This document shows positions 1 through 64,000 of a stretch of 64,000 nt of DNA, one piece after another. The notes beneath the pieces are model-generated. The model did no database searches and had not been told where the DNA came from. It saw only the letters and a program-made list of their open reading frames with translations. Positions within the stretch are counted from its first letter, which is position 1, and every line of letters begins with the position of its first letter. The stretch is from Candidatus Bathyarchaeia archaeon (lineage in GTDB: Archaea; Thermoproteota; Bathyarchaeia; Bathyarchaeales; Bathycorpusculaceae). The DNA is taken from positions 64,001 to 128,000 of the forward strand of contig JAVZLM010000003.1 in NCBI GenBank assembly GCA_038883775.1, written 5' to 3'. The translations under genes were made by a program, and so were the position numbers.

Positions 1-113
1 GAGGATTTACTCCAGAGATGCTATATTTGATAATTGGAACCGTCGTGGTTGTAGTTGTTGGAGTATTTGCCTACTTGAGGTTGAGGAAGCCTAGGGAAAA
101 GCCTGAAAGCTGA
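1..113 (+). CDS. 3' end of an upstream membrane-anchored surface protein (partial)
   Basis: Frame 3 reads GFTPEMLYLIIGTVVVVVVGVFAYLRLRKPREKPES*, a TM helix plus basic tail. Stop TGA at 111-113, followed by a C/T-rich terminator-like tract. Confidence 0.75.
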   Translation, partial: GFTPEMLYLIIGTVVVVVVGVFAYLRLRKPREKPES

Positions 114-238
114 AAGCGTCGATGCTTTACTCCCTTTTTTATGTTATGATGTTTCTGTTGAGGATATAGAGAATTTTTCCAGAAAGCTTTTAAAGTTGTT
201 TTCGGTAATAGGTTTTGGGAGAAAAGGAGAAATTGATA

Positions 239-3200
239 ATGGATATTAAAGAGAAAAAAGCGTATAGTCTATTGTCTGTTCTACTGCTTCTCGTTAGCTT
301 CTTTGCAGCGGCAACGCCTGTGCTTAAAGCTCAAGCTCCTGAAACCGCCGTGAGGGTGTTTGTGAATGCGCCCTATCAGAGTGAGATGACCCTCGGCGAT
401 GGGGTTACTGATGTTAGAGGAACAATTATCAGCATTGCTGTGGTTGTTGAGGATGTTGAGAACCTTTATGGTTTTGACATTAGACTGAAATGGCCTATGG
501 AATACCTTGAATATGTTGACCACACGTTCACCATACCGTGGAATACGAGTCAAACGCCAATCGATCCAAGCCCCTATGCTGGCATTCTGTATGCGCCTGT
601 GTCCCCTGTGCCTGGTCATGGATTGCACTTGGATGTGGGAGAAATTTGGGCTGTTATGGCTTCGCAGGCTCCTGCGCCATCCTTTTACGGTGACGGAACG
701 GTTTTCGTTTTGAGGCTTAGATTGATTAAGCAGCAATACGCCTACGAGGGAGACGTTGAACTCGTTTTAAACATCACTACACATGACTTAGCCGGCAAAG
801 TGCCGCCAGGCCCGCTCATAATTCCACACACGGCATACAATGGACGAATAATCCTTAAGGGAAGGGCTTTTGCTTATCCGCCACTTCCACTTCTGAAAAT
901 ATTGCCAGAAACCATAAAAGACGTTAAACTCTGCGAGAACTTTGACATTAGTGTTTGGCTTATGGGTGAGGGCGGCGTTGACCTGGACCCATTCTGGGAC
1001 ATAAGCGGCTTCGACTTCACAGTAAACTTCAACTCAACCCTCCTAGAAGCAGTCGACGTCAAAATAGACCCAGCCAACTGGTGGCTAGGCTTCTACCCAG
1101 GCGGAGTCTGGACTACGGCAAAAGAAATTGACAATGTTACTGGAAGGGTTAGGATAGCCTTTATGGGTATACCTGACCCATCGCGGACTCCGCCACATGA
1201 TGCGCCACACGGGAAGGGCATCCTTGCCACAATAACCTTCCATGTCATCTACGAGTCTGAGAAGTATCCTCCGCCTTCTGCGCCCATATGGCTTGAAAAC
1301 CCGCTTCCACTAGCCCTCATAGACCTCTACAGCGAAAACGGCCTAATAAACCTCGGCAGCCCCGTATCAACAGACTGGCATGAAATCATGCCGGCATACT
1401 GTAAGCGTTTCGGCCTAACTTTCTGGGAGGATGTTGACGGCGACGGGCGCCTCAGCCCCAACGACCAAATCCGCCTCCTAAACAAAGAAACTGGCAAGTG
1501 GCTCCCCTACCGGGTCCACGCCGTCCCAGTAACCATGCGCGTTGACATCCTACCCTTCGAATACACAGACGAATACCACGAAGGCACAACAGCCTTCACA
1601 AACGCTTGGCCTCACCCAGGAATAGGCTCTTGGACTCCTCCAACGCCAATAACAGAGTATCCGCCTCCAGAAGGCTTCCCACCAGTTAATATATCCCTAA
1701 CCTATCTAGCCCAAGAAGTCCACAGCGTTGAAGTATTATTCCCCAACGGAACAAGAAGACTCCTCAACTACGGAACAGAATGGGACTACTACCCAGGAAC
1801 AAACCTAGTGGAAATAAAAATGATCCTTGGAACGCCAGAAACAGAATATTTCGTTGAAGACGTCAACATGACAACAGGCTGGGAAGGCTACGTACCCAAA
1901 GCAAGAGTCCTCTTAGACCCGCCGCCAACAGGTTGGATCCACCGCATAAGAGTCCAATTCCCAGAGGAAATACCGCCAGAATATCTAGACCTCTGGGATG
2001 GCTTCCAAGGCGAATACATAGAGCTTTTGCCATGGAAGATAAGTGGTGGATACCTATGGATGAACATGTGGGGCGAGCCAGGCTGGGACTATAACTGGGC
2101 TTATCACTACGCTCCAAACGTAGGCGTAGTAGCAATAGCTCCATGGGACAAGTTCCCGCCAGGCACAGAAGTTTGGATAGACTATTTTGCCCAGTCAACC
2201 CAAATATGGGTTAACTACACAGCCCTAGAACTAGAACCAAGATGGATTAAATCCGCAATAGGCGCAGCCGACTTCCCATTCACTGCACCATTAACAAGTG
2301 AATGGACAGAAATAATGCCGAATTTCGACAAAGAACATGTTATAACTGGCTGGACTGACACAGATGTTAACGGTCGCCTCAGCATAGGCGACATAATCCA
2401 ACTCTACGACGTGGAAACTGGCGAAACCAAACCCGCCAACATAACACTACTGGCAACAGGCCTAACCGTAATCCAAAAGCCCGTCATCTGCACCTTCGAC
2501 CTTGAAGACCCATTCTACGGCATGGTAGCCATAGTAGACGTGGCTGGCTTCCCCCACCCAGAAAGACCCATGTGCCCATGGCATAACCAACCCTACGCAG
2601 TCCCCATCCCCCACAAAACAGAACCAGCCACATACACAGCGCCTTTCAAGCCGCCAGGAAGATGGATAGACCTATACCTCTGGGGTATTGAAGCCTGCAA
2701 CGGAACAAGATGGGAATATGCAGACTTCGCCAAAGGATTAGGCCCCAACGAACCAGCCGACGCAGTTCAACCACAAGCAAAAGTGGTCCTCCGCGCCTTT
2801 GTAACCTACAACTTCCAGCCAATAGCAGGAAAATCAGTGACATTCGAACTCATATCCCCAACAGGAGAATTCCACATAATCAGAAGCGCCATAACAGGAG
2901 GCTGGGACACACCACTATACGGCATAGCTGAAGTAATAGTAACAATACCATGGCCATACCCAGACCCAGAAGGAAGAGTCTTCGGAACATGGAACGTCAT
3001 AGCCACAGTAGACATAGTAAAAGTAGTAATCAACGACACCCTAACCTTCAGATTAGGCTACCTAATAGACACAGTCTTCGTAATACCAGGCAAACAAACA
3101 TACCATAAAGGCGAACACATGAACTTCACCCTAACATACACAAGCATATCACACCAAATCCGCACAGCCTACTTCACAATAGTAGTCTACGACGAACTAG

Positions 3201-3400
3201 GCGTACCAATAGCATGGCAAATCCTAGGACCCTTCAACGTCACCTACGGCACCCACACCATAGTATTCGAATGCATGGAAGTACCCCACTGGGCATTCAG
3301 ATACAGATGCACGGCCTACGTCAACGCCCTAACAAGCCTGCCAACCCTCGGCGGAGCACAATACTGCCCAGAAATCTACGCAGTATTCGCAATAGAATAA
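239..3400 (+). CDS. Secreted scaffoldin-like protein: two cohesin-like domains, Ca-binding inserts and a C-terminal beta domain; no TM anchor
   Basis: Signal peptide. Cohesin-like patterns (ISIAVVVEDVENLYGFDIRLKW..LEYV; FDISVWL..ISGFDFTVNFNSTLLEAV..GKGILATITFHV). Two DxDxxGxLS loops. ATG 239 preferred over TTG 215 because GGAG lies upstream. Confidence 0.75.
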   Translation: MDIKEKKAYSLLSVLLLLVSFFAAATPVLKAQAPETAVRVFVNAPYQSEMTLGDGVTDVRGTIISIAVVVEDVENLYGFDIRLKWPMEYLEYVDHTFTIPWNTSQTPIDPSPYAGILYAPVSPVPGHGLHLDVGEIWAVMASQAPAPSFYGDGTVFVLRLRLIKQQYAYEGDVELVLNITTHDLAGKVPPGPLIIPHTAYNGRIILKGRAFAYPPLPLLKILPETIKDVKLCENFDISVWLMGEGGVDLDPFWDISGFDFTVNFNSTLLEAVDVKIDPANWWLGFYPGGVWTTAKEIDNVTGRVRIAFMGIPDPSRTPPHDAPHGKGILATITFHVIYESEKYPPPSAPIWLENPLPLALIDLYSENGLINLGSPVSTDWHEIMPAYCKRFGLTFWEDVDGDGRLSPNDQIRLLNKETGKWLPYRVHAVPVTMRVDILPFEYTDEYHEGTTAFTNAWPHPGIGSWTPPTPITEYPPPEGFPPVNISLTYLAQEVHSVEVLFPNGTRRLLNYGTEWDYYPGTNLVEIKMILGTPETEYFVEDVNMTTGWEGYVPKARVLLDPPPTGWIHRIRVQFPEEIPPEYLDLWDGFQGEYIELLPWKISGGYLWMNMWGEPGWDYNWAYHYAPNVGVVAIAPWDKFPPGTEVWIDYFAQSTQIWVNYTALELEPRWIKSAIGAADFPFTAPLTSEWTEIMPNFDKEHVITGWTDTDVNGRLSIGDIIQLYDVETGETKPANITLLATGLTVIQKPVICTFDLEDPFYGMVAIVDVAGFPHPERPMCPWHNQPYAVPIPHKTEPATYTAPFKPPGRWIDLYLWGIEACNGTRWEYADFAKGLGPNEPADAVQPQAKVVLRAFVTYNFQPIAGKSVTFELISPTGEFHIIRSAITGGWDTPLYGIAEVIVTIPWPYPDPEGRVFGTWNVIATVDIVKVVINDTLTFRLGYLIDTVFVIPGKQTYHKGEHMNFTLTYTSISHQIRTAYFTIVVYDELGVPIAWQILGPFNVTYGTHTIVFECMEVPHWAFRYRCTAYVNALTSLPTLGGAQYCPEIYAVFAIE
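948..1108 (+). repeat. 161-bp near-identical block shared with 7393-7553
   Basis: Direct comparison shows only about 3 mismatches. Further shared blocks at about 1265-1585 / 7710-8030 and about 2205-2640 / 8970-9400. Confidence 0.9.
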
Positions 3401-3433
3401 AACAATAAAAACTCAACCCACCCCCCTTTTTAT
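3401..3433 (+). terminator. Putative archaeal terminator (C-run then T-run)
   Basis: aacaataaaaactcaacccacccccctttttat directly after the stop. Similar tracts at 125-140, 10650-10680 and 16872-16908. Confidence 0.5.
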
Positions 3434-3489
3434 CATATCCAAAAATAACGTTTAAAAGAACAAGAACTAAATATTAATTGGGTTGAATT

Positions 3490-4479
3490 ATGCCTGAATA
3501 TACCAAAAATATGCCTATCAAAATTATCACAGTTTCCTTATTATTGTCCTTTTTGACAATAACCTTAGGCTGCGCCCAACTCGAGCCACTAAAAATAACC
3601 ATCGCCACTGACAAATCTACTTATCAATATAGGGAAATTGTAAACATATATGGAAACGTGACGTATGAAGGCGCTCCCGTGGAAAGGGGGTTAGTAGCGA
3701 TCAGTATAAGATATCCAAATGGTACAATAATAAGCGTGAGAACCGTTCCTGCCAAAAGCATCCCCTCAACTACTTGGAATGTTGGAATAACATCTTTTAT
3801 ATCTTGTGATCAAAATGGAAATCCAAAAAAGGACTTTAGGCGAGACTCTTTTGCATATTTTTATATGATCGCAAAAAACAATATTCCTTTTAGCTATACT
3901 GTTTTGCTCACAATTTCAGTTTATGATGTTGATCAAACTCCAATAGGAATCCTATGGCAAGGACCGGTTTCCGTGCCAGGTAATTCCGAAATTGGTTGGC
4001 TTATTGGAGTTTTAATCCCCACATGGGCGTCCACAGGAACCGGAAGGGCATACGCCAATGTGTACACAGATTGGCCGGAAAAAGGTGGTTACCCATATTG
4101 TCCAGAGTGGAACACTACTTTTAACATTGAACGTCAAACATCAATCCCAAATATTCCAAGTACAAACAATACTTACCAAGTATCATTTCGATTGCCCCCC
4201 TATGTACCTAGAGGCACATACCTAATTAATGTAAGCGCCTGGTATTCTGGATGGAAAGCTTTCCAATACACTACTTTCACGGTCGATTATAGGCTATTGG
4301 GAGACGTTGCCGAACCTTGGGGAATTATTAACGTATATGATGTGGTGATGTTAACATCCATATACGGCTCAAAAAGTGGCGATCAAAACTGGAATCCTGA
4401 ACTAGACTTAAATTCAGATGGCAAAATAGACATTTATGATGTTGTGATAGTAACTTCACAATATGGAACAAGATATTAG
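3490..4479 (+). CDS. Secreted protein with C-terminal dockerin
   Basis: Signal peptide. C-terminus LLGDVAEPWGIINVYDVVMLTSIYG..NWNPELDLNSDGKIDIYDVVIVTSQYG is a duplicated Ca-loop+helix (type I dockerin pattern). Confidence 0.8.
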   Translation: MPEYTKNMPIKIITVSLLLSFLTITLGCAQLEPLKITIATDKSTYQYREIVNIYGNVTYEGAPVERGLVAISIRYPNGTIISVRTVPAKSIPSTTWNVGITSFISCDQNGNPKKDFRRDSFAYFYMIAKNNIPFSYTVLLTISVYDVDQTPIGILWQGPVSVPGNSEIGWLIGVLIPTWASTGTGRAYANVYTDWPEKGGYPYCPEWNTTFNIERQTSIPNIPSTNNTYQVSFRLPPYVPRGTYLINVSAWYSGWKAFQYTTFTVDYRLLGDVAEPWGIINVYDVVMLTSIYGSKSGDQNWNPELDLNSDGKIDIYDVVIVTSQYGTRY

Positions 4480-4491
4480 ACTTATGCCTTT

Positions 4492-4559
4492 GATGGAAAA
4501 TTGGCATTTATGATGTTGTCGTTGCTACTTCTAGATATGGCTATAAGTATGAGTCGTAG
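4492..4559 (+). pseudogene. Relic dockerin second repeat in the intergenic spacer
   Basis: With one base restored it reads (DG)KIGIYDVVVATSRYGYKYES*, matching the DGKIDIYDVV..TS.YG halves of the neighbouring dockerins. Confidence 0.6.
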
Positions 4560-4642
4560 CCTTCCTTAGTGTTTGAATGGAATTTAATTCCAAAATCTTT
4601 ATACGGTATCGCGCTCGATATTGTTATGGGAGAGGGGGAAAT

Positions 4643-6562
4643 ATGCAAAAAAGGAAAATTTTACAATTTTTGTTTTTCTTTCTGATGCTGATTATATGTT
4701 TTGTTTTCGAGGAAGTTTCGATATACGCTAAAGAAAGCGTTTCTTTTTCAGCTGAGAGTGAAAAGCCACTAGTTTATGTGGATCCGCCGGAGGTTCGAAA
4801 CTTGGCTGTTGGTAAAACTTTTACGATTAGTGTTAAAATCGCTAATGTTACAAACCTTTACGGCGTTGACATTGAGTTTCACTGGAACCCGACAATTTTA
4901 GAATATATGGAACATACTGTTTTGATTCCAGTGGACGATTATCCCGGCGGCGTTTTATATAAGCCCATTATGCCGATTGCAAATACGGTGAATGCCACTG
5001 GTGGAACATATAAGGTTGCTTATGCTTCCATGCTTCCTGCACCATCATTTGACGGAAGTGGAACAGTTTTCACGATGAAGTTTAAAGTGAAGAGCATAGG
5101 ACGCTCTTTATTGGACATTTATACGAGTGATTTGTCTGGAAAAGTTCCTCCGGGACCACTTATCATATACCATGATGTTCAAGATGGATACTTTTCTAAT
5201 TATGTTCCTTCGAAAGCGAAAATTTACATAAATCCTCCAAAAATAATAGATTCAACCTTAACGCCCACATCCAATTTCACAGTAAACGTAAACCTTGAAA
5301 ACGTAGTTGAATTTGACACCTTCGAATTTTGGATAAACTATAACACGACAATTTTAGACGCCTTTAATGTCACGGTTAACCCAACATTTCCAGCGGCACA
5401 AACCAATTTACAAATTATGGAAGCAGAAGGCAAAATTCGAACCAAAGCTTGGCTTCAACCAGCATCCCCACCCTACACGGGCAATCTAATGCTTGCGTCA
5501 ATAATATTTAAAGTGGCAGATATTGGCGCGAGCACTCTCGACTTGTATAATATTACGTTAGTGGATGCATGGAAAGAAAATATTCCATATCAAGAACCTG
5601 GAGACGGCTTTTTCAGTAACATGTTATTAACAAAGCTTTTTATTGATCCTAGCGAAATCATTGACCCCACGATACGTCCACCCATGACTTTCAATATTTA
5701 TGTTAAAGCTGAAAATGTTATGGATATGTATGGTTACGAGTTCAAACTATCTTATGATACAAACGTTTTAACTGCTTTAGGCGTTAGGATTCTTCCGCCA
5801 ACAAATGATACGAGCTTCACTGTTACTACAAGTATTGACGACCCATCGGGCTACATATGGATTAAAGTTCAATATTATCCGCCAGCCGTGCCCATCACTA
5901 TAACTTCCGCAAAAGCATTAGTGGAGTTGTTGTTCCAAGTTCAATCGTTAGGAGTTACCGTTCTCGACTTGCATGATGAGAGGCTTACAGACGTAAATGG
6001 CAACCAAATCCGCGTAGACGAGGTTGGAGATGGCTTCTTTATGTCTATTATAAGAAATGTTGCTATTTTAAATGCTACAGCCACTCCGAACAAAGTTTAT
6101 CCTGGAAGGATGGTTACAATAACTGTTTTGGTGAAAAACTTGGGCATTGGAATGAGTGAAACATTCAATGTGACCGTTTACTATGACAACAACCCGATTG
6201 CAACACAGATCGTCGCAGACCTTGCTCCCCAACACGAAACGACATTGACGTTTTTGTGGGATACCACCGGCTTACAGCCATGCAACAATTATACAATAAG
6301 GGCTGAAGCAAGCCAGGTTCCATTCGAGGTTAATTTGGAGGACAATATTTACTTTGATGGTTGGGTGAAAATTAAAATATGGGGCGATGTGGATGGCGAC
6401 GGAGATGTTGACATTTATGATATCGCCCTGGCGTCAGCAGCCTATGGAAGCCGTCCCGGAGATCCAAACTGGAATCCAGAGGCGGATGTTGCACCGGAAT
6501 GGGGCTTCATCAATATTTATGATATGGTGACAATTTCGTCTTATTATGGACAGACGTGTTAG
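4643..6562 (+). CDS. Adaptor scaffoldin-like protein: three cohesin-like domains, CARDB-like domain, C-terminal dockerin
   Basis: Three repeats of the (V/I)xPP..F(T/N)(I/V)x(V/I)..NV..YG.(F/E)..(W/Y)(N/D)..(I/V)L pattern. CARDB-like RNVAI..ITVLVKNLG..ETFNVTVYY. Dockerin WGDVDGDGDVDIYD..DVAPEWGFINIYD. ATG 4643 follows GGAGAGGGGG. Confidence 0.8.
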   Translation: MQKRKILQFLFFFLMLIICFVFEEVSIYAKESVSFSAESEKPLVYVDPPEVRNLAVGKTFTISVKIANVTNLYGVDIEFHWNPTILEYMEHTVLIPVDDYPGGVLYKPIMPIANTVNATGGTYKVAYASMLPAPSFDGSGTVFTMKFKVKSIGRSLLDIYTSDLSGKVPPGPLIIYHDVQDGYFSNYVPSKAKIYINPPKIIDSTLTPTSNFTVNVNLENVVEFDTFEFWINYNTTILDAFNVTVNPTFPAAQTNLQIMEAEGKIRTKAWLQPASPPYTGNLMLASIIFKVADIGASTLDLYNITLVDAWKENIPYQEPGDGFFSNMLLTKLFIDPSEIIDPTIRPPMTFNIYVKAENVMDMYGYEFKLSYDTNVLTALGVRILPPTNDTSFTVTTSIDDPSGYIWIKVQYYPPAVPITITSAKALVELLFQVQSLGVTVLDLHDERLTDVNGNQIRVDEVGDGFFMSIIRNVAILNATATPNKVYPGRMVTITVLVKNLGIGMSETFNVTVYYDNNPIATQIVADLAPQHETTLTFLWDTTGLQPCNNYTIRAEASQVPFEVNLEDNIYFDGWVKIKIWGDVDGDGDVDIYDIALASAAYGSRPGDPNWNPEADVAPEWGFINIYDMVTISSYYGQTC

Positions 6563-6683
6563 CCTAATTTTTTCCATGTTCTCAATTTTAGACTTTTTAT
6601 TTTCTTCCTTTAGGCTTAACTTAGTTAAAGATAGAAAAATTCAAATATTCATCGCTAAAATACATAGAGTCTGCGGTGAAAGA

Positions 6684-9600
6684 ATGATGAATAATTTATG
6701 GAAAAAACTGAGTAACTGCTTATGGATTTCGTTGATTATTTCAGCGATGCTTTTATCCAATGTTCATGTGATGGCAGGAAATGAATATTCAATTCAGCAG
6801 GCACCAACAAAAGTGAGGGTAATACCCTCGCCTATAGAATTTAAAGGAGGAAACGCTACAGGTCAAGAGTTTGATGTTGCGGTTGTTGTTGAAAATGTAA
6901 CCAACCTTTATGGCATTGATATCAATATGACCTGGGATATAACATACCTTGAGTATGTCAGCCACGAATTCACAATGCCAGTAACCGACTATCCAAATCC
7001 CATTCCTCCAAGCCCCTATCCAGGAATTTTAAATGGTCCATTAATAACCACCATCGAAGATGTTAACCCAACCGCAGGTTACATAAGAGTTGGTAAGGCT
7101 ACAATGGCCCAACCTCCGCCTCCATCATTCAACGGAAACGGCACAGTCTTTGTTGTTAAATTTAGAGTGAAATATCATCCGCAAGAAGCTGACACAGTGA
7201 CTTATCTACATTTGGCCTCAACAGATTTGGCTGGCAAAATGCCGCCTGGGCCTCTTATTATACCCCACGAGCGTCAAGACGGTGTAGTTATTTTACGCTC
7301 CTATTTTGAGTATCCACCAATGCCATTATTAGATTTGAGAATAAACGGAGATAAGGAATACAATGCTATAAGAATAGGCGAGCGCTTTAACGTTAGTGTT
7401 TGGCTTATGGGTGAGGGCGGCGTTGACTTGGACCCATTCTGGGACATAAGCGGCTTCGACTTCACAGTAAACTTCAACTCAACCCTCCTAGAAGCGGTCG
7501 ACGTCAAAATCGACCCAGCCAACTGGTGGCTAGGCTTCTACCCAGGCGGAGTCCAAGTCTTTGCGGAGTCTATTGATAACACAGTGGGCAGAGTTAAAAT
7601 AGCCTTCATCGGCTTGCCTGACCCAACGCAAACGCCGCCTCATGATCCTCCGAATGGTAAGGGTGTTTTAGCCATCGTGACTTTTCACGTTATTTATGAG
7701 TCTGAGACGTATCCTCCGCCTTCTGCGCCCATATGGCTTGAAAACCCGCTTCCACTAGCCCTCATAGACCTCTACAGCGAAAACGACCTAATAAACCTCG
7801 AAACTCCAGTCTCAACAGACTGGCATGAACTCACCCCCACATACTGCAAACACTTCAATGTTACTTTCTGGGAGGATGTTGATGGCGACGGGCGCCTCAG
7901 CCCCAACGACCAAATCCACCTATTAGACAAAGAAACAGGCAAGTGGCTTCCCTACCGGGTCCACGCCGTCCCAGTAACCATGCGCGTTGACATCCTACCC
8001 TTCGAATACACAGACGAATACCACGAAGGAACAACAATATTCACCAACACGTGGCCGCCATATCATGCGCTTCTAAGTGGGCTAAAGCTTGATCCCGCGT
8101 ATCCCGTTATAACTTGGCCGCCAACATACGTTCCAGTGAACCTTACGCTGTCTTATGCAGCTTTGGACGTAAGCTCCGTTGAGGTTGAATTTCCAAATGG
8201 TACAAGAAGGCTGTTAACCGAAAACACTGAATGGGAATGGTTCTACGGGTCAGATCAACTTGAAATCAAAATACCGCTTGGCGTGCCAAAATCCTGCGCC
8301 TTCGTTGAGGGCGTCAACATGACAACAGGCTGGGAAGGCTACGTTCCGAAAGGCAGAGTTATACTCCCAGACCAAACAACAGGCTGGATTCACCGATTCG
8401 TCGTCACACCAGTCAAAGACAGAATAGACCTTTACGTAACCATAGTTGACAGCGCCGAATTTAATGTCACAAGAACCTATGCCATATACCTCAACGAAAC
8501 ACTAATAGAAACAGGAGAGCTAACCTATCTTGGAGAGCCAATAGAGCTATACACGGTCATAAATGACATAGACCCCGGATACTACGTCTTAAACTTCACC
8601 TTAGACAGTCCAGACGACAAACCATGGAGCGTAGAAATTTATGGAGCACTTTTCTACTCATATGAGGACGAATTCTACACAGAAGGCAACGTAACGATAT
8701 CATCTCCACTAACAGTCGATTTCACTGCGGATCCACCAACCTTAACCGTGCTTCCATTAGGCGAGCGGGGCGGCTACCTATGGATGAACATAGATGCTGA
8801 TGGAGACGGCGACGCTGAACCAGGATGGTACTGGAACATGGGATACGACTATGCCCCAAACAACCCAGTTGTTGCCATCGCCCCAACATGGACTGGAACA
8901 GAACCAACAGACAGATTCCCGTTAGGAACAGTTGTTACAATAGATTATATGGCTGAATGCACAAAAATGTGGGTTAACTACACAGCCATCGAGCCTACTA
9001 AATGGATTAAATCCGCAATAGGCGCAGCTGACTTCCCATTCACTGCACCATTAACAACCGAATGGAAAGAACTAATGCCATATCCAGACAAGCAACATGT
9101 TATAACTGGCTGGACTGACACAGACGGCAACCACCGCCTAAGCATAGGCGACATAATCCAACTCTACGACGTGGAAACTGGCGAAACCAAACCCGCCAAC
9201 ATAACACTACTGGCAACAGGCCTAACCGTAATCCAAAAACCAGTCATCTGCCTCGCCGACACATCAGACCCATTCTACGGCCAAGTAGCAATAGTGGACG
9301 TGGCCGGCTTCCCCCACCCAGAAAGACCCATGTGCCCATGGCACAACAAAGCCTACTCAGTCCCCATCCCCCACAAAACAGAACCAGCCACATACACAGC
9401 GCCCACACGGGGACCAATAGCGAATTTCACTTATACCCCAAGCGAACCAGTGCAATTTGAAGAAATAACATTCGACGCTTCTCTAAGCTATTCTCCAGCT
9501 AACAAGACAATTGTCAGTTATGTTTGGGATTTTGGTGACGGTTCTCCAGTTGTTGTTGAATCGGATCCAATAACAACCCATGCATACCTCAGTTCAGGAG

Positions 9601-10649
9601 ACTTCCTTGTAAGTTTAATTGTAACAGATGAAGACTACGTGAATAGCTCCGCCTTTGTCGTCAGCATACATGTGGCTAGTTGGCCATCACCAGTAGCTAA
9701 CTTCACTTACTCGCCTACCATGCCAATAGAATGTGAAACTTTAATTTTCGATGCTTCTCTAAGCTATTCTCCAATGGGCGCTGAAATTGTCAGTTATGTT
9801 TGGGATTTTGGTGACGGTTCTCCAGTTGTTGTTGAATCGGATCCAATAACAACCCACGCATACGCATACGCGGGTTCGTATAAAGTCACCCTTACCGTAA
9901 AAGATCTATACAACAGTACCAACAGCATTTCGACTCACCTGCTTATCACTCGTGGTTTTGCAGCCCTAAACGTTGAAACAGATGTTGGCTCGATCTATTT
10001 TGTAGGAGAACTAGCAGAGTTCCGATTCCTAGTAAGCTTCCTGGGCGAACCTAGTAACGCAACGAAACTTAGCGCCAAGTTGTATGGGCCGAATAAACAA
10101 ATGATAGCAAAATACGTTTATCCAACCAATATCACTTTGTTCGCCACTGGAGTATACAGCATCACTTATGAAGTAGGTGCCGCTGCGGGGGTATACACAT
10201 TAGTTGTTGAGGTTGAATATTCTTCGCTCAAGGCAAGCGGACTTAAAAGTTTTCTAGTAAGCGCTACTCTAAACAATTGGGATGCCATAATAACGGACAT
10301 AAAAGATGAAATAGCGACCGTTGTTGTGCCAACCCTTGGAGAAATCAAGCTAAACTTGACTTCCATCAACGCAACATTATCTAATCTAATAGTTAATAGT
10401 AAAGGTGAAATCCTTGCAGAACTAGACACTGCATTAGGTTCGATAACCGCTAAGTTAAATACAATCAACACAGCCATAACTGCCATTGATGGCAACGTTG
10501 TAGACATCAAAACTTCTGTGGGCGACATACAAGCAACTCTCGGCGGGTTACAATCAACACTAACACTTGGTTTAGCAGCAACAGCGATACTCTCCATTAT
10601 AGCAGTATTATTAGCTGCTCTAATCTTGTTAACATTGAAAAAGAAATAA
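6684..10649 (+). CDS. Membrane-anchored scaffoldin-like protein: two cohesin-like domains, inserts, two PKD domains, coiled-coil stalk, C-terminal TM
   Basis: Paralogous to 239-3400. Two SYVWDFGDG PKD motifs, heptad-rich stalk, C-terminal TM plus KKK. Start taken at MMNNLW, ahead of the signal peptide. Confidence 0.78.
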   Translation: MMNNLWKKLSNCLWISLIISAMLLSNVHVMAGNEYSIQQAPTKVRVIPSPIEFKGGNATGQEFDVAVVVENVTNLYGIDINMTWDITYLEYVSHEFTMPVTDYPNPIPPSPYPGILNGPLITTIEDVNPTAGYIRVGKATMAQPPPPSFNGNGTVFVVKFRVKYHPQEADTVTYLHLASTDLAGKMPPGPLIIPHERQDGVVILRSYFEYPPMPLLDLRINGDKEYNAIRIGERFNVSVWLMGEGGVDLDPFWDISGFDFTVNFNSTLLEAVDVKIDPANWWLGFYPGGVQVFAESIDNTVGRVKIAFIGLPDPTQTPPHDPPNGKGVLAIVTFHVIYESETYPPPSAPIWLENPLPLALIDLYSENDLINLETPVSTDWHELTPTYCKHFNVTFWEDVDGDGRLSPNDQIHLLDKETGKWLPYRVHAVPVTMRVDILPFEYTDEYHEGTTIFTNTWPPYHALLSGLKLDPAYPVITWPPTYVPVNLTLSYAALDVSSVEVEFPNGTRRLLTENTEWEWFYGSDQLEIKIPLGVPKSCAFVEGVNMTTGWEGYVPKGRVILPDQTTGWIHRFVVTPVKDRIDLYVTIVDSAEFNVTRTYAIYLNETLIETGELTYLGEPIELYTVINDIDPGYYVLNFTLDSPDDKPWSVEIYGALFYSYEDEFYTEGNVTISSPLTVDFTADPPTLTVLPLGERGGYLWMNIDADGDGDAEPGWYWNMGYDYAPNNPVVAIAPTWTGTEPTDRFPLGTVVTIDYMAECTKMWVNYTAIEPTKWIKSAIGAADFPFTAPLTTEWKELMPYPDKQHVITGWTDTDGNHRLSIGDIIQLYDVETGETKPANITLLATGLTVIQKPVICLADTSDPFYGQVAIVDVAGFPHPERPMCPWHNKAYSVPIPHKTEPATYTAPTRGPIANFTYTPSEPVQFEEITFDASLSYSPANKTIVSYVWDFGDGSPVVVESDPITTHAYLSSGDFLVSLIVTDEDYVNSSAFVVSIHVASWPSPVANFTYSPTMPIECETLIFDASLSYSPMGAEIVSYVWDFGDGSPVVVESDPITTHAYAYAGSYKVTLTVKDLYNSTNSISTHLLITRGFAALNVETDVGSIYFVGELAEFRFLVSFLGEPSNATKLSAKLYGPNKQMIAKYVYPTNITLFATGVYSITYEVGAAAGVYTLVVEVEYSSLKASGLKSFLVSATLNNWDAIITDIKDEIATVVVPTLGEIKLNLTSINATLSNLIVNSKGEILAELDTALGSITAKLNTINTAITAIDGNVVDIKTSVGDIQATLGGLQSTLTLGLAATAILSIIAVLLAALILLTLKKK
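9509..9856 (+). repeat. 72-bp exact intragenic repeat (9509-9580 / 9785-9856) in PKD domains
   Basis: aattgtcagttatgtttgggattttggtgacggttctccagttgttgttgaatcggatccaataacaaccca occurs twice. Confidence 0.9.
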
Positions 10650-10753
10650 CCTTCAACACCCCACTTTTATTTTTCAATTTTTTAACTCTTAAATAAGAAA
10701 AGCTTAAAAATTAAGCTTCAACATAGTGGTAACACAAATTGCATGGTGAAAAC

Positions 10754-13700
10754 ATGATTAAAAATTGTTTAAAAACTTTCATATTTATTATGCTTCTGTT
10801 TAGCATAAATCTGGGAACCGTTAAAGATGTTTTTTCGGGCACCTCACCAAAAAGCGTTATAGATTATCCCATAGAATCCGTAGAGCATGAACTTATAGTA
10901 AATTGGATAACTCCACCTCAAGATCTTAATCTTAGAGAATCAACTATTATAAAAGTTAGCGTAACTAACAGCGGCTTAGAAAACGAGAGTGATGTGCAAT
11001 TATCTCTTTCAATTAACGATAGTATTGTTGCTTCCAAAACTTTTCCGTTGTTAATTGCAGGTTCTATGGGCACTTTGGAGTATGAATGGACTCCTGCTGT
11101 GGAGGGACAATACAATGTTACTGCTTATTCACTACCAGTAGTTAATGAAACAGACACAGCAAACAATGTTGTGTCTAAAATAGTTCAAGTTTGTCGTGTT
11201 GTTGTTTGTGTAGAACCAGAAACGGTCACGGCGAATGTAAACGAAACCTTCACTATTAACGTGAAAATTGCTAACGTTACGAGACTTTTTGGTTTCGACA
11301 TTCAATTCCGCTGGAGTCCAATAACTCTAAAATATGTCAGTCATAAGGTTAAAGTGCCAAAGGGTTCAACCTATCCTGACGGCATTCTTTACGGCTCTCC
11401 ATTAATAATTAAAAATATGGTGAACGAATCTGGAGTATCTGAGGCTTCTCCAGGAACTCTCTTTTGGCTCTCTGTTGTTTCTTTTGGCACTTCTTTGTCG
11501 TTTAATGGAACAGGAATAGCATTCAATATGACTTTTAAAGTATTGCAAAAAGGCGAATGTGACATATACTTTACATCCGTGGATCTTTCCGATAAGAAAG
11601 GAAAGTCGATTCCCCATGAAGTTAGAGACGGCTACTTTTACATGGAAGGATTAGGCTCTGTGCCCGTGGCTAACTTCACTTGTTGGCCGTCGAAGCGTGT
11701 GGATAGCGTAGATTGCGTTGTTGTTGGTAAGTCTGTTGTTTTTAATGCTTCTTTGAGTTATGATCCTGATGTGGGTGGCGGAATTACCTTGTACATGTGG
11801 GATTTTGGTGATGGAACACGTTTAAACACAACTGAATCCCTCATAAACCACACATATGCTGCAGAGAAAACTCGAAATCCTGTTTCCTTAACCGTTGTGG
11901 ATGTTGAGAATTCAACAAGTAGGCTGTTTTATCGGTTAATAGATATTGTTAACCCAAAGCCTGTGGCTAGATTCACGGTTTGGCCTCCTGATGGACACCC
12001 GGTTGTTGGTAAGTCTGTTGTTTTTAATGCTTCTTTGAGTTATGATCCTGATGTGGGTGGCGGAATTACCTTGTACATGTGGGATTTTGGTGATGGAACA
12101 CGTTTAAACACAACCGAACCCCTCATAAACCACACATATTTGGAAGTTACTGGTATAAGTGCACGTGTAGTGCGGTTAGTTGTCAAGGACGCTGAAAACC
12201 TTACAAGCGAACCGGCCACTTTCTCTTTGTATGTTATAGGCTCGCGTGACGTTAACGTAAAGAATGTTGAAGTATATCCAACCTTGGTTATGCCTGGAGA
12301 TGTTGTGGTTGTTAACGCTACCATAGCTAGTTTGGTAACACAATCAGCGTATAATTTTACAATGGGCTTTGATGTAAAGGTGTTTTGGACAGATTATAGT
12401 GAAATCATGCAAGGTGTGATTGATCAGAAAAAGGTTGAATTGGCCACAAACGTTAGCAAAATTTTTACTTTCTCTTGGAACACAACGGGCATGTCCGAAG
12501 GAGCTTATTGGGTTTGGGTTGAAGCCCTAAATGTTCCTCACGAAGATGATTTTACTAATAATATTTGGCGCAGTTCTGAGGCTGTTAATGTTACATTGAG
12601 AGAGGTTCACGATGTGGCGATTAAAGATTTAACCCTAGCTGTTAGTGTTGAAACAAAGGAATTTGCGCCGCCGGCGATTGTTGGAGAGAATGTAACTATG
12701 CGCGTTTATGTTATGGCAAATGGCACTGTTTCAGAGACTTTTAACGCCACTTTAAGAGTGATGGACTCGGAAGGTGAAGTTTTGTTTAGCAAAATTTGGC
12801 TTAATGAAGGTTTAGCAGCGCGAGAGACAAAGGAGTTAAAGTGCGTGTTTAACACGGAGGATGCGGCTGCTGGTAAGTATATAGTTTCTGTTAACGTCAC
12901 AATTGCGGAGGTGGATGAGCATCCTGATGATAACCTTAGAAGTGTGGAATTTAGAATTATTAGGTCTCCATTTTTATTAGTTGAACCCTTGCCGAGCCTC
13001 ATAGTTGTAGGAGATACCGTTGTTTTTAATGCTTCTGCCAGTTATCATTTAGACGGGGCTATTGTAGGGTATAGATGGGAGTTTTTTGACCCTAATGGAT
13101 TTCTTAGGCGTGTGGAAACAAGTAAAGCTGTTGTTAACTTTACATTCCCTGAGCAAGGTGGTGTTGGGGTATGGGTTATTAAGTTGATCGCGGAGGATAA
13201 TTATACAATAACTTACGGTGCTGATAGGCCCTTGACTGAGCCTTACCGCAAGGTTTTTGAGGTGAATGTTAAAGGAGCCAGTGTTATAGCTCTTCAGCTT
13301 AATCCAGCAACTATACAATATGGTCAATCCATCATTATAAATGGAACGTTAACGCCGCCCAGAGAAGGCGTGAATGTTACTGTTAGGGTTAATGGTACTG
13401 TTTTGGCTACAGTGTTAACTGGTGATATGGGCAACTTTACAATTACTTGGAAGCCAGACAAAGCTGGAACCTACCTAATCGAGGCATCTTGGCCTGGCGA
13501 TGCTGAAACGGCTCCTTCGGCAGATGAAAAAATCTTGATAGTTAGTAAAGCAGTGAGCAGTATAACTTTAAATGTTTCTCCTTCAACGGTTTCTGTTGGG
13601 GAAAATGTTATCATAAGCGGGGTTCTTTCTCCAGAGGAAATCGGAGCTCATGTGAATGTTACTGTTAGGGTTAATGGTACTGTTTTGGCTACAGTGTTAA

Positions 13701-13933
13701 CTGGTGATATGGGCAACTTTACAATTACTTGGAAGCCAGACAAAGCTGGAACCTACCTAATCGAGGCATCTTGGCCTGGCGACGCCAATTCTCTTCCATG
13801 CTCATCGGGACAGCGGCTTGTGAAGGTTGAAGCTCCACAGTTTAATGTTATGCCTTATGTTGCAGTTGCAATAGTAGCAATAATTGTTGTTGCATTAGCC
13901 GTATATCTTGTCAAGTTTAGAAAGAGAGGGTGA
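10754..13933 (+). CDS. Membrane-anchored surface protein: CARDB, cohesin-like, PKD and Ig-like domains, C-terminal TM
   Basis: Cohesin-like FTINVKIANVTRLFGFDIQFRW..FNGTGIAFNMTFKV..IPHEVRDGYF. YMWDFGDG x2. Duplicated Ig-like unit. TM plus KFRKRG. Confidence 0.78.
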   Translation: MIKNCLKTFIFIMLLFSINLGTVKDVFSGTSPKSVIDYPIESVEHELIVNWITPPQDLNLRESTIIKVSVTNSGLENESDVQLSLSINDSIVASKTFPLLIAGSMGTLEYEWTPAVEGQYNVTAYSLPVVNETDTANNVVSKIVQVCRVVVCVEPETVTANVNETFTINVKIANVTRLFGFDIQFRWSPITLKYVSHKVKVPKGSTYPDGILYGSPLIIKNMVNESGVSEASPGTLFWLSVVSFGTSLSFNGTGIAFNMTFKVLQKGECDIYFTSVDLSDKKGKSIPHEVRDGYFYMEGLGSVPVANFTCWPSKRVDSVDCVVVGKSVVFNASLSYDPDVGGGITLYMWDFGDGTRLNTTESLINHTYAAEKTRNPVSLTVVDVENSTSRLFYRLIDIVNPKPVARFTVWPPDGHPVVGKSVVFNASLSYDPDVGGGITLYMWDFGDGTRLNTTEPLINHTYLEVTGISARVVRLVVKDAENLTSEPATFSLYVIGSRDVNVKNVEVYPTLVMPGDVVVVNATIASLVTQSAYNFTMGFDVKVFWTDYSEIMQGVIDQKKVELATNVSKIFTFSWNTTGMSEGAYWVWVEALNVPHEDDFTNNIWRSSEAVNVTLREVHDVAIKDLTLAVSVETKEFAPPAIVGENVTMRVYVMANGTVSETFNATLRVMDSEGEVLFSKIWLNEGLAARETKELKCVFNTEDAAAGKYIVSVNVTIAEVDEHPDDNLRSVEFRIIRSPFLLVEPLPSLIVVGDTVVFNASASYHLDGAIVGYRWEFFDPNGFLRRVETSKAVVNFTFPEQGGVGVWVIKLIAEDNYTITYGADRPLTEPYRKVFEVNVKGASVIALQLNPATIQYGQSIIINGTLTPPREGVNVTVRVNGTVLATVLTGDMGNFTITWKPDKAGTYLIEASWPGDAETAPSADEKILIVSKAVSSITLNVSPSTVSVGENVIISGVLSPEEIGAHVNVTVRVNGTVLATVLTGDMGNFTITWKPDKAGTYLIEASWPGDANSLPCSSGQRLVKVEAPQFNVMPYVAVAIVAIIVVALAVYLVKFRKRG
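11720..12114 (+). repeat. 113-bp exact intragenic repeat (11720-11832 / 12002-12114), PKD core
   Basis: Identical DNA encoding VVGKSVVFNASLSYDPDVGGGITLYMWDFGDGTRLNTT. Confidence 0.9.
13370..13782 (+). repeat. 131-bp exact intragenic repeat (13370-13500 / 13652-13782), Ig-like domain
   Basis: Identical DNA encoding VNVTVRVNGTVLATVLTGDMGNFTITWKPDKAGTYLIEASWPGD. Confidence 0.9.
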
Positions 13934-13990
13934 ACTCTTCCTTCCTGTTTGTTTGAAGGTTAATTCGGAGATCTTTGGAGGGGCTTCATT

Positions 13991-14386
13991 ATGTTTCATA
14001 AAAAATTGTATAAGTGGATTTGTTTAATTTTAGGTTTTGTGGGAATGATTAATGTGGCTACTGTGGGGCTTTATTTGGTTGTAACATGCCTTAGTTTGTC
14101 TCCTTTTCCAGGGGGCGAACATTTTCTTTTTTATGCTTATGCGGCAGCTATTTTAGCGGTTGTTTCCATGTTGCTTCTGGTTTGTGGTATTTGCTTGATG
14201 TGGAGAGGGCGTTTGCGGATGGGAGGCGCATTTAATTTTTTTGCTGGAGTATTTTTTGTTTCCTTTTACTTTTACTTTTCATTTTTTTCTCAACCGTCGA
14301 TGCTTGGATGGTTTTGGCCTTTTGGTTGTTTGCTTTTTCTTCCATTATTTTTGAGTGGCGTTATTGGAATGTTTGTTAAAGGTTAA
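13991..14386 (+). CDS. Hypothetical four-TM membrane protein
   Basis: 131 aa with four hydrophobic segments. GGAGG-like SD upstream. Confidence 0.65.
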   Translation: MFHKKLYKWICLILGFVGMINVATVGLYLVVTCLSLSPFPGGEHFLFYAYAAAILAVVSMLLLVCGICLMWRGRLRMGGAFNFFAGVFFVSFYFYFSFFSQPSMLGWFWPFGCLLFLPLFLSGVIGMFVKG

Positions 14387-14420
14387 ATTTTGGCTGGGTT
14401 TTGGTATAGAAAAAAGTTTC

Positions 14421-14434
14421 AGAAAACCTTAAAT
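14421..14434 (+). promoter_or_regulatory. BRE-TATA promoter of the solute-binding protein gene
   Basis: agaaaaccttaaat. Near-identical aaaccttaaata at 16915-16926 and 20026-20037; related boxes at 181-194 and 10696-10710. Confidence 0.55.
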
Positions 14435-14480
14435 GGCAATTCGCGTTACAATAGTTTTTGAGAGAAAGGAGAAAGAGGTT

Positions 14481-16871
14481 ATGAATTCGAAAAAAGTTGC
14501 TTTGATGTTTGTATTGTCGCTGGTTCTCTTTGCTTCTTTAATGGTTCATTCGTCTCCTAGGAAGGTTGCATTGGCTGCCGAGGTTCAGAAGGGACCGCGG
14601 GCTCCAGAGTTTCAGATGATTCTTAAGGCTACGACTGAGGCTGCTTATGCCTCTTTGGTTGCTGGTGAACTTGAGTATATAGGCGGTTTGCTTCCAGCCC
14701 AATTTGAGGATGCTCAGAGGCGTCCCGAAATAACAACTTATCTCGAACTTATTTATAGCATGCAAGATGAAGCCATTATGAGCAACTATTCCATGCCCTC
14801 TCAGAAGTCTCATCCTAACGCTCCACCAGGCTCCAGCGGAATCCTCCGCAGTCCAACAAACGATGTGAACTTTAGGAAGGCTGTAAACCACCTGTTCAAC
14901 AAGGACTGGATCTGCGAAACCGTTTGGAAGGGGCTTGTTGAAAGAATTGATGTGCCAATTGCTGCCCCATCCAAGGGTTGGATGAACACAAGCTGCTTCA
15001 ACCTTTACCCATTCAGCTTTGAACAGGCAATAGCCAAACTCACGGACCCAGCCGTTTACGGAAGCGCTCAAAACGGCTGGTACGACTACGACGGAGACGG
15101 CATAAGAAACTATCCTCTTGACTGGCCGGGCGTTCAAGGCCAACCAGGCGTTAGAGACGAGCCAAACATGCTTCCACTTCAGTACTGGATTTACGACGAC
15201 CCACCGCAGAGATACGAGTTCGCCCACAACGTGGCAGAAAACCTAAGAAGCATAGGCATCCCAGTAGATGAGCACGTTGCACCCTTCCAGCTTATAAACG
15301 ACCAGTGCTTCTGCGCCTACGATTACCACCTAAGCTCAGACGGTTGGGCTGTGGGAAGGTTCCCAACATACATACAATTCTTCTTCGACAGTGAACTGTG
15401 GATTCCAGGATATTGTGGAGCCAACTGCTACACAGGTGGCAATGAGCCTTGGACTGCTGAGATAGACGAGGCTGTTAGGGCTGTAAGGTATGCTGCAACC
15501 CCAGAGGATAGCAGAGTAGCATGCCTTTACGCTCAGTGGCTGCTTGTGGACAAGTGGGCTGTTGGCATGATTCCGCTTTACACGCCTAAGGCTGCATACG
15601 CCGTTAGAAACGTTTTGGGCGCCGTCAAATTCTTCGGAGCATCGCCCTTCAACGAGTTAGCCATGATGAACATGTTCCGAATTGACGATCCAAACGCCCC
15701 AATAAGGATGGGATTCGACTTCCCACCAAACGTTAACACGATCTACTGCATGTGGGCTGTGGGCTACACAATAATGCAGATGACATGGGAATTCCCAATG
15801 CAGCTTAACCCATTAGACCCCATGTATGAGATGCCTTGGGGCGCCATAGACTGGGACGTAGGAACATGGGTTGATCCCGCTGACGGCAAAACAAAAACTG
15901 TCACCAAATGGTGGTTTAGGCCAGGAACCAAATACATAGCGCCGGTAACAGGAGAACCCTTAGACGACTTCACTGCGGCATCAAACATTTTCGGAATGTG
16001 GTACGTCTATCAGACGACAGATGCCTGGTGGTGGAGCGACTTCAGAGACCTCCACCACATAAGAGTAGACCCAACAAACCCATACTACTTCGAAATATAC
16101 TTCAACAGGTTCAGCTGCTGGTTCTACTTGGATACGCCCTATTCCACAAACTTGGGAATCTACCCGCCAGCCTACAAGGTTTATCCGCTATGCGACAACC
16201 CAGACCACACGTACACAAGCGGGCAACCAGTAGACCCAATAGTTAGAGTGTTCGTTGAAGGCGAAAATATGTCGACTCCAGGCGACTTGGCATTGCCATG
16301 GCAAACGAAATATGCGCCAGTAGAAATAGTCTCCATAGTACAGCAGGGCGTTGGCCCACTAAAGCCGTCAGACACAACGGGCAATTATGACTACGAAATG
16401 GTTAAGGGCAAAATCCACATATACAAAGACCTGCCAAACGGAGCAGTAATAACAGTCACATACTACGGCAGAGGAGAAGCCTACGGCACAACACCAGGAG
16501 ACATTCCATGGGACAAAATCTTCATAGGAGCAGGAAAATGGTACATGACCTACTTAGACCTACTGGCAGGCGCATACTTTAAGGCTAACAGAAACTACTG
16601 GGCTGAAACTCCGCCATTAGGCGAAACAGACTGGTACTACTGGAGAATTGAAGGACCCAAACCAAGAAAAGGCTACTTCCAAATCAACATATATGACGTG
16701 GTAGTAGCCACAGGCGCCTACGGAACCCAAGGCAGATACACCCCAGACCCAGCCTTCACAGTATCCGCAGACCTAGCCCCATCAGCCGACGGCCTAGGAG
16801 GCAAAATAGACATCTACGACGTAGTCACCATAACAGGAAGCTACGGAACCAAATTCTGGGAAATCAAATAA
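14481..16871 (+). CDS. oppA: Oligopeptide/dipeptide ABC transporter solute-binding protein (family 5) with C-terminal dockerin
   Basis: SBP5 motifs (PTNDVNFRKAVNHLFNKDWI; AENLRSIGIPV; IGAGKWY..ANRNYW). Directly upstream of oppBC. Ends in INIYDVVVATGAYG..ADLAP..GGKIDIYDVVTITGSYG. Confidence 0.85.
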   Translation: MNSKKVALMFVLSLVLFASLMVHSSPRKVALAAEVQKGPRAPEFQMILKATTEAAYASLVAGELEYIGGLLPAQFEDAQRRPEITTYLELIYSMQDEAIMSNYSMPSQKSHPNAPPGSSGILRSPTNDVNFRKAVNHLFNKDWICETVWKGLVERIDVPIAAPSKGWMNTSCFNLYPFSFEQAIAKLTDPAVYGSAQNGWYDYDGDGIRNYPLDWPGVQGQPGVRDEPNMLPLQYWIYDDPPQRYEFAHNVAENLRSIGIPVDEHVAPFQLINDQCFCAYDYHLSSDGWAVGRFPTYIQFFFDSELWIPGYCGANCYTGGNEPWTAEIDEAVRAVRYAATPEDSRVACLYAQWLLVDKWAVGMIPLYTPKAAYAVRNVLGAVKFFGASPFNELAMMNMFRIDDPNAPIRMGFDFPPNVNTIYCMWAVGYTIMQMTWEFPMQLNPLDPMYEMPWGAIDWDVGTWVDPADGKTKTVTKWWFRPGTKYIAPVTGEPLDDFTAASNIFGMWYVYQTTDAWWWSDFRDLHHIRVDPTNPYYFEIYFNRFSCWFYLDTPYSTNLGIYPPAYKVYPLCDNPDHTYTSGQPVDPIVRVFVEGENMSTPGDLALPWQTKYAPVEIVSIVQQGVGPLKPSDTTGNYDYEMVKGKIHIYKDLPNGAVITVTYYGRGEAYGTTPGDIPWDKIFIGAGKWYMTYLDLLAGAYFKANRNYWAETPPLGETDWYYWRIEGPKPRKGYFQINIYDVVVATGAYGTQGRYTPDPAFTVSADLAPSADGLGGKIDIYDVVTITGSYGTKFWEIK

Positions 16872-16958
16872 GCAATAAAACAACCAAACACTCCCCCCTT
16901 TTTATTTTAAAGCCAAACCTTAAATATTCACAGTTTCATCTCATAATAAGAGGGGAAA

Positions 16959-17951
16959 ATGGGCTTCAAAACCTACCTAGTTAAAAGGACCATATATAGC
17001 CTAGCACTTTTATGGGCTATAATGTCAGTAAACTTCATAATCTTCTCCCTTATACCAGGAGACCCAATCGGCAGATGGGTTAAAAACCAAGAGGCAGCCA
17101 TATCAAAAGAAGAAATAATGGAGTTAAGGCGAATCTACGGGCTGGATATGCCACTCCACGAAAGATACTTCTTGTATCTTCAAAACATGTTAACATGGAA
17201 CTTTGGAAGATCACGATACACACAAGCAGACATAAAAACAGACATAATGAATAGACTTGGAAACACCCTCTTACTCTTGGGAATAGCAGACGGCTTCACA
17301 ATATTTGCCGGAACATTGTTAGGCGTATTAGTTGCATACAAAAGAGGCTCAAAATTAGACACAGCATTAGTCACAGCCTCCCTAGGCACATACAGCCTAC
17401 CAGTCTTCTGGTTAGGATGGCTAATACTCTTCTTTTTCGCCATATACCTAAAATGGTTCCCAGTTGGGGGAATATACCCAGCCGAATGGATGAAACAGTG
17501 GCCCACAAGCATAGTAGAAATAATTGCTGGAAGACTGAAACACATAGTCCTCCCAGTTTTAACCCTTTTCATCTTTAACGTAGGCGGATGGCTACTATTA
17601 ACAAGGTCATGCGTACTCGAAGCCATAACCGAAGACTACGTAGTAACAGCAAGGGCAAAGGGATTAAGCACAAGAAAAGTCTTGTTAAACCACGTCTTAA
17701 GAGTTGCATCCCTACCAATCGTCACATCTCTAGCTTTAACATTAGCTGGACTTTGGAGCGGCGCAATTGTAACCGAAACCGTTTTCAGTTATGAGGGAAT
17801 GGGAAGGTGGATTTGGAGGGCCATCGGATTACAAGACATACCAATCATGTACGTTGTTTTCTACATATCCGCCCTCACAATAATCATTGCCAACTTCATG
17901 GCAGACCTCATTTATGGAGTATTAGATCCAAGAATAAGAGTCGGGGGATAA
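16959..17951 (+). CDS. oppB: Oligopeptide ABC transporter permease
   Basis: YGLDMPLHERY, DYVVTARAKGL EAA loop, ETVFSYEGMG, LDPRIR. Confidence 0.93.
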   Translation: MGFKTYLVKRTIYSLALLWAIMSVNFIIFSLIPGDPIGRWVKNQEAAISKEEIMELRRIYGLDMPLHERYFLYLQNMLTWNFGRSRYTQADIKTDIMNRLGNTLLLLGIADGFTIFAGTLLGVLVAYKRGSKLDTALVTASLGTYSLPVFWLGWLILFFFAIYLKWFPVGGIYPAEWMKQWPTSIVEIIAGRLKHIVLPVLTLFIFNVGGWLLLTRSCVLEAITEDYVVTARAKGLSTRKVLLNHVLRVASLPIVTSLALTLAGLWSGAIVTETVFSYEGMGRWIWRAIGLQDIPIMYVVFYISALTIIIANFMADLIYGVLDPRIRVGG

Positions 17952-17953
17952 AC

Positions 17954-19573
17954 ATGGCCACATACAAAGAGAGAGCAGCCTTCACACTTAAAAGACTAAA
18001 AAATTTCTGGAGGGATTTCTCCAGAAGCAAAAGAGGAGTCCTAGGAGTTGTCATCATACTATTCTACATTATAGTAGCCTTAATAGGTCCACTATTCATA
18101 ACAATTGACCCCCTCTTTCCAACAATGCCAGGATACTACCCAGCAGGCCCAGCTCCAATAGCTGATGTTCTATGCAAACCCACATGGTACAAGTACTTTC
18201 CAGGCAGAAGCGGCATGTCAGAAAACATGAAGTTAATATCAGATCACGAGTTCTCCTCAATCAAAGCAATGGAGGCTTGGGATCAAAAGACTAACGCTCC
18301 AAACTTAATAAGCTATGCATATAACCCAACAGCGGGATCCCACAACAACGACGGATGCATCGAAATATCCTATAACCGCCCAGCCGATTACACTAGCACT
18401 GAAACACCATACCTTCAAATAACCCACAACTTTACCTATCCATACCAGGAAAGCCCAAGAAAATTCTGGATACACCTCTCCTTCCTCCTCAACGGCACAA
18501 TAACAAGGGAAAGTTACGTGTCAATAGAAGTATCATTTTACAGAATTCAAACCCCCCCACCGCCATTAAATTATACGTACCCAAGTTCTCTAACAACGTA
18601 CATAGACTCATTAATAATTTACAAATACCCACTACATAGCATAAATACAACTAGTCCCTCCGCAACCTGGACTCACATGTGGATCACCTCAACCAGAGAC
18701 AGCATAATGTACGATCCAAAATACTACCTCAAACCATGCGCCATCATATTTCCAACATCAGGCAATTACACATTTGAAATTAAAGTAAGCTTTTACGACA
18801 CAGCAACCACTGAAAGAGAAATAAAAGTTTATCTCGACAATTTAGACGTGCTAATTTACGGAGAAGCCTACGGCATACTCGGAACAGACTATAAGACAGG
18901 AGGCCCAAGAGACAACCTAATATCCCTCGTATACGGCGCAAGAATCTCAATATTCGTCGGTTTACTCGCAACCTTTATCTCCGTCAGCCTCGGCTTACTC
19001 GTAGGATTAACAGCAGGATACGTTGGAGGATTAGGCGACGAAGCACTAATGAGACTTGCAGACTTCCTCATGTGCCTCCCAGGCTTGCCATTATATATTG
19101 TGCTGATGGTAGTCTTAGGAAGCTCCATATGGAACGTAATATTACTCATGTCCTTCCTTGGATGGATGGGTTTCTCACGCCAAATAAGATCCATGACCCT
19201 ATCATTACGCGAAAGAGCCTTCGTTGAAGCCGCCAAGGCCGCCGGAGCAGGCAAAGTCTGGATCCTATTTAAGCATATTCTCCCAAACGTCTTCGCGCTA
19301 GTTTACATAGCATTAGCAGTTTCAGTTCCAGGAGTTGTATTAACAGAAGCAACATTAAGTTGGCTCGGACTATTCGATCCAAAACAAATATCATGGGGAA
19401 GAATGCTTCACGAATTCTCCCAAGCAGGTGTTGCAGTTGCAAGAGGCATCGAAGATTACTGGTTCTGGGTGATTCCACCAGGCATAGCCATCGCCTTATT
19501 AGCGATAGCCTTCGTGTTGCTCGGCTACTCTTTAGATGAAATATTAAATCCCAAGCTTAGAGTAAGACGTTAA
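17954..19573 (+). CDS. oppC: Oligopeptide ABC transporter permease with a large extracellular insert
   Basis: LGTD..LVYGARISI, FVEAAKAAGA, HILPN, SWGRML, LDEILNPKLR. About 230 aa insert after TM1. Start at MATYKE. Confidence 0.9.
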   Translation: MATYKERAAFTLKRLKNFWRDFSRSKRGVLGVVIILFYIIVALIGPLFITIDPLFPTMPGYYPAGPAPIADVLCKPTWYKYFPGRSGMSENMKLISDHEFSSIKAMEAWDQKTNAPNLISYAYNPTAGSHNNDGCIEISYNRPADYTSTETPYLQITHNFTYPYQESPRKFWIHLSFLLNGTITRESYVSIEVSFYRIQTPPPPLNYTYPSSLTTYIDSLIIYKYPLHSINTTSPSATWTHMWITSTRDSIMYDPKYYLKPCAIIFPTSGNYTFEIKVSFYDTATTEREIKVYLDNLDVLIYGEAYGILGTDYKTGGPRDNLISLVYGARISIFVGLLATFISVSLGLLVGLTAGYVGGLGDEALMRLADFLMCLPGLPLYIVLMVVLGSSIWNVILLMSFLGWMGFSRQIRSMTLSLRERAFVEAAKAAGAGKVWILFKHILPNVFALVYIALAVSVPGVVLTEATLSWLGLFDPKQISWGRMLHEFSQAGVAVARGIEDYWFWVIPPGIAIALLAIAFVLLGYSLDEILNPKLRVRR

Positions 19574-19576
19574 ACC

Positions 19577-19957
19577 TTAACCTTTACTCAAAGAATCTAT
19601 TTTTTCATCTAAAAATCTCCAAAAATCATCCTCAATTTTTTCCAAAGCCTCTAAAGACTTCAAACCTTTCGATAAAAACCATCCACCGCCCAAAAATGAT
19701 GTCAACCAGCCAAACTTAACAAACGAACGAGAACGCCTTCCAGCCTCAAAAACCACCAAGAAATCATCAGGTTTCCCTCTAATAAAAACTTCAATGTGTT
19801 CGCATAAGTCATGAATGCGCCTAGGAGCTGCTGTAATCTTATACTCTTCCGATGAACACTGCATATTCGTCAAAAAACCCCTATGCTTAAAGAAACCCTC
19901 TAAAACTTCACACAGCAACTTTAAGTTAATATTTTTTCGAATCCACCGACTCTGCAT
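19577..19957 (-). CDS. Hypothetical protein
   Basis: 126-aa ORF filling the oppC-oppD gap on the opposite strand. GAGG upstream. Confidence 0.65.
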   Translation of the reverse strand: MQSRWIRKNINLKLLCEVLEGFFKHRGFLTNMQCSSEEYKITAAPRRIHDLCEHIEVFIRGKPDDFLVVFEAGRRSRSFVKFGWLTSFLGGGWFLSKGLKSLEALEKIEDDFWRFLDEKIDSLSKG

Positions 19958-20110
19958 GTTCCTCTAATTTGTAAATAAAGTTCTTACTAAAAAATTTTTG
20001 GAAAAGCTTTCCATCTATAATGGCTAAACCTTAAATAGCAATGCTTCCACTTAAAGCAAGATGGAAGGCAATCAGCTTTCAAACCTTGCAAGGGGAGGAA
20101 AACAAAAGAC

Positions 20111-21073
20111 ATGGAATTACTTAATGTCAACAACTTAAAAACTTACTTTTTCACACTGAGTGGTGCAGTGAAGGCTGTAGACGGCGTAAATTTTGTAATT
20201 GAAAAAGGAGAAGCAATGGGGTTAGCCGGAGAATCCGGTTGCGGAAAAACCACAGTAGCCCTATCGCTTTTAAGAATTCTTCCACCAGGAGGAAAAATTG
20301 TTGGCGGAAAAATCCTATTCAAAAACTTAAACATAGTCGACTTAGATGAAAGTGATCTGCGGAATAAGGTAAGATGGAAAGGAATTTCTTTAATATTCCA
20401 AGGAGCAATGAATGCGCTTAACCCCGTCCACAGGGTAAAGGACCAAATTATAGAAGCAATAAAGTTACACGAACCGCATGTAACAAAGGATGAAGCTAAA
20501 GAAAGAGTTTTAAAACTCTTTGAAATGGTAGGTTTAGATCCTTCAAGGGTTAACAGTTATCCTCATGAATTAAGTGGAGGAATGAAGCAGCGTGCCATGA
20601 TAGCAATGGCTCTAGCGTGCAACCCCGAACTTTTGATAGCGGATGAACCTTCAACAGCATTAGACGTTATAGTTCAAGCTCAAGTCCTCCAACTTATAAA
20701 GCATTTAAAAGAAAAACTACAGTTATCCATGATACTTATATCTCATGATCTGTCAATTGTTGCCGAAACATGCGATAAAGTGGCTATTATGTATGCGGGA
20801 AAAATAGTAGAATACGGAGATGTCAAAACACTTTTCGAGGAACCTCTACATCCATACGCACAAAGTTTGATAAAGGCCTTTCCACACATTAAAGAAGCTA
20901 AGACCCGCTTAATTTCTATACCAGGCGCTCCCCCAGATCTAATAAATCCTCCCACTGGTTGTCGATTCCACCCCAGATGCAGTTATAGTATGGAAATTTG
21001 TAAGAAAAAAGAACCGCCTATGATAAATGTTAAGGGTAACGCGCATTACGTAAGTTGTCACCTTATTGGTTAA
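20111..21073 (+). CDS. oppD: Oligopeptide ABC transporter ATPase
   Basis: GESGCGKT, YPHELSGGMKQR, IADEP, C-terminal GCRFHPRC..C..VSCHL. Confidence 0.95.
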   Translation: MELLNVNNLKTYFFTLSGAVKAVDGVNFVIEKGEAMGLAGESGCGKTTVALSLLRILPPGGKIVGGKILFKNLNIVDLDESDLRNKVRWKGISLIFQGAMNALNPVHRVKDQIIEAIKLHEPHVTKDEAKERVLKLFEMVGLDPSRVNSYPHELSGGMKQRAMIAMALACNPELLIADEPSTALDVIVQAQVLQLIKHLKEKLQLSMILISHDLSIVAETCDKVAIMYAGKIVEYGDVKTLFEEPLHPYAQSLIKAFPHIKEAKTRLISIPGAPPDLINPPTGCRFHPRCSYSMEICKKKEPPMINVKGNAHYVSCHLIG

Positions 21074-21093
21074 GTTGATGGAGAGATAACAAA

Positions 21094-22089
21094 ATGAGCG
21101 AAACAATAGTTAAAGTAGTAAATTTGAAAAAATGGTTTCCTGTAAAATTGGGTTTCTTTAAAACATTAGTTTCCCGCAAGCAACTTTATGTTCGCGCGGT
21201 AGACGGCATAAACTTAGAAATAAAAAAGGGAGAAATTTTTGGACTTGCAGGCGAAAGTGGGAGTGGAAAGACCACTACAGGACGGTTACTTGTTAAACTT
21301 ATTGAACCAACATCCGGACAAATTTTCTTTGGTGATAAAGATGTAACTAACCTTCCAGAAAGCCAATTTAAGCCTTTCCGTCAAAAAATACAAATAATTT
21401 TCCAAGATCCATATGAGTCGCTTAATCCTAGAATGACAATTTTTGACATTATAGCTGAACCTTTACGCCTTCAAGCTGGTTTAAGCGGATCTGAACTTGA
21501 TGAAAAAGTTTTCAAAGTCTTAACCGACGTAGGTTTAGTTCCGCCTCATGAGTTCATTTTTAGATTCCCCCACGAGTTAAGCGGAGGACAAAGGCAACGA
21601 GTGGCTACGGCGAGAGCTTTATCGCTGAGTCCAGATTTCATAGTTGCTGACGAACCAGTGTCAATGTTAGATGTATCTATCAGAGCAGAAGTTTTAAATT
21701 TAATGTTCGATTTAATGAAGAAGTACCATGTGTCTTTCCTTTACATCACACATGATTTAGCATTAGCTCGACACATCTGCGACGAAATAGCTATAATGTA
21801 TCTTGGTAAAATCATGGAAAAGGGACCTACAGAAAAAGTCATTTATGAACCTTTGCATCCCTACACAAAAGCCCTAATATCAGCTGTTCCTGTTCCTGAC
21901 CCATCATCAAAACGAGCGGAAATAGTGATAAAAGGAGAAATTCCAAGTCCAGTTAACCCACCCCCAGGCTGCAGATTCCACACAAGATGTCCAGAATACA
22001 TTGGCGACGTGTGTAGAACAAAAGAGCCAACGCTTATAAATGTGGGAAAGGCTCATTATGTTGCATGCCATTTATACTCTAAACCTTAA
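21094..22089 (+). CDS. oppF: Oligopeptide ABC transporter ATPase
   Basis: GESGSGKT, FQDPYESLNPR, LSGGQRQR, VADEPVSMLDVS, GCRFHTRC. Confidence 0.95.
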   Translation: MSETIVKVVNLKKWFPVKLGFFKTLVSRKQLYVRAVDGINLEIKKGEIFGLAGESGSGKTTTGRLLVKLIEPTSGQIFFGDKDVTNLPESQFKPFRQKIQIIFQDPYESLNPRMTIFDIIAEPLRLQAGLSGSELDEKVFKVLTDVGLVPPHEFIFRFPHELSGGQRQRVATARALSLSPDFIVADEPVSMLDVSIRAEVLNLMFDLMKKYHVSFLYITHDLALARHICDEIAIMYLGKIMEKGPTEKVIYEPLHPYTKALISAVPVPDPSSKRAEIVIKGEIPSPVNPPPGCRFHTRCPEYIGDVCRTKEPTLINVGKAHYVACHLYSKP

Positions 22090-22102
22090 AATCTTCAAAA
22101 TT

Positions 22103-22366
22103 TCATGAGCCTTGAAGCCCTTTAGTTCCTTGTTCTGATTCTTTTATTTTTGATAGAATCCAATCTTTATAGGCTGCCACAACTCCCCAAGCTATAAATA
22201 TTCCAATTGTTGCTAAGGCATTAAATGGTGAAGGAAGCCATACAAGGGCCAAAACTAAAAGGAAAGGTGTTAAAGTTACCAAAATACCAGCAATCACAAT
22301 AACCCAAAAATATTTGGAACGTAAGATAGAACCTAGTAGTCCCATATTTACGAACCATGTTTGCAT
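22103..22366 (-). CDS. Small two-TM hypothetical protein
   Basis: 87 aa (or 80 from MGLL) with two hydrophobic helices and a charged tail. Confidence 0.6.
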   Translation of the reverse strand: MQTWFVNMGLLGSILRSKYFWVIVIAGILVTLTPFLLVLALVWLPSPFNALATIGIFIAWGVVAAYKDWILSKIKESEQGTKGLQGS

Positions 22367-22458
22367 AAAATAAAAAGGTTTCTCTTCTACTTTTAGTGCA
22401 TTTACCTCAAGAATAAAATATTAATTGTTCTTATTATATTATAACATTTATTGAAAAT

Positions 22459-25400
22459 ATGGAGATGAAGGAACTGAATATCAAGATAGCAATTTTAGTA
22501 ACGCTGCTAACTTTCCTGACATTAACATTAAATGGCATAAGCGTAATAGAGGGGCAATGCGTAAACCAGGCGTCGCTCGAATGGAATCAAAGAGACCTTG
22601 AACGGATTCTTGATCAACAAGACCGGTTGAAAAAAATTGCCTATGTGAAAAACGACCTTGTCAGGTTGGTGTTGGGAGTTGATGCTCAAGTTTCATATAG
22701 CTATTTTAAGCTGGAAAAAGTTGTTGCCGCTTATAGTGGGCGCATAGTTAATTTAATCTCGATGAACAGCGAAGTTAAAGCAGTAACTGTTGAAATTCCA
22801 ATAAAGCGCTCTTCGATTTTTATGAGTGAAATAACTGAAAAAAAGATGGCAAAGTTTATTGAGCCTAACTTTAAATTTCAATGTCAGTTTGTTCCAAATG
22901 ATCCTTATTGGACACTGCAGTGGGGACCGCAAAAAATAGAAGCTCCTTGGGCATGGAACATAACAGTAGGTGACCCCTCAGTTCTTGTGGCGGTTGTGGA
23001 TACTGGAATAGATTATTCCCATCCAGATCTAGCTGCTAACTATGTCGCCCTTGGCAGGGATTGGGTGAACGGTGACCCGGATCCCATGGATGATGAGGGA
23101 CATGGAACACATTGTGCAGGCATAATAGCCGCTGTATTAAATAACGGCATCGGCATCGCCGGGGTGGCTAAAATTAAAATAATGGCTGAGAAAGGTCTTG
23201 ATAGAACAGGATCCGGATACACAGATTGGCTTGCGAATGCCATCATTCACGCTGTAGAAAAAGGTGCCAAAATTATAAGCATGAGCTGGGGAGGATACTA
23301 CCACAGCAAACTAATTTATGAAGCAATTAAATATGCTTATGATTCTGGCGTGCTTTTAGTGGCGGCCGCAGGTAACGATCGAGTAAATGCAAAACTATTC
23401 CCTGCGGGTTATAATGAAGTTATAGCCGTTGCGGCAACAGACGATTACGATAATGTTGCTTCATGGTCCAACTTCGGCGATTGGATTGAATTGTCAGCGC
23501 CGGGAGTGCAGATTTATTCTACTTATCCAAGAAATAATTATGTGTATTTAAGTGGGACTTCGATGGCGGCGCCGCATGTAAGTGGTGTTGCAGCTTTAAT
23601 TTGGAGCCAATTTCCAGAAAAAAGCAGAGACTGGGTGAGGATACGTTTACGATACACTAGCGATGACATCAGTTTTCCAGGTTATGATATTCGTTCTGGT
23701 TATGGAAGAATTAACGCAAGAAAAGCTGTTGAGCAGCCTCTGTTAAATCATGATTTAGCCTTTTACGATTGGGAGTTTCCTCCTTATGTAGAACCAGGAA
23801 GCACGGCAACGGTTAATTTTACAGTGTTGAATTTTGGAGCGCAAAACGAATACGATGTAACTATACAGCTGTTAATAGAGGGAGCCCTCACAAACTTTAC
23901 CGTTATAAGCTTCATTGCTAATGGTACATCTGAAACAGCAAGTGTTAAATGGAACCCAGTTACAAAAGGAAATTATAACGTCACTTTATATTTGGTTCCC
24001 GTATCTGGCGAATTTTCCATCCAAAATAACAGAGTTACAAAATTTGTTTATGTAGATTTTCCAAGAAAAGCTTTGGTTCTAAGTTCAGAAGGGAATGTTT
24101 TAAGTTTTGTCACCCGCAATTGGGATGAGTTAAATGCGAAATGGTCTTCCTTTGGAGATAACATGATCTACATTGATTATACAACTTTAAACAAAGAAGA
24201 CATAACGTACGAAGAGATTGCAACTACAAACGCAGACGTTTTAATAATTTCGAGTGCATGGACTTCCGAGTATGGATGGGAATTTACAGATTCAGAAATA
24301 GACGCTATAAAGAGATACGTGCTTGAAGGACACGGATTAATAGTTACGGAAGCTACATTTTATCATCCAGTTCAAAACAATGTTAAGTTAGCTTCGCTGT
24401 TAGGGTTAAACGACTCGTTAATCTGGAATTATACAACAGCCACCTCTCTCAATCTGATAGAACCTAGCCATCCGCTTCTACGTGGAATCCCAAATCCCTA
24501 TTCTTTTCCGGAAGTAACAACTATGATTTCTTTAGACGGTTTATGGGATGACAATGAGTTAGAAGGCGGCAAATATATTGCGCTGGGAAGCAATAAGAAA
24601 ACTGCAATAGTTGTCTCTGAACGTGGCCGCGTTTATATTTCGCCTTATCTTGAAAGTATAGATCCATCAGCAAGTCAGAATCATCTAAAGTTACTTTACA
24701 ACGCCATTACATGGTCACCTCATGAACTTTCGGTATCATTGGATGCGCCAAATTATCATCCTTTAGGCGAATCATTGCTGCTTAATGCAACAGTTCATAA
24801 CATTGGATCCGTAAATGAAACAAATGTTCTTTTGCAATTGATTATTAATGGTTCAACAGTCTGTTCCGCAGTTATTGCAGAGTTAAAAAGCAATTCTTCT
24901 TATACGATAAGCTACTTATGGACGCCGGAAGAGGGCGAATACAATGTTACAGCTTATGCTGCTCCAGTAAAAGGCGAGACTTTTAAAATCAACAATACTG
25001 AAACGAAAATTGTCAAGATATCGCGTTTTCGTGATGTGGCGGTGTTTAACATTTCAGCTCCGAATGCGGCTTATAAAGGAAGTATTGTAAAAATCGAAGT
25101 TTTGGCAGGAAATTTGGGAGAACTCAGCGAAACCTTTAATGTTACCGTATACTGTGACTATACACTTATAGCCACGCTTCCTGTGGTAGACTTACTCCCA
25201 AAACAAAATATAACATTAACACTTTGGTGGAACACTTCAGCGTTAACACCTTGTCATACGTATAATATTTGGGCTGAAGCAACATCGGTTTCAGGTGAGG
25301 TTAACATAGAAAATAATGTTTTCATTGGGGTGCAAGTGAAGATTAAAATGCTTGGAGATGTAAATGGAGATGGTAACATTAACATTTACGATGTTGTGTT

Positions 25401-25533
25401 GGTCGCGTCAATTTATGGATGCAAAGAAGGAGATCCCAACTGGAATTCAGAAGCCGACTTGGCTCCACCATGGGGATTAATCAACATATATGACATTGTA
25501 GTAATAACCTCCGTATATGGGCAAAAATGTTAA
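22459..25533 (+). CDS. Secreted subtilisin (S8, thermitase-like) with CARDB domains and C-terminal dockerin
   Basis: Triad VAVVDTGID / HGTHCAG / GTSMAAPHVSG, oxyanion AAGND, propeptide, three CARDB-like units. Dockerin LGDVNGDGNINIYD..ADLAPPWGLINIYD. Confidence 0.92.
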   Translation: MEMKELNIKIAILVTLLTFLTLTLNGISVIEGQCVNQASLEWNQRDLERILDQQDRLKKIAYVKNDLVRLVLGVDAQVSYSYFKLEKVVAAYSGRIVNLISMNSEVKAVTVEIPIKRSSIFMSEITEKKMAKFIEPNFKFQCQFVPNDPYWTLQWGPQKIEAPWAWNITVGDPSVLVAVVDTGIDYSHPDLAANYVALGRDWVNGDPDPMDDEGHGTHCAGIIAAVLNNGIGIAGVAKIKIMAEKGLDRTGSGYTDWLANAIIHAVEKGAKIISMSWGGYYHSKLIYEAIKYAYDSGVLLVAAAGNDRVNAKLFPAGYNEVIAVAATDDYDNVASWSNFGDWIELSAPGVQIYSTYPRNNYVYLSGTSMAAPHVSGVAALIWSQFPEKSRDWVRIRLRYTSDDISFPGYDIRSGYGRINARKAVEQPLLNHDLAFYDWEFPPYVEPGSTATVNFTVLNFGAQNEYDVTIQLLIEGALTNFTVISFIANGTSETASVKWNPVTKGNYNVTLYLVPVSGEFSIQNNRVTKFVYVDFPRKALVLSSEGNVLSFVTRNWDELNAKWSSFGDNMIYIDYTTLNKEDITYEEIATTNADVLIISSAWTSEYGWEFTDSEIDAIKRYVLEGHGLIVTEATFYHPVQNNVKLASLLGLNDSLIWNYTTATSLNLIEPSHPLLRGIPNPYSFPEVTTMISLDGLWDDNELEGGKYIALGSNKKTAIVVSERGRVYISPYLESIDPSASQNHLKLLYNAITWSPHELSVSLDAPNYHPLGESLLLNATVHNIGSVNETNVLLQLIINGSTVCSAVIAELKSNSSYTISYLWTPEEGEYNVTAYAAPVKGETFKINNTETKIVKISRFRDVAVFNISAPNAAYKGSIVKIEVLAGNLGELSETFNVTVYCDYTLIATLPVVDLLPKQNITLTLWWNTSALTPCHTYNIWAEATSVSGEVNIENNVFIGVQVKIKMLGDVNGDGNINIYDVVLVASIYGCKEGDPNWNSEADLAPPWGLINIYDIVVITSVYGQKC

Positions 25534-25625
25534 AGCGTATTAACCTCTTTATTAAAGTGCACTATTTTATCCTATAATTTACAAATAAGTTATACTAGAA
25601 GATAATTCCAAAAGTTTTAAATGTT

Positions 25626-28600
25626 TTGAGGCGAAATTATTTTCGGGGAAGGGAGAGATTGTACTCTTGGTTTAAATACTTGTCAGTTTTTTTCTTAATT
25701 GTATTTTTAGTGATGCCTTTGCTTTTCGTGTTTTCGGTCAACGCTTCTTCTAGTGTACGCTTATATCCTACTGCTGATTCTTGGGTTGAAGCTGAATATC
25801 CAAACGACAATCATGGCACTGACACTAGTCTGCGTGTCAAGTCCAATTCTAGGACTAGGCGGAGTTATTTAAAATTTGATTTAAGTTCTATTCCAAATGG
25901 TAAATCCGTAATTTCTGTGAAGCTTTATTTGTATTGTACTTATGCCGATGCTAATCCAAGTGTTGAGATTTATGTTCATGAAACTGGTGACGGTTGGACT
26001 GAATCGACCATAACTTGGAATAATGCACCCGCTGTTGGCGCTTCTATTACAAGCGTTTCTGTTGGCGGAACTGGCAAGTATTATTGTTGGGATATTACGC
26101 CTTATGGCCAAGCGCAGTATTCTGGTGACAAGATTTTAAGCGTTGTTGTAAAATTGCTTTTGGATGATCCTTCACAGAACAATCCTAGCTATACTAGATA
26201 TTTTGCAAGCAAAGAATATAGTGGAACTGGGCAAGATCCATATTTAGAAGTAATTTATGAGAATACTCCTCCAACAGCTTTGTTCACTTATTCGCCTACT
26301 TATCCTGTGGCAAATGAGACTGTTACTTTTGATGCTTCTGGAAGTTATGATCCAGACGGGTCCATTGTGAGCTATACTTGGGATTTTGGGGATGGAAATA
26401 TAACCACCGTGACAACACCAGTAATCGGCCATGAATTTATAACATATTCTAACTACACTGTCACGTTAACTGTTACTGACGATAACGGTTTGAGTGGTTC
26501 ATACTCGAAGGTTGTGGAGGTTGTTGACCCGGCTATTTTGAGGGTTTATCTTCCCGAAGGCGTTTATGTTAAGAAAAACACGGGTGACCCGTGGATAGAT
26601 GAGGGTTGGCTTCTAAATAAGACGGGTAACTCTTGGAGTTTCACGTTGAAGATTTATGATACAAGCAAATGCGTAACGTCTTATGATACGCATCTGGTCG
26701 TTGCCCTTAATGATGCTGCCTACAACAATCTTCAAACTTTAACTATAAATGGGACTTCTATACCCAAATCCACCTTCAAAAATGGTAAACCGAAGCCCTA
26801 TGATAAAGGATACTGGCCTAACTGTGTTTATCCAACATGGTTTAACGATACATATATTAATGTTGGAACAATCTTGCCTAAGGGCACTGTGAGCCTTACT
26901 GTTTCTGTAACATTTTCTGGTGCCACTGGTGCAAGAATGCATTTTGACGCCTACGGTTCTGTAGTTAATAGAAAGCCATGTTCTTGGACGGAAGTTGCAT
27001 ATTCTCCAAGCTCTGAGGATTCAACGGTTCTTTATCAAGCTGCTCCCCAACCCCTCACGGTTTCCATAACCCCAACATCAGCCATTATCGATTTGGGACA
27101 ATACATAACCTTTAATTCCATAGTTTCTGGTGGAACTCCGCCCTACAGTTATCAATGGTATCTTAACGGAAGCGCTGTGATCGGCGCCAACCAGAGCAGT
27201 TGGATTTTCACGCCTTCAATACCTGGCTATTATTTGGTTCATTTAAATGTGACAGATAATGTTGGCAATAAGGCGGAATCAAATGTTGCCGGAATCACAG
27301 TTAATCCGCCCATTTCAGTTTCAATTCAGCCTATTTCAAGTGTTATTGTTTTGGGCGAGTCGGTAAAATTTACATCAACCGTTTCTGGTGGAACACTGCC
27401 CTACAGTTATCAATGGTATCTTAACGATACGGCAGTGAGCGGAGCTAATGATCCGTCTTGGAATTTCACGCCAACAGAAGTTGGATATTATCTTGTTTGT
27501 TTAAAAGTAACTGATGGTTCGTCGGCAGTTGCGCTTTCAAATGAAGTAGAAGTCACTGTTAATCCTAAAACTTATACTCTTACAATCATAACAACTGCTG
27601 GTGGAACAACTACTCCATGTCCTGGAACGTATACCTATGTTGAAGGAACACTTGTTTTGGTCGCTGCCATTCCATACGTAAACTACAACTTTGGATATTG
27701 GGAACTAGACGGTGCCTATTACGGCACTAATAATCCAACAACAGTTTTAATGGATAAAAACCACACTTTAAAGGCGTTTTTCGCAGTAATTACTCGCACA
27801 TTAACTATTACTGCCACAACCGGAGGAACAACCAGCCCGGCTCCTGGGACTTACGTATATGTTAATGGTACATATGCTACTGTCACCGCCATTCCCTCGG
27901 CTAACTATCTGTTTCATCATTGGATTTTGGATGGTTCTCCAGCTGGTTCCGTTAACCCAATTAACGTTCTAATGGACAGAGACCACAATTTGCACGCTGT
28001 TTTCGCCATAATCAATTATACGCTTACAATAACAACAACAAGTGGTGGCACCACTAACCCTTCCCCCGGCACCTATGTTTATGCTTCAGGCTCTACAGTT
28101 CAGGTATTAGCAATTCCAAATGTAAACTACAAGTTTGTTAGATGGGAGCTTAACGGCAATAACATAACAACTAATCCAATAACAATTCTAATGAACAAAA
28201 GTTACACCTTGCACGCCGTTTTCGCGCCTTTAACTTATAAACTAACAATTTTAAGCTCCACGGGCGGAACCACAAATCCAGCGCCTGGAACGTACACTTA
28301 TCCTAATGGCACATATGCTTCTGTAACAGCCATACCAGATGCAAATTACCTATTTGACCATTGGCTTTTAGATGGTAACCCCGCAGGTTCAGCTAATCCA
28401 ATTAACATTCTAATGACAGATGACCACACTCTACAACCAATATTTGTATTACGTAATTACACATTAACAATAACAACAACAGCAGGAGGCACTACCAATC
28501 CAGCGTCGGGAGTATACACCTATCCAGCTGGAACGGTTGTCCAAGTTACCGCCATACCTAATACTGGTTACAGGTTTGATTATTGGGTTTTGGATGGTTC

Positions 28601-29252
28601 TCCGGCGGGCTCAGCCAATCCTATAAGCATAACAATGAACAACGACCACACACTACAAGCAGTATTCGCGGAAATTCATATTTTGACTATTGCTGCGACT
28701 GCTGGCGGCACAACAAATCCCACGCCTGGAACATACACTTATAACGTTCCAACCAACGTTACTGTTACGGCTATACCCTACAGTAACTACTATTTTGATC
28801 ATTGGGAATATGACAGTGTCAATATAGGCTCAGCTAACCCGATCACTATTTACGTGGGAAGCGTTCACAATTTACGTGCTGTTTTTATGCAGATAAAACG
28901 CACGCTAATAATAGAAACAACTGCCGGGGGTACAACTAACCCAACATCGGGAACTTACACATACTCCAACGGAACTACTGTGCAAGTCGCAGCCATACCC
29001 AGCCCAGGTTATCAATTTGATTATTGGGTTTTGGATGGTTCTCCAGCTGGTTCCGTTAACCCAATTAACGTTCTAATGGACAGAGACCACACCTTAAAAG
29101 CAGTTTTCAAAATTGCGCAACCACCGCCTCCATTTGGAGGGCGCTCGTTTTCGTTAGCTAAACCAGCCGCGACAATCTCCATCGCTACTTACTTCATTTT
29201 AGTCGCCTTGTTTGCTACGGCTTTAAGCTTTAGAAAACGCAAAAGAAAATAG
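25626..29252 (+). CDS. Membrane-anchored surface protein: DNRLRE-like domain, PKD, about seven InlB B-repeat-like units
   Basis: PTADSWV..RRSYLKFDLS..ITWNNAP (DNRLRE-like). SYTWDFGDG. Repeats of TLTI..GGTTNP.PGTYTY..FDYWxLDG..NPI..M..H.L.AVF. PPPPFGG then TM then RKRKRK. Start uncertain. Confidence 0.8.
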   Translation: MRRNYFRGRERLYSWFKYLSVFFLIVFLVMPLLFVFSVNASSSVRLYPTADSWVEAEYPNDNHGTDTSLRVKSNSRTRRSYLKFDLSSIPNGKSVISVKLYLYCTYADANPSVEIYVHETGDGWTESTITWNNAPAVGASITSVSVGGTGKYYCWDITPYGQAQYSGDKILSVVVKLLLDDPSQNNPSYTRYFASKEYSGTGQDPYLEVIYENTPPTALFTYSPTYPVANETVTFDASGSYDPDGSIVSYTWDFGDGNITTVTTPVIGHEFITYSNYTVTLTVTDDNGLSGSYSKVVEVVDPAILRVYLPEGVYVKKNTGDPWIDEGWLLNKTGNSWSFTLKIYDTSKCVTSYDTHLVVALNDAAYNNLQTLTINGTSIPKSTFKNGKPKPYDKGYWPNCVYPTWFNDTYINVGTILPKGTVSLTVSVTFSGATGARMHFDAYGSVVNRKPCSWTEVAYSPSSEDSTVLYQAAPQPLTVSITPTSAIIDLGQYITFNSIVSGGTPPYSYQWYLNGSAVIGANQSSWIFTPSIPGYYLVHLNVTDNVGNKAESNVAGITVNPPISVSIQPISSVIVLGESVKFTSTVSGGTLPYSYQWYLNDTAVSGANDPSWNFTPTEVGYYLVCLKVTDGSSAVALSNEVEVTVNPKTYTLTIITTAGGTTTPCPGTYTYVEGTLVLVAAIPYVNYNFGYWELDGAYYGTNNPTTVLMDKNHTLKAFFAVITRTLTITATTGGTTSPAPGTYVYVNGTYATVTAIPSANYLFHHWILDGSPAGSVNPINVLMDRDHNLHAVFAIINYTLTITTTSGGTTNPSPGTYVYASGSTVQVLAIPNVNYKFVRWELNGNNITTNPITILMNKSYTLHAVFAPLTYKLTILSSTGGTTNPAPGTYTYPNGTYASVTAIPDANYLFDHWLLDGNPAGSANPINILMTDDHTLQPIFVLRNYTLTITTTAGGTTNPASGVYTYPAGTVVQVTAIPNTGYRFDYWVLDGSPAGSANPISITMNNDHTLQAVFAEIHILTIAATAGGTTNPTPGTYTYNVPTNVTVTAIPYSNYYFDHWEYDSVNIGSANPITIYVGSVHNLRAVFMQIKRTLIIETTAGGTTNPTSGTYTYSNGTTVQVAAIPSPGYQFDYWVLDGSPAGSVNPINVLMDRDHTLKAVFKIAQPPPPFGGRSFSLAKPAATISIATYFILVALFATALSFRKRKRK

Positions 29253-29300
29253 ATGTTTTCGCCATTTTATTTAGTGTTCACCTAGTTCGGAGTTTAGTTA

Positions 29301-30254
29301 ATGAAGAAAAAGAAGGAGACTGTTCCAAAAAGAGAGAGACGGTTCACGAATAAAAAACTTGCAATAATTTCCTCAGCCATTATAAGCGTTATTGCTTTAG
29401 GAATAATGTTTTACCAAATTTTTATCATGGACCATCCGGAAATTAAATTTTCATTTAATGCTGCAATAATCGATCAGGTTGGAGCGAATCCTCCATCTGA
29501 CCCTGAAAGTGCACGCGAGTTTAATGAAACTGTGACTAGAATTTTAGAAGATGCCGGATTTACGGTGTTTTATTATAGAAGCGGAAGTATAACTGTCAAC
29601 CTTTACAAAGGGCTGGCAAAAAATAATTACGGACTAATAATTTTACGGGTTCACTCAGCTCTACGGGAAGGTGAAACTGAAATAGATTTTTTCACCTCTG
29701 AAAAGTTTGAAGACAACCGTTACAGAGACGAGCAGAATGAAGGCTTGCTAACAATGGGCAATTATAGCTGGCAACCTGGCGAATCCTATTTTGCAATTAC
29801 ACCAAAGTTTATAGAACGTTTAGATGGATATTTCCCCAAAAGTATAGTTATTGCAATGGGATGTTGGAGCCTAAAATCTAACTATGAGGAAATGGCACAA
29901 GCTTTTATCAAAAAAGGAGCCAAAGCCTATATTGGATGGACTGATGCCCTCAGCATGGCACATAGCGACAATTCAACAATAAGATTTCTTCAATACTTGC
30001 TGGAAAATAACATGACGATAAGTGATGCGGTAGATAAATGTAATACATTTCATGATCCAGTAATCTATTACCATGCAGAACTTTCTTATTATCCTTCACA
30101 AATCGGCGACTACAAATTCTCAGATTTTAAATTTGCCCTTGTGTACACATCTTCAATGGGAAGAAAGGGATTCTTTCAAAAATTGCCACTTAATTCTTTG
30201 AGGCGCTTAGCTACTACATTGTATAGTTTTTCTTTGAGCATAGTTCCAGCATAA
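29301..30254 (+). CDS. N-terminally anchored hypothetical protein, possibly caspase/gingipain-like fold
   Basis: Basic N-terminus plus TM. IILRVHSA..VIAMGCWS..MAQAFIKKGAKAYIGW. 3' end overlaps the convergent gene. Confidence 0.6.
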   Translation: MKKKKETVPKRERRFTNKKLAIISSAIISVIALGIMFYQIFIMDHPEIKFSFNAAIIDQVGANPPSDPESAREFNETVTRILEDAGFTVFYYRSGSITVNLYKGLAKNNYGLIILRVHSALREGETEIDFFTSEKFEDNRYRDEQNEGLLTMGNYSWQPGESYFAITPKFIERLDGYFPKSIVIAMGCWSLKSNYEEMAQAFIKKGAKAYIGWTDALSMAHSDNSTIRFLQYLLENNMTISDAVDKCNTFHDPVIYYHAELSYYPSQIGDYKFSDFKFALVYTSSMGRKGFFQKLPLNSLRRLATTLYSFSLSIVPA

Positions 30255-30505
30255 TTTAAACTTCGAAGATTTCTTATCTCTTTTGCCAGTTCTCTATCTT
30301 CTAGAGTTTCATCTATCCATTTCTCAAAGTCTCCCCTATATAGGTGAAATTCTAAGGATTTTATGTTCACTTGATTTATTTTTTCCATGAATTCTTTTAG
30401 GGACGCAGCGCTTTCGCCTGTGTAGTTTCCTATTGAGGTGAAAAAGTAGAAGGCTTTTTCTCTGGGAACAGTCCTTAAAATTTTTGAGGCGCTTTCTATG
30501 TTCAT
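30176..30505 (-). CDS. DUF5752-like protein
   Basis: KAFYFFTSIGNYTG..A.SL.EF..SLEFHLYRGDFEKWI. Confidence 0.7.
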   Translation of the reverse strand: MNIESASKILRTVPREKAFYFFTSIGNYTGESAASLKEFMEKINQVNIKSLEFHLYRGDFEKWIDETLEDRELAKEIRNLRSLNYAGTMLKEKLYNVVAKRLKELSGNF

Positions 30506-30506
30506 T

Positions 30507-31040
30507 TTATTTCTCTTCCTTTATTTTGTGTGTTTCCCTTATAAGTGTTAACTTCCGTGGGTCATTTATTATTGAAAATTGGGTTTCCTTGAACTTTTTC
30601 GTTATTATTGAAGTACGAATTCTTAGGACCCCGTGGAGGGGTGCAATGGAGTTGGCGATGAATGTGTGGAGGTTTTCCTGGTTTTCGGCTACGACTTTGG
30701 CTATTATTTGGAGTTCTTCTGATAGGGATGTGTAAACTTCTAGGACTTGGGGTGCTGTGCATAGTTTTTCTGCAACTTTTTCGCTTTCTTTTGGGTCTGT
30801 GTAAATGGTCATTATGGCTATGATGCTTTTTGCTCCTGTTTTTTCAGCATCTATCACAGTCGTGTACTTCTTTATTATTCCGTATTGTTCCATCCTCTTT
30901 ATTCTGTCATAAACTGTGGAGTGGGCTATGCCTAAGCGTTTTCCTATGGCTGTGTAAGTTTGCCTTGCGTCTTCTTGCAAAACCTCTAAGATTCTTAAGT
31001 CTGTGGCATCTAATGCTAAAGCGTTGTTCTTTAATTTCAA
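30507..31040 (-). CDS. Lrp/AsnC family transcriptional regulator
   Basis: LDATDLRILEVLQEDAR..IGKRLGIAHSTVYDRIKRME..GII plus RAM domain. Confidence 0.9.
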   Translation of the reverse strand: MKLKNNALALDATDLRILEVLQEDARQTYTAIGKRLGIAHSTVYDRIKRMEQYGIIKKYTTVIDAEKTGAKSIIAIMTIYTDPKESEKVAEKLCTAPQVLEVYTSLSEELQIIAKVVAENQENLHTFIANSIAPLHGVLRIRTSIITKKFKETQFSIINDPRKLTLIRETHKIKEEK

Positions 31041-31312
31041 GGCGCGGTTCTGCCTCTCGCTTATTAAGGTGTTGTTTTTGAATTTATTGTTTTTGTCAGA
31101 AAAATAAGGAAAATTCTACATTTTTCCTTCAGAATTTTATTCCGAGTCTTCCGTAAACTTGTAGACAATTAGCCATTTTATCTACAAACTTTCAATTTGT
31201 AATTGCTTTGTCGTACATTTTTACAGATAAATTGACAAACAAGTTTAAATTTATGTGTGTGTAATAGAATATTGTTCTAGAGGATTCTATCAGAAAGGTT
31301 TGTGATGGAAAG

Positions 31313-31801
31313 ATGAAGATGCCCAGAGTTTGGGAAATCATTAAAAAGTTTAAGGATTTTTGCAAGTTTCATGGTTGGAAAACTTCTGAAACTGAAGATT
31401 GGGTAGAAGCTGACGATAAATATCACAATTTCCTCTGGACTAGGGATGTTCACCCATCCTCCTTCAAAAATATAGCTTCTCATAGACAATGCGTTGTTAG
31501 GGAAGGCTTGTCTTATCGGGTTGTTGAAGCCTATTACACAGCTTGGCTTTTCTCTGAAACACCATCAGAGACTCTTATGAAAGCAATATTTGAGAATCCA
31601 GATTTCTCCAAGAGAATAGCCATCTACGATTTAAGTCCATTGCTTGAAGGGAAAAACTTGTGCAGAAAACTTAACAATACAGACAGTTCTGTTTTTCAAG
31701 AATTTGAGAGTTTTCTAAAGAATGAGTTGAAGGTTGAACTCAAACCAATTTCGAATTTAGAGTTTTCTCCAGAAAGCTGTTCAGTTGCGGAGATGGCTTA
31801 A
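31313..31801 (+). CDS. Hypothetical protein
   Basis: 162-aa ORF, TATA-like tttaaat at about 31244, divergent from the Lrp gene. Confidence 0.7.
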   Translation: MKMPRVWEIIKKFKDFCKFHGWKTSETEDWVEADDKYHNFLWTRDVHPSSFKNIASHRQCVVREGLSYRVVEAYYTAWLFSETPSETLMKAIFENPDFSKRIAIYDLSPLLEGKNLCRKLNNTDSSVFQEFESFLKNELKVELKPISNLEFSPESCSVAEMA

Positions 31802-31859
31802 CAATAAAATTGAAAGGTTTGATAAGGGAAAACAGCGCTAAATATTATTGTGAGATGGG

Positions 31860-32450
31860 ATGTCTCAAGAAGCTGAAAAAATAAAGAAGCTCGTGGCTTT
31901 TAAGAAAAAGCTTGAAAAAAGGGTTGAAGATTTAGAGGCTGAGCTTAAAGAATTGCAAACAATGCTTGAGGCAGTGAACTCCATGCTACTCGAAAAAGGG
32001 TTTAAACGGGCAGAAATTCCAAAAGCCCCAGCTGAAGCGGAGGCTTTACCGCCAAAAGAAGTTCCAACTGAAAAGGCTCTTCCAATGGAATATGAGAGTG
32101 TTACGCCCTTAAAGGCTGCGGATGGCGAACTCCTCGCAAACCTTTACACAAGCGGAGACATAGTGCGTGTTGTGCCCGCAGAAGGCAAAAACTTTAACGT
32201 GAACACGCCGCCTTTTACGCCTTTTCTTGTGGAACGGGTTTTTGCAAAAATGCAGGAAAAAGACAACGAACTGTCCAGAACTGGGCAACTGGCACCCGAA
32301 AAAGTTTTTTCTTATAATATTGTTAGAGAAGGCGACACCATTCGTGAAATAATAATTGAGCATGTGGACCAAGACCGTTTAAGGGAGCTCAAATCAAGCA
32401 TTCGCTGGACATTTGAGAAAATGTATGAAAAAATGAGGAGTCAAGGTTAA
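31860..32450 (+). CDS. Hypothetical protein with N-terminal coiled coil
   Basis: 196 aa: heptad N-terminus, Pro/Glu linker, globular C-terminus. Confidence 0.75.
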   Translation: MSQEAEKIKKLVAFKKKLEKRVEDLEAELKELQTMLEAVNSMLLEKGFKRAEIPKAPAEAEALPPKEVPTEKALPMEYESVTPLKAADGELLANLYTSGDIVRVVPAEGKNFNVNTPPFTPFLVERVFAKMQEKDNELSRTGQLAPEKVFSYNIVREGDTIREIIIEHVDQDRLRELKSSIRWTFEKMYEKMRSQG

Positions 32451-32456
32451 AGGCGA

Positions 32457-33017
32457 TTATTTGCGGTCGAAGTAGATGCTTTTTCCTTTAGCTGATATAG
32501 GAATTCCCATTATAATTGTTGCTTCCGGCAGAAGCCCAAGCTTCATGGCAGCCGTGCCAACACGATACATTATGCGGTTGTCAACATTCAAAATGCTTGC
32601 AATTTTCACGGCTGAACCTAAAGCTATTCCAAGGTCTAAGGCTTTAAAAATGCATGTGGGACCAGTAAAATCTATTCCAAGCCTTCTCTTCGCCTTTTCA
32701 AACTCTTTACAACTCTCGTAACCGCAGGCACCACAGTTTAATCCAAAATTTTTGTTTCCCCTAACGCCAATTAGGATTACGGCTTCTGAATCCTTAACAT
32801 TTTTGGCATCACGTTTAAAACCATCAATCTTTCTTTCTTCGCCTATTTGCTCCATTCTCTCGGCGATGGCATTTTTTTCGTCGCCATAAACGATTAATGT
32901 TAAAGTGTCGTCTATGCCACCAGTTTTTGGAGCGGTCCTTGAGGCTACCAGCATTAGTTTTGCTGCTTCTAAAAGCGCATCTTTTTCTGCATTTTTACTT
33001 TCAAATGTTGGGCTCAT
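32457..33017 (-). CDS. DUF2148 / ferredoxin-motif nitroreductase-like protein
   Basis: ASRTAPKTGG.D, NCGACGYESC, GPTC..DLGIALGSAVK..VDNRIMYRVG. Confidence 0.8.
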   Translation of the reverse strand: MSPTFESKNAEKDALLEAAKLMLVASRTAPKTGGIDDTLTLIVYGDEKNAIAERMEQIGEERKIDGFKRDAKNVKDSEAVILIGVRGNKNFGLNCGACGYESCKEFEKAKRRLGIDFTGPTCIFKALDLGIALGSAVKIASILNVDNRIMYRVGTAAMKLGLLPEATIIMGIPISAKGKSIYFDRK

Positions 33018-33083
33018 TTTGCACCCTTCTATTTTTATGGATTTGTTTATTTATGTGGAAGTTAGTTAAGAATCTTACAGTTT

Positions 33084-33218
33084 TCACAGTCCAGTAAATG
33101 CTTTTTTCAGCATCTCTAACAGAGTGTTTAGTTGTCCAGTGTAAATGCCGACAGCTAAGAAGGAAACTCCTAAAAGAAGGAGAAGCGCTCCTATAACCCT
33201 TCGCTCTGGAATCTCCAT
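33084..33218 (-). CDS. Small single-TM protein (44 aa, not in the ORF track)
   Basis: MEIPERRVIGALLLLLGVSFLAVGIYTGQLNTLLEMLKKAFTGL*. Starts 7 nt after the thioredoxin stop, with GAGGT upstream. Confidence 0.6.
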   Translation of the reverse strand: MEIPERRVIGALLLLLGVSFLAVGIYTGQLNTLLEMLKKAFTGL

Positions 33219-33225
33219 AGGATTC

Positions 33226-33651
33226 CTACCTCAAATGTTTCTTTAAAATGGCTTCTATATGTTTTTTGGGAACAAGCCCAACGATTCTTTCTGCTTCCCT
33301 TCCGTCTTTCATTATTATTAGGGTTGGTATGCTGAAAATTTGGAATTTCTCCGCAGTTATTGGATTTTCGTCCACATTAATTTTTCCAACAAAAATTTTC
33401 CCGCAATATTCCTTTGCCAACTCTTCAATTGTTGGAGCTAAAGCCAAGCATGGACCACACCATGGCGCCCAAAAATCAATCAAAGCCAAATGGTGCTGGT
33501 TTACTATTTTGTTAAAATTTGAATCAGTTACGTGAGCTGGTTCCGCTGACATTTCCTGTCTTTTCTCCCTTAATTCTCTAATTTTCTTTTCTCTAATACG
33601 CTTCAGTTCTTCATCTTCCCCAGATATAAACTGTTCGTGCCTTTCGCTCAT
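33226..33651 (-). CDS. trxA: Thioredoxin
   Basis: DFWAPWCGPC, SIPTL; N-terminal EELKRIREKK extension. Confidence 0.92.
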   Translation of the reverse strand: MSERHEQFISGEDEELKRIREKKIRELREKRQEMSAEPAHVTDSNFNKIVNQHHLALIDFWAPWCGPCLALAPTIEELAKEYCGKIFVGKINVDENPITAEKFQIFSIPTLIIMKDGREAERIVGLVPKKHIEAILKKHLR

Positions 33652-33658
33652 GACCTTT

Positions 33659-34111
33659 TCATCCCTTACGTTTCAAGGAATCCTGTAAAGCTTTAAGCCT
33701 TACATAAGCCTCGTTTGGGTTTGAAATTTTTGTTGCCAATTTTTCGAAAGGGCATATTCCAGCCTTTTTAAAGTCAAGAATGTTTTCAACCAACTCATCC
33801 CATTCATGGTAAACTCCATGTTTTTCAAAAAACGCTTTAGCCTCGCTGCTCATGGTTATGGCATAAACCATTTTGACGCTTTTGTAAACGCATAACAATG
33901 CAATGGCTTTCCCAACAACTCTATCAGCTACAGAAGCCCCTTTAAGCGTGTCTCCAAGCTTTTCCACAGCATCTAAAAAGCCTAAAATTCCATGGGATGA
34001 AGTTTCAAAAATTATTTCTCCATTTTTCGCTATAGTAAGCGTTAAACCCTTTTCCTCTGATAAGCGCTTTTTTGCTATGGTTAAATCTTGCCTTTCCATG
34101 GCAATCGACAA
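33659..34111 (-). CDS. DUF1893 (TM1506-like) protein
   Basis: GASVADRVVGKAIALL..GICPFE. Confidence 0.8.
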   Translation of the reverse strand: MSIAMERQDLTIAKKRLSEEKGLTLTIAKNGEIIFETSSHGILGFLDAVEKLGDTLKGASVADRVVGKAIALLCVYKSVKMVYAITMSSEAKAFFEKHGVYHEWDELVENILDFKKAGICPFEKLATKISNPNEAYVRLKALQDSLKRKG

Positions 34112-34132
34112 TTATGAATAATCAAGCCATTA

Positions 34133-34552
34133 TTATTCTTTCATAATAAAAAGTTGGTTTTCCGGCATTCGGGCAATTTTCCATGCAAGCTCCTCATTTG
34201 ATGCGCCTTCAGAAAGCTTTCTCATTAGGGCTTCTGTTATTTTTGGGTTAATAGCGATTGTTAATTTTTTGCCAATTTTTACGCACTGGAAATCTGCAGA
34301 GATTTCTTTTGATGAATTTTTGATTTTTAACTTTTGATTTCCAATCGTGCTTTGGGTTGCCACTTGGATTCCATCTAGCACACACGAGAAAGGCGTCAAA
34401 AATGGAACTTTGACGGTTACTTGTAAACTGGTTGTTTTCAAAATCTTTTTGGCGGTTTCTCCCATCTTAACGCCTAAAACAAGAAATGGACCTAAATGGC
34501 CGTGAAGTTTTTCAGCTTCTTTTATTGCCAATTTGAGTTTTTCTTCAAGCAC
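34133..34552 (-). CDS. FmdE family protein
   Basis: LHGHLGPFLVLGVKMG..SCVLDGIQVATQSTIGNQKL. Confidence 0.85.
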   Translation of the reverse strand: MLEEKLKLAIKEAEKLHGHLGPFLVLGVKMGETAKKILKTTSLQVTVKVPFLTPFSCVLDGIQVATQSTIGNQKLKIKNSSKEISADFQCVKIGKKLTIAINPKITEALMRKLSEGASNEELAWKIARMPENQLFIMKE

Positions 34553-35087
34553 TTTTAATCCCTTTCACATTTGCCTTTTCCAAAACGCCAATAATTGGAA
34601 ATGTAACTACTATTCCGATTATTCCGCCTATCAAGTGCCACCCGCCCCAAAAAGTTAAAGCCCACTCTACTGACCTACTCATAAAGACTGTTCCAATGAT
34701 TACTCCAGCAAAATACGCAGAAACGATTGTTACCAGGGCTGCTGTAATTAGATTGTAGGCTTTTAATTGAATTTTGTGTTTATTCACGGACATTAATATG
34801 TCAAAGAGTAGGGCGGATAAAGCAAAACCTATGTTATGCCATGAAGCCGTTATTAGCAAAGCTACTGTGGCGCCTATGATGCCAACAATAGATGCGGTTC
34901 CAAACTTGCCTGTAGCCCATGTGACAAGTAGAAGCGTTAAGAAGACGGAAACATCACAAAATATTGGAAGCCCAAACCATGTGAAACCTAGACGCCCCAA
35001 TGTTAGGTTGAGGATAACCCATAAGGCGCTGAAAACGGCTACTAAAGCGATGTCAACCGGTGTAAGATATGTTTTGTTTTCCATCAT
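34545..35087 (-). CDS. ECF transporter S-component-like membrane protein
   Basis: DIALVAVFSAL at the N-terminus, about six TM helices. Confidence 0.65.
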   Translation of the reverse strand: MMENKTYLTPVDIALVAVFSALWVILNLTLGRLGFTWFGLPIFCDVSVFLTLLLVTWATGKFGTASIVGIIGATVALLITASWHNIGFALSALLFDILMSVNKHKIQLKAYNLITAALVTIVSAYFAGVIIGTVFMSRSVEWALTFWGGWHLIGGIIGIVVTFPIIGVLEKANVKGIKSA

Positions 35088-35380
35088 TTCTCCCTTTTCG
35101 ATTTGCTTATTGTTATTCCAAGGATAAATGTGGTGCAGAAGACTAGGATGACTCCGAAAATACCAGCGGCAATGGTTGAAATGTAGGGCGTTTCAATTAT
35201 TGGCAATTGGTAGTCTGGCATTAAACCCTTCCATAAAGGCTCGTTTTCCTCTATTCCGAGGGTTTCAGCCACCTTTTCTAACCCGTCTGGAAATTCTGAA
35301 GCAAAAGGAATTAGAATTGCAAGACAAATCAATGTTAGAATTAATGTTTTAAAGTATCCCTTCACCTTGTCTTCCTCCAA
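35084..35380 (-). CDS. nikN: PDGLE domain protein (NikN-like)
   Basis: ASEFPDGLEKVAE..LMPDY; two TM helices. Confidence 0.8.
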   Translation of the reverse strand: MEEDKVKGYFKTLILTLICLAILIPFASEFPDGLEKVAETLGIEENEPLWKGLMPDYQLPIIETPYISTIAAGIFGVILVFCTTFILGITISKSKREK

Positions 35381-36023
35381 GAATTGTTAATCCGTTAAGC
35401 ACATGAGGTTGCAGTCTTTGAAGTTGAGATATAAGCGTGGTTGTTATGGCTGCTTCGCCTAAACCAATGAGCGCATGCCAAAAAAGCATGGCAGGAACCG
35501 TTACTGCTATTCCTCCAGCTTCAGAGAAAATTGGAGAAAAACCTATCTGTAAACCGCAAGCCAGAGCGCCTAAAACAACGGAAAGCCAAGAGACTACAAA
35601 AACGCTTAGGAAAAGCCTCTTTCCTCTTTCAAGGTCTTTTGTAAGGAATTTTATGAGGAAGAAGCTTAATCCGCCTATAACTGCCATATTGAAGACATTA
35701 GCACCGAAAGTGAATAAGCCCCCGTCTGCAAAGAATATGGCTTGCATTAATAAGACGATGCTCATGCTTAGGATTGCCGCATAAGGTCCTAACAATATTG
35801 AGAGGAACGTGACGCCCACTAAATGCCCGCTTGTTCCATAGGCTATTGGAAAGTTTATCATTTGCGCTGCGAAAACGAAGGCGCTTGAAACCGCCAACAG
35901 AGGGGTTAGGGCGCTTGAATAGGTGGCTTTTGCCTTTCGCCAAGACCAAATTAAAAAGCCTATGGATATGGCGTACATTAGAGCGCATATTGTTGGGCTT
36001 AGGAATCCGTCCGGGATATGCAA
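35349..36023 (-). CDS. nikM: Ni/Co ECF transporter substrate component CbiM/NikM
   Basis: MHIPDGFL N-terminus (TTG start), GTSGH, FADGG..GANVFNM, HALIGLGE. Confidence 0.9.
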   Translation of the reverse strand: MHIPDGFLSPTICALMYAISIGFLIWSWRKAKATYSSALTPLLAVSSAFVFAAQMINFPIAYGTSGHLVGVTFLSILLGPYAAILSMSIVLLMQAIFFADGGLFTFGANVFNMAVIGGLSFFLIKFLTKDLERGKRLFLSVFVVSWLSVVLGALACGLQIGFSPIFSEAGGIAVTVPAMLFWHALIGLGEAAITTTLISQLQRLQPHVLNGLTILGGRQGEGIL

Positions 36024-36034
36024 AGCTAAACCTC

Positions 36035-36064
36035 GGTAACACTTTTTAGTATTTTAGTGTTACC
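36035..36064. promoter_or_regulatory. Probable NikR operator
   Basis: Perfect inverted repeat GGTAACACT-N12-AGTGTTACC (core GTAACA-N16-TGTTAC) between the divergent nikM and nikR genes. Confidence 0.8.
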
Positions 36065-36116
36065 ATATCGCATAAAAGCTTTATGGTTAACACTCCTACC
36101 TTAAAATGGGAAGTTT

Positions 36117-36524
36117 ATGACAAAAATAATCCGTGTGGGAGTAACGTTTCCGCCAGACTTGCTTAAGGATTTTGACGAAATAATTAGTAAAATGGGTTAT
36201 GAAAATCGTTCAAAAGCTGTTCAGGATGCTGTTAGGCTTTTTGTTTCTGAGCGAAAGTGGCTTCAGGAAGAGCGGGGCGTTCAAGCTGGAGTGCTTATGA
36301 TGCTTTACGACCATGAAGTTAAGGGTTTAGAAAATACGCTAACAGATATTCAGCATGACTATGCACACATAATTTCCTCAACAATGCATGTTCACCTCAG
36401 CGAAAGAGACTGTTTAGAGGCTATTGCAGTGAAAGGCGAAGCCGCAGAAATTAGAAAGTTAAGCGATGAATTGGCAGCAAAAAGAGGCGTGAAAATCCTC
36501 AAAACAATGCTTGTTTCTCTTTAA
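36117..36524 (+). CDS. nikR: Nickel-responsive regulator NikR
   Basis: RHH (RVGVTFP..GYENRSKAVQDA), YDH, HxHLSERDCLE. Confidence 0.93.
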   Translation: MTKIIRVGVTFPPDLLKDFDEIISKMGYENRSKAVQDAVRLFVSERKWLQEERGVQAGVLMMLYDHEVKGLENTLTDIQHDYAHIISSTMHVHLSERDCLEAIAVKGEAAEIRKLSDELAAKRGVKILKTMLVSL

Positions 36525-36532
36525 GGCTTATC

Positions 36533-37444
36533 TTAATTTGTTAACTCAAACATTTTCTCCAGAGCCTTTCTAGCCTTTTTTGCTATGGCTTCTGGAACCG
36601 TGACCACATGTTTCTCTTCTTTTAAGGCTATGTAAAGCCTCTCCAAAGTGTTCAGTTTCATGTTTGGACAAACCGCTTCCTCATAAGCTAAAATAAACTG
36701 TTTCTCTGGGTTGTCCTTCCTTAAGCGGTGCAAGAGTCCCTCTTCAGTAGCTACAATAAAGGTTTTTGCGTTGTTTTCTTTTGCGTAGCGGCACATCTGT
36801 GATGTGCTTCCAATGTAGTCGGCTATGTTTCGCATTTCAAGGGTGCATTCTGGATGAACCATAACAACAGCCTCTGGATACTTCATCCTAAGCAACTGCA
36901 CATCTTCGGGTTGGAAAAGCAAATGAGTTGGGCAGAAACCCCACTCTGGAATTGGAATTATCGTCTTTCCAGTCTTTCTTTGAACGTAATCTGCCAAGTT
37001 GCGGTCTGGTCCAAAAAGCACCGTTTCAGCATTGACAGCCTCTATAACCTTTACGGCGTTTGCTGAAGTGCAACAAACATCGCAGTAGGCTTTTGCTGAA
37101 GCTAAAGTATTCACATAAAGAACAACGGGCACAAGTGGATAAAGCGCCTTCCACCGTTTAATCTCCTCCACAGTAAGCATTTGCGCCATGGGACAACGGG
37201 CTCCCAAAGAAGGCAACAAAACCTTCTTTTCAGGATTCAAAATGGCAGCGGATTCCGCCATAAAATCAACGGCTGAAAAAACTATTATTTCTGCATCCTT
37301 TTCCTCCATGGCTTTTCTGCTCAACTCTATACTGTCGCCTACGTAATCTGCAATGTCTTGGATTTCTGATCTTTGGTAATTGTGGGCTAAGATTACAGCT
37401 TTCTTTTCCTTTTTCAACTTTAGTATTTTTTCAGCCAATTCCAC
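36533..37444 (-). CDS. nadA: Quinolinate synthase
   Basis: ILAHNYQ, GDS, FMAE, CPMA, YVNT, CTSANA, FCPTH, VHPEC, GSTS, CPNMK. Confidence 0.95.
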   Translation of the reverse strand: MELAEKILKLKKEKKAVILAHNYQRSEIQDIADYVGDSIELSRKAMEEKDAEIIVFSAVDFMAESAAILNPEKKVLLPSLGARCPMAQMLTVEEIKRWKALYPLVPVVLYVNTLASAKAYCDVCCTSANAVKVIEAVNAETVLFGPDRNLADYVQRKTGKTIIPIPEWGFCPTHLLFQPEDVQLLRMKYPEAVVMVHPECTLEMRNIADYIGSTSQMCRYAKENNAKTFIVATEEGLLHRLRKDNPEKQFILAYEEAVCPNMKLNTLERLYIALKEEKHVVTVPEAIAKKARKALEKMFELTN

Positions 37445-37456
37445 GCCTTTCGCCTT

Positions 37457-37981
37457 TTAAACTATTTGTAAGGATTTTCTAACAGCGTCGATGAATATAT
37501 CCTTTGCTTGTAACTTCCTTTCGTATAGGTCGGCTCCACAGTGGTAACATTTCCTTTTTATGGCACCAGTGGATAATGGTTTTCCACATATTGGGCATTT
37601 GTATTTTTCTTCACTTTTAACAAGCCACTCTTCAATTTCACCCTTTCTAATCCTTTCAAGATTAGCTCTCATATCGACGCCATCCTCTTCCAAGTAAGGC
37701 TTGGCTAGTTTCTCAAATTTTTCGCATGTTTCACTTTCGTATTCGCTGCATTAGTAACAAAATTCTAAGCCTATATCCCTTAAACATTGGACGATTCTGC
37801 AGTTATATCCCCAACATTCTTGGCGTTAAAGCCATGCACCCTTCGCATCGCACTTTTCTGGTGGGCATTTGAAGTGTTGGGCAAGTTTGGCTAAGTATTC
37901 TCTATTATCTTTGTATGCTCTATAGATTGCGCAGGCGCCGCAGTATAATCCGCATCTGCCAACAAGATTAGCATTAACCAA
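37457..37981 (-). pseudogene. DUF3795-like Cys-rich protein, disrupted
   Basis: MVNANLVGRCGLYCGACAIY..CPPEK, then a frameshift, RCEGC, a compensating frameshift, CWGYNCRIVQC..FCY, TAA at 37751-37753, then in frame with the 78-aa ORF carrying CPICG..CYHCG. Confidence 0.75.
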
Positions 37982-38256
37982 AGTTTAAACTTCCTTTCTG
38001 TGAATGCCTAACAGACTTTGGAACTGTCTTAAAAGCTTGGTGCTTGATTTTGTTTAATATGGTCTTTTTTGAATGAGAAGCTGATATGCTATAGGGTCGT
38101 CAACGATTAATTCAAATTCTAAATTACCTTTGTTTTTTTCATTTTTGTGTCAAGATTTTTTCTCATCTGTCATTCACCAATTTTCAGCCTATTATATCGC
38201 AAGTCTTAATAAACATTTCCGTTTAAACGCACAACAAAAATACGCCTAAAACAAAA

Positions 38257-38767
38257 TTAAAGAATCCCCAAACGCACTAGCAGAGGCTCAACTCTCTTTT
38301 CATCATGATATTTGCTAACCATCTTTCTCAAATATTCTACGTCTACCTTCTCATTCTTTGTCATGCAGCGAATGTCTTCTATGTCATGTTTGTCCTGCTT
38401 TTCCGTTCTCTGAAGAATAGCCTTAAAAATTATATTGTCTTCAACTGGTATCAATGGAACCTCCACACCAAAAAGTTTTTCTCCATTTCTTTATCCATAA
38501 AAAACAAGCAACTCTCACTATTCACAACTATTTCCAAATCCGCTACGATACCTACATCCGCAATATTTCCTAAAACAGCCTTAGCCTTCTCAAAATCTAC
38601 ACTTTTAACTAAAATTTCAATGTCCGTAACCTTTCTCTTGCTCCCATAACAATAAGCAGCAGCTCCAGCAAAAACTGCCCAGCAAACACCAGCCTCGTTA
38701 AACCCATCCTTGACCTTACGAAGCCAAAACCAAGATTTGTATTATTCTGCAACACTATTCCTTCCAT
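38257..38767 (-). pseudogene. Nucleotidyltransferase-family gene, frameshifted
   Basis: The upstream frame reads GVCWAVFAGAAAYCYGSKRKVTDIEILV (NTase motif). It joins VEVPLIPVEDNIIFKAILQR..KHDIEDI only via frameshifts. Confidence 0.7.
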
Positions 38768-38934
38768 TTTATTTCTAATATTATGGCATAAAAAGATGTG
38801 CAGGGAGGTTAGGCTATACTGTTATTAATATGTAAGTTTTCTGTTTGCTTAATGAATGCCATGCATAGCATGTAGAGACACGCAGTTTTTAATTAGGCGC
38901 TTAGGGTAAACTGTGGGTTAAGTTAGGTGACGCT

Positions 38935-40035
38935 ATGGGTTCAGTTAGCGATTTTTCCAAAGGCTTTCTAGTGATGATGGTTATTATTTGGATTTTGAAT
39001 ATAATCACATTTTTTGTTTTGGGAAAGACCTTAGCGGCTACGCTTTTTCTTTTGATTTTAGTAATTCCTGTTTTAATTGTAGCTTATGAAGGTTGGAGGT
39101 GGAGAATAAGAAAGGAAAACGTGAATCGCTTGGATAGACTGAAGCAAGTTCTAATTTCCATGTATGGTGTTTCATTTGCTTGTTGGACATTCGACGTTAT
39201 CAGCACTTACTACGCAATTGACATTTTAGGAGTTGCCGCTGAACAGAATCCTTTAGGCTGGCCTTTTGGAGCTTTAGGCGCTTTAATATTTTATATTCCA
39301 GCAATGGCTTTCACTTATTTGCTTTTGCTCAATGTCAAACAAAAATATGCAGTCTTAGCTGCTGCCATAATAACTGTTTTAGCCTTATACCTTGGGTTCT
39401 TAAATTTTGTTGCTGGCAGCCAAAATTTCGGTTTCTTTACTGATTCAATGCCTTCGGTTTCTGAAGCTTATAGCTATCTATTCTTGACCGTAATTGTCAT
39501 CGACATCATTTGTGTATTAGTCTTTGTGAAATTAACAAAACTAGCGATACCCATGTGGATGAAAACTAGACCAAACCTATCTGTAATTGCTGTTATTTTA
39601 AGCACAATAGCTCTTATCGTTAGTCTTACACAACCCATATACAACCTAATCATTAATAACAGTAAGCAACAAGGCAAGCCATCCTTCGAGTTGGCTGATT
39701 TCTACGTATCCTATACTTATACGCTTATTGAAATTCGAAATAATGGAACAGCAACAGCAAAAAACGTTATTGTAACATTCTATTTCATTAGACCGCCAAA
39801 CTCAAATTCCACCTATCGACCTTTCGAATGGGCAACAACCGAATTTATAGAAGAAATAAGAGAAGGCGAATCAGCCTTCATGAGTGTTCCTGTGGGAAGC
39901 TATCATCTTGAATCAACCTATCAGGACATAAACGCCACAGACTATTCCGCTAAAGTGATTGTCCATTGCGAACAAGCAGAAAATCTTAACACAGTCTTTT
40001 ATTTGGAACATTTCGAAGTATTACCTAATCCCTAA
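38935..40035 (+). CDS. Multi-TM membrane protein with extracellular C-terminal beta domain (DUF5658-like core)
   Basis: FDVISTYYA..EQNPL motif, about seven TM helices, IRNNGTATAKNV. Confidence 0.7.
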   Translation: MGSVSDFSKGFLVMMVIIWILNIITFFVLGKTLAATLFLLILVIPVLIVAYEGWRWRIRKENVNRLDRLKQVLISMYGVSFACWTFDVISTYYAIDILGVAAEQNPLGWPFGALGALIFYIPAMAFTYLLLLNVKQKYAVLAAAIITVLALYLGFLNFVAGSQNFGFFTDSMPSVSEAYSYLFLTVIVIDIICVLVFVKLTKLAIPMWMKTRPNLSVIAVILSTIALIVSLTQPIYNLIINNSKQQGKPSFELADFYVSYTYTLIEIRNNGTATAKNVIVTFYFIRPPNSNSTYRPFEWATTEFIEEIREGESAFMSVPVGSYHLESTYQDINATDYSAKVIVHCEQAENLNTVFYLEHFEVLPNP

Positions 40036-40045
40036 AAATAGTGTT

Positions 40046-40240
40046 TTAACCTTTTTTCTTGTACTGCCTATACTCATGTGCTATCATAGATAAAGGAATA
40101 AGCAAACCAATAAGAAATAGCAATGCCATTCCACTTTGCCCACTAAAAGTGAAATAAAGCAGTGCAACAATCCACCAAGCAACCCATGTAATAAGTATGG
40201 CCTTAGCCAAACCCCCTGTAAAACCCAACAATAACACCAT
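40046..40240 (-). CDS. Small two-TM hypothetical protein
   Basis: 64 aa, hydrophobic with a basic tail. Confidence 0.55.
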   Translation of the reverse strand: MVLLLGFTGGLAKAILITWVAWWIVALLYFTFSGQSGMALLFLIGLLIPLSMIAHEYRQYKKKG

Positions 40241-40392
40241 GTAGAATAAATTCCTATAGCATGTATTAAAGCTTACGATACAGTGATTCGCTTTAGAGAG
40301 TACATTGTAAAATTGAACAGCAAATCCTTTATGGAATGTTACGTGCGGAAGTCTTATATTCTATAACTATAATTATAGAAATGATGATAAAC

Positions 40393-40593
40393 ATGCCCAC
40401 CACGGTTCAAGTGGATGAAAAAACGCTTCAGTTACTTAACAAGCTAAAAGAAGAAATGAAAGCAAGAAGCCACGACGAAGTCATTAAGACACTAATTTCC
40501 GAAAGAAAAAGAATTCCCCGCTCAATGTTTGGAACAAATCCCAAATTGAAGCCTTTTTCAAAGAAAGACGAGGCCGAACGTCATGAGCTATAA
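40393..40593 (+). CDS. vapB: VapB-type antitoxin
   Basis: MPTTVQVDEKTLQLLNKLK..SHDEVIKTL..SMFG. Overlaps the PIN gene start. Exact start uncertain. Confidence 0.75.
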   Translation: MPTTVQVDEKTLQLLNKLKEEMKARSHDEVIKTLISERKRIPRSMFGTNPKLKPFSKKDEAERHEL

Positions 40594-41020
40594 GTATGTT
40601 ATTGATGCTTATGCTTGGATAGAGTATTTTAGAGGTTCCAAATCTGGAGAAATCGTCAAAAGATATATAGAAAGTGAAGATTCAGCCACCCCTACAATAG
40701 TTGTTTCAGAAATTAGCAGAAAACTGCTGAAAGAAATTGAGCTTGGAAATGAAACTCATGAAGGGAGACTAAAACGCCTAGAATTTATAAGAGCAACAAC
40801 TCAAATAATTGCCTTAAATTTTGAAATTGCAGCTGAAGCAGGCACAATAGATCTTGAAATGAAAAAGAAAGTGAAGGGTTGGGGGCTGGCAGACTCCATA
40901 ATTCTGTTCACGGCAAGAGCAGCTAAAGGAAAAGTTGTCACAGGAGATCAGCATTTTAGAGGATTTAAAGAAACAATTTTCATAAAGAACAATAATGCAG
41001 CTTTCAAATTTGAACATTGA
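40583..41020 (+). CDS. vapC: PIN-domain toxin
   Basis: VIDAYAWIEYF, VVSEI, LADSII, VTGDQHF. Confidence 0.9.
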   Translation: MSYKYVIDAYAWIEYFRGSKSGEIVKRYIESEDSATPTIVVSEISRKLLKEIELGNETHEGRLKRLEFIRATTQIIALNFEIAAEAGTIDLEMKKKVKGWGLADSIILFTARAAKGKVVTGDQHFRGFKETIFIKNNNAAFKFEH

Positions 41021-41034
41021 ACCCATGTGGAATT

Positions 41035-41996
41035 TTAAGCTTTAAGTATGCGATCTTGGCTTTTCAGTTTTCGCCTTAAAAACAGAAGTCCAATTATGGA
41101 TGCTAAGCCAACAAGCGACATACCACGGATTCCGTTTATTTCATGCAAAAACGCCAAGAAAATCAGAAAAGAAAGGGCGCCAGCAACTATTGCCAATTGG
41201 CTAGTAGCGGATTTTGGGTTATCCCAATCAAAACTATTTAACAACCTTAGCATGCCAAAAACTAATACTATTCCCAGAAGCATTAGAAAAATTGGAAAGT
41301 TTATGAAGTTGGGACCAGCCCAAAACAGCAAGAAAAAAATGATGGTGCTTCCCAAACCAGCAATCCACAAAAGTTTAGTCTTGCCAGTCTTCTTTTCTTT
41401 TACCTTATAATTTTTTGATGGAATTTTATAAGCTACGTAAATGAATAGGAACATCGCGAGAATAACCAGCAAATAATGTGTTAATGGCGGAATGTAAGGC
41501 GTTAAAAGGAAATATCCTAAGGCTGTCACAAACGTTAATAAGGCTGTGAGACCAGCGAATGTGCGCTTACCTATCCAAATGTCATTTTTTTCTGGATAAG
41601 CAAGTTCAACAAGCACTATGGGAATTGTTATGCTGAAAACAGCATGATAAATAATTAACATCTCACTCCAAACCCAGTTGACCCCCATCCACCTACCATA
41701 AACCCCCAAAATCCCCAAATCCACCCACTCTGGATCAAAAAAGCTCTTCACCATCAATCCCTCCTCAAGTATCCCATAGGCAGCTCCGAGCAAAAGCAAC
41801 GCCCTAAAATCTTTTTTCCATCGAACTTTAAGTTCACGCATTATAACTGCGCCACTACCATACAACGCGACAAGCAGAAGAAAAACAATTGGATTAAAAA
41901 ACTCCAATGGCGGCGAAGAACCTGAAAGAAGTTCGCTATCGCTGGAGCCAAAACAAAAAGAACAAGCGAAGGCGAAAGCTTAGGCTTCTTAATCAT
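41035..41996 (-). pseudogene. Multi-TM membrane protein with a frameshift near its N-terminus
   Basis: ATG at 41996 gives MIKKPKLSPSLVLFVLAPAI. A 1-nt shift near 41935 continues ELLSGSSPPLEFFNP into the 290-aa ORF (YGILEEGL..KSFFDP). Could be a sequencing error. Confidence 0.65.
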
Positions 41997-42058
41997 AAAA
42001 CTCCCTTAGGTGAGCCTTTATGGATTTAAAGCTTATGATATGTTGATTCGCACTAAGC

Positions 42059-42171
42059 TGGTGCGGCGGGCCGGATTTGAACCGGCGAACCCCTACGGGA
42101 GAGGATGGCTCATAGGGTTCTGTTTTCCGATCTTGAGTCCTCCGCCTTTGACCTGGCTTGGCTACCGCCGC
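42059..42171 (-). tRNA. tRNA-Leu(CAA) with a 25-nt intron (42107-42131) at 37/38 and encoded CCA
   Basis: Acceptor stem GCGGCGG/CCGCCGC-A-CCA, anticodon stem GAGGA/TCCTC, loop CTCAAG|A, long variable arm, GGTTCAAATCC. BHB helix CTCA/TGAG. Confidence 0.93.
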
Positions 42172-42485
42172 CCATTTTTCATTTTGGATAATGGGAATTT
42201 AAGCTTACCGACTCTGGAAAATCTAGAGGGTAGGGTCCGTATTGGAATAGAAATAGCCTAATAAATGATTAAATTTTTGGGCTAAAACGTTAGTGGTGCA
42301 AGAGAGAAGTTGAAGATGGCATGAAAAAGTTTATTAGTGAGGTGTGTGGTTTCTGTGTTTAGCTCTTATAAATTGGAGACAATTTTTCGGTTGGATGAAC
42401 CAACTGTTGGAGGAAATTAAAAGTTTGAAAAAACCCGCACCACATAATTCCATCCACGCATGTTTAAGGGTAAAACGGCGGGGGT

Positions 42486-45400
42486 TTGTTAAAATTGGCT
42501 GAAATTTCAAGAGAAGACGCAAACCTTTTGTTAAAAGCGTTTTTTAAAGAGAAGGGCTTAGTCCGCCAACATTTAGACTCCTTCAACGAGTTTATTGATC
42601 ATGGCTTGCAAGAAGTTATCGATGAGGTTGGCGAAATTCCAATTGAGGTTCCAGAAAGCCCATACAAAGTTAAGCTTGGACAAGTTTGGATAATAGACCC
42701 ACAAACTCGAATTACTGGTCCGTATACTACGGAAGTTGATGGAACAAAACATGAAATATACCCGATGGAAGCGAGACTGCGAAACTTAACCTATGCGGCT
42801 CCAATCGCCCTAGAAATGACACCAGTTATCGACGGCAGAGAGCAAGACACAGAACTTGTTTACATCGGGAACATTCCAGTGATGCTGAAATCAAAGCTTT
42901 GCTTCTTGTCACAGCTTTCAAGGGATGAGCTAATAGCATGTGGCGAAGATCCAGATGATCCAGGCGGTTATTTCATAGTTAATGGTTCTGAACGTGTTAT
43001 TGTGGCTATGGAGGATTTGGCTCCAAACCGTATAATAGTGGATATTGACGAGAAGGGCGCAACGCCCGTTTACATGGCGAAAATGTTCTCTACAACGGTG
43101 GGTTTCAGAGCAAGAATAGAACTAAAAATGAAGTCGGACGGCGCCATATACGTTTCAATGCCAGGTGTTCCCACAGAAGTTCCAGTTGTCGTGGTAATGC
43201 GTGCTTTAGGTTTAGAATCTGATAAGGAAATAGCTGAAGCTGTTTCGGTGGATAAGGAAATACAACGCGAATTGGAGCCATCCTTTGAAAAGTCTCTAGG
43301 CGTGGACGCGGTGAAAGACGCAATAATTTTCATTGGAAACCGTGTTGCTCACGGTCAGGTTGAGGAATACCGAATACAAAAGGCTGAGGCAATCCTTGAC
43401 AAAAACTTCTTGCCACATATTGGCAGAACCAGCCAAAGCAGAAGGGACAAGGCTTTATTTTTGGGCGAAATGGTTTGCAGAGTAATTGAACTAAAACTTG
43501 GAAGAAGAAACGTAGACGACAAAGACCACTTCAAAAACAAGCGCCTCAGACTTGCTGGTCCGCTTCTTGCAGACCTCTTCAGAGTAGCCTTCAGAAACCT
43601 TGTGAGAGACATAAAATATCAGCTTGAGCGCATAGGCGTTAAAGGACCAATAATAACGGTTTCTGCGGCTGTGCGTCCAGGAATAATTACGGAAAGGCTT
43701 CAGCATGCCCTTGCCACTGGAAACTGGGGAAGGGGAAGAGTTGGCGTAACCCAGCTTTTGGATAGGACAAACCACATTTCAACATTAAGCCATTTGCGCA
43801 GACTCCAATCGCCCCTAAGCCGAAGTCAGCCAAACTTTGAGGCAAGAGATTTGCATCCAACCCATTGGGGACGCTTATGCCCAAACGAAACCCCAGAAGG
43901 CTCCAATTGTGGGCTTGTAAAGAATTTAGCCCTTTCAGCATGCATTTCTGTCGGTGTCAACCCTGAAAAAATAAGGCAGGTCCTATTCAGCATGGGTGTA
44001 ATATCTGTTTATGAAGCAAACGAAGCCATCAAACTTTCTGGAGCCAAAGTTTTCGTTGATGGAAACCTCATTGGATATTGTAACTCTCCAGATGATTTAA
44101 CACGAGAATTTAGGGAAAGACGAAGAAGGGGTGAAATTTCAACAGAAGTTAACATTGCCCATTTCTCCAAAGTTCATGGGGAAAGAGATGAGGTATACAT
44201 AAATTGTGATGAGGGAAGGGTTAGGAGACCCCTCATAATAGTTGAGGATAGCGTTCCAAAACTTCAGCGGGAACATGTGGAGAAAATTGCTTCTGGAGAA
44301 TGGTCTTGGGAAGACTTAGTTAAAAACGGCATAATCGAATATTTGGATGCTGAAGAAGAAGAAAACGCCTATGTAGCCATAAGCCTCGACAAAATCACTC
44401 CAGAACACACACATGTGGAAATTGCAACCTACACAATTCTTGGCATTTGCGCGTCCACAATCCCCTATGCAGAACATAACCAGTCACCCCGCAACTCTTA
44501 CCAAGCGGCAATGGCGAAACAAGCCTTAGGAGTTTATGCTACAAACTTTAACCAACGCGTAGACTCCCGCTCTCACATTCTTCATTATCCGCAAACACCA
44601 CTGGTTGAAACGGCTTTGATGGATATTATGGGGTATAAGCTTCGTCCTTCGGGACAAAATTGCATAGTAGCTGTATTATCCTATGAAGGCTATAATATGG
44701 AAGACGCCCTAATCTTCAACAAAGCCTCAATTGAAAGGGGTTTGGGGCGCTCAACTTTTTATAGAATTTATGAGGCAGAATGTCGCCAATACTTGGGAGG
44801 ATTAAAGGACAAATTTGTTTTGCCAGAACCTGGAACCCGCGGTTTTAGAGGAGAACAGTATTATAGGCTTCTTGAGCCTGATGGCATAATAAGTTTGGAG
44901 GCAAGCGTTGCTGGTGGAGACGTTTTAATTGGCAGAATTAGTCCGCCACGGTTTATTGAGGAATATAAGGAGTTTGAGGTGAAAGGTCCCTCCATGCGGG
45001 ACACGTCTGTGGACATGCGTCCTTCGGAGACTGGAATTGTGGATGCTGTCTTCTTAACAGAATCGGGAGAAGGAAGCAAACTTGTGAAAGTTCGCGTTAG
45101 AGACCAACGCATTCCAGAATTGGGCGACAAGTTTGCCTCCCGCCATGGACAAAAGGGCGTTATAGGATTGATTGTTCCACAGGAGGATATGCCCTTCACA
45201 GAAGACGGAATAGTTCCAGACATGATAATTAATCCCCACGCTATTCCATCAAGAATGACTATTGGACACTTTATGGAGTCTTTGGCTGGAAAGGTTGCTG
45301 CCATGCGTGGCAAACCAGTAGACGGTACACCCTTCACTAACGAAAAGTCTGAGGAACTTAGAAAAGCGCTAATCCAGTTGGGCTTTAGCCACACTGGAAG

Positions 45401-45860
45401 CGAAGTTTTCTATAATGGGGTTACTGGCGAAAAATTTGTTGCAGACATTTTTGTTGGAATTGTTTATTATCAAAAGTTGCATCACATGGTTGCCGACAAA
45501 ATCCATGCTAGAGCCAGAGGACAAGTTCAGATGCTGACGAGACAGCCAACAGAGGGGCGGGCACGGGGTGGAGGCTTAAGGTTCGGCGAGATGGAGCGTG
45601 ACTGCCTAATCGGGCATGGAGCTGCAATGCTATTGCGAGATAGGCTTTTGGAGGAGTCGGATAAATATACGCTTTATGTTTGTGAAAACTGCGGTTACAT
45701 AGCCTACTACGACATGAAACAGAGAAAATACATATGCAGAGTGTGCGAAGACAAGGCGAAAATTTCCCCAGTGGTGGTTTCCTACGCCTTCAAACTTCTC
45801 CTTCAAGAGTTAATGAGTCTTTGCATAGCTCCAAAATTAAAGCTTAAGGAGAGGGCATAA
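42486..45860 (+). CDS. rpoB: DNA-directed RNA polymerase subunit B (unsplit)
   Basis: GGYFIVNGSERV, ETPEG, GYNMED, GDKFASRHGQKG, RFGEMERD, C-terminal Zn ribbon. Confidence 0.98.
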   Translation: MLKLAEISREDANLLLKAFFKEKGLVRQHLDSFNEFIDHGLQEVIDEVGEIPIEVPESPYKVKLGQVWIIDPQTRITGPYTTEVDGTKHEIYPMEARLRNLTYAAPIALEMTPVIDGREQDTELVYIGNIPVMLKSKLCFLSQLSRDELIACGEDPDDPGGYFIVNGSERVIVAMEDLAPNRIIVDIDEKGATPVYMAKMFSTTVGFRARIELKMKSDGAIYVSMPGVPTEVPVVVVMRALGLESDKEIAEAVSVDKEIQRELEPSFEKSLGVDAVKDAIIFIGNRVAHGQVEEYRIQKAEAILDKNFLPHIGRTSQSRRDKALFLGEMVCRVIELKLGRRNVDDKDHFKNKRLRLAGPLLADLFRVAFRNLVRDIKYQLERIGVKGPIITVSAAVRPGIITERLQHALATGNWGRGRVGVTQLLDRTNHISTLSHLRRLQSPLSRSQPNFEARDLHPTHWGRLCPNETPEGSNCGLVKNLALSACISVGVNPEKIRQVLFSMGVISVYEANEAIKLSGAKVFVDGNLIGYCNSPDDLTREFRERRRRGEISTEVNIAHFSKVHGERDEVYINCDEGRVRRPLIIVEDSVPKLQREHVEKIASGEWSWEDLVKNGIIEYLDAEEEENAYVAISLDKITPEHTHVEIATYTILGICASTIPYAEHNQSPRNSYQAAMAKQALGVYATNFNQRVDSRSHILHYPQTPLVETALMDIMGYKLRPSGQNCIVAVLSYEGYNMEDALIFNKASIERGLGRSTFYRIYEAECRQYLGGLKDKFVLPEPGTRGFRGEQYYRLLEPDGIISLEASVAGGDVLIGRISPPRFIEEYKEFEVKGPSMRDTSVDMRPSETGIVDAVFLTESGEGSKLVKVRVRDQRIPELGDKFASRHGQKGVIGLIVPQEDMPFTEDGIVPDMIINPHAIPSRMTIGHFMESLAGKVAAMRGKPVDGTPFTNEKSEELRKALIQLGFSHTGSEVFYNGVTGEKFVADIFVGIVYYQKLHHMVADKIHARARGQVQMLTRQPTEGRARGGGLRFGEMERDCLIGHGAAMLLRDRLLEESDKYTLYVCENCGYIAYYDMKQRKYICRVCEDKAKISPVVVSYAFKLLLQELMSLCIAPKLKLKERA

Positions 45861-45861
45861 A

Positions 45862-48800
45862 ATGGCTGCTGAAGAAGTAGTTCACAAAGTTATAGACGGC
45901 ATCCATTTCAGCTTATTCTCTCCCCAAGATGTGCGCAAACTTTCAGTTGTGGAAATTCAAACGCCAGACACTTATGATGAAGATGGCGCCCCAATAACAG
46001 CGGGACTTATGGACGGCAGGCTTGGAACTCTTGAGCCGAGACAAAGATGCAAAACATGTGGAAACACGGCAATCCGCTGTCCGGGGCATTTCGGTCATAT
46101 CGAGCTTGCGGTTCCAATAATCCACATTGAATTCACAAAACTAATCTATGAACTTTTAAAATCCACATGCCGCAACTGTGGGCGCATATTGCTTCCAGAC
46201 GAAACCATAAAGCGGGCTCGAGCCAGAATCGAGAAGACCCGTCAACTTTTGGGCATGGTTCCAGACGAAGTTTACAAATCCATAACGCAAGAAATAAAGA
46301 CGAAACAGTGCCCCCATTGTGGAGCAGTTCAATATAAAATAGTTTTTGAAAAACCAACAAAATTCAGTGAGCAAATTCCCGAAAGCGGTTCAGAACCATT
46401 AACGCCAAGCATGATTAGGGAAAGAATGGAGCGCATACCAGACGAGGACCTTGAAATTTTAGGTTTCAATCCAAAAGCAGCCCGTCCAGAATGGATGATT
46501 CTTCAAGTTTTGCCCGTGCCACCAGTTTACGTTCGCCCATCCATAACGCTGGAATCTGGCATTCGTTCAGAGGATGATTTAACCCACAAACTTGTGGACA
46601 TAATCCGCATCAATCAGAGGCTTAAGGAGAACATGGATGCTGGCGCTCCAACCCTTATAATTCAAGACTTGTCAGAACTTCTGCAATATCACGTTACAAC
46701 ATACTTCAACAATGAAGCTTCAGGCATACCGCCGGCAAGGCATCGCTCTGGAAGGGCATTGAAAACGTTATCTCAAAGGCTTAAGGGAAAAGAAGGCAGA
46801 TTCAGAAGCAACCTCTCTGGAAAAAGGGTTGACTTTTCAGCCAGAACAGTTGTTTCTCCAGACCCAAACCTTGACATAAGCGAAGTTGGCGTCCCCATAG
46901 AAGTTGCCATGCGCCTATCCGTGCCAGAAAAAGTAACAGAATGGAACCTTGAAGACATGCGCCAACTTGTTAAAAATGGACCAGAAAAATATCCAGGCGC
47001 CCTCTACATTATAAGACCAGACGGCAAGCGCATAAGACTTGAATTTGTAACTGACAGGGAAAAGATTGCAGAAGCTTTAATGCCAGGATTCATTGTTGAA
47101 AGACACCTCAAGAATGGTGACATAGCCATATTTAACCGTCAACCTTCCCTCCACCGCATGTCAATAATGGCTCACCGCGTCCGTGTCTTGCCATACAAAA
47201 CGTTTCGCTTGCACTTGTGTGTTTGTCCACCCTACAATGCGGATTTTGATGGAGACGAAATGAACCTTCACATTCCGCAGAGCGAAGAAGCCAGAACAGA
47301 AGCGCTTCTGCTGATGCAGGTTCAAGACCAAATTCTTTCGCCAAGATTTGGAGGTCCAATAATAGGAGCCATCCGAGACTTCATAACAGCCGCATATCTC
47401 TTCACAAGGAAAACAAACTACCTAACAAAAGAGGAAGTAAGCAGGCTTCTCATGGCAGCCGGCTATGATGGACCCCTACCAGAGCCCAAAATTAAAGAGC
47501 CCCAGCCGCTTTGGACTGGCAAACAAATTTTCAGTCTCTTCTTGCCAAAGGATATGAATTACGTTTTGAAGGCAAACATTTGCCAGGGATGCGCAAAATG
47601 TGAAGAAGAAAACTGTAAGTATGATGCTTATGTTGTTGTTAAAAATGGCGAACTCATAAGCGGCGTCATAGATAGGCGTTCCATAGGCGCTGAACAATCA
47701 GAAAGCCTCTTGCACAGGATAATTAAAGATTATGGAACCCAAGCGGGACGCGAATTCCTAAACAAAATAACAAGACTGTTAAAGCTTTTCATCACCATGC
47801 GAGGCTTCACATACTCCTACGATGAGCTTGTCTTATCCTCCAAAGCTGAAAGCAAAATAAACAAAACCATGGAAAAAGTTCAAAAGAAAGTAGAAGAGCT
47901 TATAGAAAGCTACCGTAAAGGCACATTACCAAGGCTTCCTGGACAAACCCTAGAAGACTCCTTTGAAATTTATGTCATGAACGAGCTTGCAAAAGCCAGG
48001 GATGATGCTGGAAAAATTGCTGACGAAGACTTCACATTGGAAAATGCTGGCATAGTCATGACAAGAACAGGCGCAAGAGGTTCAAGCCTAAACATTGGAC
48101 AAATGAGCGCCTGCATTGGGCAACAGTCAGTTCGTGGAAAAAGAATACTTCGCGGATATGTGGGTAGAGCCTTACCCCACTTTAAGTTTGGCGACCCAAG
48201 CCCAAAGGCGAGGGGTTTCGTTTACTCTTCATACCAGAAGGGATTAGATGCCATTGAATTCTTCTTCCATGCCATGGGTGGACGAGAAGGCTTGGTGGAC
48301 ACAGCTGTTAGAACACAACAAAGCGGTTACATGCAAAGGCGACTCATTAACGCTTTGGAGCACATACGCCTAGAATATGACGGAACAGTTAGAAACTCGG
48401 CAGGCGACATAATCCAATTTAGATATGGCGAAGATGGGGTTGACCCAGCCAAAAGCGACCATGGAAAAGCCGTTAACGTAAGCCGCCTAGTAGAACAGTT
48501 CAAAATTGCAGAAGAAAAGGGCAAACCAGCCCCAGCAGAATATATTAAAGAAAAGCTGGAAGAGGTCAAAGACCAGCTTACACCATTGCTCATAGAAGAA
48601 CTCCAACAAAGCCTAGCCAAGGCAAAACTGAGCAAGGCAGGCGTTGACAAAGCCATCCAACTAACCGTTGAACATTATAAGCGTGCCCTAATGGAGCCAG
48701 GCGAAGCCGTTGGCATAGTAGCAGCCCAATCTATCGGAGAACCAGGCACACAAATGACCTTAAGAACCTTCCATTATGCTGGTGTTAGAGAACAAAACGT

Positions 48801-49683
48801 AACCTTAGGTTTGCCGAGGCTTATAGAAATTGTTGATGCGAGGAGAATTCCTTCCACACCCATAATGACAATTTACCTAACAGGCGAACATAAGAAAAGC
48901 AGAGAAGCGGCAGTGAAAATTGCGCGAAACATCCTTTACACAACTCTGGAGGATTTGGCTGAAACCGTTTATGAAGACCCCATGCATGAGGAAATAGTTG
49001 TGGAGCTTAACAAGGCAATGATGGAAGACCGAGGCGTTTCAATTCAAGAGTTGAAAGAGAAACTGCAGATACAAAACTGCACCATAAAAATAAGGGGTAA
49101 CAGAATCCACATAAAGCCAAAAAAGGCCGAAGCCCTCAAGAAACTTTTAGACAAAGTTTCCTCATTCTATATTAAGGGAATTCCAGGCATAAAGCGGGTT
49201 TTAATCACAGAAGAACATGGAGAATGGGTTATACGCACCGACGGTTCCAATCTGCCAAAAGTCTTAGAAATCGGCGGAGTAGACACATCCAGAACAACAA
49301 CAAACAATGTTCATGAAATAGCCAAAACCTTAGGAATAGAAGCCGCCAGAAACGCCCTAATCCACGAGTCAAAAGGAGTATTGGAAGACCAAGGTTTGGA
49401 TGTTGACATCCGCCACGTCATGCTTGTTGCTGACATGATGACATCCACTGGCGAGGTGCAACAGATAGGGCGCCACGGAATAAGCGGCAAAAAATCAAGT
49501 GTTCTGGCTAGGGCTGCCTTTGAGATAACTGTTCCAAACATTGTTGATGCAGCTATAAAAGGCGAAAGTGACCCCTTAGAAGGCGTTACCGAAAACGTTA
49601 TTGTTGGGCAATCCATACCTATCGGCACGGGACTTGTTGAATTATTCATGTCCACGGTGGACTTGGGAAGTGAGAACAAATGA
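45862..49683 (+). CDS. rpoA: DNA-directed RNA polymerase subunit A (fused A'+A'')
   Basis: YNADFDGDEMN, then in the same ORF the A'' motifs AAQSIGEPGTQMTLRTFH and LARAAFE. Confidence 0.97.
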   Translation: MAAEEVVHKVIDGIHFSLFSPQDVRKLSVVEIQTPDTYDEDGAPITAGLMDGRLGTLEPRQRCKTCGNTAIRCPGHFGHIELAVPIIHIEFTKLIYELLKSTCRNCGRILLPDETIKRARARIEKTRQLLGMVPDEVYKSITQEIKTKQCPHCGAVQYKIVFEKPTKFSEQIPESGSEPLTPSMIRERMERIPDEDLEILGFNPKAARPEWMILQVLPVPPVYVRPSITLESGIRSEDDLTHKLVDIIRINQRLKENMDAGAPTLIIQDLSELLQYHVTTYFNNEASGIPPARHRSGRALKTLSQRLKGKEGRFRSNLSGKRVDFSARTVVSPDPNLDISEVGVPIEVAMRLSVPEKVTEWNLEDMRQLVKNGPEKYPGALYIIRPDGKRIRLEFVTDREKIAEALMPGFIVERHLKNGDIAIFNRQPSLHRMSIMAHRVRVLPYKTFRLHLCVCPPYNADFDGDEMNLHIPQSEEARTEALLLMQVQDQILSPRFGGPIIGAIRDFITAAYLFTRKTNYLTKEEVSRLLMAAGYDGPLPEPKIKEPQPLWTGKQIFSLFLPKDMNYVLKANICQGCAKCEEENCKYDAYVVVKNGELISGVIDRRSIGAEQSESLLHRIIKDYGTQAGREFLNKITRLLKLFITMRGFTYSYDELVLSSKAESKINKTMEKVQKKVEELIESYRKGTLPRLPGQTLEDSFEIYVMNELAKARDDAGKIADEDFTLENAGIVMTRTGARGSSLNIGQMSACIGQQSVRGKRILRGYVGRALPHFKFGDPSPKARGFVYSSYQKGLDAIEFFFHAMGGREGLVDTAVRTQQSGYMQRRLINALEHIRLEYDGTVRNSAGDIIQFRYGEDGVDPAKSDHGKAVNVSRLVEQFKIAEEKGKPAPAEYIKEKLEEVKDQLTPLLIEELQQSLAKAKLSKAGVDKAIQLTVEHYKRALMEPGEAVGIVAAQSIGEPGTQMTLRTFHYAGVREQNVTLGLPRLIEIVDARRIPSTPIMTIYLTGEHKKSREAAVKIARNILYTTLEDLAETVYEDPMHEEIVVELNKAMMEDRGVSIQELKEKLQIQNCTIKIRGNRIHIKPKKAEALKKLLDKVSSFYIKGIPGIKRVLITEEHGEWVIRTDGSNLPKVLEIGGVDTSRTTTNNVHEIAKTLGIEAARNALIHESKGVLEDQGLDVDIRHVMLVADMMTSTGEVQQIGRHGISGKKSSVLARAAFEITVPNIVDAAIKGESDPLEGVTENVIVGQSIPIGTGLVELFMSTVDLGSENK

Positions 49684-50015
49684 TAGACTTGGATAAGGCT
49701 ATTGCAACAGCCGTAAAAACTGGCAAAGTAACCTTCGGAGCGAATGCCGCCATCCAAAACGCAAAAACTGGCAAAGCAAAAATGATAATTTTAGCTGCCA
49801 ACTGCCCCAAAACAATACGAGAGGACATTGAATATTATTGTAAGCTTTCAAATGTTCCCCTAATAACATATAAGGGTTCATCCTTAGATTTGGCTTCAAT
49901 TTGTGGAAAACCCTTCACAGTTTCAGCGTTAAGTATAAGAGAACCCGGCGACTCAGAAATTCTCGAACTAACACAAAGCGCTGAATCAGAAGAAACTCAC
50001 GGAGGAAACGAATGA
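49680..50015 (+). CDS. rpl30e: Ribosomal protein L30e
   Basis: AVKTGKVTFG..ILAANCP..LASICGKPFTVS..PGDS. Confidence 0.95.
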   Translation: MIDLDKAIATAVKTGKVTFGANAAIQNAKTGKAKMIILAANCPKTIREDIEYYCKLSNVPLITYKGSSLDLASICGKPFTVSALSIREPGDSEILELTQSAESEETHGGNE

Positions 50016-50449
50016 CAAGCGGAATAAAATTCACAAGCACAGAAATGCGCTACATAGCATTGTTTGAAAGCATAACAGGCGCAAGCGTCAAAGACTGCGT
50101 AGTAGACGAAGAACAGGGACGCGTAATTTTCATAGTTAATGAAGGGCAAGTTGGCGTAGCCATAGGAAAGGGTGGAAGAAACATCCGCACATTAGAGAGA
50201 ATGACTGGGAAAAAGCATGAAATAATAGAGTATTCAGAAGACCCAATCCAATTTATTAAAAACGCCCTAAAACCAGCAACCGTCAAAGAGGTTCGCCTAA
50301 CAGAAAGGCCAGACGGAAAAACCATAGCCGTAGTCTCCGTAAATCCAAGAGACAAAGGAGTAGCCATAGGCAAAAATGGAAGAAACGCCGAGCGCTTGCG
50401 CTTTTTAGCCAAAAGATACTTCCAAATCCAAAACGTTAGCATAACCTAA
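50012..50449 (+). CDS. nusA: Archaeal NusA
   Basis: Two KH domains (AIGKGGRNI, AIGKNGRN); conserved position after rpl30e. Confidence 0.95.
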   Translation: MTSGIKFTSTEMRYIALFESITGASVKDCVVDEEQGRVIFIVNEGQVGVAIGKGGRNIRTLERMTGKKHEIIEYSEDPIQFIKNALKPATVKEVRLTERPDGKTIAVVSVNPRDKGVAIGKNGRNAERLRFLAKRYFQIQNVSIT

Positions 50450-50459
50450 GTGGTTGAAC

Positions 50460-50561
50460 ATGGAGTTTATAGACCAATTTATCGGCAGCCCCCTCCTAAT
50501 TCTCACAGCATTCATAGTTATCGATTTGATAGCCTTCATCTACCATAAAATAAGAAAATAG
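50460..50561 (+). CDS. Small single-TM protein (33 aa, not in the ORF track)
   Basis: MEFIDQFIGSPLLILTAFIVIDLIAFIYHKIRK* fills the gap after nusA. Confidence 0.5.
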   Translation: MEFIDQFIGSPLLILTAFIVIDLIAFIYHKIRK

Positions 50562-50565
50562 CACA

Positions 50566-51147
50566 TCATGTTTCTGTTCTCAAAAGCAACTCTATAAGCG
50601 CCTTCTGGTCAACTTCTGCCCGTGTTCTCCAATCCAAATATAGCTGCTCATTCTCATCCTGCGTTAAATATCCATAACGGATATAACGGTCAATGTTTAA
50701 GCCCACTTTCCATCCCGGAAGTTTATCCCGCAATAGTTCTTCAACCTCTTTTCTTGGCACTTTGCCCTTTTTTGATATTATGTAGGCGATTGTTATGGCT
50801 AACCCTGCCAAATCGTCTATGCGCCATCCTATCATTTTAGCCTCTTTAGGCGTCAAATCCCCCCTTAAAGTGATGTAGAATCTCGCCTTATCCAAATCCT
50901 CCAAAGTTGGCTTTTCCACAGCCTTTTCCTCTTCAAAAACAGTCTTAACCTGCAAATCCAAAACCTTCAAATAATCATCCAAAATCTTCAAAACTTTTGG
51001 ATAATCTGCGCCTAAGGCTTTGCGGAGCTCCCAGCCTTTCACTCCAGGCTTTTTATGTCTTCTATAAAAGAGCATGTGGACTGCCCGTTTTATTTTGCTT
51101 GCGTAATAGCCCTTTCTTTTACTCACTTTAGCTCTCCCCTCTTCCAC
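50566..51147 (-). CDS. Tandem winged-helix (ScpB/KITE-like) protein
   Basis: Third gene of the SMC operon. Two WH-like halves with LDLQV and GYL..LYLDWR wing patterns. Confidence 0.55.
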   Translation of the reverse strand: MEEGRAKVSKRKGYYASKIKRAVHMLFYRRHKKPGVKGWELRKALGADYPKVLKILDDYLKVLDLQVKTVFEEEKAVEKPTLEDLDKARFYITLRGDLTPKEAKMIGWRIDDLAGLAITIAYIISKKGKVPRKEVEELLRDKLPGWKVGLNIDRYIRYGYLTQDENEQLYLDWRTRAEVDQKALIELLLRTET

Positions 51148-51947
51148 TTCGCCCAGTCTTCTGGCGAGACAGTTATGGGAATCGAAACCAACTGTTTCTT
51201 TCTAATTTTTGTTACGGGTTTTTCGTTTGGTTTTATGAAAATTTCCTCTTCCAGTGGGTGAATCTCCAATGTGGCGTATCCATATGTGACTAGGAAACTT
51301 GTCAAAAAGGCTCTATGTACTGTTTCCTCGTAGGTTTCAGCTCCAACAAAATCCCAATAATGAATTTTTCCCTTTTCTCCAACCTTAACTTTCAGTTCCT
51401 GCCAGAAATTTTCAAGCTCCTCTGAAAAGGCTTTGTCCCGCAAAATTCTCTGCCTAATCAGTTCTTCTCTTGTTGCAAGGCTTTTTTCAACTTCTGCTGG
51501 CGGAAAACCCTTCCACCTTTCTTTTAGCGGTAATAAGCTTTGCCAATATCTTGTGGCTTCTGCTATGCTGTGAAGCGAAATTTGCTCCATCTCCACTATT
51601 GGATGCCAAGCCAAGAGGAAAGCGTCAACAATCTCTTCCTTATCTATGCGTGTAAGCTTCTCTTCCAATAGGAATGGGTCCGTATAAAGGGATGTGGAGC
51701 GATGCTTAACCCATTCACTTTGAAGTTTTATAACAGAAGCTAAACGATGTATTGTTTCAGCGTCTAAGCATAGATCTTCTGGATTTTCCCACTCTGGAAA
51801 ATACTCCTTAACTATACCTATTATTTCTTCAACATTTATTAGAAACGGGTCCAGAGAGCGTTCTTCCACAGACTTGCACATTTCTATTATGCGGTGAAGT
51901 TTTTCTCTTCCAATTTTGCTTCGCTCTCTTTTTGATTGTTTCTGCAT
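51123..51947 (-). CDS. Kleisin (ScpA-like) protein
   Basis: LDPFLINV N-terminal motif and AFLTSFLVTYGYATL..EEIFI C-terminal WH. Coupled to the smc stop codon. Confidence 0.6.
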   Translation of the reverse strand: MQKQSKRERSKIGREKLHRIIEMCKSVEERSLDPFLINVEEIIGIVKEYFPEWENPEDLCLDAETIHRLASVIKLQSEWVKHRSTSLYTDPFLLEEKLTRIDKEEIVDAFLLAWHPIVEMEQISLHSIAEATRYWQSLLPLKERWKGFPPAEVEKSLATREELIRQRILRDKAFSEELENFWQELKVKVGEKGKIHYWDFVGAETYEETVHRAFLTSFLVTYGYATLEIHPLEEEIFIKPNEKPVTKIRKKQLVSIPITVSPEDWAKWKRGELK

Positions 51948-53899
51948 TAGGCGGCGACCTCTCTGATTATGGATTTCCCTTCAATGTTCTGAACGGTAAT
52001 TATGTTGGCCTCTTCCTTCGCGAATGTCACTTGGCTCGGTGTTATAACAATGTATTGGACGTTTGCATCCTTAACCGTTGAAATCAAAATTTTTGCAATT
52101 ATTTCGCGGTTCTTGGGGTCCATGTGAATATCGTATTCGTCCACAGCTCTGAAAGGCGAGCGAACATGCTGCTGTAAAGCTAACAAAAAGCTCATGGTTG
52201 CCGTTGTCCTTTCTCCACCACTCTGCGTGTAAGCATCCAGTGGCACTGGTTTGCCGCCTTTAAAGCCAACATCAATTTCTAACCCCGCAGCTTCTATGTC
52301 ATGTCCGTTCACAAGTCTAACTTCGCCGACTGCTTGGGCTTGAGCCAAAATCTTCTGGTACTCCAAATTTACACGGTCAAGGAGGCTTTGGATAACTGTT
52401 CGCCAATTCTGCATTCGCACTTTAACCTCTTCTAAAGCCTTCTCGCGGTTTTCGGCAACCTGCTGTGCCTTCTCTTTCAACTCCAAATAAAGTTTTGAGT
52501 AGGATTCGTACATGCGTTCTATATCCTCTGAAACATCCGCAAGCGCAGCCAAATGTCCATCAGTAACACGAAGCTCATCCAAAATTTCCCCAACACTCTT
52601 TACAACCGCAATTCTTAGACCAGTCTGCTCAGCCCTCGCCAAAGCCTCATTCAAATTCATCCTTGCACTTTTAAGTTCACCTTCAAGCTTATCCAATTCG
52701 GCTTTTAGGTTTTCTCCGCGGTATTGCAACAAAGCCAACTGGATGTGGCTGTCCACAACTTTGTTGCTTATTTTGTCCATGTTTTCTTCCAAAATCTTAG
52801 TTTTGTTCTGGTTCTCGTCGATTTCTTTGTTTAACTTTGAAAATTGCTGGCCAGAGTTTTGCATAAGCTCCCTCAAGTTTTCACTTTTTAGAAGTTTAAA
52901 CTGCGCTTGGTTTTCTTTGATTGTTACGCTTGTTTGGATTGACGGGTTTCCTTTCTCAAGCAGCGCTGCCTCTTTTAGAAGTTGCTCACAAAATGAGACG
53001 ATTGCTTCGTTCCTTGCTTTTTCCCTTTCGAGGCTTAAGCGTTCCGTGAAGAGGGCTTTCCATTCACTTTTTAATTTTTCAAATTCGTCCTGTTGGGCTT
53101 GCAGTTGTTCTTTGGCTATTTTTGTTTCTTCTTCAATTTGATTTAAAGCATCCAACTCTCTTTTCCTTTCAGCCTCTAAACTTTTAACATTCTCTTCCCT
53201 TTTTGCAACCTCAGCCCAGGCGAGTTCCCTCTCCAAGAATCTCCTTTTCGTCTGCAGTTGCTTCTTTGTTTGATATCTTTCGTACTGTTCCCTCCAATAA
53301 TTAAGTGTCTGCTCAACTGACTCTAAAAGCTTGTTTATGGAGTCTTCTTGGCTTAATATTCGGGTTAACTTTTTCTGTGCATCCAAAACGTTTTGGCGGT
53401 AAGGCTCCAGCCCCACAGCTGCCTCAACCATTCGCAGCTTTTCCTGTTGAGAAAGCACTGTGAACTGTTCAACCATGTTTTGATGCATTATTATAAGCAT
53501 GTTTTCTGGGTCAACACCCAACTTTGACAATAGTCTTTCCACATCAGTTTTTGTGGCAGCCCTATTCTCTAATTCAAACCAGTATTTACCATCCTTGCGC
53601 AAAACTCGGGTTAGGAAAATTTGGTCCTTATTAAATTTCGGAACGGGGCGCCTTCCACCCCTCTTCCTATTATCCAATATAAGCGTAACACGGGCTTGGT
53701 CTTTGCCCCAACGAATCAAATCGCTCAACTTTCTAGAGCGTTCAGTATAGGATTGTCCAAGGGCTACGGAAATAGCCAACAAAAGCGAAGACTTTCCAGA
53801 ACCATTTGGTCCGCAAATTACGTTTACTCCAGACTTAAAGGGTACCCTAGCATACTCGTAACTCATGAAGTTTTCGAGGATTACTTCGCTTATCAGCAT
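51947..53899 (-). CDS. Short SMC-family ATPase, Smc5/6-like
   Basis: LENFMSY, GPNGSGKSS, coiled coil, QSGGERTTATMSFLLALQ..SPFRAVDEYDIHMDPKN, ITP. Confidence 0.85.
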   Translation of the reverse strand: MLISEVILENFMSYEYARVPFKSGVNVICGPNGSGKSSLLLAISVALGQSYTERSRKLSDLIRWGKDQARVTLILDNRKRGGRRPVPKFNKDQIFLTRVLRKDGKYWFELENRAATKTDVERLLSKLGVDPENMLIIMHQNMVEQFTVLSQQEKLRMVEAAVGLEPYRQNVLDAQKKLTRILSQEDSINKLLESVEQTLNYWREQYERYQTKKQLQTKRRFLERELAWAEVAKREENVKSLEAERKRELDALNQIEEETKIAKEQLQAQQDEFEKLKSEWKALFTERLSLEREKARNEAIVSFCEQLLKEAALLEKGNPSIQTSVTIKENQAQFKLLKSENLRELMQNSGQQFSKLNKEIDENQNKTKILEENMDKISNKVVDSHIQLALLQYRGENLKAELDKLEGELKSARMNLNEALARAEQTGLRIAVVKSVGEILDELRVTDGHLAALADVSEDIERMYESYSKLYLELKEKAQQVAENREKALEEVKVRMQNWRTVIQSLLDRVNLEYQKILAQAQAVGEVRLVNGHDIEAAGLEIDVGFKGGKPVPLDAYTQSGGERTTATMSFLLALQQHVRSPFRAVDEYDIHMDPKNREIIAKILISTVKDANVQYIVITPSQVTFAKEEANIITVQNIEGKSIIREVAA

Positions 53900-54019
53900 T
53901 TAAGCCCTTAGCCTCTCTTTGCGGTAAATAATAGAGGTGAAAACTCTCTTATTAAAGAATTAGCCAATTTATAATTAAAGCTCAAATCAAATTATGATAA
54001 GAATTTGACTAGTTGAAGG

Positions 54020-54259
54020 CTAAACTGAATGGGTTTTTCTTTGCGCTTTCATCTCCAGCAACCATTCCTTGGCTAGTTCTTTTGGAAAATCGTCAAACAT
54101 TCTCTTTAACACGGTTATTGGCAGTTTTCCGAGGGGTTTTTGGCAAACAGCACATTTAAGCCTCAAATGTGTTTCTTCAATGGTCAAAAGCGGAGAATTG
54201 CAATAAGGGCAAAACAAAATTCCCTCTTTATAAATGGGTGATTTTAACTTATTTTCCAC
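54020..54259 (-). CDS. Zn-ribbon protein
   Basis: CPYC..CAVC; overlaps the upstream NTase gene. Confidence 0.7.
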   Translation of the reverse strand: MENKLKSPIYKEGILFCPYCNSPLLTIEETHLRLKCAVCQKPLGKLPITVLKRMFDDFPKELAKEWLLEMKAQRKTHSV

Positions 54260-54798
54260 TTTAAACCCTCTCTATAATATTCTATTAAGTGTGATAGTTT
54301 TTCCTCTTTAGCCCTTTTAGTTAAATATTCCCAGTCTATTTTATCATGCATGTTAAGCAAAACGGACATTACGTCTGAAAAATCGAACGTGTCTGGTCTT
54401 CTGGCTTTTAGTTTAGTTATTATATAATCTTCTGGACATGGAACAGGTATCGTTAAATCGTCAACTTTCACTTTTCTAATGCGTTTTAAGGATTCTTGAT
54501 TTAACCCAACAGTTTTCAAAGATAGAAGAATATCTACCCCTGTTTTAGTCACATTGTCAATAAACTTTAGCACGTTTTTTCCATCATAATACAAAACGTA
54601 CCTATTAGCTAAAATTTGGTGTAATCTCTCTTTATCTTTGTGCGAGACAAGTACAACGTCTATGTCTGCGGATGTTCTGGGTCTACCGTAGAAATGTATT
54701 GGTATAGCTCCTATAACCATATATTTTACTCTATACTTTTTTAGTCTTTCAATTAAATCTTTTAGGCATAGTTTAACTTGTTCTGGTATGTGGCTCAT
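54244..54798 (-). CDS. Nucleotidyltransferase-family protein
   Basis: YMVIGA..YGRPRTSADIDVV, PEDYIITKL..DFSDV. Start taken at MSHIPE. Confidence 0.8.
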   Translation of the reverse strand: MSHIPEQVKLCLKDLIERLKKYRVKYMVIGAIPIHFYGRPRTSADIDVVLVSHKDKERLHQILANRYVLYYDGKNVLKFIDNVTKTGVDILLSLKTVGLNQESLKRIRKVKVDDLTIPVPCPEDYIITKLKARRPDTFDFSDVMSVLLNMHDKIDWEYLTKRAKEEKLSHLIEYYREGLKWKIS

Positions 54799-54953
54799 GG
54801 CTGTCCAGAATTTTAGGCTGGAAGAATGATATAAGCGTTCTAAGCTTAAACTTATTATTGACCTAGAGTAAATGGTCAACTGCTGAGAAGAAAGGAAAGG
54901 CAAGTTAAATTAATCTTAAACTTCTTAAGCAGATACCATATATTCAAAAGTAG

Positions 54954-55655
54954 GTGAAAAGTGTGGTTGTTGCTGGTAAGGTTTTTAGGCTTTCTGAACC
55001 GCTTTCCATAGCTGAGATTGCTTCGGAGCTTGAGGGTTATCGTGTTGAAGAGGCTTATGAGGAGGGTGACTACAAGTTTACCCTTGTAAGCGAGGTTGTT
55101 GGGCTTCTGCCAAAGCCTAAAGAGAACATGCTTAGGGGCGTTTACTCGCATGATTATGTTATTCACGTTTTTCATAGGGGTAAGATGGCGCCTTTGCCAC
55201 GCACTATTGAGGCTGTTTTCAGTTTTGCCCAGCATGAAGATAACACTTTCTTAACAATTGTTGAGAAGAAGCGCCTAGCCAATTTCATAGCCAACAAGCT
55301 TAGCGAAATCATTTTCGAAAAGGTTGGCGGCATAGTTGAAGCCAGAATTCCGCCCGAAACCTTGAGGGAGTTTCACTTGAAAAATCCTGAGGATACTAAA
55401 ATCACTTTTTTTGACAATGTGGATATTCCAAATGTGAATAAGCTTTCGCTTTATGGTCCAGATTTGATTAACACTTCGCTTTTCGAAGACTATTGCAAGC
55501 ATGGCGACTTATGGTATGTGGTGGCTAGGGCTAGGGAATATGGCTATGTTGTTGGCATAACAAGAGACGCTTCTGTGACGATTTTTAATTTGACTGATAA
55601 GGAAAAGTATTTGGAGTATGTGGCGAAAGAAGTTTACAAACTAATAATGAAATGA
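54954..55655 (+). CDS. Hypothetical protein
   Basis: 233-aa ORF with typical codon usage; no motif recognised. Confidence 0.75.
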   Translation: MKSVVVAGKVFRLSEPLSIAEIASELEGYRVEEAYEEGDYKFTLVSEVVGLLPKPKENMLRGVYSHDYVIHVFHRGKMAPLPRTIEAVFSFAQHEDNTFLTIVEKKRLANFIANKLSEIIFEKVGGIVEARIPPETLREFHLKNPEDTKITFFDNVDIPNVNKLSLYGPDLINTSLFEDYCKHGDLWYVVARAREYGYVVGITRDASVTIFNLTDKEKYLEYVAKEVYKLIMK

Positions 55656-55699
55656 AAGCAAAACATACCTCATTGCAAATTTGTGAGCACGGATAATCA

Positions 55700-56305
55700 A
55701 TGAACGACGCCGTTAGGGGTTTGTGGAATATTGTTTTAAGTGGCTATCCAAGATCTGGCAAAACAACGCTTGCCAAAAGGCTGGTTGCTGAAAACCAAAA
55801 TTTTGCAAGGATAGGCGTGGATGAGTTGAGGGAAATGCTTTTCAATGAGGCGCCTCCATGCCGTGACGAATTTCTCGTATATTCAATGATTGCTGACATG
55901 CGAGATACATTGTTGGAAAAAGGTTATAGTGTCGTTATTGATTCTACTGCGCCCGACAATACCACCCGTCAATTTTTATTAACAACAAGAAGGAAGGATG
56001 TGAACCGCTTACTTATTATGCTCACTGTGGATAGGGATGTTTTAATTGAAAGGAACATTGAAAAGTTCGGCGACGCAAAGGCTGTTATTGCTTGGGACAA
56101 GCGCTGGCAAAAACCAGCTGGCAACATTCCAGTATTCAAGTTCAAAAGCAGCAATCCATTACAGTTTGAAGTCTATTACGCTAGGCTGACAGAGCTTTTG
56201 GAAAGCGAAACGCATCCCTACAAGCCAGAATTTCATCATATTCCTCAGCCTTTAAAGGAGGTTCGGGAAGCCCTCAAAAATCTGTTGAAGAAGCGTACTC
56301 CATGA
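55700..56305 (+). CDS. P-loop kinase (AAA_33-like)
   Basis: GYPRSGKTT, DELR, VVIDST, ERN lid. Confidence 0.8.
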   Translation: MNDAVRGLWNIVLSGYPRSGKTTLAKRLVAENQNFARIGVDELREMLFNEAPPCRDEFLVYSMIADMRDTLLEKGYSVVIDSTAPDNTTRQFLLTTRRKDVNRLLIMLTVDRDVLIERNIEKFGDAKAVIAWDKRWQKPAGNIPVFKFKSSNPLQFEVYYARLTELLESETHPYKPEFHHIPQPLKEVREALKNLLKKRTP

Positions 56306-56311
56306 TTTTGG

Positions 56312-56842
56312 CTAAAATTCTATTCCCTTTCTTGCTTGGAAGCCCTTGTTGTATGGGTGTTTAATCTCCTTCATTTCTGTGACTAGATCTGCTGCTTCGA
56401 TTATTTCGTTTGGCGCATATCGTCCAGTCAACACGAGTTCGACATGTTTTGGTTTTTTCTTAACCAGTTCTACAACTTTTTCAGTTTTAATCAGTTTCAA
56501 GTTTAGGGCTACATTAATTTCGTCCAAGATTACCATATCATATTCGCCGCTTTTGACGGTTTCTTCAGCCAATGCTAAGGCTTCTTCTGCAAGCTTAACA
56601 TCCTCTTGGCTTGGCGGCTTTTCCGTTACAAATTTTCCTCTTCCGAAAGCCTTCAATTTTAGGTTTGGAAGCTTATCTACAATGTATAGTTCGCCATAGT
56701 CGAATCCGCCTTTTATGAACTGGATTATGTAAACCTTTAATCCTCTGCCTATGGCTCTTAGGGCAAGTCCAAAGGCGGCTGAGGTTTTGCCCTTCCCATT
56801 TCCAGTGTAAACCTGCACCATTCCTTTTTCAAGTTTTGGCAT
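56312..56842 (-). CDS. cobO: Cob(I)alamin adenosyltransferase
   Basis: VYTGNGKGKTSAAFGLALRA, QFIKG, ILDEI, LTGR, ADLVTEM..KHP. Confidence 0.95.
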   Translation of the reverse strand: MPKLEKGMVQVYTGNGKGKTSAAFGLALRAIGRGLKVYIIQFIKGGFDYGELYIVDKLPNLKLKAFGRGKFVTEKPPSQEDVKLAEEALALAEETVKSGEYDMVILDEINVALNLKLIKTEKVVELVKKKPKHVELVLTGRYAPNEIIEAADLVTEMKEIKHPYNKGFQARKGIEF

Positions 56843-57831
56843 TATTTTTCCTTCTTAAATTTTGAATGTAAAAGTTCTTCGGCGGCTGAGGCTGGGTCTA
56901 CTTCTTTCGCCATAATCTTTTTTAGGGTTTCTTGGAATTTTCCTTCTCTTTTCAACTCTTCAATTATGGAGTTTAATGCTTTTTCTTTTATGGCTTCGAC
57001 AAGTTCGGTTTCTGCCCTCAAAAGATTTCTTTCCTCTGCTTTTTCCTTTTTAAGAAAGGTTCTGTGCTCTTCCAATTTTTCGATAAGTTGAGGGACGCCT
57101 TCGCCTGTGAGGGCTACTGTTTTAAGAACTGGCGGTTTCCAAGCCTTTTCTTTGGTGTTTAATTGTAGCATTGCTTGTATGTCTGTTACGGCTTTTTCTG
57201 CGTTTTCGCGGTCAGCCTTGTTAACAACGAATATGTCTGCTATTTCCATTAAACCAGCTTTTATGGCTTGTATGTCGTCGCCCAAGCCAGGCGCGTGAAT
57301 TACGACTATTGTTTCTGCGACTTTGATGATTTCCACCTCTGATTGTCCAGCGCCAACAGTTTCAACAATCACTATGTCTTTGCCTGCTGCATCCAAAATT
57401 TTGACGGAGTCCCTTGTGGCTTTTGCTATTCCGCCTGGATAGTTTCGGGTCGCCATGCTTCTTATGAAGACGCCCTCATCCGTACTCAGTTCTTGCATTC
57501 TTATTCTATCGCCTAGGAAGGCTCCGCCGGTGAAGGGGCTTGTGGGGTCTACGGCTATGACGCCAACGCTTTTGCCCTTTCGCCTATATTCTCTAACAAT
57601 TTTTTCGATTAGGGTGCTTTTTCCAGAACCGCCTGGTCCAGTCAACCCAATAATGTGGGCTTTTCCCGTGTAGGGGTAGATTTTTGCGATCAGCGTTTTT
57701 GCTTCTGGAGCATCATTTTCTATGATTGTTATTGCCCTTGCTATGCTTCTTCGGTCTCCAGCTAAAACGCCTTGGGCTAAATCCTCAATTTTTGACAATT
57801 TCTGACACGTCTTAAGCTCTTTTTGGCGCAT
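56842..57831 (-). CDS. meaB: Acyl-CoA mutase-associated GTPase
   Basis: [42 protein letters not shown]. Confidence 0.95.
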
Positions 57832-58219
57832 TTTGCAAAACGAACTCTATTATCTTTTCCGTTGGCGTTCCAGGTCCGAAGATTTCTTTTATGCCCAGTT
57901 TTTTCATTTCTGGGACGTCCTCGTCTGGAATTATGCCTCCGGCGAAAACCATGACGTCTGTTAATCCCTTTTCTTTGAGGAGTTCCATTATTTTTGGGAA
58001 GAGGGCTTTGTGGGCTCCTGAAAGGATGCTTAATCCTATGACGTCCACGTCCTCCTGAAGGGCTGTTTCAACTATTTGTTCTGGTGTCTGCCTTAAACCA
58101 GTGTAGATTACTTCCATTCCCGCATCCCTTAGGGCTCTGGCTACGACTTTGGCGCCTCTGTCGTGGCTGTCTAAGCCTGGTTTTGCGATTAATACTCTAA
58201 TTTTTCTTTTGCTTTGCAT
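57812..58219 (-). CDS. Cobalamin-binding small subunit of acyl-CoA mutase
   Basis: [11 protein letters not shown] (DxHxxG), GLSILSG, GGIIP. Confidence 0.93.
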
Positions 58220-58234
58220 TTTCTCTGCCTCATT

Positions 58235-59917
58235 TTAGATTACTATTAATTCTTTATATTCTCCGTAAACTTTTCGCAATACATCGGTTATTTCGCCAAG
58301 CGTTGCATAAGCTTTTACTGCTTCGATTATTGTTGGCATAAGGTTTTCTTCTTTTTCTGCTGCGTAATGGAGTTTTTCGAGGATTTCCTTCACCTTTCTG
58401 TTGTCGCGTTCTCTTTTTAATTTTTGAAGTCTTGCGACTTGTTCTTTTTCAACTTTTGGGTCTATCCTTAAAAGTTCTATTGGGCATTCCTCCTCTTCTA
58501 TGACGAATTCGTTTACACCAACTATTATGCGCTTTTTCTCTTCAACCTCTCGCTGGTATCTGTAGGCGCTGTCGGCAATTTCCTTCTGAAAGAATCCTTT
58601 TTCTATTGCGGCTACGGCTCCGCCCATGTCATCTATTTTTTGTATGTATTCCATGGCTTTTTCTTCCATCTCATTCGTTAAGGCTTCAACATAATATGAG
58701 CCTCCTAAGGGGTCAACAGTATTTGTTACTCCGCTTTCGTAGGCTATTATTTGCTGGGTTCTTAATGCAACGCGAACGGCTTCTTCTGTTGGCAAGCAGA
58801 GGGCTTCGTCGAAAGAGTTTGTATGTAAGGATTGGGTTCCGCCCAAAACAGCGGCTAAAGCTTGGATGGTTGTGCGTACAATATTATTTAATGGTTGTTG
58901 TGCGGTGAGGGTGCAGCCAGATGTCTGAACGTGCATGCGCATCCACATAGACCTTGGATTTTTTGCGTGGAATCGCTCCTTCATTATCCTAGCCCATAAG
59001 CGTCTTGCCGCTCTGAACTTAGCTATTTCTTCAAAGAAGTCGTTATGCGATGCGAAAAAGAAGCTTAGGCGATGGGCAAAATCGTCCACCTTTAATCCTC
59101 TTTCAAGGGTTGATTCCACATAGGCTATTCCATCATAAAGTGTAAAGGCTAATTCTTGAAGGGCTGTTGCTCCTGCCTCGCGGATGTGGTAGCCGCTTAT
59201 GCTTACTGGGTTCCATTTTGGCAAGTGTCTCGCACAATATTCTATGACATCTGTTGTTAGTTTTACGGAAGGTTTTGGTGGGAAAATGCACAATTTTTGG
59301 GCGAAAAACTCTTTCAAATTGTCGTTTTGGGTTGTTCCGCCAAGCTTTTCCTTTGGCACGCCTTGCTTGTCGCCCACAGCAATATACATGGCAAGCAATA
59401 TTGAGGCGGGGCCATTTATTGTCATGGAAGTTGTAACCTTGTCTAATGGTATACCGTTAAAGAGAACTTCCATGTCTTGTAGCGAAGATATGGCCACTCC
59501 GCAGACGCCCACTTCACCCCTTGCCATTGGATGGTCAGAATCATAGCCCATAATTGTTGGATAGTCAAAGGCTGTGCTTAATCCAGTTTCGCCCTCGCTT
59601 AACAAATACTTAAAGCGCTTATTCGTGTCTTCAGCCGTGCCATATCCAGCGAACATCCGCATAGTCCATAAACGCCCACGATACATTGTTGCATGCAAAC
59701 CCCTCGTGAAGGGATATTCGCCTGGAAACCCCAAATCCCGCATATAATTCAATTCTTTGATGTCTTCTGGAGTGTAAACCCGCTTTATGAGCATGCCAGA
59801 GTGATTCCTAAATTCGGTTTTGCATTCTGGACATTGCCTTATCCAGTTTGGCAATGTGGTCTTTTCCCAGCGTTCTCTTTCTTTGACTATTTCCCCCATT
59901 TTCTGCTTATCAAACAT
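58235..59917 (-). CDS. B12-dependent acyl-CoA mutase large subunit, isobutyryl-CoA-mutase-type residues
   Basis: [54 protein letters not shown]. Confidence 0.92.
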
Positions 59918-60017
59918 GTTCAGCTAACCTCCAAGTATAAGCTGGTTTTGAACTAAATATTGGCGTCAAGCCTAAAAAGTTATTTCTCAAACAAACCATA
60001 AAATAATCATCTAAAAG

Positions 60018-61202
60018 GTGATGCAGATGGCTTCAAGGGATGTTGGCTTTTCAACGAAAGCTGTTCACGGCGGAGAAAAACCCGATAAGGGAAGCGTTGA
60101 AACACCAATTTATGAAACTTCCGTCTTCGCCTTCACCAGCACAAAGGAGCTTATTGAAGTCATAAGCGAAAGGGCGGAAGGCTACCTTTACACAAGATAC
60201 GACAACCCCACAGTAAGGGCTGTGGAAAGGAAAATGGCTATTCTAGAAGGGGCTGAGGAGTCCGCCGCCTTTTCTTCTGGCATGGCAGCGATAACAACAA
60301 CTTTGCTAACTTTGGTTTCGAAGGGAGACCATATTGTAGCTTCAAGAGACCTTTATGGTGGAACCCTAATCTTTTTCCAAGAAATGCTGCCACGTTTCGG
60401 TGTAGAAGTCAGCCTCGTAGATGCCACAAACCTAAGCGAAGTAAAAAAAGCCATGCAAAAGAGCACGAGGGTTGTTTTTGCTGAAACTCCGACAAATCCA
60501 ACATTGAAAATTGTGGATATGCGCCGCTTAGCGGCAATAGCCAAAAAGTGTGATGCAACAGTGGTTGTTGATAGTACGCTTGCCACGCCATATAATTTGA
60601 CGCCTATAAAGTTTGGCATAGATGTGGTTGTCCACAGTGCTACGAAATACTTGGGCGGACATAATGATGTGACAGCTGGAATAGTGTGCGGTTCACGGGA
60701 GTTCATCCAAAAACTGAAGAGGACAAGAAAAGTTCTCGGCGGAACTCTCGACCCTGTGGCTGCTTGGCTTCTACTGCGTGGTTTGAAAACCTTAGCACTA
60801 AGAATGGAAAGGCACAACAGAAATGGGATGCAAATAGCCAAATTTCTAGAAAAGCATCCAAAAATCGCCAAAGTCTATTATCCCGGACTGCCCAGCCATC
60901 CACAGCATAGGCTTGCCAAAAAACAGATGCGCGGTTTTGGTGGAGTTGTAAGCTTCGAAGTTAAAGGCGACTTTGGAAAGACTACGCAGTTTGTTGAAAA
61001 CCTTAGGCTATGCCTTTTAGCCGCAAGCCTAGGTGGAACAGAAACTCTCGCCACACAACCAGCAACATCATCCCACTACTTCATAAGCCCAGAACAACGC
61101 CAAAAACTCGGCGTGAGAGATCAGCTTGTACGCCTAGCCCTTGGAATAGAAGACCCAGAAGACATAATAGCAGACATAAAACAAGCACTAAACAAAATCT
61201 AA
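60018..61202 (+). CDS. Cys/Met metabolism PLP enzyme (cystathionine gamma-synthase / methionine gamma-lyase family)
   Basis: YTRYDNPT, SSGMAA, ETPTNP, HSATKYLGGH, ASLGG. Confidence 0.92.
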   Translation: MMQMASRDVGFSTKAVHGGEKPDKGSVETPIYETSVFAFTSTKELIEVISERAEGYLYTRYDNPTVRAVERKMAILEGAEESAAFSSGMAAITTTLLTLVSKGDHIVASRDLYGGTLIFFQEMLPRFGVEVSLVDATNLSEVKKAMQKSTRVVFAETPTNPTLKIVDMRRLAAIAKKCDATVVVDSTLATPYNLTPIKFGIDVVVHSATKYLGGHNDVTAGIVCGSREFIQKLKRTRKVLGGTLDPVAAWLLLRGLKTLALRMERHNRNGMQIAKFLEKHPKIAKVYYPGLPSHPQHRLAKKQMRGFGGVVSFEVKGDFGKTTQFVENLRLCLLAASLGGTETLATQPATSSHYFISPEQRQKLGVRDQLVRLALGIEDPEDIIADIKQALNKI

Positions 61203-61258
61203 CAATCTCCGTTTTCCTTCCTATTCGGATGTGGATTTAGAAAGTTTAATTAAGGTAT

Positions 61259-62395
61259 ATGTCCATTAGCTTGCAAGGGAAGTTAATGAATAAAAATAGA
61301 ATAGTTTATGGAATTATGCTGGCAGTGCTTTTACTGTTTGGTTTCTCCTTAACCGTCAACATTAAACCCGTCAAGGCTTGGAGTGGCACCATCACCATTA
61401 ACGAGGATGGAACCATATCCCCGGAAGGTGCACCAATTATAACCAGCGACTACATCACGTATACTTTGACTGGCAACATCACAAGCTCCGGTGACGGCAT
61501 TGATGTGGAGCGAAACAATATTATTATTGATGGAGCTGGCTACACCATAGAAGGCGTGGGCGACGGAGCAGCTGGAATAGCGCTTATCGAAATGGAGAAC
61601 ATAACAGTTAAAAATGTAATCATCACACGCTTTGAATATGGAATTTGGCTTGAAGACGCCGATAACTGCACCATAATTGGCAATACCCTAATAAACAACA
61701 CCGAAAACGGCATGGAAATTTGGTGGGGATCCGACCACAACCGCATAATTGGAAACAACATAATAAACAACAACTGGACCGGCATTCATATTGGAGACTC
61801 CGATGATAACATTTTCTATCACAATAATTTCATAGGCAACAAAGAGCACGTGAAAAGCTACGATTCAACAAACTTTTGGAGCGGTGACTATCCATTGGAA
61901 GGCAACTATTGGGATGACTATGATGGCGAAGACTCCGATGAGGATGGCATAGGCGACACTCCGTACTCTCTCCCAGAAGGAAACGTTGACGATTATCCCC
62001 TAATGGGCCCCTTTAGAAGCTTCAGCACCCCGCTTGACTCCAAAGTGGAAGTGATCTCTAACTCTACAATAAACAGTTTTCAATACTTCCAGTCTAACAA
62101 TTCAATAGTCATGTATGCTTCCGAATCAATGATTGGTCAAACCCATGGATTTTGCAGAATAAAAATACCCAAAAACCTAATCCAGCCAACCTTCACTATA
62201 AAAGTGAACGATGTTCCAGTTGAATACAAAACAATATTTGAAAACCAAACATTAAGCATAATCTACTTCGCTTACCATCACTCGACGGTGGAAATAACAA
62301 TAGTTCCAGAAATTCAAACCATCATGGTTCCTATGCTGTTAGCGCTTCTGACAGCCCCTATCATAAGATTTGTGAAAAAGAGAAAGAAGCCATAA
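61259..62395 (+). CDS. Secreted NosD/parallel beta-helix protein with C-terminal VPE-TM-basic anchor
   Basis: Signal peptide, IIGN..NN repeats, GNYWDDY..DGIGDTPY..DDYPLM, then IVPEI, TM, KKRKK. Confidence 0.8.
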   Translation: MSISLQGKLMNKNRIVYGIMLAVLLLFGFSLTVNIKPVKAWSGTITINEDGTISPEGAPIITSDYITYTLTGNITSSGDGIDVERNNIIIDGAGYTIEGVGDGAAGIALIEMENITVKNVIITRFEYGIWLEDADNCTIIGNTLINNTENGMEIWWGSDHNRIIGNNIINNNWTGIHIGDSDDNIFYHNNFIGNKEHVKSYDSTNFWSGDYPLEGNYWDDYDGEDSDEDGIGDTPYSLPEGNVDDYPLMGPFRSFSTPLDSKVEVISNSTINSFQYFQSNNSIVMYASESMIGQTHGFCRIKIPKNLIQPTFTIKVNDVPVEYKTIFENQTLSIIYFAYHHSTVEITIVPEIQTIMVPMLLALLTAPIIRFVKKRKKP

Positions 62396-62460
62396 ACTCA
62401 AAATTTGGAGGCAATTCTTATTTACATTCTTTATTATTTTTCATTTTAAGCTGAAAGTTT

Positions 62461-62976
62461 ATGTCAAAGAAGAAACTCCACATCCGATACATTAGGCTGC
62501 CCAACCAAGTGTTAGATATCTATGATGATTTAATTTATAGGTCGGGAAAAATTATTGTAAGCAAGGGTCAAATTACATCCGCACACAGCATCATATTTGA
62601 TGACGAAATTGTTTTAGCACATGGTTTTCAAATAGTTTATTTTGATTTAATTGGCAAATGGTTTGGCGTTGGCAAAATAAGAAACTTGCAAGGAAAGCAT
62701 ACTGGATATTATTGCGACATTGTTAAGCCTCCGCGGGTTTTGGCGGATGGCGGAATTGAGCTTACTGATTTGTTTCTTGACCTTTGGGTTTCGCCTGACT
62801 TAAGGTTTAAAGTGTTGGATGAGGAAGAGTTGGAAAACGCTTTACGTAAGGGTTGGGTTACAAAAGGGCTTTATGATAAAGCAAAGAAGGAACTAAACAA
62901 ACTTATCAATATGGTCGAACAGGGAAAGTTTCCGCCCTACGCCATTAAATTCTTGGAAACGAAAATGGAAATTTAG
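62461..62976 (+). CDS. DUF402 family protein
   Basis: GYYCDIV..DLFLDLWV..VLDEEEL. Confidence 0.85.
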   Translation: MSKKKLHIRYIRLPNQVLDIYDDLIYRSGKIIVSKGQITSAHSIIFDDEIVLAHGFQIVYFDLIGKWFGVGKIRNLQGKHTGYYCDIVKPPRVLADGGIELTDLFLDLWVSPDLRFKVLDEEELENALRKGWVTKGLYDKAKKELNKLINMVEQGKFPPYAIKFLETKMEI

Positions 62977-62982
62977 CTATCT

Positions 62983-64000
62983 TTAAGAGCCATGTTTTAG
63001 TAAGCTTGCTGAAGCTGAAAATCCCCATCCATATCCAATCATTAAAATGATGTCGCCTTCTGAAAGTTTGTTCTTTGAAATTATCCTTTCAAGTATGAAT
63101 GGTAGGCTTGCCCCTGCTAGGTTGCCATATTCCCTAAGCACTTCATGCGATTCCTTTATTTTTTCATGTTCGATTTTATGGTATTCTGCCAGGGCCTTTA
63201 GGATTTTTTCGCTGCCAGTGTGAATTGCAAATTTCTTTGCGGCTTTAATGGTTTCTTTCACATTTTTTCCAAGCAATTTCTTAAGGGCTAAACCAGTGTA
63301 TTTAACCCCAAGTTGCGGAATTTCCTTATCTAAATATGAGTAAAAGCCAAATTTGAAAGGTTCGTTCAGCGCTAAAATTTTAGCGTAGCCCGCCAAATAA
63401 TCCCTCTCACTCAAGTTTGTAACTTCCACACTTTTCTTAAAAGCTAAGCCTTCATCACCATTCGCTACAACTGCTGCAGCTACGCCGTCTCCGAAGAGAA
63501 AATACTCCATAACTGCAATCCATTTTTGCAGTTCCATTTGTTGTTTCGCTTTATCTTCTATTTGGCGTATTTGGCTAATTTCCATAACATCCTTTAAGCC
63601 TCTCACTTGATTTTGAAACCAGTAAGAGCTTACCCCAGAAACACATATTAACACATAATCTTTAGGATGGGCAGCAAGATAGTTTTCCGCAATTTCCAAT
63701 GTTTTTGGAAAGGCTGTGCTGGCTATACCCTGAACGTTAACATGCCTAATGTAAGGGTTAAAACCAATATTGCGAATCAAAAGTTGGCTGAGACCTGGGC
63801 TTAAGAATGGATTTGCATCATAAGCTGCAATAAAAAATCCAAATTTTCTAATTTGTATGCCAACCTTTTGGATGACTTTCTGACAAGCCTCTATGCAAAG
63901 GTCAACCAATTCAGAAACTGAATTGGCGTTTTTGATGAGATAGCGCTTTAGAACTCCCAAGTTAAGCACATTTTGTCTAACACCTTCAGGAAGTTGGCAT
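62983..64000 (-). CDS. Type III polyketide synthase / KAS III-like protein (5' partial)
   Basis: LFGDGVAA, AIHTGSEKI, LREYGNLAGASLPFIL, GYGWGFS. The frame stays open to the window edge. Confidence 0.8.
   Translation of the reverse strand, partial: CQLPEGVRQNVLNLGVLKRYLIKNANSVSELVDLCIEACQKVIQKVGIQIRKFGFFIAAYDANPFLSPGLSQLLIRNIGFNPYIRHVNVQGIASTAFPKTLEIAENYLAAHPKDYVLICVSGVSSYWFQNQVRGLKDVMEISQIRQIEDKAKQQMELQKWIAVMEYFLFGDGVAAAVVANGDEGLAFKKSVEVTNLSERDYLAGYAKILALNEPFKFGFYSYLDKEIPQLGVKYTGLALKKLLGKNVKETIKAAKKFAIHTGSEKILKALAEYHKIEHEKIKESHEVLREYGNLAGASLPFILERIISKNKLSEGDIILMIGYGWGFSASASLLKHGS

Follow-up and report, generated by a model that had tools for sequence, protein, structure and literature searches.

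The closest bacterial systems to the locus described here are the cellulosomes of Acetivibrio cellulolyticus (ScaA/ScaB), Clostridium thermocellum (CipA/SdbA) and Pseudobacteroides cellulosolvens. It shares with them a dockerin-bearing multi-cohesin scaffoldin, cohesin anchoring proteins and C-terminal dockerins on the cargo. The nearest solved cohesins are those of type II from A. cellulolyticus ScaB (3l8q, 1.4e-19), and the nearest solved dockerins belong to B. cellulosolvens Cel48 (2y3n_B, 1.6e-17) and CipA type II (2b59_B, 1.2e-14). Unlike cellulosomes, the locus has an archaeal host, lacks glycoside hydrolase (GH) cargo as well as a CBM on the scaffoldin, anchors its proteins via C-terminal TM helices instead of SLH or sortase, and has a transporter's binding protein as its proposed client. 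For Archaeoglobus fulgidus, the binding of a cohesin-dockerin pair has reportedly been shown experimentally, in work attributed to Bayer in 1999 and Haimovitz in 2008. This pair is likewise archaeal and non-cellulosomal, but its modules are single ones, no multi-cohesin scaffoldin accompanies them, and we know of no transporter context for it.

The amylosome of Ruminococcus bromii (PMC4611034) and the mucinolysomes (PMC12997984) are likewise cohesin-dockerin scaffolds for non-cellulose substrates; they differ in being bacterial and in their GH cargo, and they are not known to dock an ABC-importer component. ANME genomes encode proteins with one dockerin and up to five cohesins as well as dockerins on periplasmic NikA/OppA-type solute-binding proteins (SBPs) (Chadwick et al. 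2022, PMC9012536). The sections dealing with these proteins establish no link to cellulose (PMC9012536; Timmers et al. 2017, PMC5244752), and the ANME section of the former lists domains and does not address synteny or hierarchy. Archaeal multi-cohesin proteins and OppA/NikA SBPs with a dockerin are accordingly known already from ANME, which makes the view of the preliminary description of this DNA, that cohesins and dockerins of some archaea lack a clear function, outdated as regards their context. Compared with the ANME inventories as given there, the present system belongs to the Bathyarchaeia and forms a conserved multi-gene cluster in which TM-anchored cohesin proteins lie beside an opp operon; its cohesins fall into position-specific classes, and an S8 protease carries a dockerin.

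The window, i.e. the whole stretch of 64 kb that was analysed, originates from a Bathyarchaeia archaeon (sediment), and thus from a group that ranks among the most abundant archaea of anoxic sediments. According to the ORF reading, the docking locus extends from position 215 to 25533 with all genes on the plus strand (Table 1). A hydropathy scan detected signal-like segments at the N-termini of A, B, C, D, E, G and M. C-terminal TM helices with basic tails occur in D, E and the neighbouring protein N, D and E being the only such proteins within the locus. The preliminary description had listed about eight cohesins (2+3+2+1) on four secreted proteins of the same strand, two of them with C-terminal TM anchors, four similar dockerin tails (on a protein without assigned function, the adaptor, the SBP and the subtilisin), oppBCDF among these genes and no recognisable GH. 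This inventory was borne out: there are exactly eight cohesins, D and E are the anchored proteins, and Pfam detects no GH family in the locus.

Table 1. Features of the docking locus and its neighbour (positions within the window)
Feature	Position	Strand	Description	Basis
A	215-3400	+	secreted, two cohesins	
A1 cohesin	~353-844	+		phmmer
A2 cohesin	~890-1408	+		Pfam below cut-off, hhalign
B	3490-4479	+	small secreted protein, C-terminal dockerin	
B dockerin	4273-4476	+		Pfam below cut-off, BLASTP
C	4577-6562	+	adaptor scaffoldin; likely start M23 (nt 4643)	
C1 cohesin	4769-5206	+		Pfam Cohesin
C2 cohesin	5219-5626	+		Pfam Cohesin
C3 cohesin	5630-6052	+		Pfam below cut-off
C CARDB	6071-6307	+		
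C dockerin	6356-6559	+		Pfam below cut-off, BLASTP
D	6546-10649	+	anchoring scaffoldin	
D1 cohesin	6807-7313	+		Pfam Cohesin
D2 cohesin	7332-7853	+		Pfam below cut-off, hhalign
D C-terminal TM	10572-10628	+	followed by KKK	hydropathy
E	10739-13933	+	anchoring protein	
E1 cohesin	11198-11647	+		Pfam Cohesin
E C-terminal TM	13856-13912	+		hydropathy
F	13991-14386	+	small multi-pass membrane protein	
G	14433-16871	+	family-5 SBP	
G dockerin tail	16668-16856	+	divergent	
oppB	16959-17951	+	OppB-type permease	
oppC	17954-19573	+	OppC-type permease, 539 aa; start at M50 in the ORF that opens at 17807	
OppC jelly-roll insert	18089-18943	+	~276 aa, extracytoplasmic	
oppD	20111-21073	+	ATPase, oligo_HPY C-terminal domain	
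oppF	21094-22089	+	ATPase, oligo_HPY C-terminal domain	
M	22459-25533	+	secreted S8 subtilase	
M catalytic domain	22978-23706	+	Peptidase_S8	
M dockerin	25327-25530	+		Pfam below cut-off, BLASTP
N (neighbour)	25626-29252		CBM96/DNRLRE domain	

Four of the cohesins exceed the curated cut-off of Pfam Cohesin (PF00963, 24.1 bits), namely C1 (43.5 bits), C2 (30.4), D1 (27.7) and E1 (25.3), while C3 (22.4), A2 (15.8) and D2 (15.4) score below it and A1 has no Pfam match. A1 matches C1 at 3e-23 (phmmer), and the weak A2/D2 type aligns with the C-type cohesins at 98.4% probability (hhalign, E 8e-15). A profile of all eight modules retrieved 15 PDB sequences at E<=0.001, every one of them a cohesin-bearing chain, with 3l8q as the best match. 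Cohesins typically fold as nine-stranded beta-sandwich jelly-rolls of about 140 aa. C, the scaffold protein that was modelled (AF2, mean pLDDT 89), shows three modules made up of beta strands (about 9-11 by DSSP in each), the CARDB domain and a two-helix tail; in a whole-chain Foldseek comparison the cohesin dyad 3l8q ranks second (1e-15), and generic Ig arrays score similarly. The cohesin classes are position-specific and conserved across species (class I 96/98, C-d3 clade 100/97, A2/D2 clade 100/99). Our own HMMs detected neither another cohesin (next best E 0.98) nor another dockerin (next best E 5.7) among the 625 six-frame ORFs of the 64 kb; their positive hits are true by construction, because the models were built from these sequences. 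Judged by sequence comparison, the modules are genuine members of the cohesin and dockerin families and not generic Ig repeats, as had been anticipated for the cohesins.

Type I dockerins are built from two consecutive segments, and in both of them a 12-residue EF-hand-like Ca loop (DxDxDG...D) precedes a helix. The tails of B, C, G and M are 43-62% identical and match one another at 5e-16 to 7e-7 in BLASTP. In the Pfam search proposed earlier, the dockerin tails of the window remain below the Dockerin_1 cut-off (PF00404, 22.9 bits; B 20.9, C 17.1, M 21.1 bits) or, in the case of G, have no match at all. Orthologous tails surpass this cut-off (e.g. 45.3 bits in locus L008, 49.1 in L057 and 58.2 in L035), and 30 of the 44 members of the dockerin alignment A4, which unites the window tails with their relatives, match Dockerin_1 at E<=0.001. 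All 28 PDB matches of the A4 profile at the same threshold are dockerin-bearing chains. The AF2 model of the C tail shows the two-segment layout and two helices (H591-599, H625-633). Both Ca loops are present in the consensus of the wider dockerin family, whereas, in a further difference from cellulosomes, one is degenerate in C and M (the second, A-P-x-W-G, the first being canonical) and in B (the first, the second being canonical), and neither is canonical in G. The two-segment tail is nevertheless kept in all 13 retrieved homologues of G, and the SBP dockerins form a clade of their own (98/97). In distant genomes the dockerins cluster by genome and not by cargo in a rough tree of 61 columns only, which argues against a fixed pairing code.

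The architecture of the scaffold proteins corresponds to a hierarchy of anchoring, adaptor and multi-cohesin components. C, for which at least 190 homologous clusters exist, carries three cohesins, a CARDB domain and its own dockerin in this order. D combines two cohesins with an A-like middle region, two PKD domains and the TM anchor, and E harbors a CARDB domain, one cohesin, three PKD and two Big_3_5 domains ahead of its TM helix. A has neither membrane anchor nor dockerin; its middle region of about 430 aa contains two EF-hand-like loops, and its C-terminal domain is similar to the body of B, which is related to MG2-like domains of relatives (MG2 55.8 bits in L036, 27.1 bits in L015; Atlas lead for B 0.87). 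No relatives of F were found among the 78 loci.

All parts of an Opp/Dpp/Nik (PepT-family) importer are present, i.e. two permeases (BPD_transp_1 129 and 95 bits, OppC_N 31.6 bits), two ATPases (oligo_HPY, together with ABC_tran, 75.5 and 65.7 bits) and the family-5 SBP (SBP_bac_5 49.3 bits). The importer scores are all below the cut-offs of the NCBIfam equivalog models, and G has no NCBIfam match. In the PDB, the SBP family profile matches AppA, which binds oligopeptides, best (1xoc, 2e-22), followed by mannoside (4pfu, 6e-18) and chitin oligosaccharide binders (1zty, 8e-16); a Ni binder (4oer) is a further solved relative. The closest solved SBPs include binders of peptides, of nickel and of oligosaccharides, which leaves peptides as one candidate substrate of the importer.

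The gene order of A-like, B-like and C-like genes followed by anchored cohesin proteins recurs in loci L001-L008. All five orthologous loci with enough flank have Opp permease genes next to the cluster, compared to 7 of the 69 other loci with dockerins (Fisher p 5e-5). In L006, a small gene for an anchored single-cohesin protein lies within the opp operon. The synteny across Bathyarchaeia holds for opp but not for the peptidase, which is encoded within or next to the cluster at just three of ten loci (window included; L002 without a call). These are the window, L001 with a dockerin-bearing M14 carboxypeptidase in the cluster and L004 with an S8 gene right after the anchors; an S8 protease with a detected dockerin adjoins opp in the window only. 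No additional peptidase emerged from a scan of 53 neighbouring genes, in 12 loci, that otherwise lacked annotation. The 107 dockerin ORFs of related loci comprise eight peptidases (four S8, two M14, a thermopsin and a C39-like protein), 11 beta-helix/NosD-like proteins and eight PQQ-type propellers; BNR and ConA-like/LamG proteins also occur among the cargo of the related loci and the global representatives, and many dockerin proteins of relatives contain only CARDB, PKD, Ig-like or MG2-like domains. Family-5 SBPs with a Pfam-significant dockerin account for six of the 107 ORFs and for five of the 43 best global representatives, and GHs are absent from both sets. This mostly non-proteolytic cargo across Bathyarchaeia makes the system look general-purpose.

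We slightly favor the interpretation that the locus represents a conserved general surface-docking system of Bathyarchaeia whose conserved client is an anchorless SBP. In this genome the gene products probably form a scaffold that holds the transporter's binding protein and a protease at the cell surface, as far as can be judged from the sequence. The anchored proteins D and E, the free A and the adaptor C would build a hierarchical scaffold outside the membrane, into which dockerin-tagged exoproteins would plug via predicted Ca-dependent cohesin-dockerin contacts. The client travelling with the cluster across species would be the SBP that serves the neighbouring Opp-type ABC importer. G has a signal peptide but neither a TM nor a lipid anchor, and we therefore propose that its dockerin takes the place of the anchor on which archaeal SBPs otherwise depend. 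With the S8 endopeptidase and the SBP on one scaffold, proteolysis and product capture could occur together. Several observations speak against this interpretation: the window dockerins are all below the cut-off and G is devoid of canonical Ca loops; the cohesins of D and E lie near the N-termini of proteins of about 1000 aa, distant in sequence from the TM helix, which makes the reach of a docked SBP to the permease questionable; and the place of A, with neither anchor nor dockerin, in the scaffold is unexplained. Moreover, the jelly-roll insert of OppC co-occurs with dockerin-bearing SBPs and could serve for docking in place of the cohesins or alongside them; OppC measures at least 474 aa in L005, L006, L058 and the window, and at most 390 aa in L008, L028, L045 and L072.

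More tentatively, the Bathyarchaeia may possess a conserved 'uptake-some', in which a hierarchical scaffold with at least four position-specific cohesin classes would hold the dockerin-anchored Opp-type SBP, the MG-domain protein and hydrolases such as the S8 protease at set places over the ABC importer, whose permease has a jelly-roll ectodomain. The Opp-type binding protein is apparently circularly permuted. If this were true, extracellular breakdown and import would be physically coupled, and a dockerin in place of a lipid or TM anchor would be a general archaeal solution for SBPs.

A dedicated 'peptidosome' would digest extracellular protein and supply the Opp importer with the resulting peptides, and protease and SBP would be the clients that define it. 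We regard this as plausible in the present genome, though on the whole rather doubtful and less probable than a general docking system. M encodes a Peptidase_S8 domain (PF00082, 202.8 bits) close to that of the broad-specificity thermitase (1thm, 2e-72), three CARDB domains and the C-terminal dockerin; its translation contains the catalytic D/H/S motifs DTGID, HGTHCAG and GTSMAAPH. The gene directly follows the transporter genes in the same direction, and its dockerin is related to that of the SBP. The recurrence of peptidases as cargo, the M14 and S8 genes of L001 and L004, AppA as the top match of the SBP profile, the lack of GHs and an Lrp/AsnC regulator located after the cluster in the window and in L008 all fit this idea. 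The rarity of peptidases in the orthologous clusters, the predominance of other cargo, the missed equivalogs and the mannoside, Ni and chitin oligosaccharide binders next in line argue against it. From the peptide-feeding, cellulosome-like hierarchy of the preliminary description, the anchored and adaptor architecture and the conserved opp link thus remain, whereas the protease is not conserved.

Some archaeal and Thermotoga Opp-family systems import oligosaccharides. An acquisition of glycans or other polymers, in which carbohydrate-active or -binding proteins are displayed and the protease is incidental, is nonetheless improbable. It would agree with the CBM96/DNRLRE domain of N (124 bits), the oligosaccharide-binding SBP relatives, the beta-helix, BNR and ConA-like/LamG cargo elsewhere and the OppC insert, whose closest Foldseek matches are CBM61 (2xom, 4e-6), then CBM4, CBM16, CBM11 and CBM27. 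However, the latter is a fold-level match only (~10% identity, TM 0.4-0.6), and the same jelly-roll is shared by MAM domains, ephrin domains and gingipain adhesin domains. Pfam detects no GH, polysaccharide lyase or CBM family on the cohesin/dockerin proteins of the window, and their sole dockerin-bearing enzyme is the protease M. Least probable is a role in surface architecture or adhesion, in which the pairs organise the envelope or attach cells or particles and the opp adjacency reflects co-regulation instead of channelling: the wealth of CARDB, PKD and Ig-like domains here and in relatives, the MG2-like B and the adhesion roles proposed in the ANME sections (PMC5244752, PMC9012536) are compatible with it, but it leaves both the dockerin on an otherwise anchorless SBP and the proximity of the opp permeases in all five assessable loci unexplained.

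Every long ORF between 215 and 29252 of the window lies on the plus strand, and the secreted proteins A, B, C, D, E, G and M of the cluster (215-25533) all have N-terminal hydrophobic segments. Homologues of three proteins of the locus bear the name Candidatus Bathyarchaeota/Bathyarchaeia in their sources, and judged by its relatives the window is Bathyarchaeial. Pfam scans of the whole proteins identified Cohesin in A, C, D and E, sub-threshold Dockerin_1 matches in B and M, SBP_bac_5 in the solute-binding protein (SBP) G, and Peptidase_S8 (203 bits) together with three CARDB domains in M. The importer genes oppB, oppC, oppD and oppF encode two BPD_transp_1 permeases, one of them with OppC_N, and two ABC ATPases with oligo_HPY tails. 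Among the cohesin proteins a C-terminal transmembrane (TM) segment with a basic tail is present in D and E only, and the SBP G has no membrane anchor of its own. The preliminary description had reported cohesins, dockerin tails and anchors with opp genes among them, and this observation is real. The coordinates of the features are compiled in the table below.

Coordinates of features in the window and in related loci (positions refer to the window unless a locus is named)
Feature	Position	Strand	Remark
Middle region of A	1352-1654; about 2290-2540		matching parts in D
DNA stretches shared by A and D	933-1108 vs 7378-7553; 2242-2541 vs 9002-9301
Internal repeats of D and of E	11720-11857 vs 12002-12139; 13370-13503 vs 13652-13785; 9509-9587 vs 9785-9863
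oppC	17954-19573
OppC insert	18089-18943		within oppC
Antisense ORF	19577-19957	-	126 aa
N	25626-29252	+
O	29301-30254		after N
ORF downstream of N and O	30507-31040	-
CbiM and NikR	35349-36524
tRNA	42062-42171	-	110 nt
Rpb2-type RNA polymerase subunit	42486-45860		1124 aa
Rpb1-type RNA polymerase subunit	45862-49683		1273 aa
Giant S8 subtilases of related loci	L012:4571-10963; L016:4580-10957; L032:1918-8481; L062:2480-8404

Tested module by module, four of the eight cohesin repeats exceeded the Pfam cut-off, one fell narrowly below it, two matched weakly and one had no match. Module A1 matches C1 (phmmer 3e-23), and the A2/D2 type together with six orthologues matched a 24-sequence alignment of C-type cohesins (hhalign probability 98.4%, E 8e-15); its top two PDB matches are both cohesins (5lxv, 0.0011; 3l8q, 0.0057). 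With a profile of all eight modules, every one of the 15 PDB matches at E<=0.001 was a scaffoldin cohesin or C. perfringens NagJ; the A. cellulolyticus type II cohesin dyad matched best (1.4e-19). The AF2 model of C (70 homologues, mean pLDDT 89) consists of three all-beta modules, a CARDB domain and a two-helix tail. The cohesin dyads 3l8q, 4fl4 and 3kcp ranked near the top of its whole-chain Foldseek search, in which long Ig arrays scored similarly; this search cannot separate the two folds, and the family call therefore rests on the sequence profiles. These match cohesins, and the generic Ig domains considered in the preliminary description are not what the repeats represent. Custom HMMs found no further cohesins or dockerins in the 64-kb window beyond the cluster.

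The four dockerin tails of the window, located on B, C, G and M, match one another (BLASTP 5e-16 to 7e-7, identity 43-62%). Those of B, C and M reach 17-21 bits with Dockerin_1, which is below the cut-off of 22.9 bits, and the tail of G had no Dockerin_1 match in the Pfam scan. Orthologous tails in other genomes exceed the cut-off, with up to 58 bits. In the 44-member dockerin alignment A4, Dockerin_1 is matched by 30 members at E<=0.001, the consensus contains two canonical DxNxDG loops, and in the PDB the A4 profile matched dockerin chains (28 of 28). Each of the dockerins of C, M and B has a single loop replaced; the tail of G has lost both canonical loops and kept both I-Y-D-V-V helices. 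Its hhalign match to A4 (99.7%) was left uncounted since the alignment includes G, and the independent support for this tail is the pairwise BLASTP.

The cohesin tree of 65 modules is composed of position-specific clades that are conserved across genomes. Class I comprises A1, D1, C1, E1 and the anchors (96/98), and within a genome its copies are homogenized. Of the modules of C, the second falls into a separate clade, the third into another one (100/97), and the A2/D2-type cohesins constitute the fourth (100/99). The dockerin tree, which is rough due to its 61 columns, recovered an SBP-type clade among the relatives of the window (98/97) and groups the dockerins of distant genomes by genome. 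At the DNA level, stretches of A and D are 81-96% identical, and the internal repeats of D and of E are 99% identical. The shared stretches and the repeats suggest recent duplication or gene conversion among the scaffold genes, in agreement with the within-genome homogenization of class I cohesins. A and D also have in common a middle region of ~430 aa with two EF-hand-like loops of the DVDGDGRLSPND type, for which neither a Pfam family nor a usable ESM Atlas match was found. Its EF-hand-like module was rejected as a dockerin (6% hhalign probability against the dockerins).

A scan of species-representative genomes yielded 78 related loci, 69 of which stem from Bathyarchaeota/Bathyarchaeia records; custom HMMs detected dockerins in 62 of these loci (107 ORFs) and cohesins in 40 (92 ORFs). 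The family to which C belongs counts at least 190 clusters, with lengths of about 620-640 aa. The gene order of L001 to L008 is conserved: an A-like gene (two cohesins plus the middle region), a B-like (dockerin) and a C-like gene (cohesins plus dockerin) are followed by at least one TM-anchored cohesin protein. The cluster adjoins Opp permease genes in L001, L003, L005, L006 and L008, and since the contigs of L002, L004, L007 and L011 stop at the cluster, this corresponds to 5/5 assessable orthologous loci versus 7/69 other loci (Fisher p 5e-5), the comparison set being dockerin-related loci and not random genes. A permease-adjacent SBP with a dockerin tail is present in L001, L005, L006 and L058; for the SBP of L008 the custom HMM found no dockerin. 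The opp operon of L006 itself includes a small gene for a TM-anchored single-cohesin protein, flanked by oppD and oppC. The association of peptidases with the cluster is looser than that of opp. They are represented by the S8-dockerin protein of the window, an M14-dockerin protein in L001 and an S8 protein cut by the contig end in L004; the large protein of L002 is truncated, and Pfam detected no further peptidases among 53 additional neighbours in 12 loci.

The cargo was surveyed in the 107 dockerin ORFs of the related loci (Pfam, E<=1e-5) and in 43 global representatives with single C-terminal dockerins, chosen by eye among 150 listed; multi-dockerin rows, four proteins of <200 aa and one of 5661 aa were excluded from the latter. 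The underlying global profile search returned 60,097 clusters at E<=0.001, is not lineage-specific and has multi-dockerin proteins as top matches.

Domains accompanying dockerins in the two cargo sets
Cargo	Related loci	Global representatives
Peptidases	8/107 (S8 x4, M14 x2, thermopsin, C39-like)	2/43 (S8, C39-like)
SBP_bac_5	6/107	5/43
NosD/beta-helix	11/107 (one shared with M14)	8/43
PQQ-type propellers	8/107	not seen
BNR	2/107	not seen
LamG	1/107	5/43
MG2	2/107	not seen
Cohesin plus dockerin	41/107 (custom HMMs)	7/43
Glycoside hydrolase	0/107	0/43

Glycoside hydrolases are absent from both sets, as the preliminary description had stated for the cluster. Peptidases recur, yet they make up a minority of the cargo, and many of the 107 ORFs have CARDB or PKD domains alone. 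Judged from these domains, the docking system looks like a general display device with SBPs and peptidases as regular but minority clients. Four related loci encode giant secreted S8 subtilases (about 1975-2190 aa) with several CARDB domains, a cohesin and a C-terminal dockerin, a predicted architecture that is enzyme and scaffold in one. In L012 an opp operon is located <10 kb from this gene.

By NCBIfam the permeases and ATPases belong to the Opp/Dpp/Nik family, with scores under every equivalog cut-off. As a single sequence G barely matches solved SBPs; its family profile best matches the oligopeptide binder 1xoc (2e-22), followed by a mannoside binder, NikA and a chitin-oligosaccharide binder. 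Given the missed cut-offs and the mixed ligands of the solved SBPs, peptide uptake by the importer is only plausible. Positions 35-332 of the G family profile align to ~211-478 of classical SBPs and 393-545 to 8-154. In relatives of G, SBP_bac_5 positions 140-365 are located N-terminally and positions 1-155 at about aa 470-640; the second half of G itself has no Pfam match. The SBP family of G looks circularly permuted. Aligned locally, G and the L008 SBP, which has the classical order, matched too weakly to decide on the permutation. OppC contains an extracytoplasmic insert of ~276 aa between TM1 and TM2, which is common to 18 Bathyarchaeial homologues and modelled by AF2 as a beta jelly-roll (pLDDT 90.6, pTM 0.88). 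The nearest solved folds, CBM61, CBM4, CBM16 and CBM11, are modest matches (TM 0.4-0.6, ~10% identity). A hidden cohesin was rejected: no cohesin HMM matched the insert, and Foldseek ranks 1-50 as listed, led by CBM-type jelly-rolls, contained no cohesin. Among the related loci, OppC proteins of at least 474 aa occur with dockerin-bearing SBPs and those of at most 390 aa occur without them. The insert may serve as an ectodomain for docking or ligand binding. Between oppC and oppD lies a gap of 537 bp, filled by an antisense ORF without known family.

Taken together, the module families, the protein architecture and the conserved gene context give the predicted scaffold a sound basis. The 'peptidosome' of the preliminary description, a protein-digesting scaffold that feeds a peptide importer, is plausible as one use of this scaffold in this genome. 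Bathyarchaeia, which are barely cultured, are generally regarded as consumers of buried organic matter, detrital protein included, and the cluster provides a defined set of parts, a candidate means of holding enzymes and an SBP at their cell surface. Binding of the pairs would carry the scaffoldin principle over from polysaccharide degradation in bacteria to nutrient capture in archaea, would show a dockerin substituting for the membrane anchor of an ABC-importer SBP, and would put several orthogonal archaeal cohesin-dockerin pairs on offer for protein engineering. If they fail to bind, the numerous cohesins and dockerins annotated in archaeal MAGs would have to be reinterpreted.

For ANME archaea, the account of Chadwick et al. 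2022 (PMC9012536) includes proteins that combine a dockerin with as many as five cohesins as well as dockerins on NikA/OppA- and TroA-type SBPs, and its S4 data might contain comparable clusters; that of Timmers et al. 2017 (PMC5244752) includes counts of ANME cohesin and dockerin domains. The literature searched, whose coverage excludes most subscription journals, contained no description of a cohesin-dockerin system in Bathyarchaeia.

The downstream neighbour N is a surface protein with CBM96/DNRLRE, PKD, Ig and seven InlB B-repeat domains; it has neither cohesin nor dockerin and likewise bears a C-terminal TM segment with a basic tail. An N-like gene and an Lrp/AsnC regulator are located downstream of the cluster in L008 as in the window. 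About 10 kb past the downstream end of the locus lie CbiM (Co/Ni uptake) and NikR, a separate metal-uptake module that nothing in the analysis links to the Opp-type system. The tRNA detected by Rfam (45.7 bits) is absent from the ARAGORN output and probably contains an intron. The largest RNA polymerase subunit is split in most archaea; in the window domains 1-5 of the Rpb1-type subunit lie within one ORF, and the Rpb2-type gene is unsplit as well. The window, which also encodes L7Ae and a NusA-KH protein, is archaeal.

Follow-up and report, generated by a model that had tools for sequence, protein, structure and literature searches.

The window, by which we mean the whole 64,000-nucleotide stretch of Bathyarchaeia DNA analysed, opens with the 3' end (1..113, + strand) of a gene for an 811-aa anchor protein with CARDB, cohesin and PKD domains and a C-terminal membrane helix. 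This gene, whose full span (G000:C3:61678-64110) lies mostly before the window, is the true start of a cluster that continues on the + strand. Protein A (215..3400, likely start 239) has a signal peptide, a first cohesin (338-865), a second, split cohesin (881-1273 and 2534-2650), a macroglobulin-like domain (2657-3055) and an Ig domain (3059-3397). Protein B (3490..4479) consists of a signal peptide, an Ig domain (3892-4131) and a C-terminal dockerin (4285-4476). Protein C (4577..6562, likely start 4643) is an adaptor scaffoldin with three cohesins (4760-5203, 5210-5626 and 5627-6049, assigned by Pfam, model and fold), a CARDB domain (6053-6373) and a dockerin (6374-6559). Protein D (6546..10649, likely start 6687), an anchoring scaffoldin, carries cohesin 1 at 6801-7304, followed by a split cohesin 2, two PKD domains, a stalk and a C-terminal membrane helix (10551-10631). 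The anchoring protein E (10739..13933) combines CARDB, one cohesin (11192-11653), PKD and Ig domains with a C-terminal membrane helix (13844-13912). As the preliminary description of this DNA had claimed, D and E each end in a hydrophobic helix, and the locus contains both a multi-cohesin scaffoldin with a dockerin (C) and membrane-anchored cohesins (D and E).

A small hydrophobic protein of 131 aa (13991..14386, + strand), without a match in Pfam or NCBIfam, precedes the transport genes. Two related clusters hold hydrophobic ORFs as long as this one. The parts of an Opp-type importer are complete, and oppBCDF does lie amid the cohesin and dockerin genes as described: a circularly permuted family-5 binding protein (SBP; 14433..16871, dockerin at 16644-16868), the permeases OppB and OppC (16959..19573, oppC likely start 17954) and the ABC ATPases OppD and OppF with oligo_HPY tails (20111..22089), all on the + strand. 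The description of a one-strand locus holds for every cohesin, dockerin and opp gene, but a 126-aa hypothetical protein between oppC and oppD is encoded on the minus strand (19577..19957). Judged by eye, ORFs resembling it adjoin opp genes in some related clusters. A secreted subtilisin (S8; 22459..25533, + strand) with CARDB domains and a C-terminal dockerin (25339-25530) follows oppF after 369 bp. Surface protein G (25626..29252, + strand), membrane-anchored with CBM96/DNRLRE, PKD and InlB-like repeats, has neither cohesin nor dockerin and is the last gene of the cluster in several relatives. RNA data, consisting of one raw run with 5 reads and two others with related-strain contigs, do not demonstrate transcription; a sigma-70 promoter scan, whose model is unsuited to archaea, was left out of account.

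Eight cohesins, distributed 2+3+2+1 over A, C, D and E as first proposed, were recovered by profile, Pfam and fold search. Because the eight-cohesin profile was built from these same domains, the independent evidence is that of Pfam and fold. PF00963 scored above its cut-off for C (77.3 bits) and D (30.9) and below it for A and E (18.8 bits each). Single domains within the AlphaFold2 models matched solved structures: C2 matched 6kgc (Z 16.0, rmsd 2.3, 132 aligned), C3 5k39 (Z 14.7, rmsd 2.4, 136 aligned), A1 4dh2 (Z 14.1, rmsd 2.9, 142 aligned) and A2 4uyp (Z 14.6, rmsd 2.6, 143 aligned). In the search with the C model, the top 17 rows were titled as cohesins or cellulosome components, and the best non-cohesin reached Z 10.4. 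With Z of 14.1-16.0, A1, A2, C2 and C3 have the nine-stranded cohesin jelly-roll and are not generic Ig domains, the case named at the outset as fatal to the idea; as modelled, these are true cohesins. For C1, D1, D2 and E1 the assignment comes from Pfam or homology, C1 lying inside the model without a separate fold row; A is 60% identical to D over 577 aa, and E is 42% identical to C over 149 aa. Counted over the whole genome, 14 cohesins are spread over 9 ORFs, and a dockerin is present in 15.

Cohesins A2 and D2 are interrupted by large inserts, of about 421 residues in A2 (1274..2533, + strand) and ~526 residues in D2. The A2 match stretches over model positions 183-771, yet 143 residues are aligned. 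Two small beta domains with DxDxDG-type loops border the A2 insert, which found nothing in the ESM Atlas, and homologues of A of ~640 aa that lack it have 27-33 residues at that site (3 proteins measurable). The models have a mean pLDDT of 85.2 (A, AlphaFold2) and 92.6 (C), and 217 homologues of C were found among 8000 candidates scored. At the end of A, MG2-like entries lead in the ESM Atlas (0.85-0.90), and Foldseek on the whole protein gave long multi-domain matches only. We set aside an S-layer role for A as unsupported: S-layer entries came up at TM-scores no better than about 0.1, and in 22 of 40 relatives the search detected no such domain pair. A likeness between the A and SBP inserts, seen by eye, was not confirmed by comparison, and when the D stalk was compared with stalks of SBPs that have a membrane tail, the best match (E 0.02) was not significant. 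Protein A has neither a dockerin nor a C-terminal anchor. The Ig domain of B and the last domain of A are homologues, and B comes after A in related clusters; A would offer sockets without an anchor of its own and is probably attached through B.

The four dockerin proteins of the preliminary description (B, C, SBP and S8) were likewise recovered; with the dockerin of B as reference, identity is 44% for C, 42% for SBP and 56% for S8. In the suggested check with PF00404, B and S8 match below the cut-off, and C and SBP are missed. A 48-sequence dockerin profile, all four included, matched solved type II dockerins best (E 6e-19 to 4e-11), which suggests that these dockerins are type II-like. Those of C and S8 have the two calcium-loop-plus-helix repeats, with D/N at positions 1, 3, 5, 9 and 12, and two helices are present in the model of the C dockerin. 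Among 157 dockerins, D occupies positions 1 and 12 in 147/153 first and 155/155 second repeats. The first loop of B is partly degenerate, and that of the SBP lacks positions 1, 3 and 5; the recognition code of the SBP is complete despite this (IYVT/IYVT).

At positions 10, 11, 14 and 17, identity was 0.64-0.71 within a genome, among unrelated proteins, compared with 0.16-0.24 between orthologues of different genomes; the corresponding ranges for other dockerin positions were 0.42-0.53 and 0.29-0.50. Positions 10 and 11 gave 0.31, above all 300 label shuffles (at most 0.03), and 0.30 against 0.05 in shuffles with this genome left out. For type II dockerins, the available text of PMC8063739 and PMC5590126 assigns recognition or binding to positions 10, 11, 17 and 20. 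In our alignments, the recognition residues track the genome rather than the protein. Whole-module copying could explain part of the within-genome likeness, S8 and C sharing 54% identity over the last CARDB plus dockerin. Contig C1 holds a second opp cassette, with a different code (MDLI/MYTL) and two anchored cohesins of its own, both of them closest to genome G012. The preliminary description proposed a cellulosome-like hierarchy. Among the matches listed, adaptor and cargo codes match at 0.54, cargo codes among themselves at 0.48 and codes between genomes at 0.22; because the adaptor's own dockerin carries the cargo code, the sequences show no type I/II hierarchy with two separate specificity tiers.

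Against a docking function speak the possible module copying just mentioned, the SBP dockerin, which is missing three ligands of its first calcium loop, and the lack of a reciprocal signal on the cohesin side. In 120 C homologues, a set with little code diversity, no cohesin column tracked the code above z 1.5, and the control behaved alike; over 91 genome pairs, cohesin similarity followed the non-recognition positions (rho 0.57) more than the code (0.36); and genome-specific columns among 134 cohesins were weak. A complex prediction for D cohesin 1 with the SBP dockerin (score 0.03, mark 0.32) counts neither for nor against pairing. That these modules are relics or plain calcium-stabilised spacers whose pairing has been lost would fit the degenerate first loops of SBP and B, the lack of co-variation on the cohesin side and three short or half-dockerin ORFs in this genome. 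We consider this highly improbable in view of the strict co-occurrence of the modules, the genome-wide code repeated in both dockerin helices and the distribution of membrane tails. Of 40 close relatives, which as kin are not independent, 22 have dockerin and cohesin, 3 cohesin alone and 15 neither, so that every dockerin-positive relative (22/22) is also cohesin-positive. In the SBP, the dockerin stands in place of a C-terminal membrane helix. This genome's 7 family-5 SBPs include 4 with a dockerin and no helix, 2 with a helix and no dockerin, and 1 with neither; among 20 further SBPs from relatives the counts are 4 dockerin, 11 helix, 5 neither and none with both. Dockerin and membrane tail are mutually exclusive in 27/27 SBPs examined.

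The preliminary description went on to a "peptidosome", in which a scaffold holds proteases beside a peptide receptor so that cutting and import occur at one spot. Its parts are largely present: cohesin folds, type II-like dockerins, anchors with an adaptor, a dockerin-bearing SBP and a putative secreted subtilisin (PF00082, 202.8 bits) with an N-terminal hydrophobic stretch, taken as a signal peptide, and intact Asp-His-Ser motifs at residues 177, 215 and 366. Subtilisin and SBP have one code and one locus, and this genome has a second dockerin peptidase, a C45 + M14 protein on another contig (2/15 dockerin proteins are peptidases). What the data do not support in the form proposed, besides the hierarchy, is the dedicated proteolytic complex, because the subtilisin lies outside the conserved cluster (2/15 related clusters fetched) and peptidases are a minority of the cargo. 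Our census covered 137 dockerin proteins from 21 relatives among the matches listed (63/213 fall outside that list). In these, peptidases and family-5 SBPs are indeed present, 13 and 16 respectively, but the cargo is mixed; the peptidases (S8 7, C39 3, C25 2, M14 1) are the commonest catalytic class, and 18 beta-helix proteins form the largest single class. Among the matches listed, dockerin peptidases occur in 8/21 genomes, as against beta-helix-only cargo in 11/21, and several dockerin-rich genomes do have subtilases, but these are absent from the listed dockerin hits. A dockerin-profile search of 1.84 billion representatives, outside this census, returned mostly unnamed multi-dockerin proteins. 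Peptide specificity of the SBP is unsupported because its family scores about equally on peptide, nickel and sugar binders, opine binders included among the similarly scoring solved structures; the protein reaches no NCBIfam model at its cut-off. On this balance we think a dedicated peptidosome unlikely.

Capture of carbohydrate, with the SBP binding oligosaccharides and beta-helix cargo acting on glycans, draws on the same scores: mannoside (E 2e-26) and chitin-oligosaccharide (6e-21) binders come near the peptide binders, the best E being 1e-30. The size of the beta-helix class and the CBM96 domain of neighbouring G also point this way. Yet no glycoside hydrolase family, correctly declared absent from the locus, was found by Pfam in any of the window proteins scanned (15/15), in 18 further proteins of this genome or in the Pfam matches listed for the 137 dockerin proteins of relatives, where the recognisable enzymes are mostly peptidases. 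A literature search for sugar-binding family-5 proteins in archaea returned nothing relevant, and we regard this reading as very unlikely.

A further possibility is a structural or adhesive outer coat, in which self-code adaptors form a branched, calcium-linked mesh with long adhesins and transport cargo is secondary. The match of adaptor to cargo codes, the non-catalytic A-B-C core that is conserved in the cluster, the dockerin ORFs that also bear a cohesin (43/139 among the matches listed) and giant cargo with arrays of 20, 32 and 48 PKD domains (among the matches listed) all fit, as does an outer sheath observed on Bathyarchaeum tardum in the available text of PMC10477458, although the words cohesin and dockerin are absent from that paper. 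Because the system was not found in 18/40 close relatives or 74/90 class-wide genomes, it is not a universal wall, and no C cohesin column co-varies with the self code in the 120 homologues; we hold such a coat to be quite unlikely.

We favour, as reasonably probable, a general cell-surface docking system in which a dockerin replaces the membrane anchor. Secreted cargo, with a type II-like dockerin at its end, would attach in the presence of calcium to cohesins of D, E and the upstream gene, which C-terminal helices would hold in the membrane; both the binding and the choice of active cohesins are what we infer from the modules. The Opp-type SBP (dockerin-bearing in at least 12/22 dockerin-positive relatives) would be the most regular functional cargo, its ligand presumptive, and, docked through its dockerin, would be held close to its permease. 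The variable extra cargo would comprise peptidases, beta-helix proteins and long PKD arrays. Adaptor C may multiply the docking sites; since its dockerin carries the genome's cargo code, adaptors and cargo should compete for one socket class, and stacking of adaptors is probable. This uncultured archaeon thus most likely uses cellulosome-type modules to fasten proteins that bind nutrients, along with some proteases and adhesin-like proteins, to membrane anchors. A bolder, rather improbable extension is that, because adaptor and cargo have one genome-specific code in common, C and one-cohesin/one-dockerin proteins chain into a branched calcium-linked coat outside the membrane that bears the receptors, proteases and adhesins of the cell itself and keeps out those of neighbouring species, imported transporter cassettes bringing their own code and anchors. 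If true, this would be a self-extending, self-recognising envelope layer made of cellulosome parts.

Bathyarchaeia abound in sediments, and what non-cellulosomal cohesins do in archaea is a long-standing question. The available text of PMC9534799 treats as unsolved how Bathyarchaeia start to break down protein. We found no paper on a cohesin-dockerin system in this class; new here are the single genome-specific code, the second cassette with its own code, the 421-526-residue cohesin inserts and the circularly permuted SBP. The cluster supplies expressible parts with which to test receptor and enzyme display in about half of the close relatives sampled. Two codes inside one genome are a built-in control for specificity, and the many genome-specific codes are candidates for orthogonal plug-socket pairs with which to design enzyme assemblies.

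Among the nearest known systems, the cohesin of Archaeoglobus fulgidus (PDB 2xdh) has the same fold (Z 14.4 and 14.0). That archaeon has a minimal, two-gene cohesin/dockerin system of unknown role, where the present genome has 14 cohesins and 15 dockerin ORFs. Reported binding between its cohesin and dockerin is cited in the available text of PMC9012536. Clostridial cellulosomes, with examples such as CipA with its SdbA/OlpB anchors, Acetivibrio ScaA/B/C and the reversed types of Bacteroides cellulosolvens, share with this locus the cohesin fold, symmetric dockerin repeats and species-specific recognition residues, as far as the available text describes them (PMC8063739, PMC5590126, PMC12484212). 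Protein C reproduces the cohesin-X-dockerin II layout of CipA (3kcp over model 294-604, Z 14.5, rmsd 12.9). The present system differs in having no CBM3 and no dockerin-bearing glycoside hydrolases (in this genome and the listed matches of relatives), membrane helices where cellulosomes use SLH or sortase anchors, and a code common to adaptor and cargo in place of separate type I and type II tiers.

Ca. Stygibacter (Cloacimonadota) has S8 and C25 peptidases that end in dockerins, together with a scaffoldin of several cohesins, a complex proposed for polypeptide breakdown; it is bacterial, with a single 3,755-aa scaffoldin with CBMs and GH18 and GH57 cargo, and the available text does not describe a dockerin on a transporter subunit (PMC8542988). 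For ANME archaea, published work already describes both scaffoldin-like proteins and OppA fused to a dockerin (Chadwick et al. 2022, PMC9012536; cohesin/dockerin proteins also in Timmers et al. 2017, PMC5244752). As here, the available text reports one dockerin with several cohesins (up to five), dockerins on NikA/OppA-type SBPs, no cellulases and, in a supplementary list of cohesin/dockerin proteins, subtilase-family domains (PMC9012536). The ANME belong to a different phylum, with S-layer-domain dockerin proteins in ANME-2c. What sets the Bathyarchaeia locus apart from those descriptions, as available, is its conserved opp-adjoining cluster with membrane-helix anchors, its code, its split cohesins and its A-B pair.

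ORF calling in the window, which is G000:C3:64001-128000, reproduced the gene positions of the preliminary description. In a Pfam scan, cohesin matches (PF00963) lay above cut-off in the adaptor scaffoldin, protein C, and in the membrane-anchored protein D, and below it in the cohesin proteins A and E. Dockerin matches (PF00404) lay below cut-off in protein B (Ig plus dockerin) and in the S8 subtilisin, and were missed in protein C and in the family-5 solute-binding protein (SBP). Because the Pfam matches were partly below cut-off, the folds were tested. In a fold search with a model of protein C (mean pLDDT 92.6), cohesin C2 matched 6kgc (Z 16.0, rmsd 2.3 over 132) and cohesin C3 matched 5k39 (Z 14.7, rmsd 2.4 over 136); the best non-cohesin fold was an adhesin domain at Z 10.4. 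With a model of protein A (mean pLDDT 85.2), cohesins A1 and A2 gave Z 14.1 and 14.6. Thus the modelled repeats of A and C fold as cohesins rather than as generic Ig domains, with matches of their own for A1, A2, C2 and C3 out of A1, A2, C1-C3, D1, D2 and E1. A profile of 48 dockerins from the studied genome (G000) and its relatives placed type II dockerins on top (2y3n, E 6e-19) and also matched 4wi0, 2b59, 4u3s, 5k39, 3kcp and 5g5d (E 1e-12 to 4e-11); type I dockerins (7e-8 and weaker) and calmodulins followed type II.

Profiles iterated on G000 and relatives detected 14 cohesins in nine G000 ORFs, as well as 15 dockerin ORFs. A C-terminal membrane helix is present in five of the cohesin proteins, including one encoded directly upstream of the window, and the docking system extends beyond the locus first described. 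Of the dockerin ORFs, four encode family-5 SBPs, four scaffold-type proteins and two peptidases (one S8, the other C45 plus M14); a beta-helix protein and a repeat protein account for one each, and three ORFs are short or half modules. At G000:C20:4122-7193 (L015) we observed a secreted C45/AAT, M14 carboxypeptidase and dockerin fusion, with a similar protein in the relative G007 (L108). In another group (G000:C2:8730-9982; C1:145494-145817; C1:151664-152556), two genes, one for a beta-helix dockerin protein and one for a second subtilase, each appear broken into two ORFs, and a 108-aa ORF encodes barely more than a signal peptide and a dockerin; these are either pseudogenes or assembly errors. 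Upstream of the cluster, G000:C3:43934-57083 is a protein-turnover neighbourhood with no dockerins. It encodes a C45-family protein; inspection by eye alone adds two TldD/PmbA-like pairs and one peptidase each of S9-like and M14-like type. A short hydrophobic minus-strand reading frame in the gap between oppF and S8 (window 22089-22458) may encode a small membrane protein.

In a set of 157 dockerins, within-genome likeness was greatest at positions 10, 11, 14, 17 and 20 of both repeats. The median within- versus between-genome difference was 0.055 over all dockerin columns; at positions 10 and 11 it reached 0.31, with no more than 0.03 in any of 300 shuffles, and 0.30 versus 0.05 when G000 was left out. 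Since shuffling is blind to kinship, orthologues were compared with same-genome neighbours. At code positions 10, 11, 14 and 17, unrelated proteins of the same genome agreed at 0.64-0.71 (10, 7 and 6 pairs), whereas orthologues across genomes agreed at 0.16-0.24 (66, 45 and 45 pairs); the corresponding values at other dockerin positions were 0.42-0.53 and 0.29-0.50. Previous work assigns recognition to positions 10 and 11 (PMC8063739) or to 10, 17 and 20 (PMC5590126). Code residues in the window are IYVT/IYVT (SBP), VYVT/IYVT (B), IYVA/IYVT (S8) and IYAS/IYVS (C); the SBP dockerin keeps its code intact, yet positions 1, 3 and 5 are gone from its first calcium loop.

A second opp cassette, at G000:C1:166141-180056 (L177, L017), encodes two SBP-dockerins with the code MDLI/MYTL, unlike that of the window, together with two membrane-anchored cohesins. 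Outside G000, the closest counterparts of its SBPs, dockerins and cohesins alike belong to one relative (G012), and the cassette resembles a self-contained plug-socket pair acquired from elsewhere. The genome-specific code, along with this cassette's own code and anchors, suggests at the sequence level that cohesin-dockerin pairing is functional and selective. No cohesin-side signal matching the dockerin code was found, which counts against selective pairing. That the domains are relic modules is highly improbable in our estimation.

The preliminary description had envisaged a cellulosome-like hierarchy. In cellulosomes the two levels carry different cohesin/dockerin types, according to PMC8063739 and PMC12484212. 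In 14 multi-cohesin adaptors, the dockerin agreed with own-genome cargo at 0.54, compared with 0.48 between cargo and cargo and 0.22 between adaptors of different genomes. By sequence, adaptor dockerins therefore match own-genome cargo with no tiers by type, and the hierarchy is not borne out at that level. Cohesin C1 of protein C most resembles the G000 cohesins carried by D, A and the upstream anchor, and cohesin C3 is closest to cohesins from other genomes. From this similarity we infer that cohesin C1 binds the main code, in which case protein C could bind protein C.

Of seven family-5 SBPs in G000, four have a dockerin and no membrane helix, two a helix and no dockerin, and one neither. 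Among 20 SBPs picked from the relatives' matches, the numbers were four, 11 and five, and none had both. The dockerin takes the place of a membrane anchor on SBPs. In the SBP family the two halves are swapped by circular permutation, profile 24-299 corresponding to residues 198-449 of 4oet and profile 354-569 to 5-194, with members at window 14433-16871 and G000:C3:27079-29388. Judging from the pattern of Pfam matches, dockerin-negative relatives may also have permuted SBPs, there with a membrane tail. Because solved relatives that bind peptide, nickel, opine or sugar score alike, the label "peptide-binding" is tentative.

For cargo in relatives, 150 of 213 dockerin hits were listed and 110 of these typed beyond clusters; after merging, 81 regions contained an ORF of at least 200 aa and were kept, and 80 were fetched. 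From 21 genomes these yielded 139 dockerin ORFs, of which 137 have 100 aa or more and a few are truncated at region ends. Cargo was typed by Pfam (best five families per protein) and tallied by hand. We counted 16 family-5 SBPs (nine genomes), 13 peptidases (seven S8, three C39, two C25, one M14; eight genomes), 18 beta-helix proteins lacking both peptidase and SBP domains (11 genomes), four PKD arrays (5 to 48 domains) and single instances of others. A direct look at SBPs added three genomes, bringing those with an SBP-dockerin to 12 of 22. As had been noted for the window, no glycoside hydrolase was recognised among the relatives' dockerin proteins in their best five Pfam families, and glycan capture as the system's role is very improbable. 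A cohesin accompanies the dockerin in 43 of the 139 ORFs. Three dockerin-tipped proteins of relatives (L140, L083, L082), with 48, 32 and 20 PKD domains and up to 4961 aa, are candidate long adhesins.

Homologues of protein C belong to Bathyarchaeia in 70 of 75 titled loci and in all three taxon-bearing source names. Dockerins occur in 22 of 40 relatives and cohesins in 25, including every dockerin-positive genome; dockerins occur in 16 of 90 genomes of an even class-wide sample (E 1e-8), and the end of A in 17 of 22 dockerin-positive relatives versus 1 of 18 others, counts that are descriptive because the genomes are incomplete and related. The predicted docking system is real and lineage-wide. 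Comparing 20 regions from 15 genomes, several of which stop at contig ends, we found A, B and C in that order in seven genomes, at times with an additional gene, and an SBP-dockerin inside the cluster in six. A subtilisin was present in only 2 of 15 clusters, in one of which the following ORF encodes the dockerin; this argues against the dedicated protease complex implied earlier; we regard that reading as unlikely. Among another 12 loci that have a three-cohesin adaptor and may overlap these genomes, A, a dockerin gene and C stood in order in eight and an SBP-dockerin in six. None had an S8-dockerin, an unfair test with 10 kb flanks against the 16 kb from S8 to C in the window.

Protein A has neither anchor nor dockerin. 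By fold search, its last two domains are a macroglobulin-like one (Z 11.1, 2p9r) and an Ig domain, and B joins a homologue of that terminal Ig domain to a dockerin. Gene order leads us to guess that A is held at the cell by pairing with B, which would explain how A stays attached. The macroglobulin-like and Ig pair recurs in a protein at G000:C8:73411-75399 that might anchor A or B: it has a C-terminal membrane helix and, judged by eye, InlB-like repeats. The A2 match spans model residues 183 to 771 with only 143 aligned, so this cohesin is split by an insert. Inserts measure about 421 residues in A (window 1274-2533) and 526 in D (7719-9293), compared with 27-33 in three short homologues. They are bordered by two small domains with calcium-type loops, of which L112:220-3771 has six copies. 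Between A (window 933-2643) and D (7378-9403), two DNA blocks, 680 and 497 bp long, are 85-86% identical, and in run X1 two contigs alternate between A and D sequence; these may be mosaic alleles of related strains or assembly artefacts.

Taken together, general cell-surface display is probably the best reading of the system; that it builds a structural coat seems to us quite unlikely. A search of titles and abstract openings, with subscription journals mostly outside its scope, found no paper describing a Bathyarchaeia cohesin/dockerin system. PMC9012536 reports ANME proteins with one dockerin and up to five cohesins, dockerins on NikA/OppA-type proteins and, in the supplement, subtilase domains among cohesin/dockerin proteins; PMC8542988 proposes a bacterial scaffold with S8 and C25 dockerin peptidases. 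The Bathyarchaeia system is a variation on an already known kind of system. It is predicted to act like the anchoring half of a cellulosome, yet to be no cellulosome.

Follow-up and report, generated by a model that had tools for sequence, protein, structure and literature searches.

The canonical substrate-binding proteins (SBPs) of cluster C or family 5 (OppA, DppA, NikA and AppA; 4oer, 1xoc, 8j5q) share with P0001, the protein described here, the same fold family, as judged by Pfam, HMM and Foldseek comparisons, as well as the same OppBCDF partners. P0001 differs from them by the permuted order of its fold, an extra insertion of ~110 aa, a C-terminal module, and the absence of either a lipid or periplasmic confinement. 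In ANME archaea, SBPs of the NikA/OppA and TroA types are common among dockerin-bearing proteins (Chadwick et al., 2022, PLoS Biol, PMC9012536), so the idea of tethering an SBP by a dockerin is not new. The likeness to P0001 lies in an archaeal SBP of NikA/OppA type that carries a dockerin, in genomes also coding for multi-cohesin proteins; the part of that report dealing with these proteins proposes their function from domains only. In one example given there, LHMKAEBJ_02597, PF00496 is found in one piece and in canonical order (134-495, 99% of the model) and the SBP is C-terminal, whereas in P0001 the SBP is permuted and the dockerin is C-terminal, linker-less and interrupted by a hairpin insertion. 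We found no paper on dockerin-bearing SBPs in Bathyarchaeia in the limited library of literature searched. The bacterial cellulosomal dockerins have in common with the module of P0001 a duplicated loop-helix segment, but in modules of the P0001 type loop 1 is broken by a hairpin of 6 to ~35 residues, loop 2 is longer, positions 3 and 5 lack their ligands, and there is no linker.

P0001 is the product of an ORF at 14433/14481..16871 (+) in the window, i.e. the whole stretch of 64,000 nucleotides analysed, and counts 796 aa from the ATG at 14481, which is preceded by GGAGAAAGAGGTT. The SBP5 gene heads an operon, with oppBCDF downstream:

14481..16871, + strand: oppA-like gene, coding for a signal peptide, a circularly permuted SBP5 and a dockerin-derived C-terminal module; an upstream in-frame ATG lies at 14433
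16959..17951, + strand: oppB permease
17954..19573, + strand: oppC permease, with an extracytoplasmic insertion of ~280 aa after TM1
20111..21073, + strand: oppD ATPase
21094..22089, + strand: oppF ATPase

P0001 is predicted to serve a Bathyarchaeia archaeon as the SBP of an ABC importer of the Opp/Dpp type. The SBP_bac_5 profile (PF00496) matches it with 49.4 bits, the cut-off being 32.4 (residues 51-291, profile positions 158-348), and all 29 of 29 family members are matched as well. A full-length structure prediction (pLDDT 87.5, pTM 0.85) gave 172 Foldseek matches at E<=0.001, among them NikA, AppA and OppA, the best being 4oer_A (5.3e-16). These alignments span 334-379 columns of targets of ~500 residues (target TM-score 0.37-0.50), a partial coverage that is expected when a sequential aligner meets a permuted chain. 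Concerning the substrate, no NCBIfam model scored above its cut-off for P0001, and its PDB relatives have ligands as different as peptides, nickel, mannosides and chitin oligomers, a spread that permits no assignment.

By profile comparison, the SBP5 fold of P0001 is circularly permuted, with profile positions ~146-362 coming first and 4-144 last:

14598..15665, + strand: permuted SBP5, first part (residues ~40-395), equivalent to the middle and C-terminal portion of the canonical fold (~158-348 in the Pfam profile; 248-525 in the E. coli OppA precursor)
15666..16604, + strand: permuted SBP5, second part (residues ~396-708), equivalent to the canonical N-terminal part and ending in a G.G.Y...N..YW hairpin motif
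16173..16505, + strand: insertion of ~110 aa rich in beta structure (residues ~565-675), not present in the TM-anchored relatives

The permutation is demonstrated through relatives, because Pfam run on single-sequence parts of P0001 recognised no SBP5 N-terminal part in residues 400-715 and no dockerin in residues 705-796. In the relative L011, residues 47-272 correspond to profile positions 146-362 and residues 418-573 to positions 4-144 (E 6e-28); in five further relatives the second half matches positions ~1-146; and the P0001 family is collinear with these relatives (hhalign 100%, E 2e-133). Direct signs in P0001 itself are weaker, yet all agree with the order seen in the relatives: its residues 45-382, 451-506 and 680-709 align with positions 248-525, 83-123 and 210-239 of E. 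coli OppA, respectively, and its second half gives weak hhalign matches to E. coli OppA, DppA and NikA (E 0.003-0.03). Once its Sec signal is cleaved off, the mature chain would thus begin near position 146-158 of the canonical profile, reach the canonical C-terminus and pass without interruption into the ~145 N-terminal positions of that profile, the SBP body ending just past the G.G.Y...N..YW hairpin. Since the chain is permuted, the module sits on a new C-terminus. No paper on a natural circular permutation of SBP5 was found in the same limited library, and this permutation appears to be undescribed so far. If true, it would be a natural circular permutation in one of the best-studied transporter receptor folds, informing on where the SBP fold tolerates new termini and on biosensor design.

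At the other end of the protein, the mode of export bears on how P0001 is retained:

14481..14579, + strand: Sec-type signal peptide (residues 1-33; hydrophobic core residues 3-26; no Cys), with a predicted signal peptidase I cleavage site between ALA and AE

The initial annotation had described an N-terminal signal devoid of a lipobox Cys and the absence of a C-terminal TM helix, and both observations hold: in a Kyte-Doolittle scan residues 3-26 form the sole hydrophobic segment of P0001, no Cys precedes the conserved GPR motif, and a C-terminal hydrophobic helix with a basic tail is absent. That nothing hydrophobic exists besides the N-terminal segment counts in favour of a retention role for the C-terminal module. 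However, the hydrophobic core (17-24 residues) would be long enough to span a membrane, and one alternative, which we consider unlikely, is that P0001 is retained by this segment left uncleaved while the module is a rigid structural cap that seals the new termini and docks on nothing. Against the first half of this alternative, AxA-like motifs are kept across the family 3-8 residues upstream of the GPR motif or mature start, on the basis of which we read the signal peptide as likely cleaved, with ALA and AE flanking the likely site. Moreover, the TM-anchored relatives possess the same kind of signal and yet add a C-terminal TM helix, so the signal is not what anchors them. By eye, P0001 showed no motif match to a class III (pilin-like) or Tat signal.

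The C-terminal module comprises the following features:

16605..16868, + strand: dockerin-derived module (residues 709-796), with helix repeats H737-745 and H778-786, joined without a linker through an invariant ETPPLGE.D junction
16623..16673, + strand: beta-hairpin inserted into loop 1 of the module (residues 715-731)

The last ~88 residues of P0001 hold two ...I(D/N)IYDVV..G.YG repeats, as do the three other dockerin-bearing ORFs of the window, from whose dockerins the module differs by a conserved insertion, GE.DW.W...GPKPR.GY, in loop 1 and by 3-4 extra residues in loop 2. When compared at the profile level with 19 standard bathyarchaeal dockerins, the module is clearly homologous to the ordinary dockerins of the lineage (hhalign probability 99.3-99.4%, E 2e-20 to 2e-21, best 1.8e-21), and the profile of these standard dockerins in turn matches dockerins of the PDB (best E 4.7e-15, 2y3n_B from Bacteroides cellulosolvens). 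Searched directly, Pfam Dockerin_1 (PF00404) gave no match at E<=1 to the module alone, nor in any of the family members (0/29), and a profile of 19 hairpin modules had zero matches in the PDB at E<=10. Homology to proven dockerins therefore holds by transitivity only, via the standard dockerins of the lineage. The C-terminal dockerin with insertions in both loops that had been annotated initially is thus borne out as regards its kinship and its insertions, but it escapes Pfam and starts at 16605 rather than 16618.

Structure prediction gives a mixed picture. A Foldseek search with the isolated module returned dockerin chains at all of ranks 1-12 (best target TM-score 0.52), but their E values were only 0.17-5, none reaching 0.001, and the pLDDT of the module dropped to 71.5 from the 87-92 that it has within the full-length model. 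This drop, together with the invariant and linker-less junction, suggests that the module packs rigidly on the SBP body, in line with the structural cap. The two Ca loops of dockerins have 12 residues each, with ligands at positions 1, 3, 5, 9 and 12. In the module, the invariant acidic residues are D739, D764, D780, E715 and D717, both loops are lengthened, and positions 3 and 5 carry no acidic or amide residue; Ca binding is doubtful given these insertions and missing ligand positions, and the loss of positions 3 and 5 also fits a cap, as does the lack of a Pfam or PDB sequence match. On the other hand, both helices of the module retain the sequence pattern of the working-type dockerins of the lineage. 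Of the 175 proteins collected, 25 carry the module within the chain, where it is often followed by CARDB domains, cohesins and a second, standard dockerin, and is hence kept even where another dockerin could serve as the anchor, again in agreement with a cap. These internal copies score lower than terminal ones (median 88.7 vs 107.0 bits; MWU p 0.003), which hints that the module is relaxed when a second dockerin is present and speaks against a cap, albeit weakly, since terminal forms had served to build the HMM and the comparison carries no phylogenetic correction.

The family of permuted SBP5 proteins comprises 478 representative clusters at E<=1e-30; related loci were collected with a 14-row family alignment. 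The new C-terminus would be the site where the lineage hangs its retention device, and members carry there either an Ig domain and a TM helix, a standard dockerin, or a hairpin dockerin. The TM-anchored L011 and L018 (Thermoprotei) and L035 (Nitrososphaeria) share with P0001 the signal, the permuted SBP5 and the operon, but have a YtkA/Big-like Ig domain, a TM helix and a basic tail in place of its dockerin, whereas L019, L036 and others end in a standard dockerin. In the P0001 clade the device would derive from a dockerin, follow the SBP with no linker between them, and contain a beta-hairpin within loop 1. In an unrooted tree of 65 rows (66 of 99 hairpin rows thinned out; proteins <600 or >1000 aa excluded), the TM forms make up one clade (6 rows, SH-aLRT 95) nested in a dockerin-rich clade of 31 rows; no direction of anchor change is claimed, as the tree is unrooted. 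The survey of archaeal fusions of SBP5 and dockerin thus recovers them family-wide here, beyond the examples of ANME (PMC9012536). The initial annotation had missed that the fold is permuted, that the junction has no linker, that the module is internal in some relatives and that the family is large.

Candidate docking partners and other dockerin-bearing proteins are encoded on both sides of the operon:

215..3400, + strand: secreted protein with type A and type B cohesins and no C-terminal TM; its type B cohesin and that of 6684-10649 share 80% identity
4577..6562, + strand: adaptor-like protein with three cohesins (A, C, C), CARDB and a standard dockerin
6684..10649, + strand: scaffoldin-like protein with a type A and a type B cohesin, PKD domains and a C-terminal TM helix followed by KKK; candidate docking partner
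10739..13933, + strand: scaffoldin-like protein with CARDB, one type-A cohesin, PKD/Ig domains and a C-terminal TM helix
22459..25533, + strand: subtilase S8 with CARDB and a standard dockerin

In all, the window codes for 8 cohesins distributed over 4 proteins, and a C-terminal TM is present in two of the latter. Cohesin proteins, some TM-anchored, also adjoin the operon in 16 of the 34 hairpin-class loci, while no cohesin was found in the examined flanks of the remaining 18, including L025, L026, L028 and L029 of one complete genome. Besides the window, L004, L007, L008, L015, L016, L022 and L024 have a protein with tandem A-B cohesins next to oppA. As a separate observation, the type-B cohesin was considered as a specific partner and not retained (10/34 hairpin-class vs 0/6 TM or standard-dockerin loci; Fisher p 0.31, not significant).

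The alternation of TM helix, standard dockerin and hairpin dockerin at the same end of the protein and the recurrence of cohesin neighbours support tethering; the lack of a linker, the internal copies of the module, its altered Ca loops and the 18 loci with no cohesin in the examined flanks weigh against it. We regard it as moderately probable that the permuted SBP is exported, cleaved from its signal, held at the cell surface by the binding of its module to the cohesin of a neighbouring scaffoldin, and feeds OppBC. The module would dock on a cohesin carried by one of the scaffoldin-like proteins encoded nearby, of which two have a membrane anchor, and the same scaffold system would carry the dockerin-bearing subtilase; the tethered protein would then pass oligopeptides, or less likely oligosaccharides, to OppBC. 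The tether in place of a membrane anchor that was initially put forward is consistent with these data, with the nesting of the TM clade among dockerin forms, and with the AxA motifs and the subtilase, but to call it unusual was an overstatement, dockerin-bearing SBPs being common in the ANME genomes reported (PMC9012536) and the fusion a trait of hundreds of clusters here. If true, uncultured sediment Bathyarchaeia would routinely keep nutrient receptors on cohesin-dockerin scaffolds, beside secreted proteases, rather than via lipids or TM helices. A broader scenario can be offered tentatively, and is in our view doubtful as a whole: a permuted SBP5 lineage of Thermoproteota would have moved its chain ends in order to hang a retention module, which in Bathyarchaeia would have become a specialised hairpin dockerin for the dedicated type-B cohesin of A-B scaffoldins, while the A cohesin would hold dockerin-bearing hydrolases such as the subtilase, the whole making up a surface machine in which extracellular digestion is coupled directly to uptake.

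The cohesins of the TM-anchored scaffoldins of the window lie at the far end of proteins of ~1000 aa, from where delivery to a permease in the membrane would be awkward, and we count this geometry against tethering. This distal position would rather suit a protein acting mainly as a substrate-capturing subunit of a surface complex, in the manner of a CBM in the cellulosome, and not as a shuttle to OppBC. The existence of relatives with fused cohesins, CARDB and additional dockerins (L031, L037, L039, L042, P0024 and others) and the orphan family copies without oppBCDF (L026, L028, L029) point the same way, but the gene adjoins oppB and oppC in the window, as it does in 23 of 43 loci, and the operon has no second, conventional SBP gene; we hold a role chiefly in capture to be improbable. 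The geometry problem would also be solved if the module docked on OppC, at its extracytoplasmic insertion of ~280 aa, and so tied the binder straight to the permease. Ordinary OppC has ~300 aa. Here, the OppC proteins of 24 loci all measure 488-846 aa, and the insertion matches no Pfam family; however, no cohesin similarity was found for it, and its occurrence does not follow that of the hairpin module, as it is equally present beside the TM-anchored or standard-dockerin relatives L011, L018, L035, L019 and L033, so we hold this docking to be very improbable. Under the preferred reading, docking on a scaffoldin cohesin, the window offers a concrete and testable set of dockerin-cohesin pairs. 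Small TM-anchored proteins with a single cohesin are also present in related loci.

P0001, the 796-aa oppA-like family-5 solute-binding protein (SBP5) studied here, is encoded on the + strand in an ORF spanning 14433..16871, with ATG 14481 as the most likely start and GGAGAAAGAGGTT directly upstream of it. The cohesin- and dockerin-bearing ORFs and the opp genes around it are as follows:

215-3400, cohesin-bearing ORF, upstream of the P0001 gene
3490-4479, dockerin-ended ORF
4577-6562, cohesin-bearing and also dockerin-ended ORF, upstream
6684-10649, cohesin-bearing ORF, upstream, with C-terminal TM helix and basic residues
10739-13933, cohesin-bearing ORF, upstream, with C-terminal TM helix and basic residues
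16959-17951, oppB, downstream
17954-19573, + strand, oppC, downstream
20111-21073, oppD, downstream
21094-22089, oppF, downstream
22459-25533, S8 subtilase, dockerin-ended

P0001 matches Pfam SBP_bac_5 (49.4 bits, cut-off 32.4) over residues 51-291 only, corresponding to profile positions 158-348 of 368. The mature protein starts at about profile position 158 and extends about 400 residues past the canonical C-terminal region. The hits of three different searches for P0001 put the canonical N-terminal part behind the C-terminal one: with phmmer, query 122-199, 440-504 and 679-744 match NikA chain 255-328, 31-88 and 156-219; in PDB chains, the family profile matches chain ~190-505 with its positions 34-363 and HbpA 21-96 with 406-481; and hhalign to E. 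coli OppA, DppA and NikA pairs 45-382 with 248-525 (96%), 451-506 with 83-123, and 680-709 with 210-239. The secondary hits are individually weak, but the primary block in the family-profile and hhalign searches is not. Proof comes from less diverged relatives at other loci that are themselves in the permuted order and with which the P0001 family is collinear (hhalign global, 100%, E 2e-133). Residues 47-272 of the L011 protein match SBP_bac_5 positions 146-362 and residues 418-573 match positions 4-144 (E 6.4e-28), and in the L035, L019, L033, L036 and L027 proteins the second half likewise matches positions ~1-146; P0001 1-708 corresponds to L011 8-572 in the alignment, apart from ~110 aa inserted in P0001 at about 565-675. 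Judged by sequence, the SBP5 chain of P0001 is circularly permuted, the new termini lying right after a conserved G.G.Y...N..YW hairpin (E. coli OppA precursor ~239/248). The AF2 model of the full-length protein is confident (pLDDT 87.5, pTM 0.85) and retrieves 172 SBP5 structures by Foldseek at E<=0.001 (best 5.3e-16), in alignments of only 334-379 columns against ~500-residue targets, as a sequential aligner would on a permuted chain. No paper on natural circular permutation of family-5 SBPs was found in the non-subscription literature searched.

The initial annotation had P0001 ending in a dockerin with insertions in both loops, and this description holds. The last ~88 residues contain two ...I(D/N)IYDVV..G.YG repeats resembling the window's other dockerins; the first loop is broken by a hairpin (E720-723 and E730-734 in the AF2 model), which adds about 6 to about 35 residues across relatives, and the second exceeds the DLAPPWG loop of those dockerins, itself already atypical, by 3-4 residues. 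Residues P, P, L, G, E715, D717, G731, D739, G751, D764, I778 and D780 are invariant; positions 3 and 5, among the usual Ca-ligand positions of dockerins, are not conserved. Pfam Dockerin_1 does not match the P0001 module, and at E<=1 it also misses the modules of all 29 aligned family members; a profile of 19 hairpin modules (A5) retrieves nothing from the PDB at E<=10. The link to dockerins is transitive, though strong: A5 aligns by hhalign to a profile of 19 standard bathyarchaeal dockerins, the window's three among them (A6), at 99.4% and E 1.8e-21 over 60 columns, a second such comparison giving a similar result, and A6 retrieves 61 PDB sequences at E<=1, the best being dockerin 2y3n_B (4.7e-15), followed by many cellulosomal dockerins. 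Among the 19 dockerins of A6, Dockerin_1 is found at E<=1 in 16 and above its gathering score in three. The module modelled alone (pLDDT 71.5) has dockerin chains at all Foldseek ranks 1-12, at E values of 0.17-5, none <=0.001, and with a best target TM-score of 0.52. From the profile matches and these ranks, the module is a divergent dockerin homologue. The window's three standard dockerins (4327-4476, 6509-6559 and 25480-25530) each pair one canonical loop (DVNGDG type) with one atypical 13-residue loop (A(E/P)PWG.IN.YD), a pairing that recurs in other Bathyarchaeia loci.

A word-index search returned 36 proteins at E<=0.001, of which 29 were aligned (P0022, P0024, P0027, P0029, P0034, P0035 and P0036 were left out); all 29 carry the module at the end, joined via an invariant ETPPLGE.D junction. 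An exhaustive profile search gave 10,315 representatives at E<=0.001, ordinary SBP5 proteins included, 1,972 at <=1e-10 and 478 at <=1e-30. Among 175 family proteins classed, fragments included, the hairpin module is terminal in 114 and internal in 25, three have a terminal TM helix, and the remaining 33 belong to none of these classes, about 20 of them ending in a standard dockerin. A genome scan yielded 43 related loci (83 pattern matches, 52 confirmed); these and the homologues come nearly all from Bathyarchaeia MAGs. The oppA-like gene is adjoined by oppB and oppC in 23 of the 43 loci, and one further locus has permeases only. Some OppA-like proteins, of up to 1859 aa, are fused to CARDB, cohesins and a second dockerin (L031 8972-13081, L039 227-3847, L037 9896-13240, L042 9173-13342, P0024, P0027, P0054, P0055 and P0137); these are binding proteins that are scaffold subunits themselves.

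As initially annotated, P0001 has neither a lipobox Cys nor a C-terminal TM: a Kyte-Doolittle scan finds a single hydrophobic segment, residues 3-26, and none at the C-terminus, and no Cys precedes the conserved GPR opening the mature protein. Several findings favour the module acting as a tether. The family's N-terminal signals have VKA, VNA, ASA, AKA or ALA 3-8 residues before GPR, as would be expected for signal cleavage. Where P0001 has its module, relatives at L011, L018 and L035 carry a YtkA/Big-like Ig domain, a TM helix and a basic tail, and those at L019 and L036 a standard dockerin; L033 is seemingly intermediate, with a DWFWKY hairpin and one canonical loop. In a quick, unrooted tree (65 rows), the six TM forms make one clade (SH-aLRT 95), nested in a clade of 31 rows (100) in which standard dockerins abound; the end-module states require 10 changes, against 28.1 in shuffles. 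The clades, the few changes and the differing C-termini together indicate that anchor types have been exchanged at the P0001-type C-terminus. Of 34 hairpin-class loci, 16 have a cohesin in the fetched flanks; type-A and type-B cohesins in tandem adjoin oppA in the window and in L004, L007, L008, L015, L016, L022 and L024, and related loci include short TM-anchored proteins with a single cohesin.

Against a tether count the linker-less junction of module and SBP5 body, the higher pLDDT of the module within the full-length model (87-92, versus 71.5 alone) and the retention of an internal module in proteins with an additional terminal standard dockerin. The fetched flanks of the other 18 hairpin-class loci contain no cohesin, and the association with type-B cohesins is not significant (10/34 versus 0/6, p 0.31). 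Bit scores are lower for internal than for terminal modules (88.7 versus 107.0, p 0.003, with an HMM trained on terminal forms and a statistic that ignores relatedness), consistent with partial redundancy. Retention of P0001 by docking of its module on a cohesin, as originally proposed, is plausible given the TM helices and standard dockerins at the same end and the cohesin neighbours, but less unusual than was claimed. Passages of Chadwick et al. (2022; PMC9012536) name ABC-transporter SBPs of NikA/OppA and TroA type as common dockerin-bearing proteins of ANME archaea, alongside proteins with up to five cohesins, so that a dockerin-held archaeal SBP is already in print there as a genomic inference; excerpts of Timmers et al. 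(2017; PMC5244752) give domain counts only. In one ANME dockerin-SBP from the S4 Data of PMC9012536, PF00496 is matched without a break over 99% of the model, which is the canonical order, whereas P0001 is permuted. For dockerin-SBPs in Bathyarchaeia, no paper was found in the same non-subscription literature. The new elements are a permuted order of the chain, a hairpin dockerin attached without linker throughout the family, and a new C-terminus at which TM and dockerin anchors have been exchanged.

Proteins with type-A then divergent type-B cohesins (215-3400, 6684-10649; L007, L008, L015, L016, L022, L024) share a long conserved C-terminal region (...AGFPHPER..PW...) without Pfam family, and most of them have neither TM anchor nor dockerin. 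OppC has a ~280-aa extracytoplasmic insertion (about residues 55-340), also without Pfam family, and every OppC from 24 related loci is 488-846 aa long, independently of the anchor type of the adjoining OppA. Between oppC and oppD, in a gap of ~500 nt, lies a conserved antisense ORF of 126 aa (19577-19957, - strand), with no TM segment and no Pfam or NCBIfam family. Its homologues are placed and oriented alike in 21 related loci, and it may serve these operons as a regulator or accessory protein. Immediately 5' of oppA, 13991-14386 (+ strand) encodes a 131-aa protein made up nearly entirely of hydrophobic segments, with no Pfam family and no homologue among the 43 related loci. Adjoining the subtilase, 25626-29252 (+ strand) encodes a surface protein of 1208 aa that combines CBM96 and PKD with seven Flg_new_2 repeats and has a TM helix at its C-terminus.

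Follow-up and report, generated by a model that had tools for sequence, protein, structure and literature searches.

The locus raises the question of what a subtilisin-type protease ending in a dockerin is joined to in an archaeon, and what such a joint would serve. Few uncultured archaea of sediments are as abundant as Bathyarchaeia, whose role in protein degradation has been argued chiefly from peptidase genes. In the window (i.e. the whole stretch of 64,000 nucleotides that was analysed), the protease is P0003, and the nearest relatives found were Bathyarchaeia. We consider it rather probable that P0003 is an exported subtilase and that, on the surface of a Bathyarchaeia-like archaeon, it works within a cellulosome-like assembly serving proteolysis and peptide uptake. 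The features concerned are listed in Table 1.

Table 1. Features of the protease gene and of the gene block upstream of it (positions in the window).
Feature	Position	Strand	Basis
Scaffoldin-like protein, 2 cohesins (about 416-844, 887-1261)	215..3400	+	Pfam, iterated search, hydrophobicity scan
P0002, 329 aa, unassigned N-terminal domain and dockerin	3490..4479	+	family HMM E 1.9e-23
P0001, adaptor scaffoldin, 3 cohesins, CARDB and dockerin	4577..6562	+	Pfam, iterated search, tail identity
Scaffoldin-like protein, 2 cohesins (about 6816-7286, 7365-7709), 2 PKD	6546..10649	+	Pfam, iterated search
CARDB, 1 cohesin (about 11198-11638), PKD/Ig repeats	10739..13933	+	Pfam, iterated search
OppA-like solute-binding protein with cryptic C-terminal dockerin-like module	14433..16871	+	Pfam SBP_bac_5
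Dockerin-like module of the OppA-like protein, residues ~750-807	16680-16853	+	BLASTP, family HMM
Opp/Dpp-type ABC transporter block	16959..22089	+	Pfam BPD_transp_1, OppC_N, ABC_tran, oligo_HPY
Two permeases of the transporter	16959-17951, 17807-19573	+	Pfam
Two ATPases of the transporter	20111-21073, 21094-22089	+	Pfam
P0003, complete gene; secreted S8 peptidase, dockerin at C-terminus	22459..25533	+	ORF list, Pfam, relatives
P0003 N-terminal hydrophobic leader, presumed signal peptide, residues 1-33	22459..22557	+	Kyte-Doolittle scan
P0003 presumed propeptide, residues 34-143	22558..22887	+	position and conservation
P0003 S8 catalytic domain, residues 144-426	22888..23736	+	Pfam, phmmer against PDB
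P0003 CARDB 1, residues ~430-528	23746..24042	+	Pfam E 4e-11, 43.5 bits
P0003 ThuA-like middle domain, class-I-GATase fold, residues 529-752	24043..24714	+	AlphaFold2, Foldseek
P0003 CARDB 2, residues ~753-853	24715..25017	+	Pfam E 1.5e-10, 41.6 bits
P0003 CARDB 3, residues 854-962, first half of CARDB+dockerin cassette	25018..25344	+	Pfam E 7.8e-07, 29.7 bits
P0003 dockerin, residues 963-1024	25345..25530	+	2y3n_B match, AlphaFold2, Foldseek

The P0003 ORF encodes 1024 aa from an ATG start, in the order S8 peptidase, CARDB, a domain of ThuA/class I GATase fold, two further CARDB and dockerin. Hydrophobic 19-mers cover residues 6-30 in a Kyte-Doolittle scan, and this leader would direct export. 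The 110 aa between the leader and the residue aligned with mature thermitase residue 1 are conserved among relatives (phmmer E down to 3e-13) and matched no Pfam family at E<=1; they would be a putative I9-like propeptide, of the subtilisin type, that is cut off.

Peptidase_S8 (PF00082) covers residues 174-416 (E 9.5e-60, 202.8 bits, cut-off 21.8). Among PDB sequences, phmmer aligned residues 144-425 with thermitase (1thm_A, E 2.1e-72), and Ak.1 protease (E 8.7e-71) and Tk-subtilisin (about 1e-51) were also matched. The motifs VVDTG, HGTHCAG, AAAGN and SGTSMA match thermitase position by position, so that the triad could be assigned to D181, H215 and S368 and the oxyanion Asn to N306. Among the 83 relatives that have both S8 and middle domain, 78-79 retain each of these four positions, the others having gaps and none a substitution, in agreement with the preliminary description, which had reported an intact D/H/S triad and oxyanion Asn. 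Judged from its sequence, P0003 is a thermitase-like S8 peptidase with a complete catalytic domain. It shares with thermitase, Ak.1 protease and Tk-subtilisin (1thm, 1dbi, 2z2z; S8A) the end-to-end catalytic alignment, the Asp/His/Ser order and the oxyanion Asn. Unlike them, it has a propeptide that is not recognisable from sequence, and about 600 residues follow the catalytic domain (three CARDB, the ThuA-fold domain and the dockerin).

The CARDB spacers and the terminal dockerin proposed earlier both held. CARDB was found in three stretches (whole-protein E 1.2e-26), each above the Pfam gathering score of 22.7 bits when cut out singly, and the third joins the dockerin without a linker (consensus ..VKIKMLGDxNGDG). 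Dockerin_1 stayed under its gathering score of 22.9 bits in P0003 (17.3 bits in the whole protein, 21.5 when cut out), so the dockerin call rests on other tests. Residues 8-68 of a 70-aa piece, covering the module in full, matched the solved dockerin 2y3n_B with E 2.4e-9, followed by 5k39_B (E 4.8e-4) and 2b59_B (E 9e-4), and the remaining matches with E<1 likewise come from dockerins in proteins of cellulosomes. The AlphaFold2 model (pLDDT 90.8, helices at 22-30 and 56-64) retrieved dockerin chains only at Foldseek ranks 1-26 of the matches listed, with 5k39_B (E 7e-4) and 2y3n_B (TM 0.74/0.85, rmsd 1.2 A) at the top.

The nearest known counterpart is the Cel48 dockerin of the type II complex 2y3n, together with the type II X-dockerins 5k39, 5m0y and 2b59. 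P0003 has their fold (rmsd 1.2-1.5 A) with two loop-then-helix repeats, and like X-dockerins carries a beta-sandwich module directly N-terminal of the dockerin, although CARDB stands here where they have an X module. The top Foldseek matches are X-Doc chains, and the linker-free CARDB may act like the X module. In contrast to cellulosomal dockerins, the host is archaeal and the cargo a peptidase. The dockerin also departs from a pair of 12-residue EF-type calcium loops: only repeat 1 is canonical (DVNGDGNINIYD), whereas the loop of repeat 2 has 13 residues (DLAPPWGLINIYD) and lacks the ligands at positions 3 and 5. Calcium dependence and affinity may consequently differ from those of textbook dockerins, and a module so asymmetric probably binds in a single orientation.

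The tail of P0003 had been described as closely parallel to that of P0001, and as a portable cassette that plugs cargo into the scaffold. Alignment of the last ~170 aa confirmed the parallel: residues 854-1024 of P0003 and 489-661 of P0001 share 94 of 173 positions (54%, E 2e-47), the dockerins alone are 61% identical, and the strings PCHTYNIWAEA and PCNNYTIRAEA are present in the two tails. An exhaustive search with the 171-aa P0003 tail gave 185 cluster representatives at E<=1e-30. The whole CARDB+dockerin unit lies at the extreme C-terminus in 112 of the 150 representatives listed, in proteins of 162-2760 aa, behind S8, C13, cohesin, PKD or other cargo. In the 72 of these scanned with Pfam, cohesins were found in 25, Peptidase_S8 in 7 and Peptidase_C13 in 1; Dockerin_1 was passed by 30 of the 72 homologous cassettes at E<=1e-5, all over the gathering score. 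When 157 cassettes were placed on a tree, the S8 label required 21 changes, and branches with good support forced no fewer than 13 of these. The grouping seen for the cassettes is in turn rejected by the tree of S8 domains (p-AU 0.012). These sequence comparisons support the view that CARDB+dockerin is one unit, widespread in archaea and recurring on different cargo, portable on an evolutionary scale. Portability in the sense of a recent local transfer was not supported: the closest cassettes to that of P0003 belong to S8 orthologues (81% to P0004), P0001 next door being more distant (54%). The likeness of the P0003 and P0001 tails thus reflects a shared dockerin subtype, not copying within the locus. 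Among the matches listed, S8 and middle domain occur together in 82 of 119 relatives. A dockerin ends 55 of these 82, and among the 12 forms with a length of about 1000 aa the number is 11.

In total, the window encodes eight cohesins in four ORFs and four dockerins. A dockerin family HMM, built with two of the four dockerin ORFs left out, found exactly these four, all in the P0003 gene block; the two ORFs outside the model scored E 1.9e-23 (P0002) and 1.1e-11 (the OppA-like protein), and the next best ORF E 2.7. The cohesins of P0001 lie at residues 60-212, 213-350 and 351-490 (Pfam Cohesin E 1.7e-21, three stretches). Its mechanical ORF begins at 4577, and the internal ATG at 4643, directly before a hydrophobic leader, is likely the more plausible start. 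C-terminal hydrophobic anchors lie at 10554-10646 and 13832-13924 in the scaffold ORFs that start at 6546 and 10739, and the hydrophobicity scan found none in the scaffoldin-like protein at 215..3400. The dockerin repeats of P0002 stand in the opposite order to those of P0003 and P0001, with the 13-residue loop first.

Pfam detects no dockerin in the OppA-like protein, whose tail is 47% identical to the P0003 dockerin over 58 aa (BLASTP E 2e-12). A dockerin-like end was found in 14 of 14 OppA-like relatives among the matches listed, one of which (P0270) is the same protein from another start. P0003 is therefore not the sole cargo, and its earlier designation as "the" catalytic cargo of the scaffold is too narrow, since the OppA-like protein and the 329-aa P0002 also bear dockerins. 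Like a cellulosome, the block has cohesin scaffolds, two of them predicted to be anchored, and several dockerin-bearing components. The cargo consists of a peptidase, a binding protein, cohesins and one unassigned domain, and a glycoside-hydrolase domain is absent from all dockerin ORFs in the window; the locus was thus rejected as a true cellulosome, which would have dockerin-borne carbohydrate-active enzymes, although it may work like one.

In the proposed mechanism, the P0003 dockerin would bind, with calcium, at least one of the eight cohesins on the four upstream scaffold proteins, and the two of these with a C-terminal membrane anchor would keep the protease on the cell surface. Through the related dockerin of the OppA-like protein, the peptide receptor would be brought close to the protease, and peptides cut from environmental protein could be captured and then imported by OppBCDF, the genes of which lie between the scaffold genes and the protease gene. 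Co-transcription of P0003 with the transporter is unlikely because the genes are separated by a gap of 369 bp with an AT-rich stretch ahead of the ATG. A caution from ecology also weighs against the proposal: according to PMC9123169, protein catabolism in archaea is not predicted by the extracellular peptidase genes of their MAGs. A more specific form of this proposal, which we put forward only tentatively, is that the block 215-25533 encodes an archaeal surface "proteolysome", whose membrane-anchored and adaptor scaffoldins with eight cohesins are joined by a family of asymmetric dockerins, each with one canonical calcium loop, to the subtilase and the Opp peptide-binding protein, with loop order (the P0003/P0001 type in two proteins of the window, reversed in P0002) setting orientation or cohesin choice and CARDB serving as X module. 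This would couple the cutting of proteins physically to the capture of peptides.

The complex of P0001 cohesin 1, the P0003 dockerin and two Ca was predicted, i.e. for one of the eight cohesins and with three controls. The three runs gave ipSAE values of 0.36, 0.34 and 0.32 (median 0.34), where the best control had 0.02; they agreed in at least 98% of contacts and had partner pLDDT of at least 83. Of 80 solved complexes, 58 reach the ipSAE mark, as do 2 of 110 mismatched pairs, and at <=0.60 it is reached by only 7 of the 80 and by both mismatches; these counts hold roughly here, as own alignments and riding Ca were used. Cohesin-dockerin complexes have already been solved, so that passing the mark may stem from likeness to them. 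By the calibration of the tool itself, docking of P0003 onto the scaffold of its own locus is weakly supported by this model.

The modest ipSAE for that single cohesin leaves some room for a real dockerin whose partner lies outside the locus, among cohesins encoded at other sites of the genome or carried by neighbouring cells, with the protease freely exchanged or acting between cells; this we regard as unlikely. P0001 has nearly the same dockerin type as P0003, so both may dock onto a third protein. At genome loci of S8+middle-domain ORFs in other genomes, a cohesin ORF lay within 10 kb of just 3 of 29 and at least two Opp genes within 10 kb of just 4; another dockerin ORF accompanied 10 of the 29, and a recognisable terminal dockerin was present in just 9. 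Linkage of protease, Opp and cohesin genes is not general among these ORFs. Against a distant partner stand the eight cohesins within 22 kb on the same strand, the confinement of all four window dockerins to the P0003 block, and the clusters of cohesin/dockerin genes around P0003 orthologues in L001, L004, L019 and L020.

Docking to the local scaffold would also be compatible with a second function in the middle domain. As had been noted from its pattern, this alpha/beta domain has a class-I GATase-like fold: its AlphaFold2 model (pLDDT 94.7, pTM 0.92) is closest to the ThuA-like structures 4jqs and 1t0b (Foldseek E 3e-8, TM 0.63), followed by class I glutamine amidotransferases, including TrpG (1qdl_B, E 3.9e-7) and GATase domains of GMP synthetases, over a range of E 3e-8 to 1e-5 and TM 0.5-0.63. 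The sole PDB sequence match is 1t0b_A (E 0.019), with which the motifs LEG.GLIV and P.HP...GI are common. Pfam LBP_M, GIFT, ThuA and DUF4159 all fell under their own cut-offs, and with ThuA (PF06283) at 17.8 bits against 33.4 the likeness is one of fold and weak sequence similarity only. What sets it apart from ThuA-like proteins and GATases is its place inside an extracellular protease, with CARDB on either side. Residues 529-752 contain no cysteine, and a GATase was rejected despite the fold, since the Cys of the Cys-His-Glu triad is lacking.

A second active or ligand-binding site (e.g. for metal or glycan), which would make P0003 bifunctional, is improbable; the missing nucleophile and the sub-threshold Pfam matches stand against it. 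It draws some weight from polar residues that are nearly invariant among 83 relatives (S598 80/83, E613 82/83, H625 82/83, H671 80/83, E732 81/83), H671 lying in an SHP motif aligned to GHP of 1t0b, and from the occurrence of the domain at 53 genome loci in several archaeal phyla, where at 24 loci the ORF that contains it has no S8. The insert looks non-catalytic.

Less probable still is a protease for maturation or turnover of the cell envelope (scaffoldins, S-layer or other surface proteins) in place of a nutritional one. The gene does lie amid large surface proteins, and PMC9123169 counts rearrangement of the cell wall among the other roles that extracellular peptidases of archaea may have. 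P0003 nevertheless adjoins a peptide ABC transporter with a dockerin-tagged binding protein, an arrangement that recurs in L008 (OppB-C-D-F, dockerin-tagged OppA, S8+middle-domain protease), and its catalytic domain is nearest to thermitase-type subtilisins of broad specificity.

Every part of the system is of a known kind, and both S8 peptidases with dockerins and archaeal cohesin/dockerin systems are already described. In ANME archaea, scaffoldin-like proteins pair several cohesins with a dockerin and dockerins occur on OppA/NikA-type binding proteins; the supplementary tables, as far as available, also list dockerin/cohesin proteins with Subtilase (PF00082) or CARDB (PMC9012536). The lineage here is instead Bathyarchaeia by nearest relatives, and scaffoldins, protease, tagged OppA and permease/ATPase genes share one 25-kb block. 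The 2008 survey of prokaryotic serine proteases reported Subt-(Dockerin_1)2 (Halobacterium NP_280653.1), Sub_N-Subt-PA-Dockerin and Subt-(CARDB)9, and the combination of S8, CARDB, ThuA-fold and dockerin is in none of the architectures listed in its available portion (PMC2605481). A docking-tagged protease and an oligopeptide receptor beside anchored scaffoldins and a transporter offer a hypothesis, testable in vitro, for how enzyme and products may be retained at the surface, and would widen the cohesin-dockerin principle past polysaccharide degradation.

It is very improbable that the protease is simply secreted and that its C-terminal module has degenerated into a dockerin-like element for calcium or stability, without a cohesin partner: its Pfam score and the replacement of one of two calcium loops would fit, but it resembles functional dockerins in structure and sequence, co-occurs with cohesin genes and has four loop-end Asp residues that are invariant in 36 aligned sequences. 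The 13-residue loop with missing ligands was found in 18 of 112 cassette representatives (two canonical loops in 75), and in one clade with good support the variant is itself conserved, in 19 of its 25 members. Given this recurrent variant and cryptic dockerins that Pfam misses, archaeal dockerins are undercounted in profile-based censuses.

P0003, the secreted S8 peptidase, matched Peptidase_S8 in Pfam (E 9.5e-60) and CARDB in three stretches (E 1.2e-26), with Dockerin_1 below threshold. Its top PDB sequence match was thermitase (1thm_A, E 2.1e-72, residues 144-425), followed by the Ak.1 protease and Tk-subtilisin. The thermitase alignment placed the catalytic Asp/His/Ser at D181/H215/S368 and the oxyanion Asn at N306, and in a local alignment these residues were kept in 78-79 of 83 relatives with S8 and middle domain, the remainder being gaps and none a substitution. 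The intact triad and oxyanion Asn claimed in the preliminary description were thus borne out, and at the sequence level the S8 catalytic apparatus is complete. A hydrophobic leader lies within residues 1-33. Residues 34-143, conserved among relatives, end just before the position aligned to residue 1 of mature thermitase and are a putative propeptide; this piece matched no Pfam family at E<=1. When P0003 and the other proteins of the locus were scanned against NCBIfam, P0003 exceeded no model's cut-off, the best being mycosin (205.8 bits against 278.75).

Features of the locus and its neighbourhood (every gene between 215 and 29252 is on the + strand)
Feature	Coordinates	Strand	Description
ORF215		+	scaffoldin-like; 2 cohesins; C-terminal anchor absent; upstream of P0003
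P0002	3490..4479	+	329 aa; dockerin with repeats reversed relative to P0003 and P0001
P0001	4577..6562	+	adaptor scaffoldin; 3 cohesins; CARDB+dockerin tail; upstream of P0003
ORF6546		+	scaffoldin-like; 2 cohesins; two PKD; C-terminal hydrophobic anchor; upstream of P0003
ORF10739		+	scaffoldin-like; 1 cohesin; CARDB, PKD/Ig repeats, C-terminal anchor; upstream of P0003
OppA-like solute-binding protein	14433-16871	+	812 aa; dockerin-like tail 16680-16853
Intergenic gap	22090-22458		369 bp, between transporter ATPase gene and P0003
P0003	22459..25533	+	S8 peptidase; ORF of 1024 aa
Middle domain of P0003	24043-24714	+	ThuA fold, cysteine-free; residues 529-752
Surface protein	25626-29252	+	1208 aa; directly downstream of P0003
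Rpb2-type subunit	42486-45860		unsplit
Rpb1-type subunit	45862-49683		single 1273-aa ORF

The last 67 residues of P0003, when cut out, scored 21.5 bits against the Pfam Dockerin_1 cut-off of 22.9. In a phmmer search of PDB sequences the whole module matched the Cel48 dockerin of complex 2y3n (E 2.4e-9), and the other matches at E<1 were dockerin modules of cellulosomal proteins. A model built on an alignment of 36 sequences (A2) had a pLDDT of 90.8 and contained two helices; the listed Foldseek ranks 1-26 were all dockerin chains, the best being type II (5k39_B, E 7e-4; 2y3n_B, rmsd 1.2 A), showing that the module has a dockerin fold. The Asp opening and the Asp closing each loop were invariant across A2. 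Repeat 1 carries the canonical 12-residue loop, while the loop of repeat 2 (DLAPPWGLINIYD) has 13 residues and no ligands at positions 3 and 5. Since its two repeats differ, the dockerin would be expected to bind cohesin in a single mode, and the adjoining third CARDB domain may act like an X module beside it.

The preliminary description had proposed that CARDB plus dockerin is a portable cassette that plugs cargo into the scaffold, pointing to the close likeness of the P0003 and P0001 tails. This likeness was substantiated by alignment (54% identity over P0003 residues 854-1024, E 2e-47); CARDB and dockerin adjoin directly, with no linker between them. When the tail was used as query in an exhaustive search of 1.84 billion representatives, 7748 matches reached E<=1e-3, of which 2982 were at or below 1e-10 and 185 at or below 1e-30. 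Among the 150 matches listed, 112 have the whole cassette, ending no more than 12 aa from their own C-terminus, in proteins of 162 to 2760 aa; two canonical loops were found in 75 of these, the P0003 pattern in 18 and the long loop twice in one. Pfam covered 72 of the 112 (owing to a size limit, and with the closely related orthologue P0004 left out) and detected cohesins in 25, Dockerin_1 in 30, Peptidase_S8 in seven and Peptidase_C13 in one, together with PKD, Flg_new_2 and others.

In a tree of 157 whole cassettes, labelled for cargo by local phmmer (40 S8, 68 cohesin, 49 other), 41 label changes were required, whereas shuffling the labels gave 71.1 and none of 200 shuffles came as low as 41; as fragments are among the "other" rows, more weight attaches to the contrast of S8 with cohesin. 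The S8 label alone required 21 changes (bootstrap range 20-22), at least 13 of them forced by starred branches. A starred clade of 31 rows holds both the P0003 and the P0001 cassettes. With midpoint rooting their common clade comprised 25 rows (15 S8, nine cohesin, one other), and the 13-residue loop occurred in 19 of these against 12 of the 132 rows outside. On the tree of the catalytic domain (40 S8 rows), 12 of those 15 S8 rows made a starred clade, and forcing all 15 together was rejected (p-AU 0.012). The label changes and this rejection indicate that, in the course of evolution, the cassette has passed from one cargo type to another and also among S8 lineages. A recent duplication between P0001 and P0003 was ruled out, as the P0003 cassette groups in starred clades with its S8 orthologues of about 1000 aa (81% identity to P0004). 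The proposal of portability therefore held for recurrence on varied cargo over evolutionary time, but not for recent copying between P0001 and P0003.

The 329-aa protein P0002 was recognized by the dockerin HMM derived from A2 (E 1.9e-23), its 13-residue loop coming first and the canonical loop second. No family matched its N-terminal 240 aa, for which the atlas look-up returned none at 0.9 or above; its leader ends with an LGC lipobox-like motif. Long stretches of DNA with 81-96% identity are common to ORF215 and ORF6546 (933-2541 and 7378-9301; for example 96% between 933-1108 and 7378-7553). On this basis the two are regarded as paralogous scaffoldin genes, with a membrane anchor only in ORF6546. 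Near-identical (99%) tandem copies of sequence coding for PKD/Ig-type domains are present in ORF10739 and ORF6546 (11720-12139, 13370-13785 and 9509-9863).

Genes of an Opp/Dpp-type ABC transporter sit between the scaffold genes and P0003. Pfam finds no dockerin in the tail of the OppA-like protein; this tail matched the P0003 dockerin (47% identity over 58 aa, E 2e-12) and the A2-derived HMM (E 1.1e-11), which found nothing else under E 2.7 in the window besides P0002. Both calcium loops of this module are degenerate. The module was present in all 14 listed OppA-like relatives (29-100% identity, one being the same protein read from another start) and in the OppA-like ORF of a homologous locus (L008), where OppBCDF, dockerin-tagged OppA and protease follow in the same arrangement. 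Among 29 ORFs with both S8 and middle domain, nine had a C-terminal dockerin, four had at least two Opp genes within 10 kb, ten had another dockerin ORF nearby and three a cohesin ORF, so that protease-Opp-cohesin linkage in other genomes is partial.

In three homologous loci from other Bathyarchaeia a cohesin lies in the protease polypeptide itself: L002 (8288-14719), L024 (474-5456) and L020 (3-4631), the last with its 5' end cut and no S8 seen. In L002 and L020 the cohesin precedes the CARDB+dockerin cassette, and such an enzyme could therefore be both cargo and scaffold. In the window, the gap before P0003, with a very AT-rich stretch just before the ATG, suggests that this gene has its own promoter.

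A controlled complex prediction paired the P0003 dockerin (A2) with cohesin 1 of P0001 (alignment A3), one of eight cohesins, in the presence of two Ca. The ipSAE values were 0.36, 0.34 and 0.32 (median 0.34) against 0.02 for the best of three controls, with at least 98% contact agreement between runs and partner pLDDT of at least 83. In calibration, 58 of 80 solved complexes and two of 110 mismatched pairs passed the mark; with ipSAE <=0.60, only seven of those 80 passed, as did both mismatches. These counts apply only roughly here, since the prediction relied on custom alignments and a riding ligand. Because cohesin-dockerin complexes have already been solved, likeness to them may account for the pass. 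The prediction was rated as weak support for binding between this cohesin and the P0003 dockerin. In the mechanism proposed, P0003 would be exported, lose its propeptide and dock in a Ca-dependent manner onto a locus cohesin, and would thereby be tethered at the surface via the anchored scaffoldins. It may also assemble alongside the dockerin-bearing binding protein, and peptides would then be captured at their site of release. Co-docking of protease and peptide receptor beside the transporter, through asymmetric dockerins, is plausible.

The intervening domain had been described as class-I GATase-like in fold. A model built on 22 sequences (A1; pLDDT 94.7, pTM 0.92) agrees with this: Foldseek placed the ThuA-like 4jqs_A and 1t0b first in the PDB (E about 3e-8, TM 0.63), followed by STM3548 and many class I glutamine amidotransferases. 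The sole PDB match by sequence was 1t0b_A (E 0.019), with LEG.GLIV and P.HP...GI common to both. Every Pfam match (LBP_M, IFT52_GIFT, ThuA, DUF4159) fell under its cut-off, and a protein-atlas look-up gave, as leads only, DUF4960 (0.95), MJECL34 (0.94), LBP_M (0.90) and ThuA (0.89). A GATase of the usual kind was ruled out since the domain has no cysteine. S598, E613, H625, H671 and E732 were kept in 80-82 of 83 relatives and may mark a site for a ligand or metal. When one genome per species was scanned, 53 loci carried the domain, 29 of them together with S8 in a single ORF. They came first from Bathyarchaeia (40-58% identity), then from Thermoplasmata, Methanosarcinales, several DPANN lineages and a few bacterial bins; the genome of P0003 itself is not among them, the best identity being 58%.

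The observation of a dockerin-bearing subtilisin was confirmed and its interpretation found partial support; P0003 fits known kinds of S8 peptidase, dockerin and cohesin-dockerin surface assembly. Architectures joining subtilisin to dockerin or to CARDB were already listed in 2008 (PMC2605481). For ANME archaea, PMC9012536 describes proteins with cohesins or dockerins, among them scaffoldin-like ones, and OppA-type proteins that bear a dockerin; Subtilase and CARDB domains both occur on dockerin/cohesin proteins in its supplementary domain tables. Extracellular S8A peptidases are, according to PMC9123169, widespread in archaeal MAGs and alone a poor predictor of protein catabolism. Among the papers listed by literature searches on archaeal dockerins, cohesins and proteases, none dealt with a Bathyarchaeial dockerin protease.

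The surface protein encoded downstream of P0003 combines CBM96/DNRLRE, PKD and Ig domains and seven Flg_new_2 repeats with a C-terminal hydrophobic anchor, and contains neither cohesin nor dockerin. A tRNA scan of the whole window returned none. Most archaea split the largest subunit of RNA polymerase into A' and A''; here Rpb1 domains 1-5 are encoded in a single ORF, which adjoins the unsplit Rpb2-type subunit.
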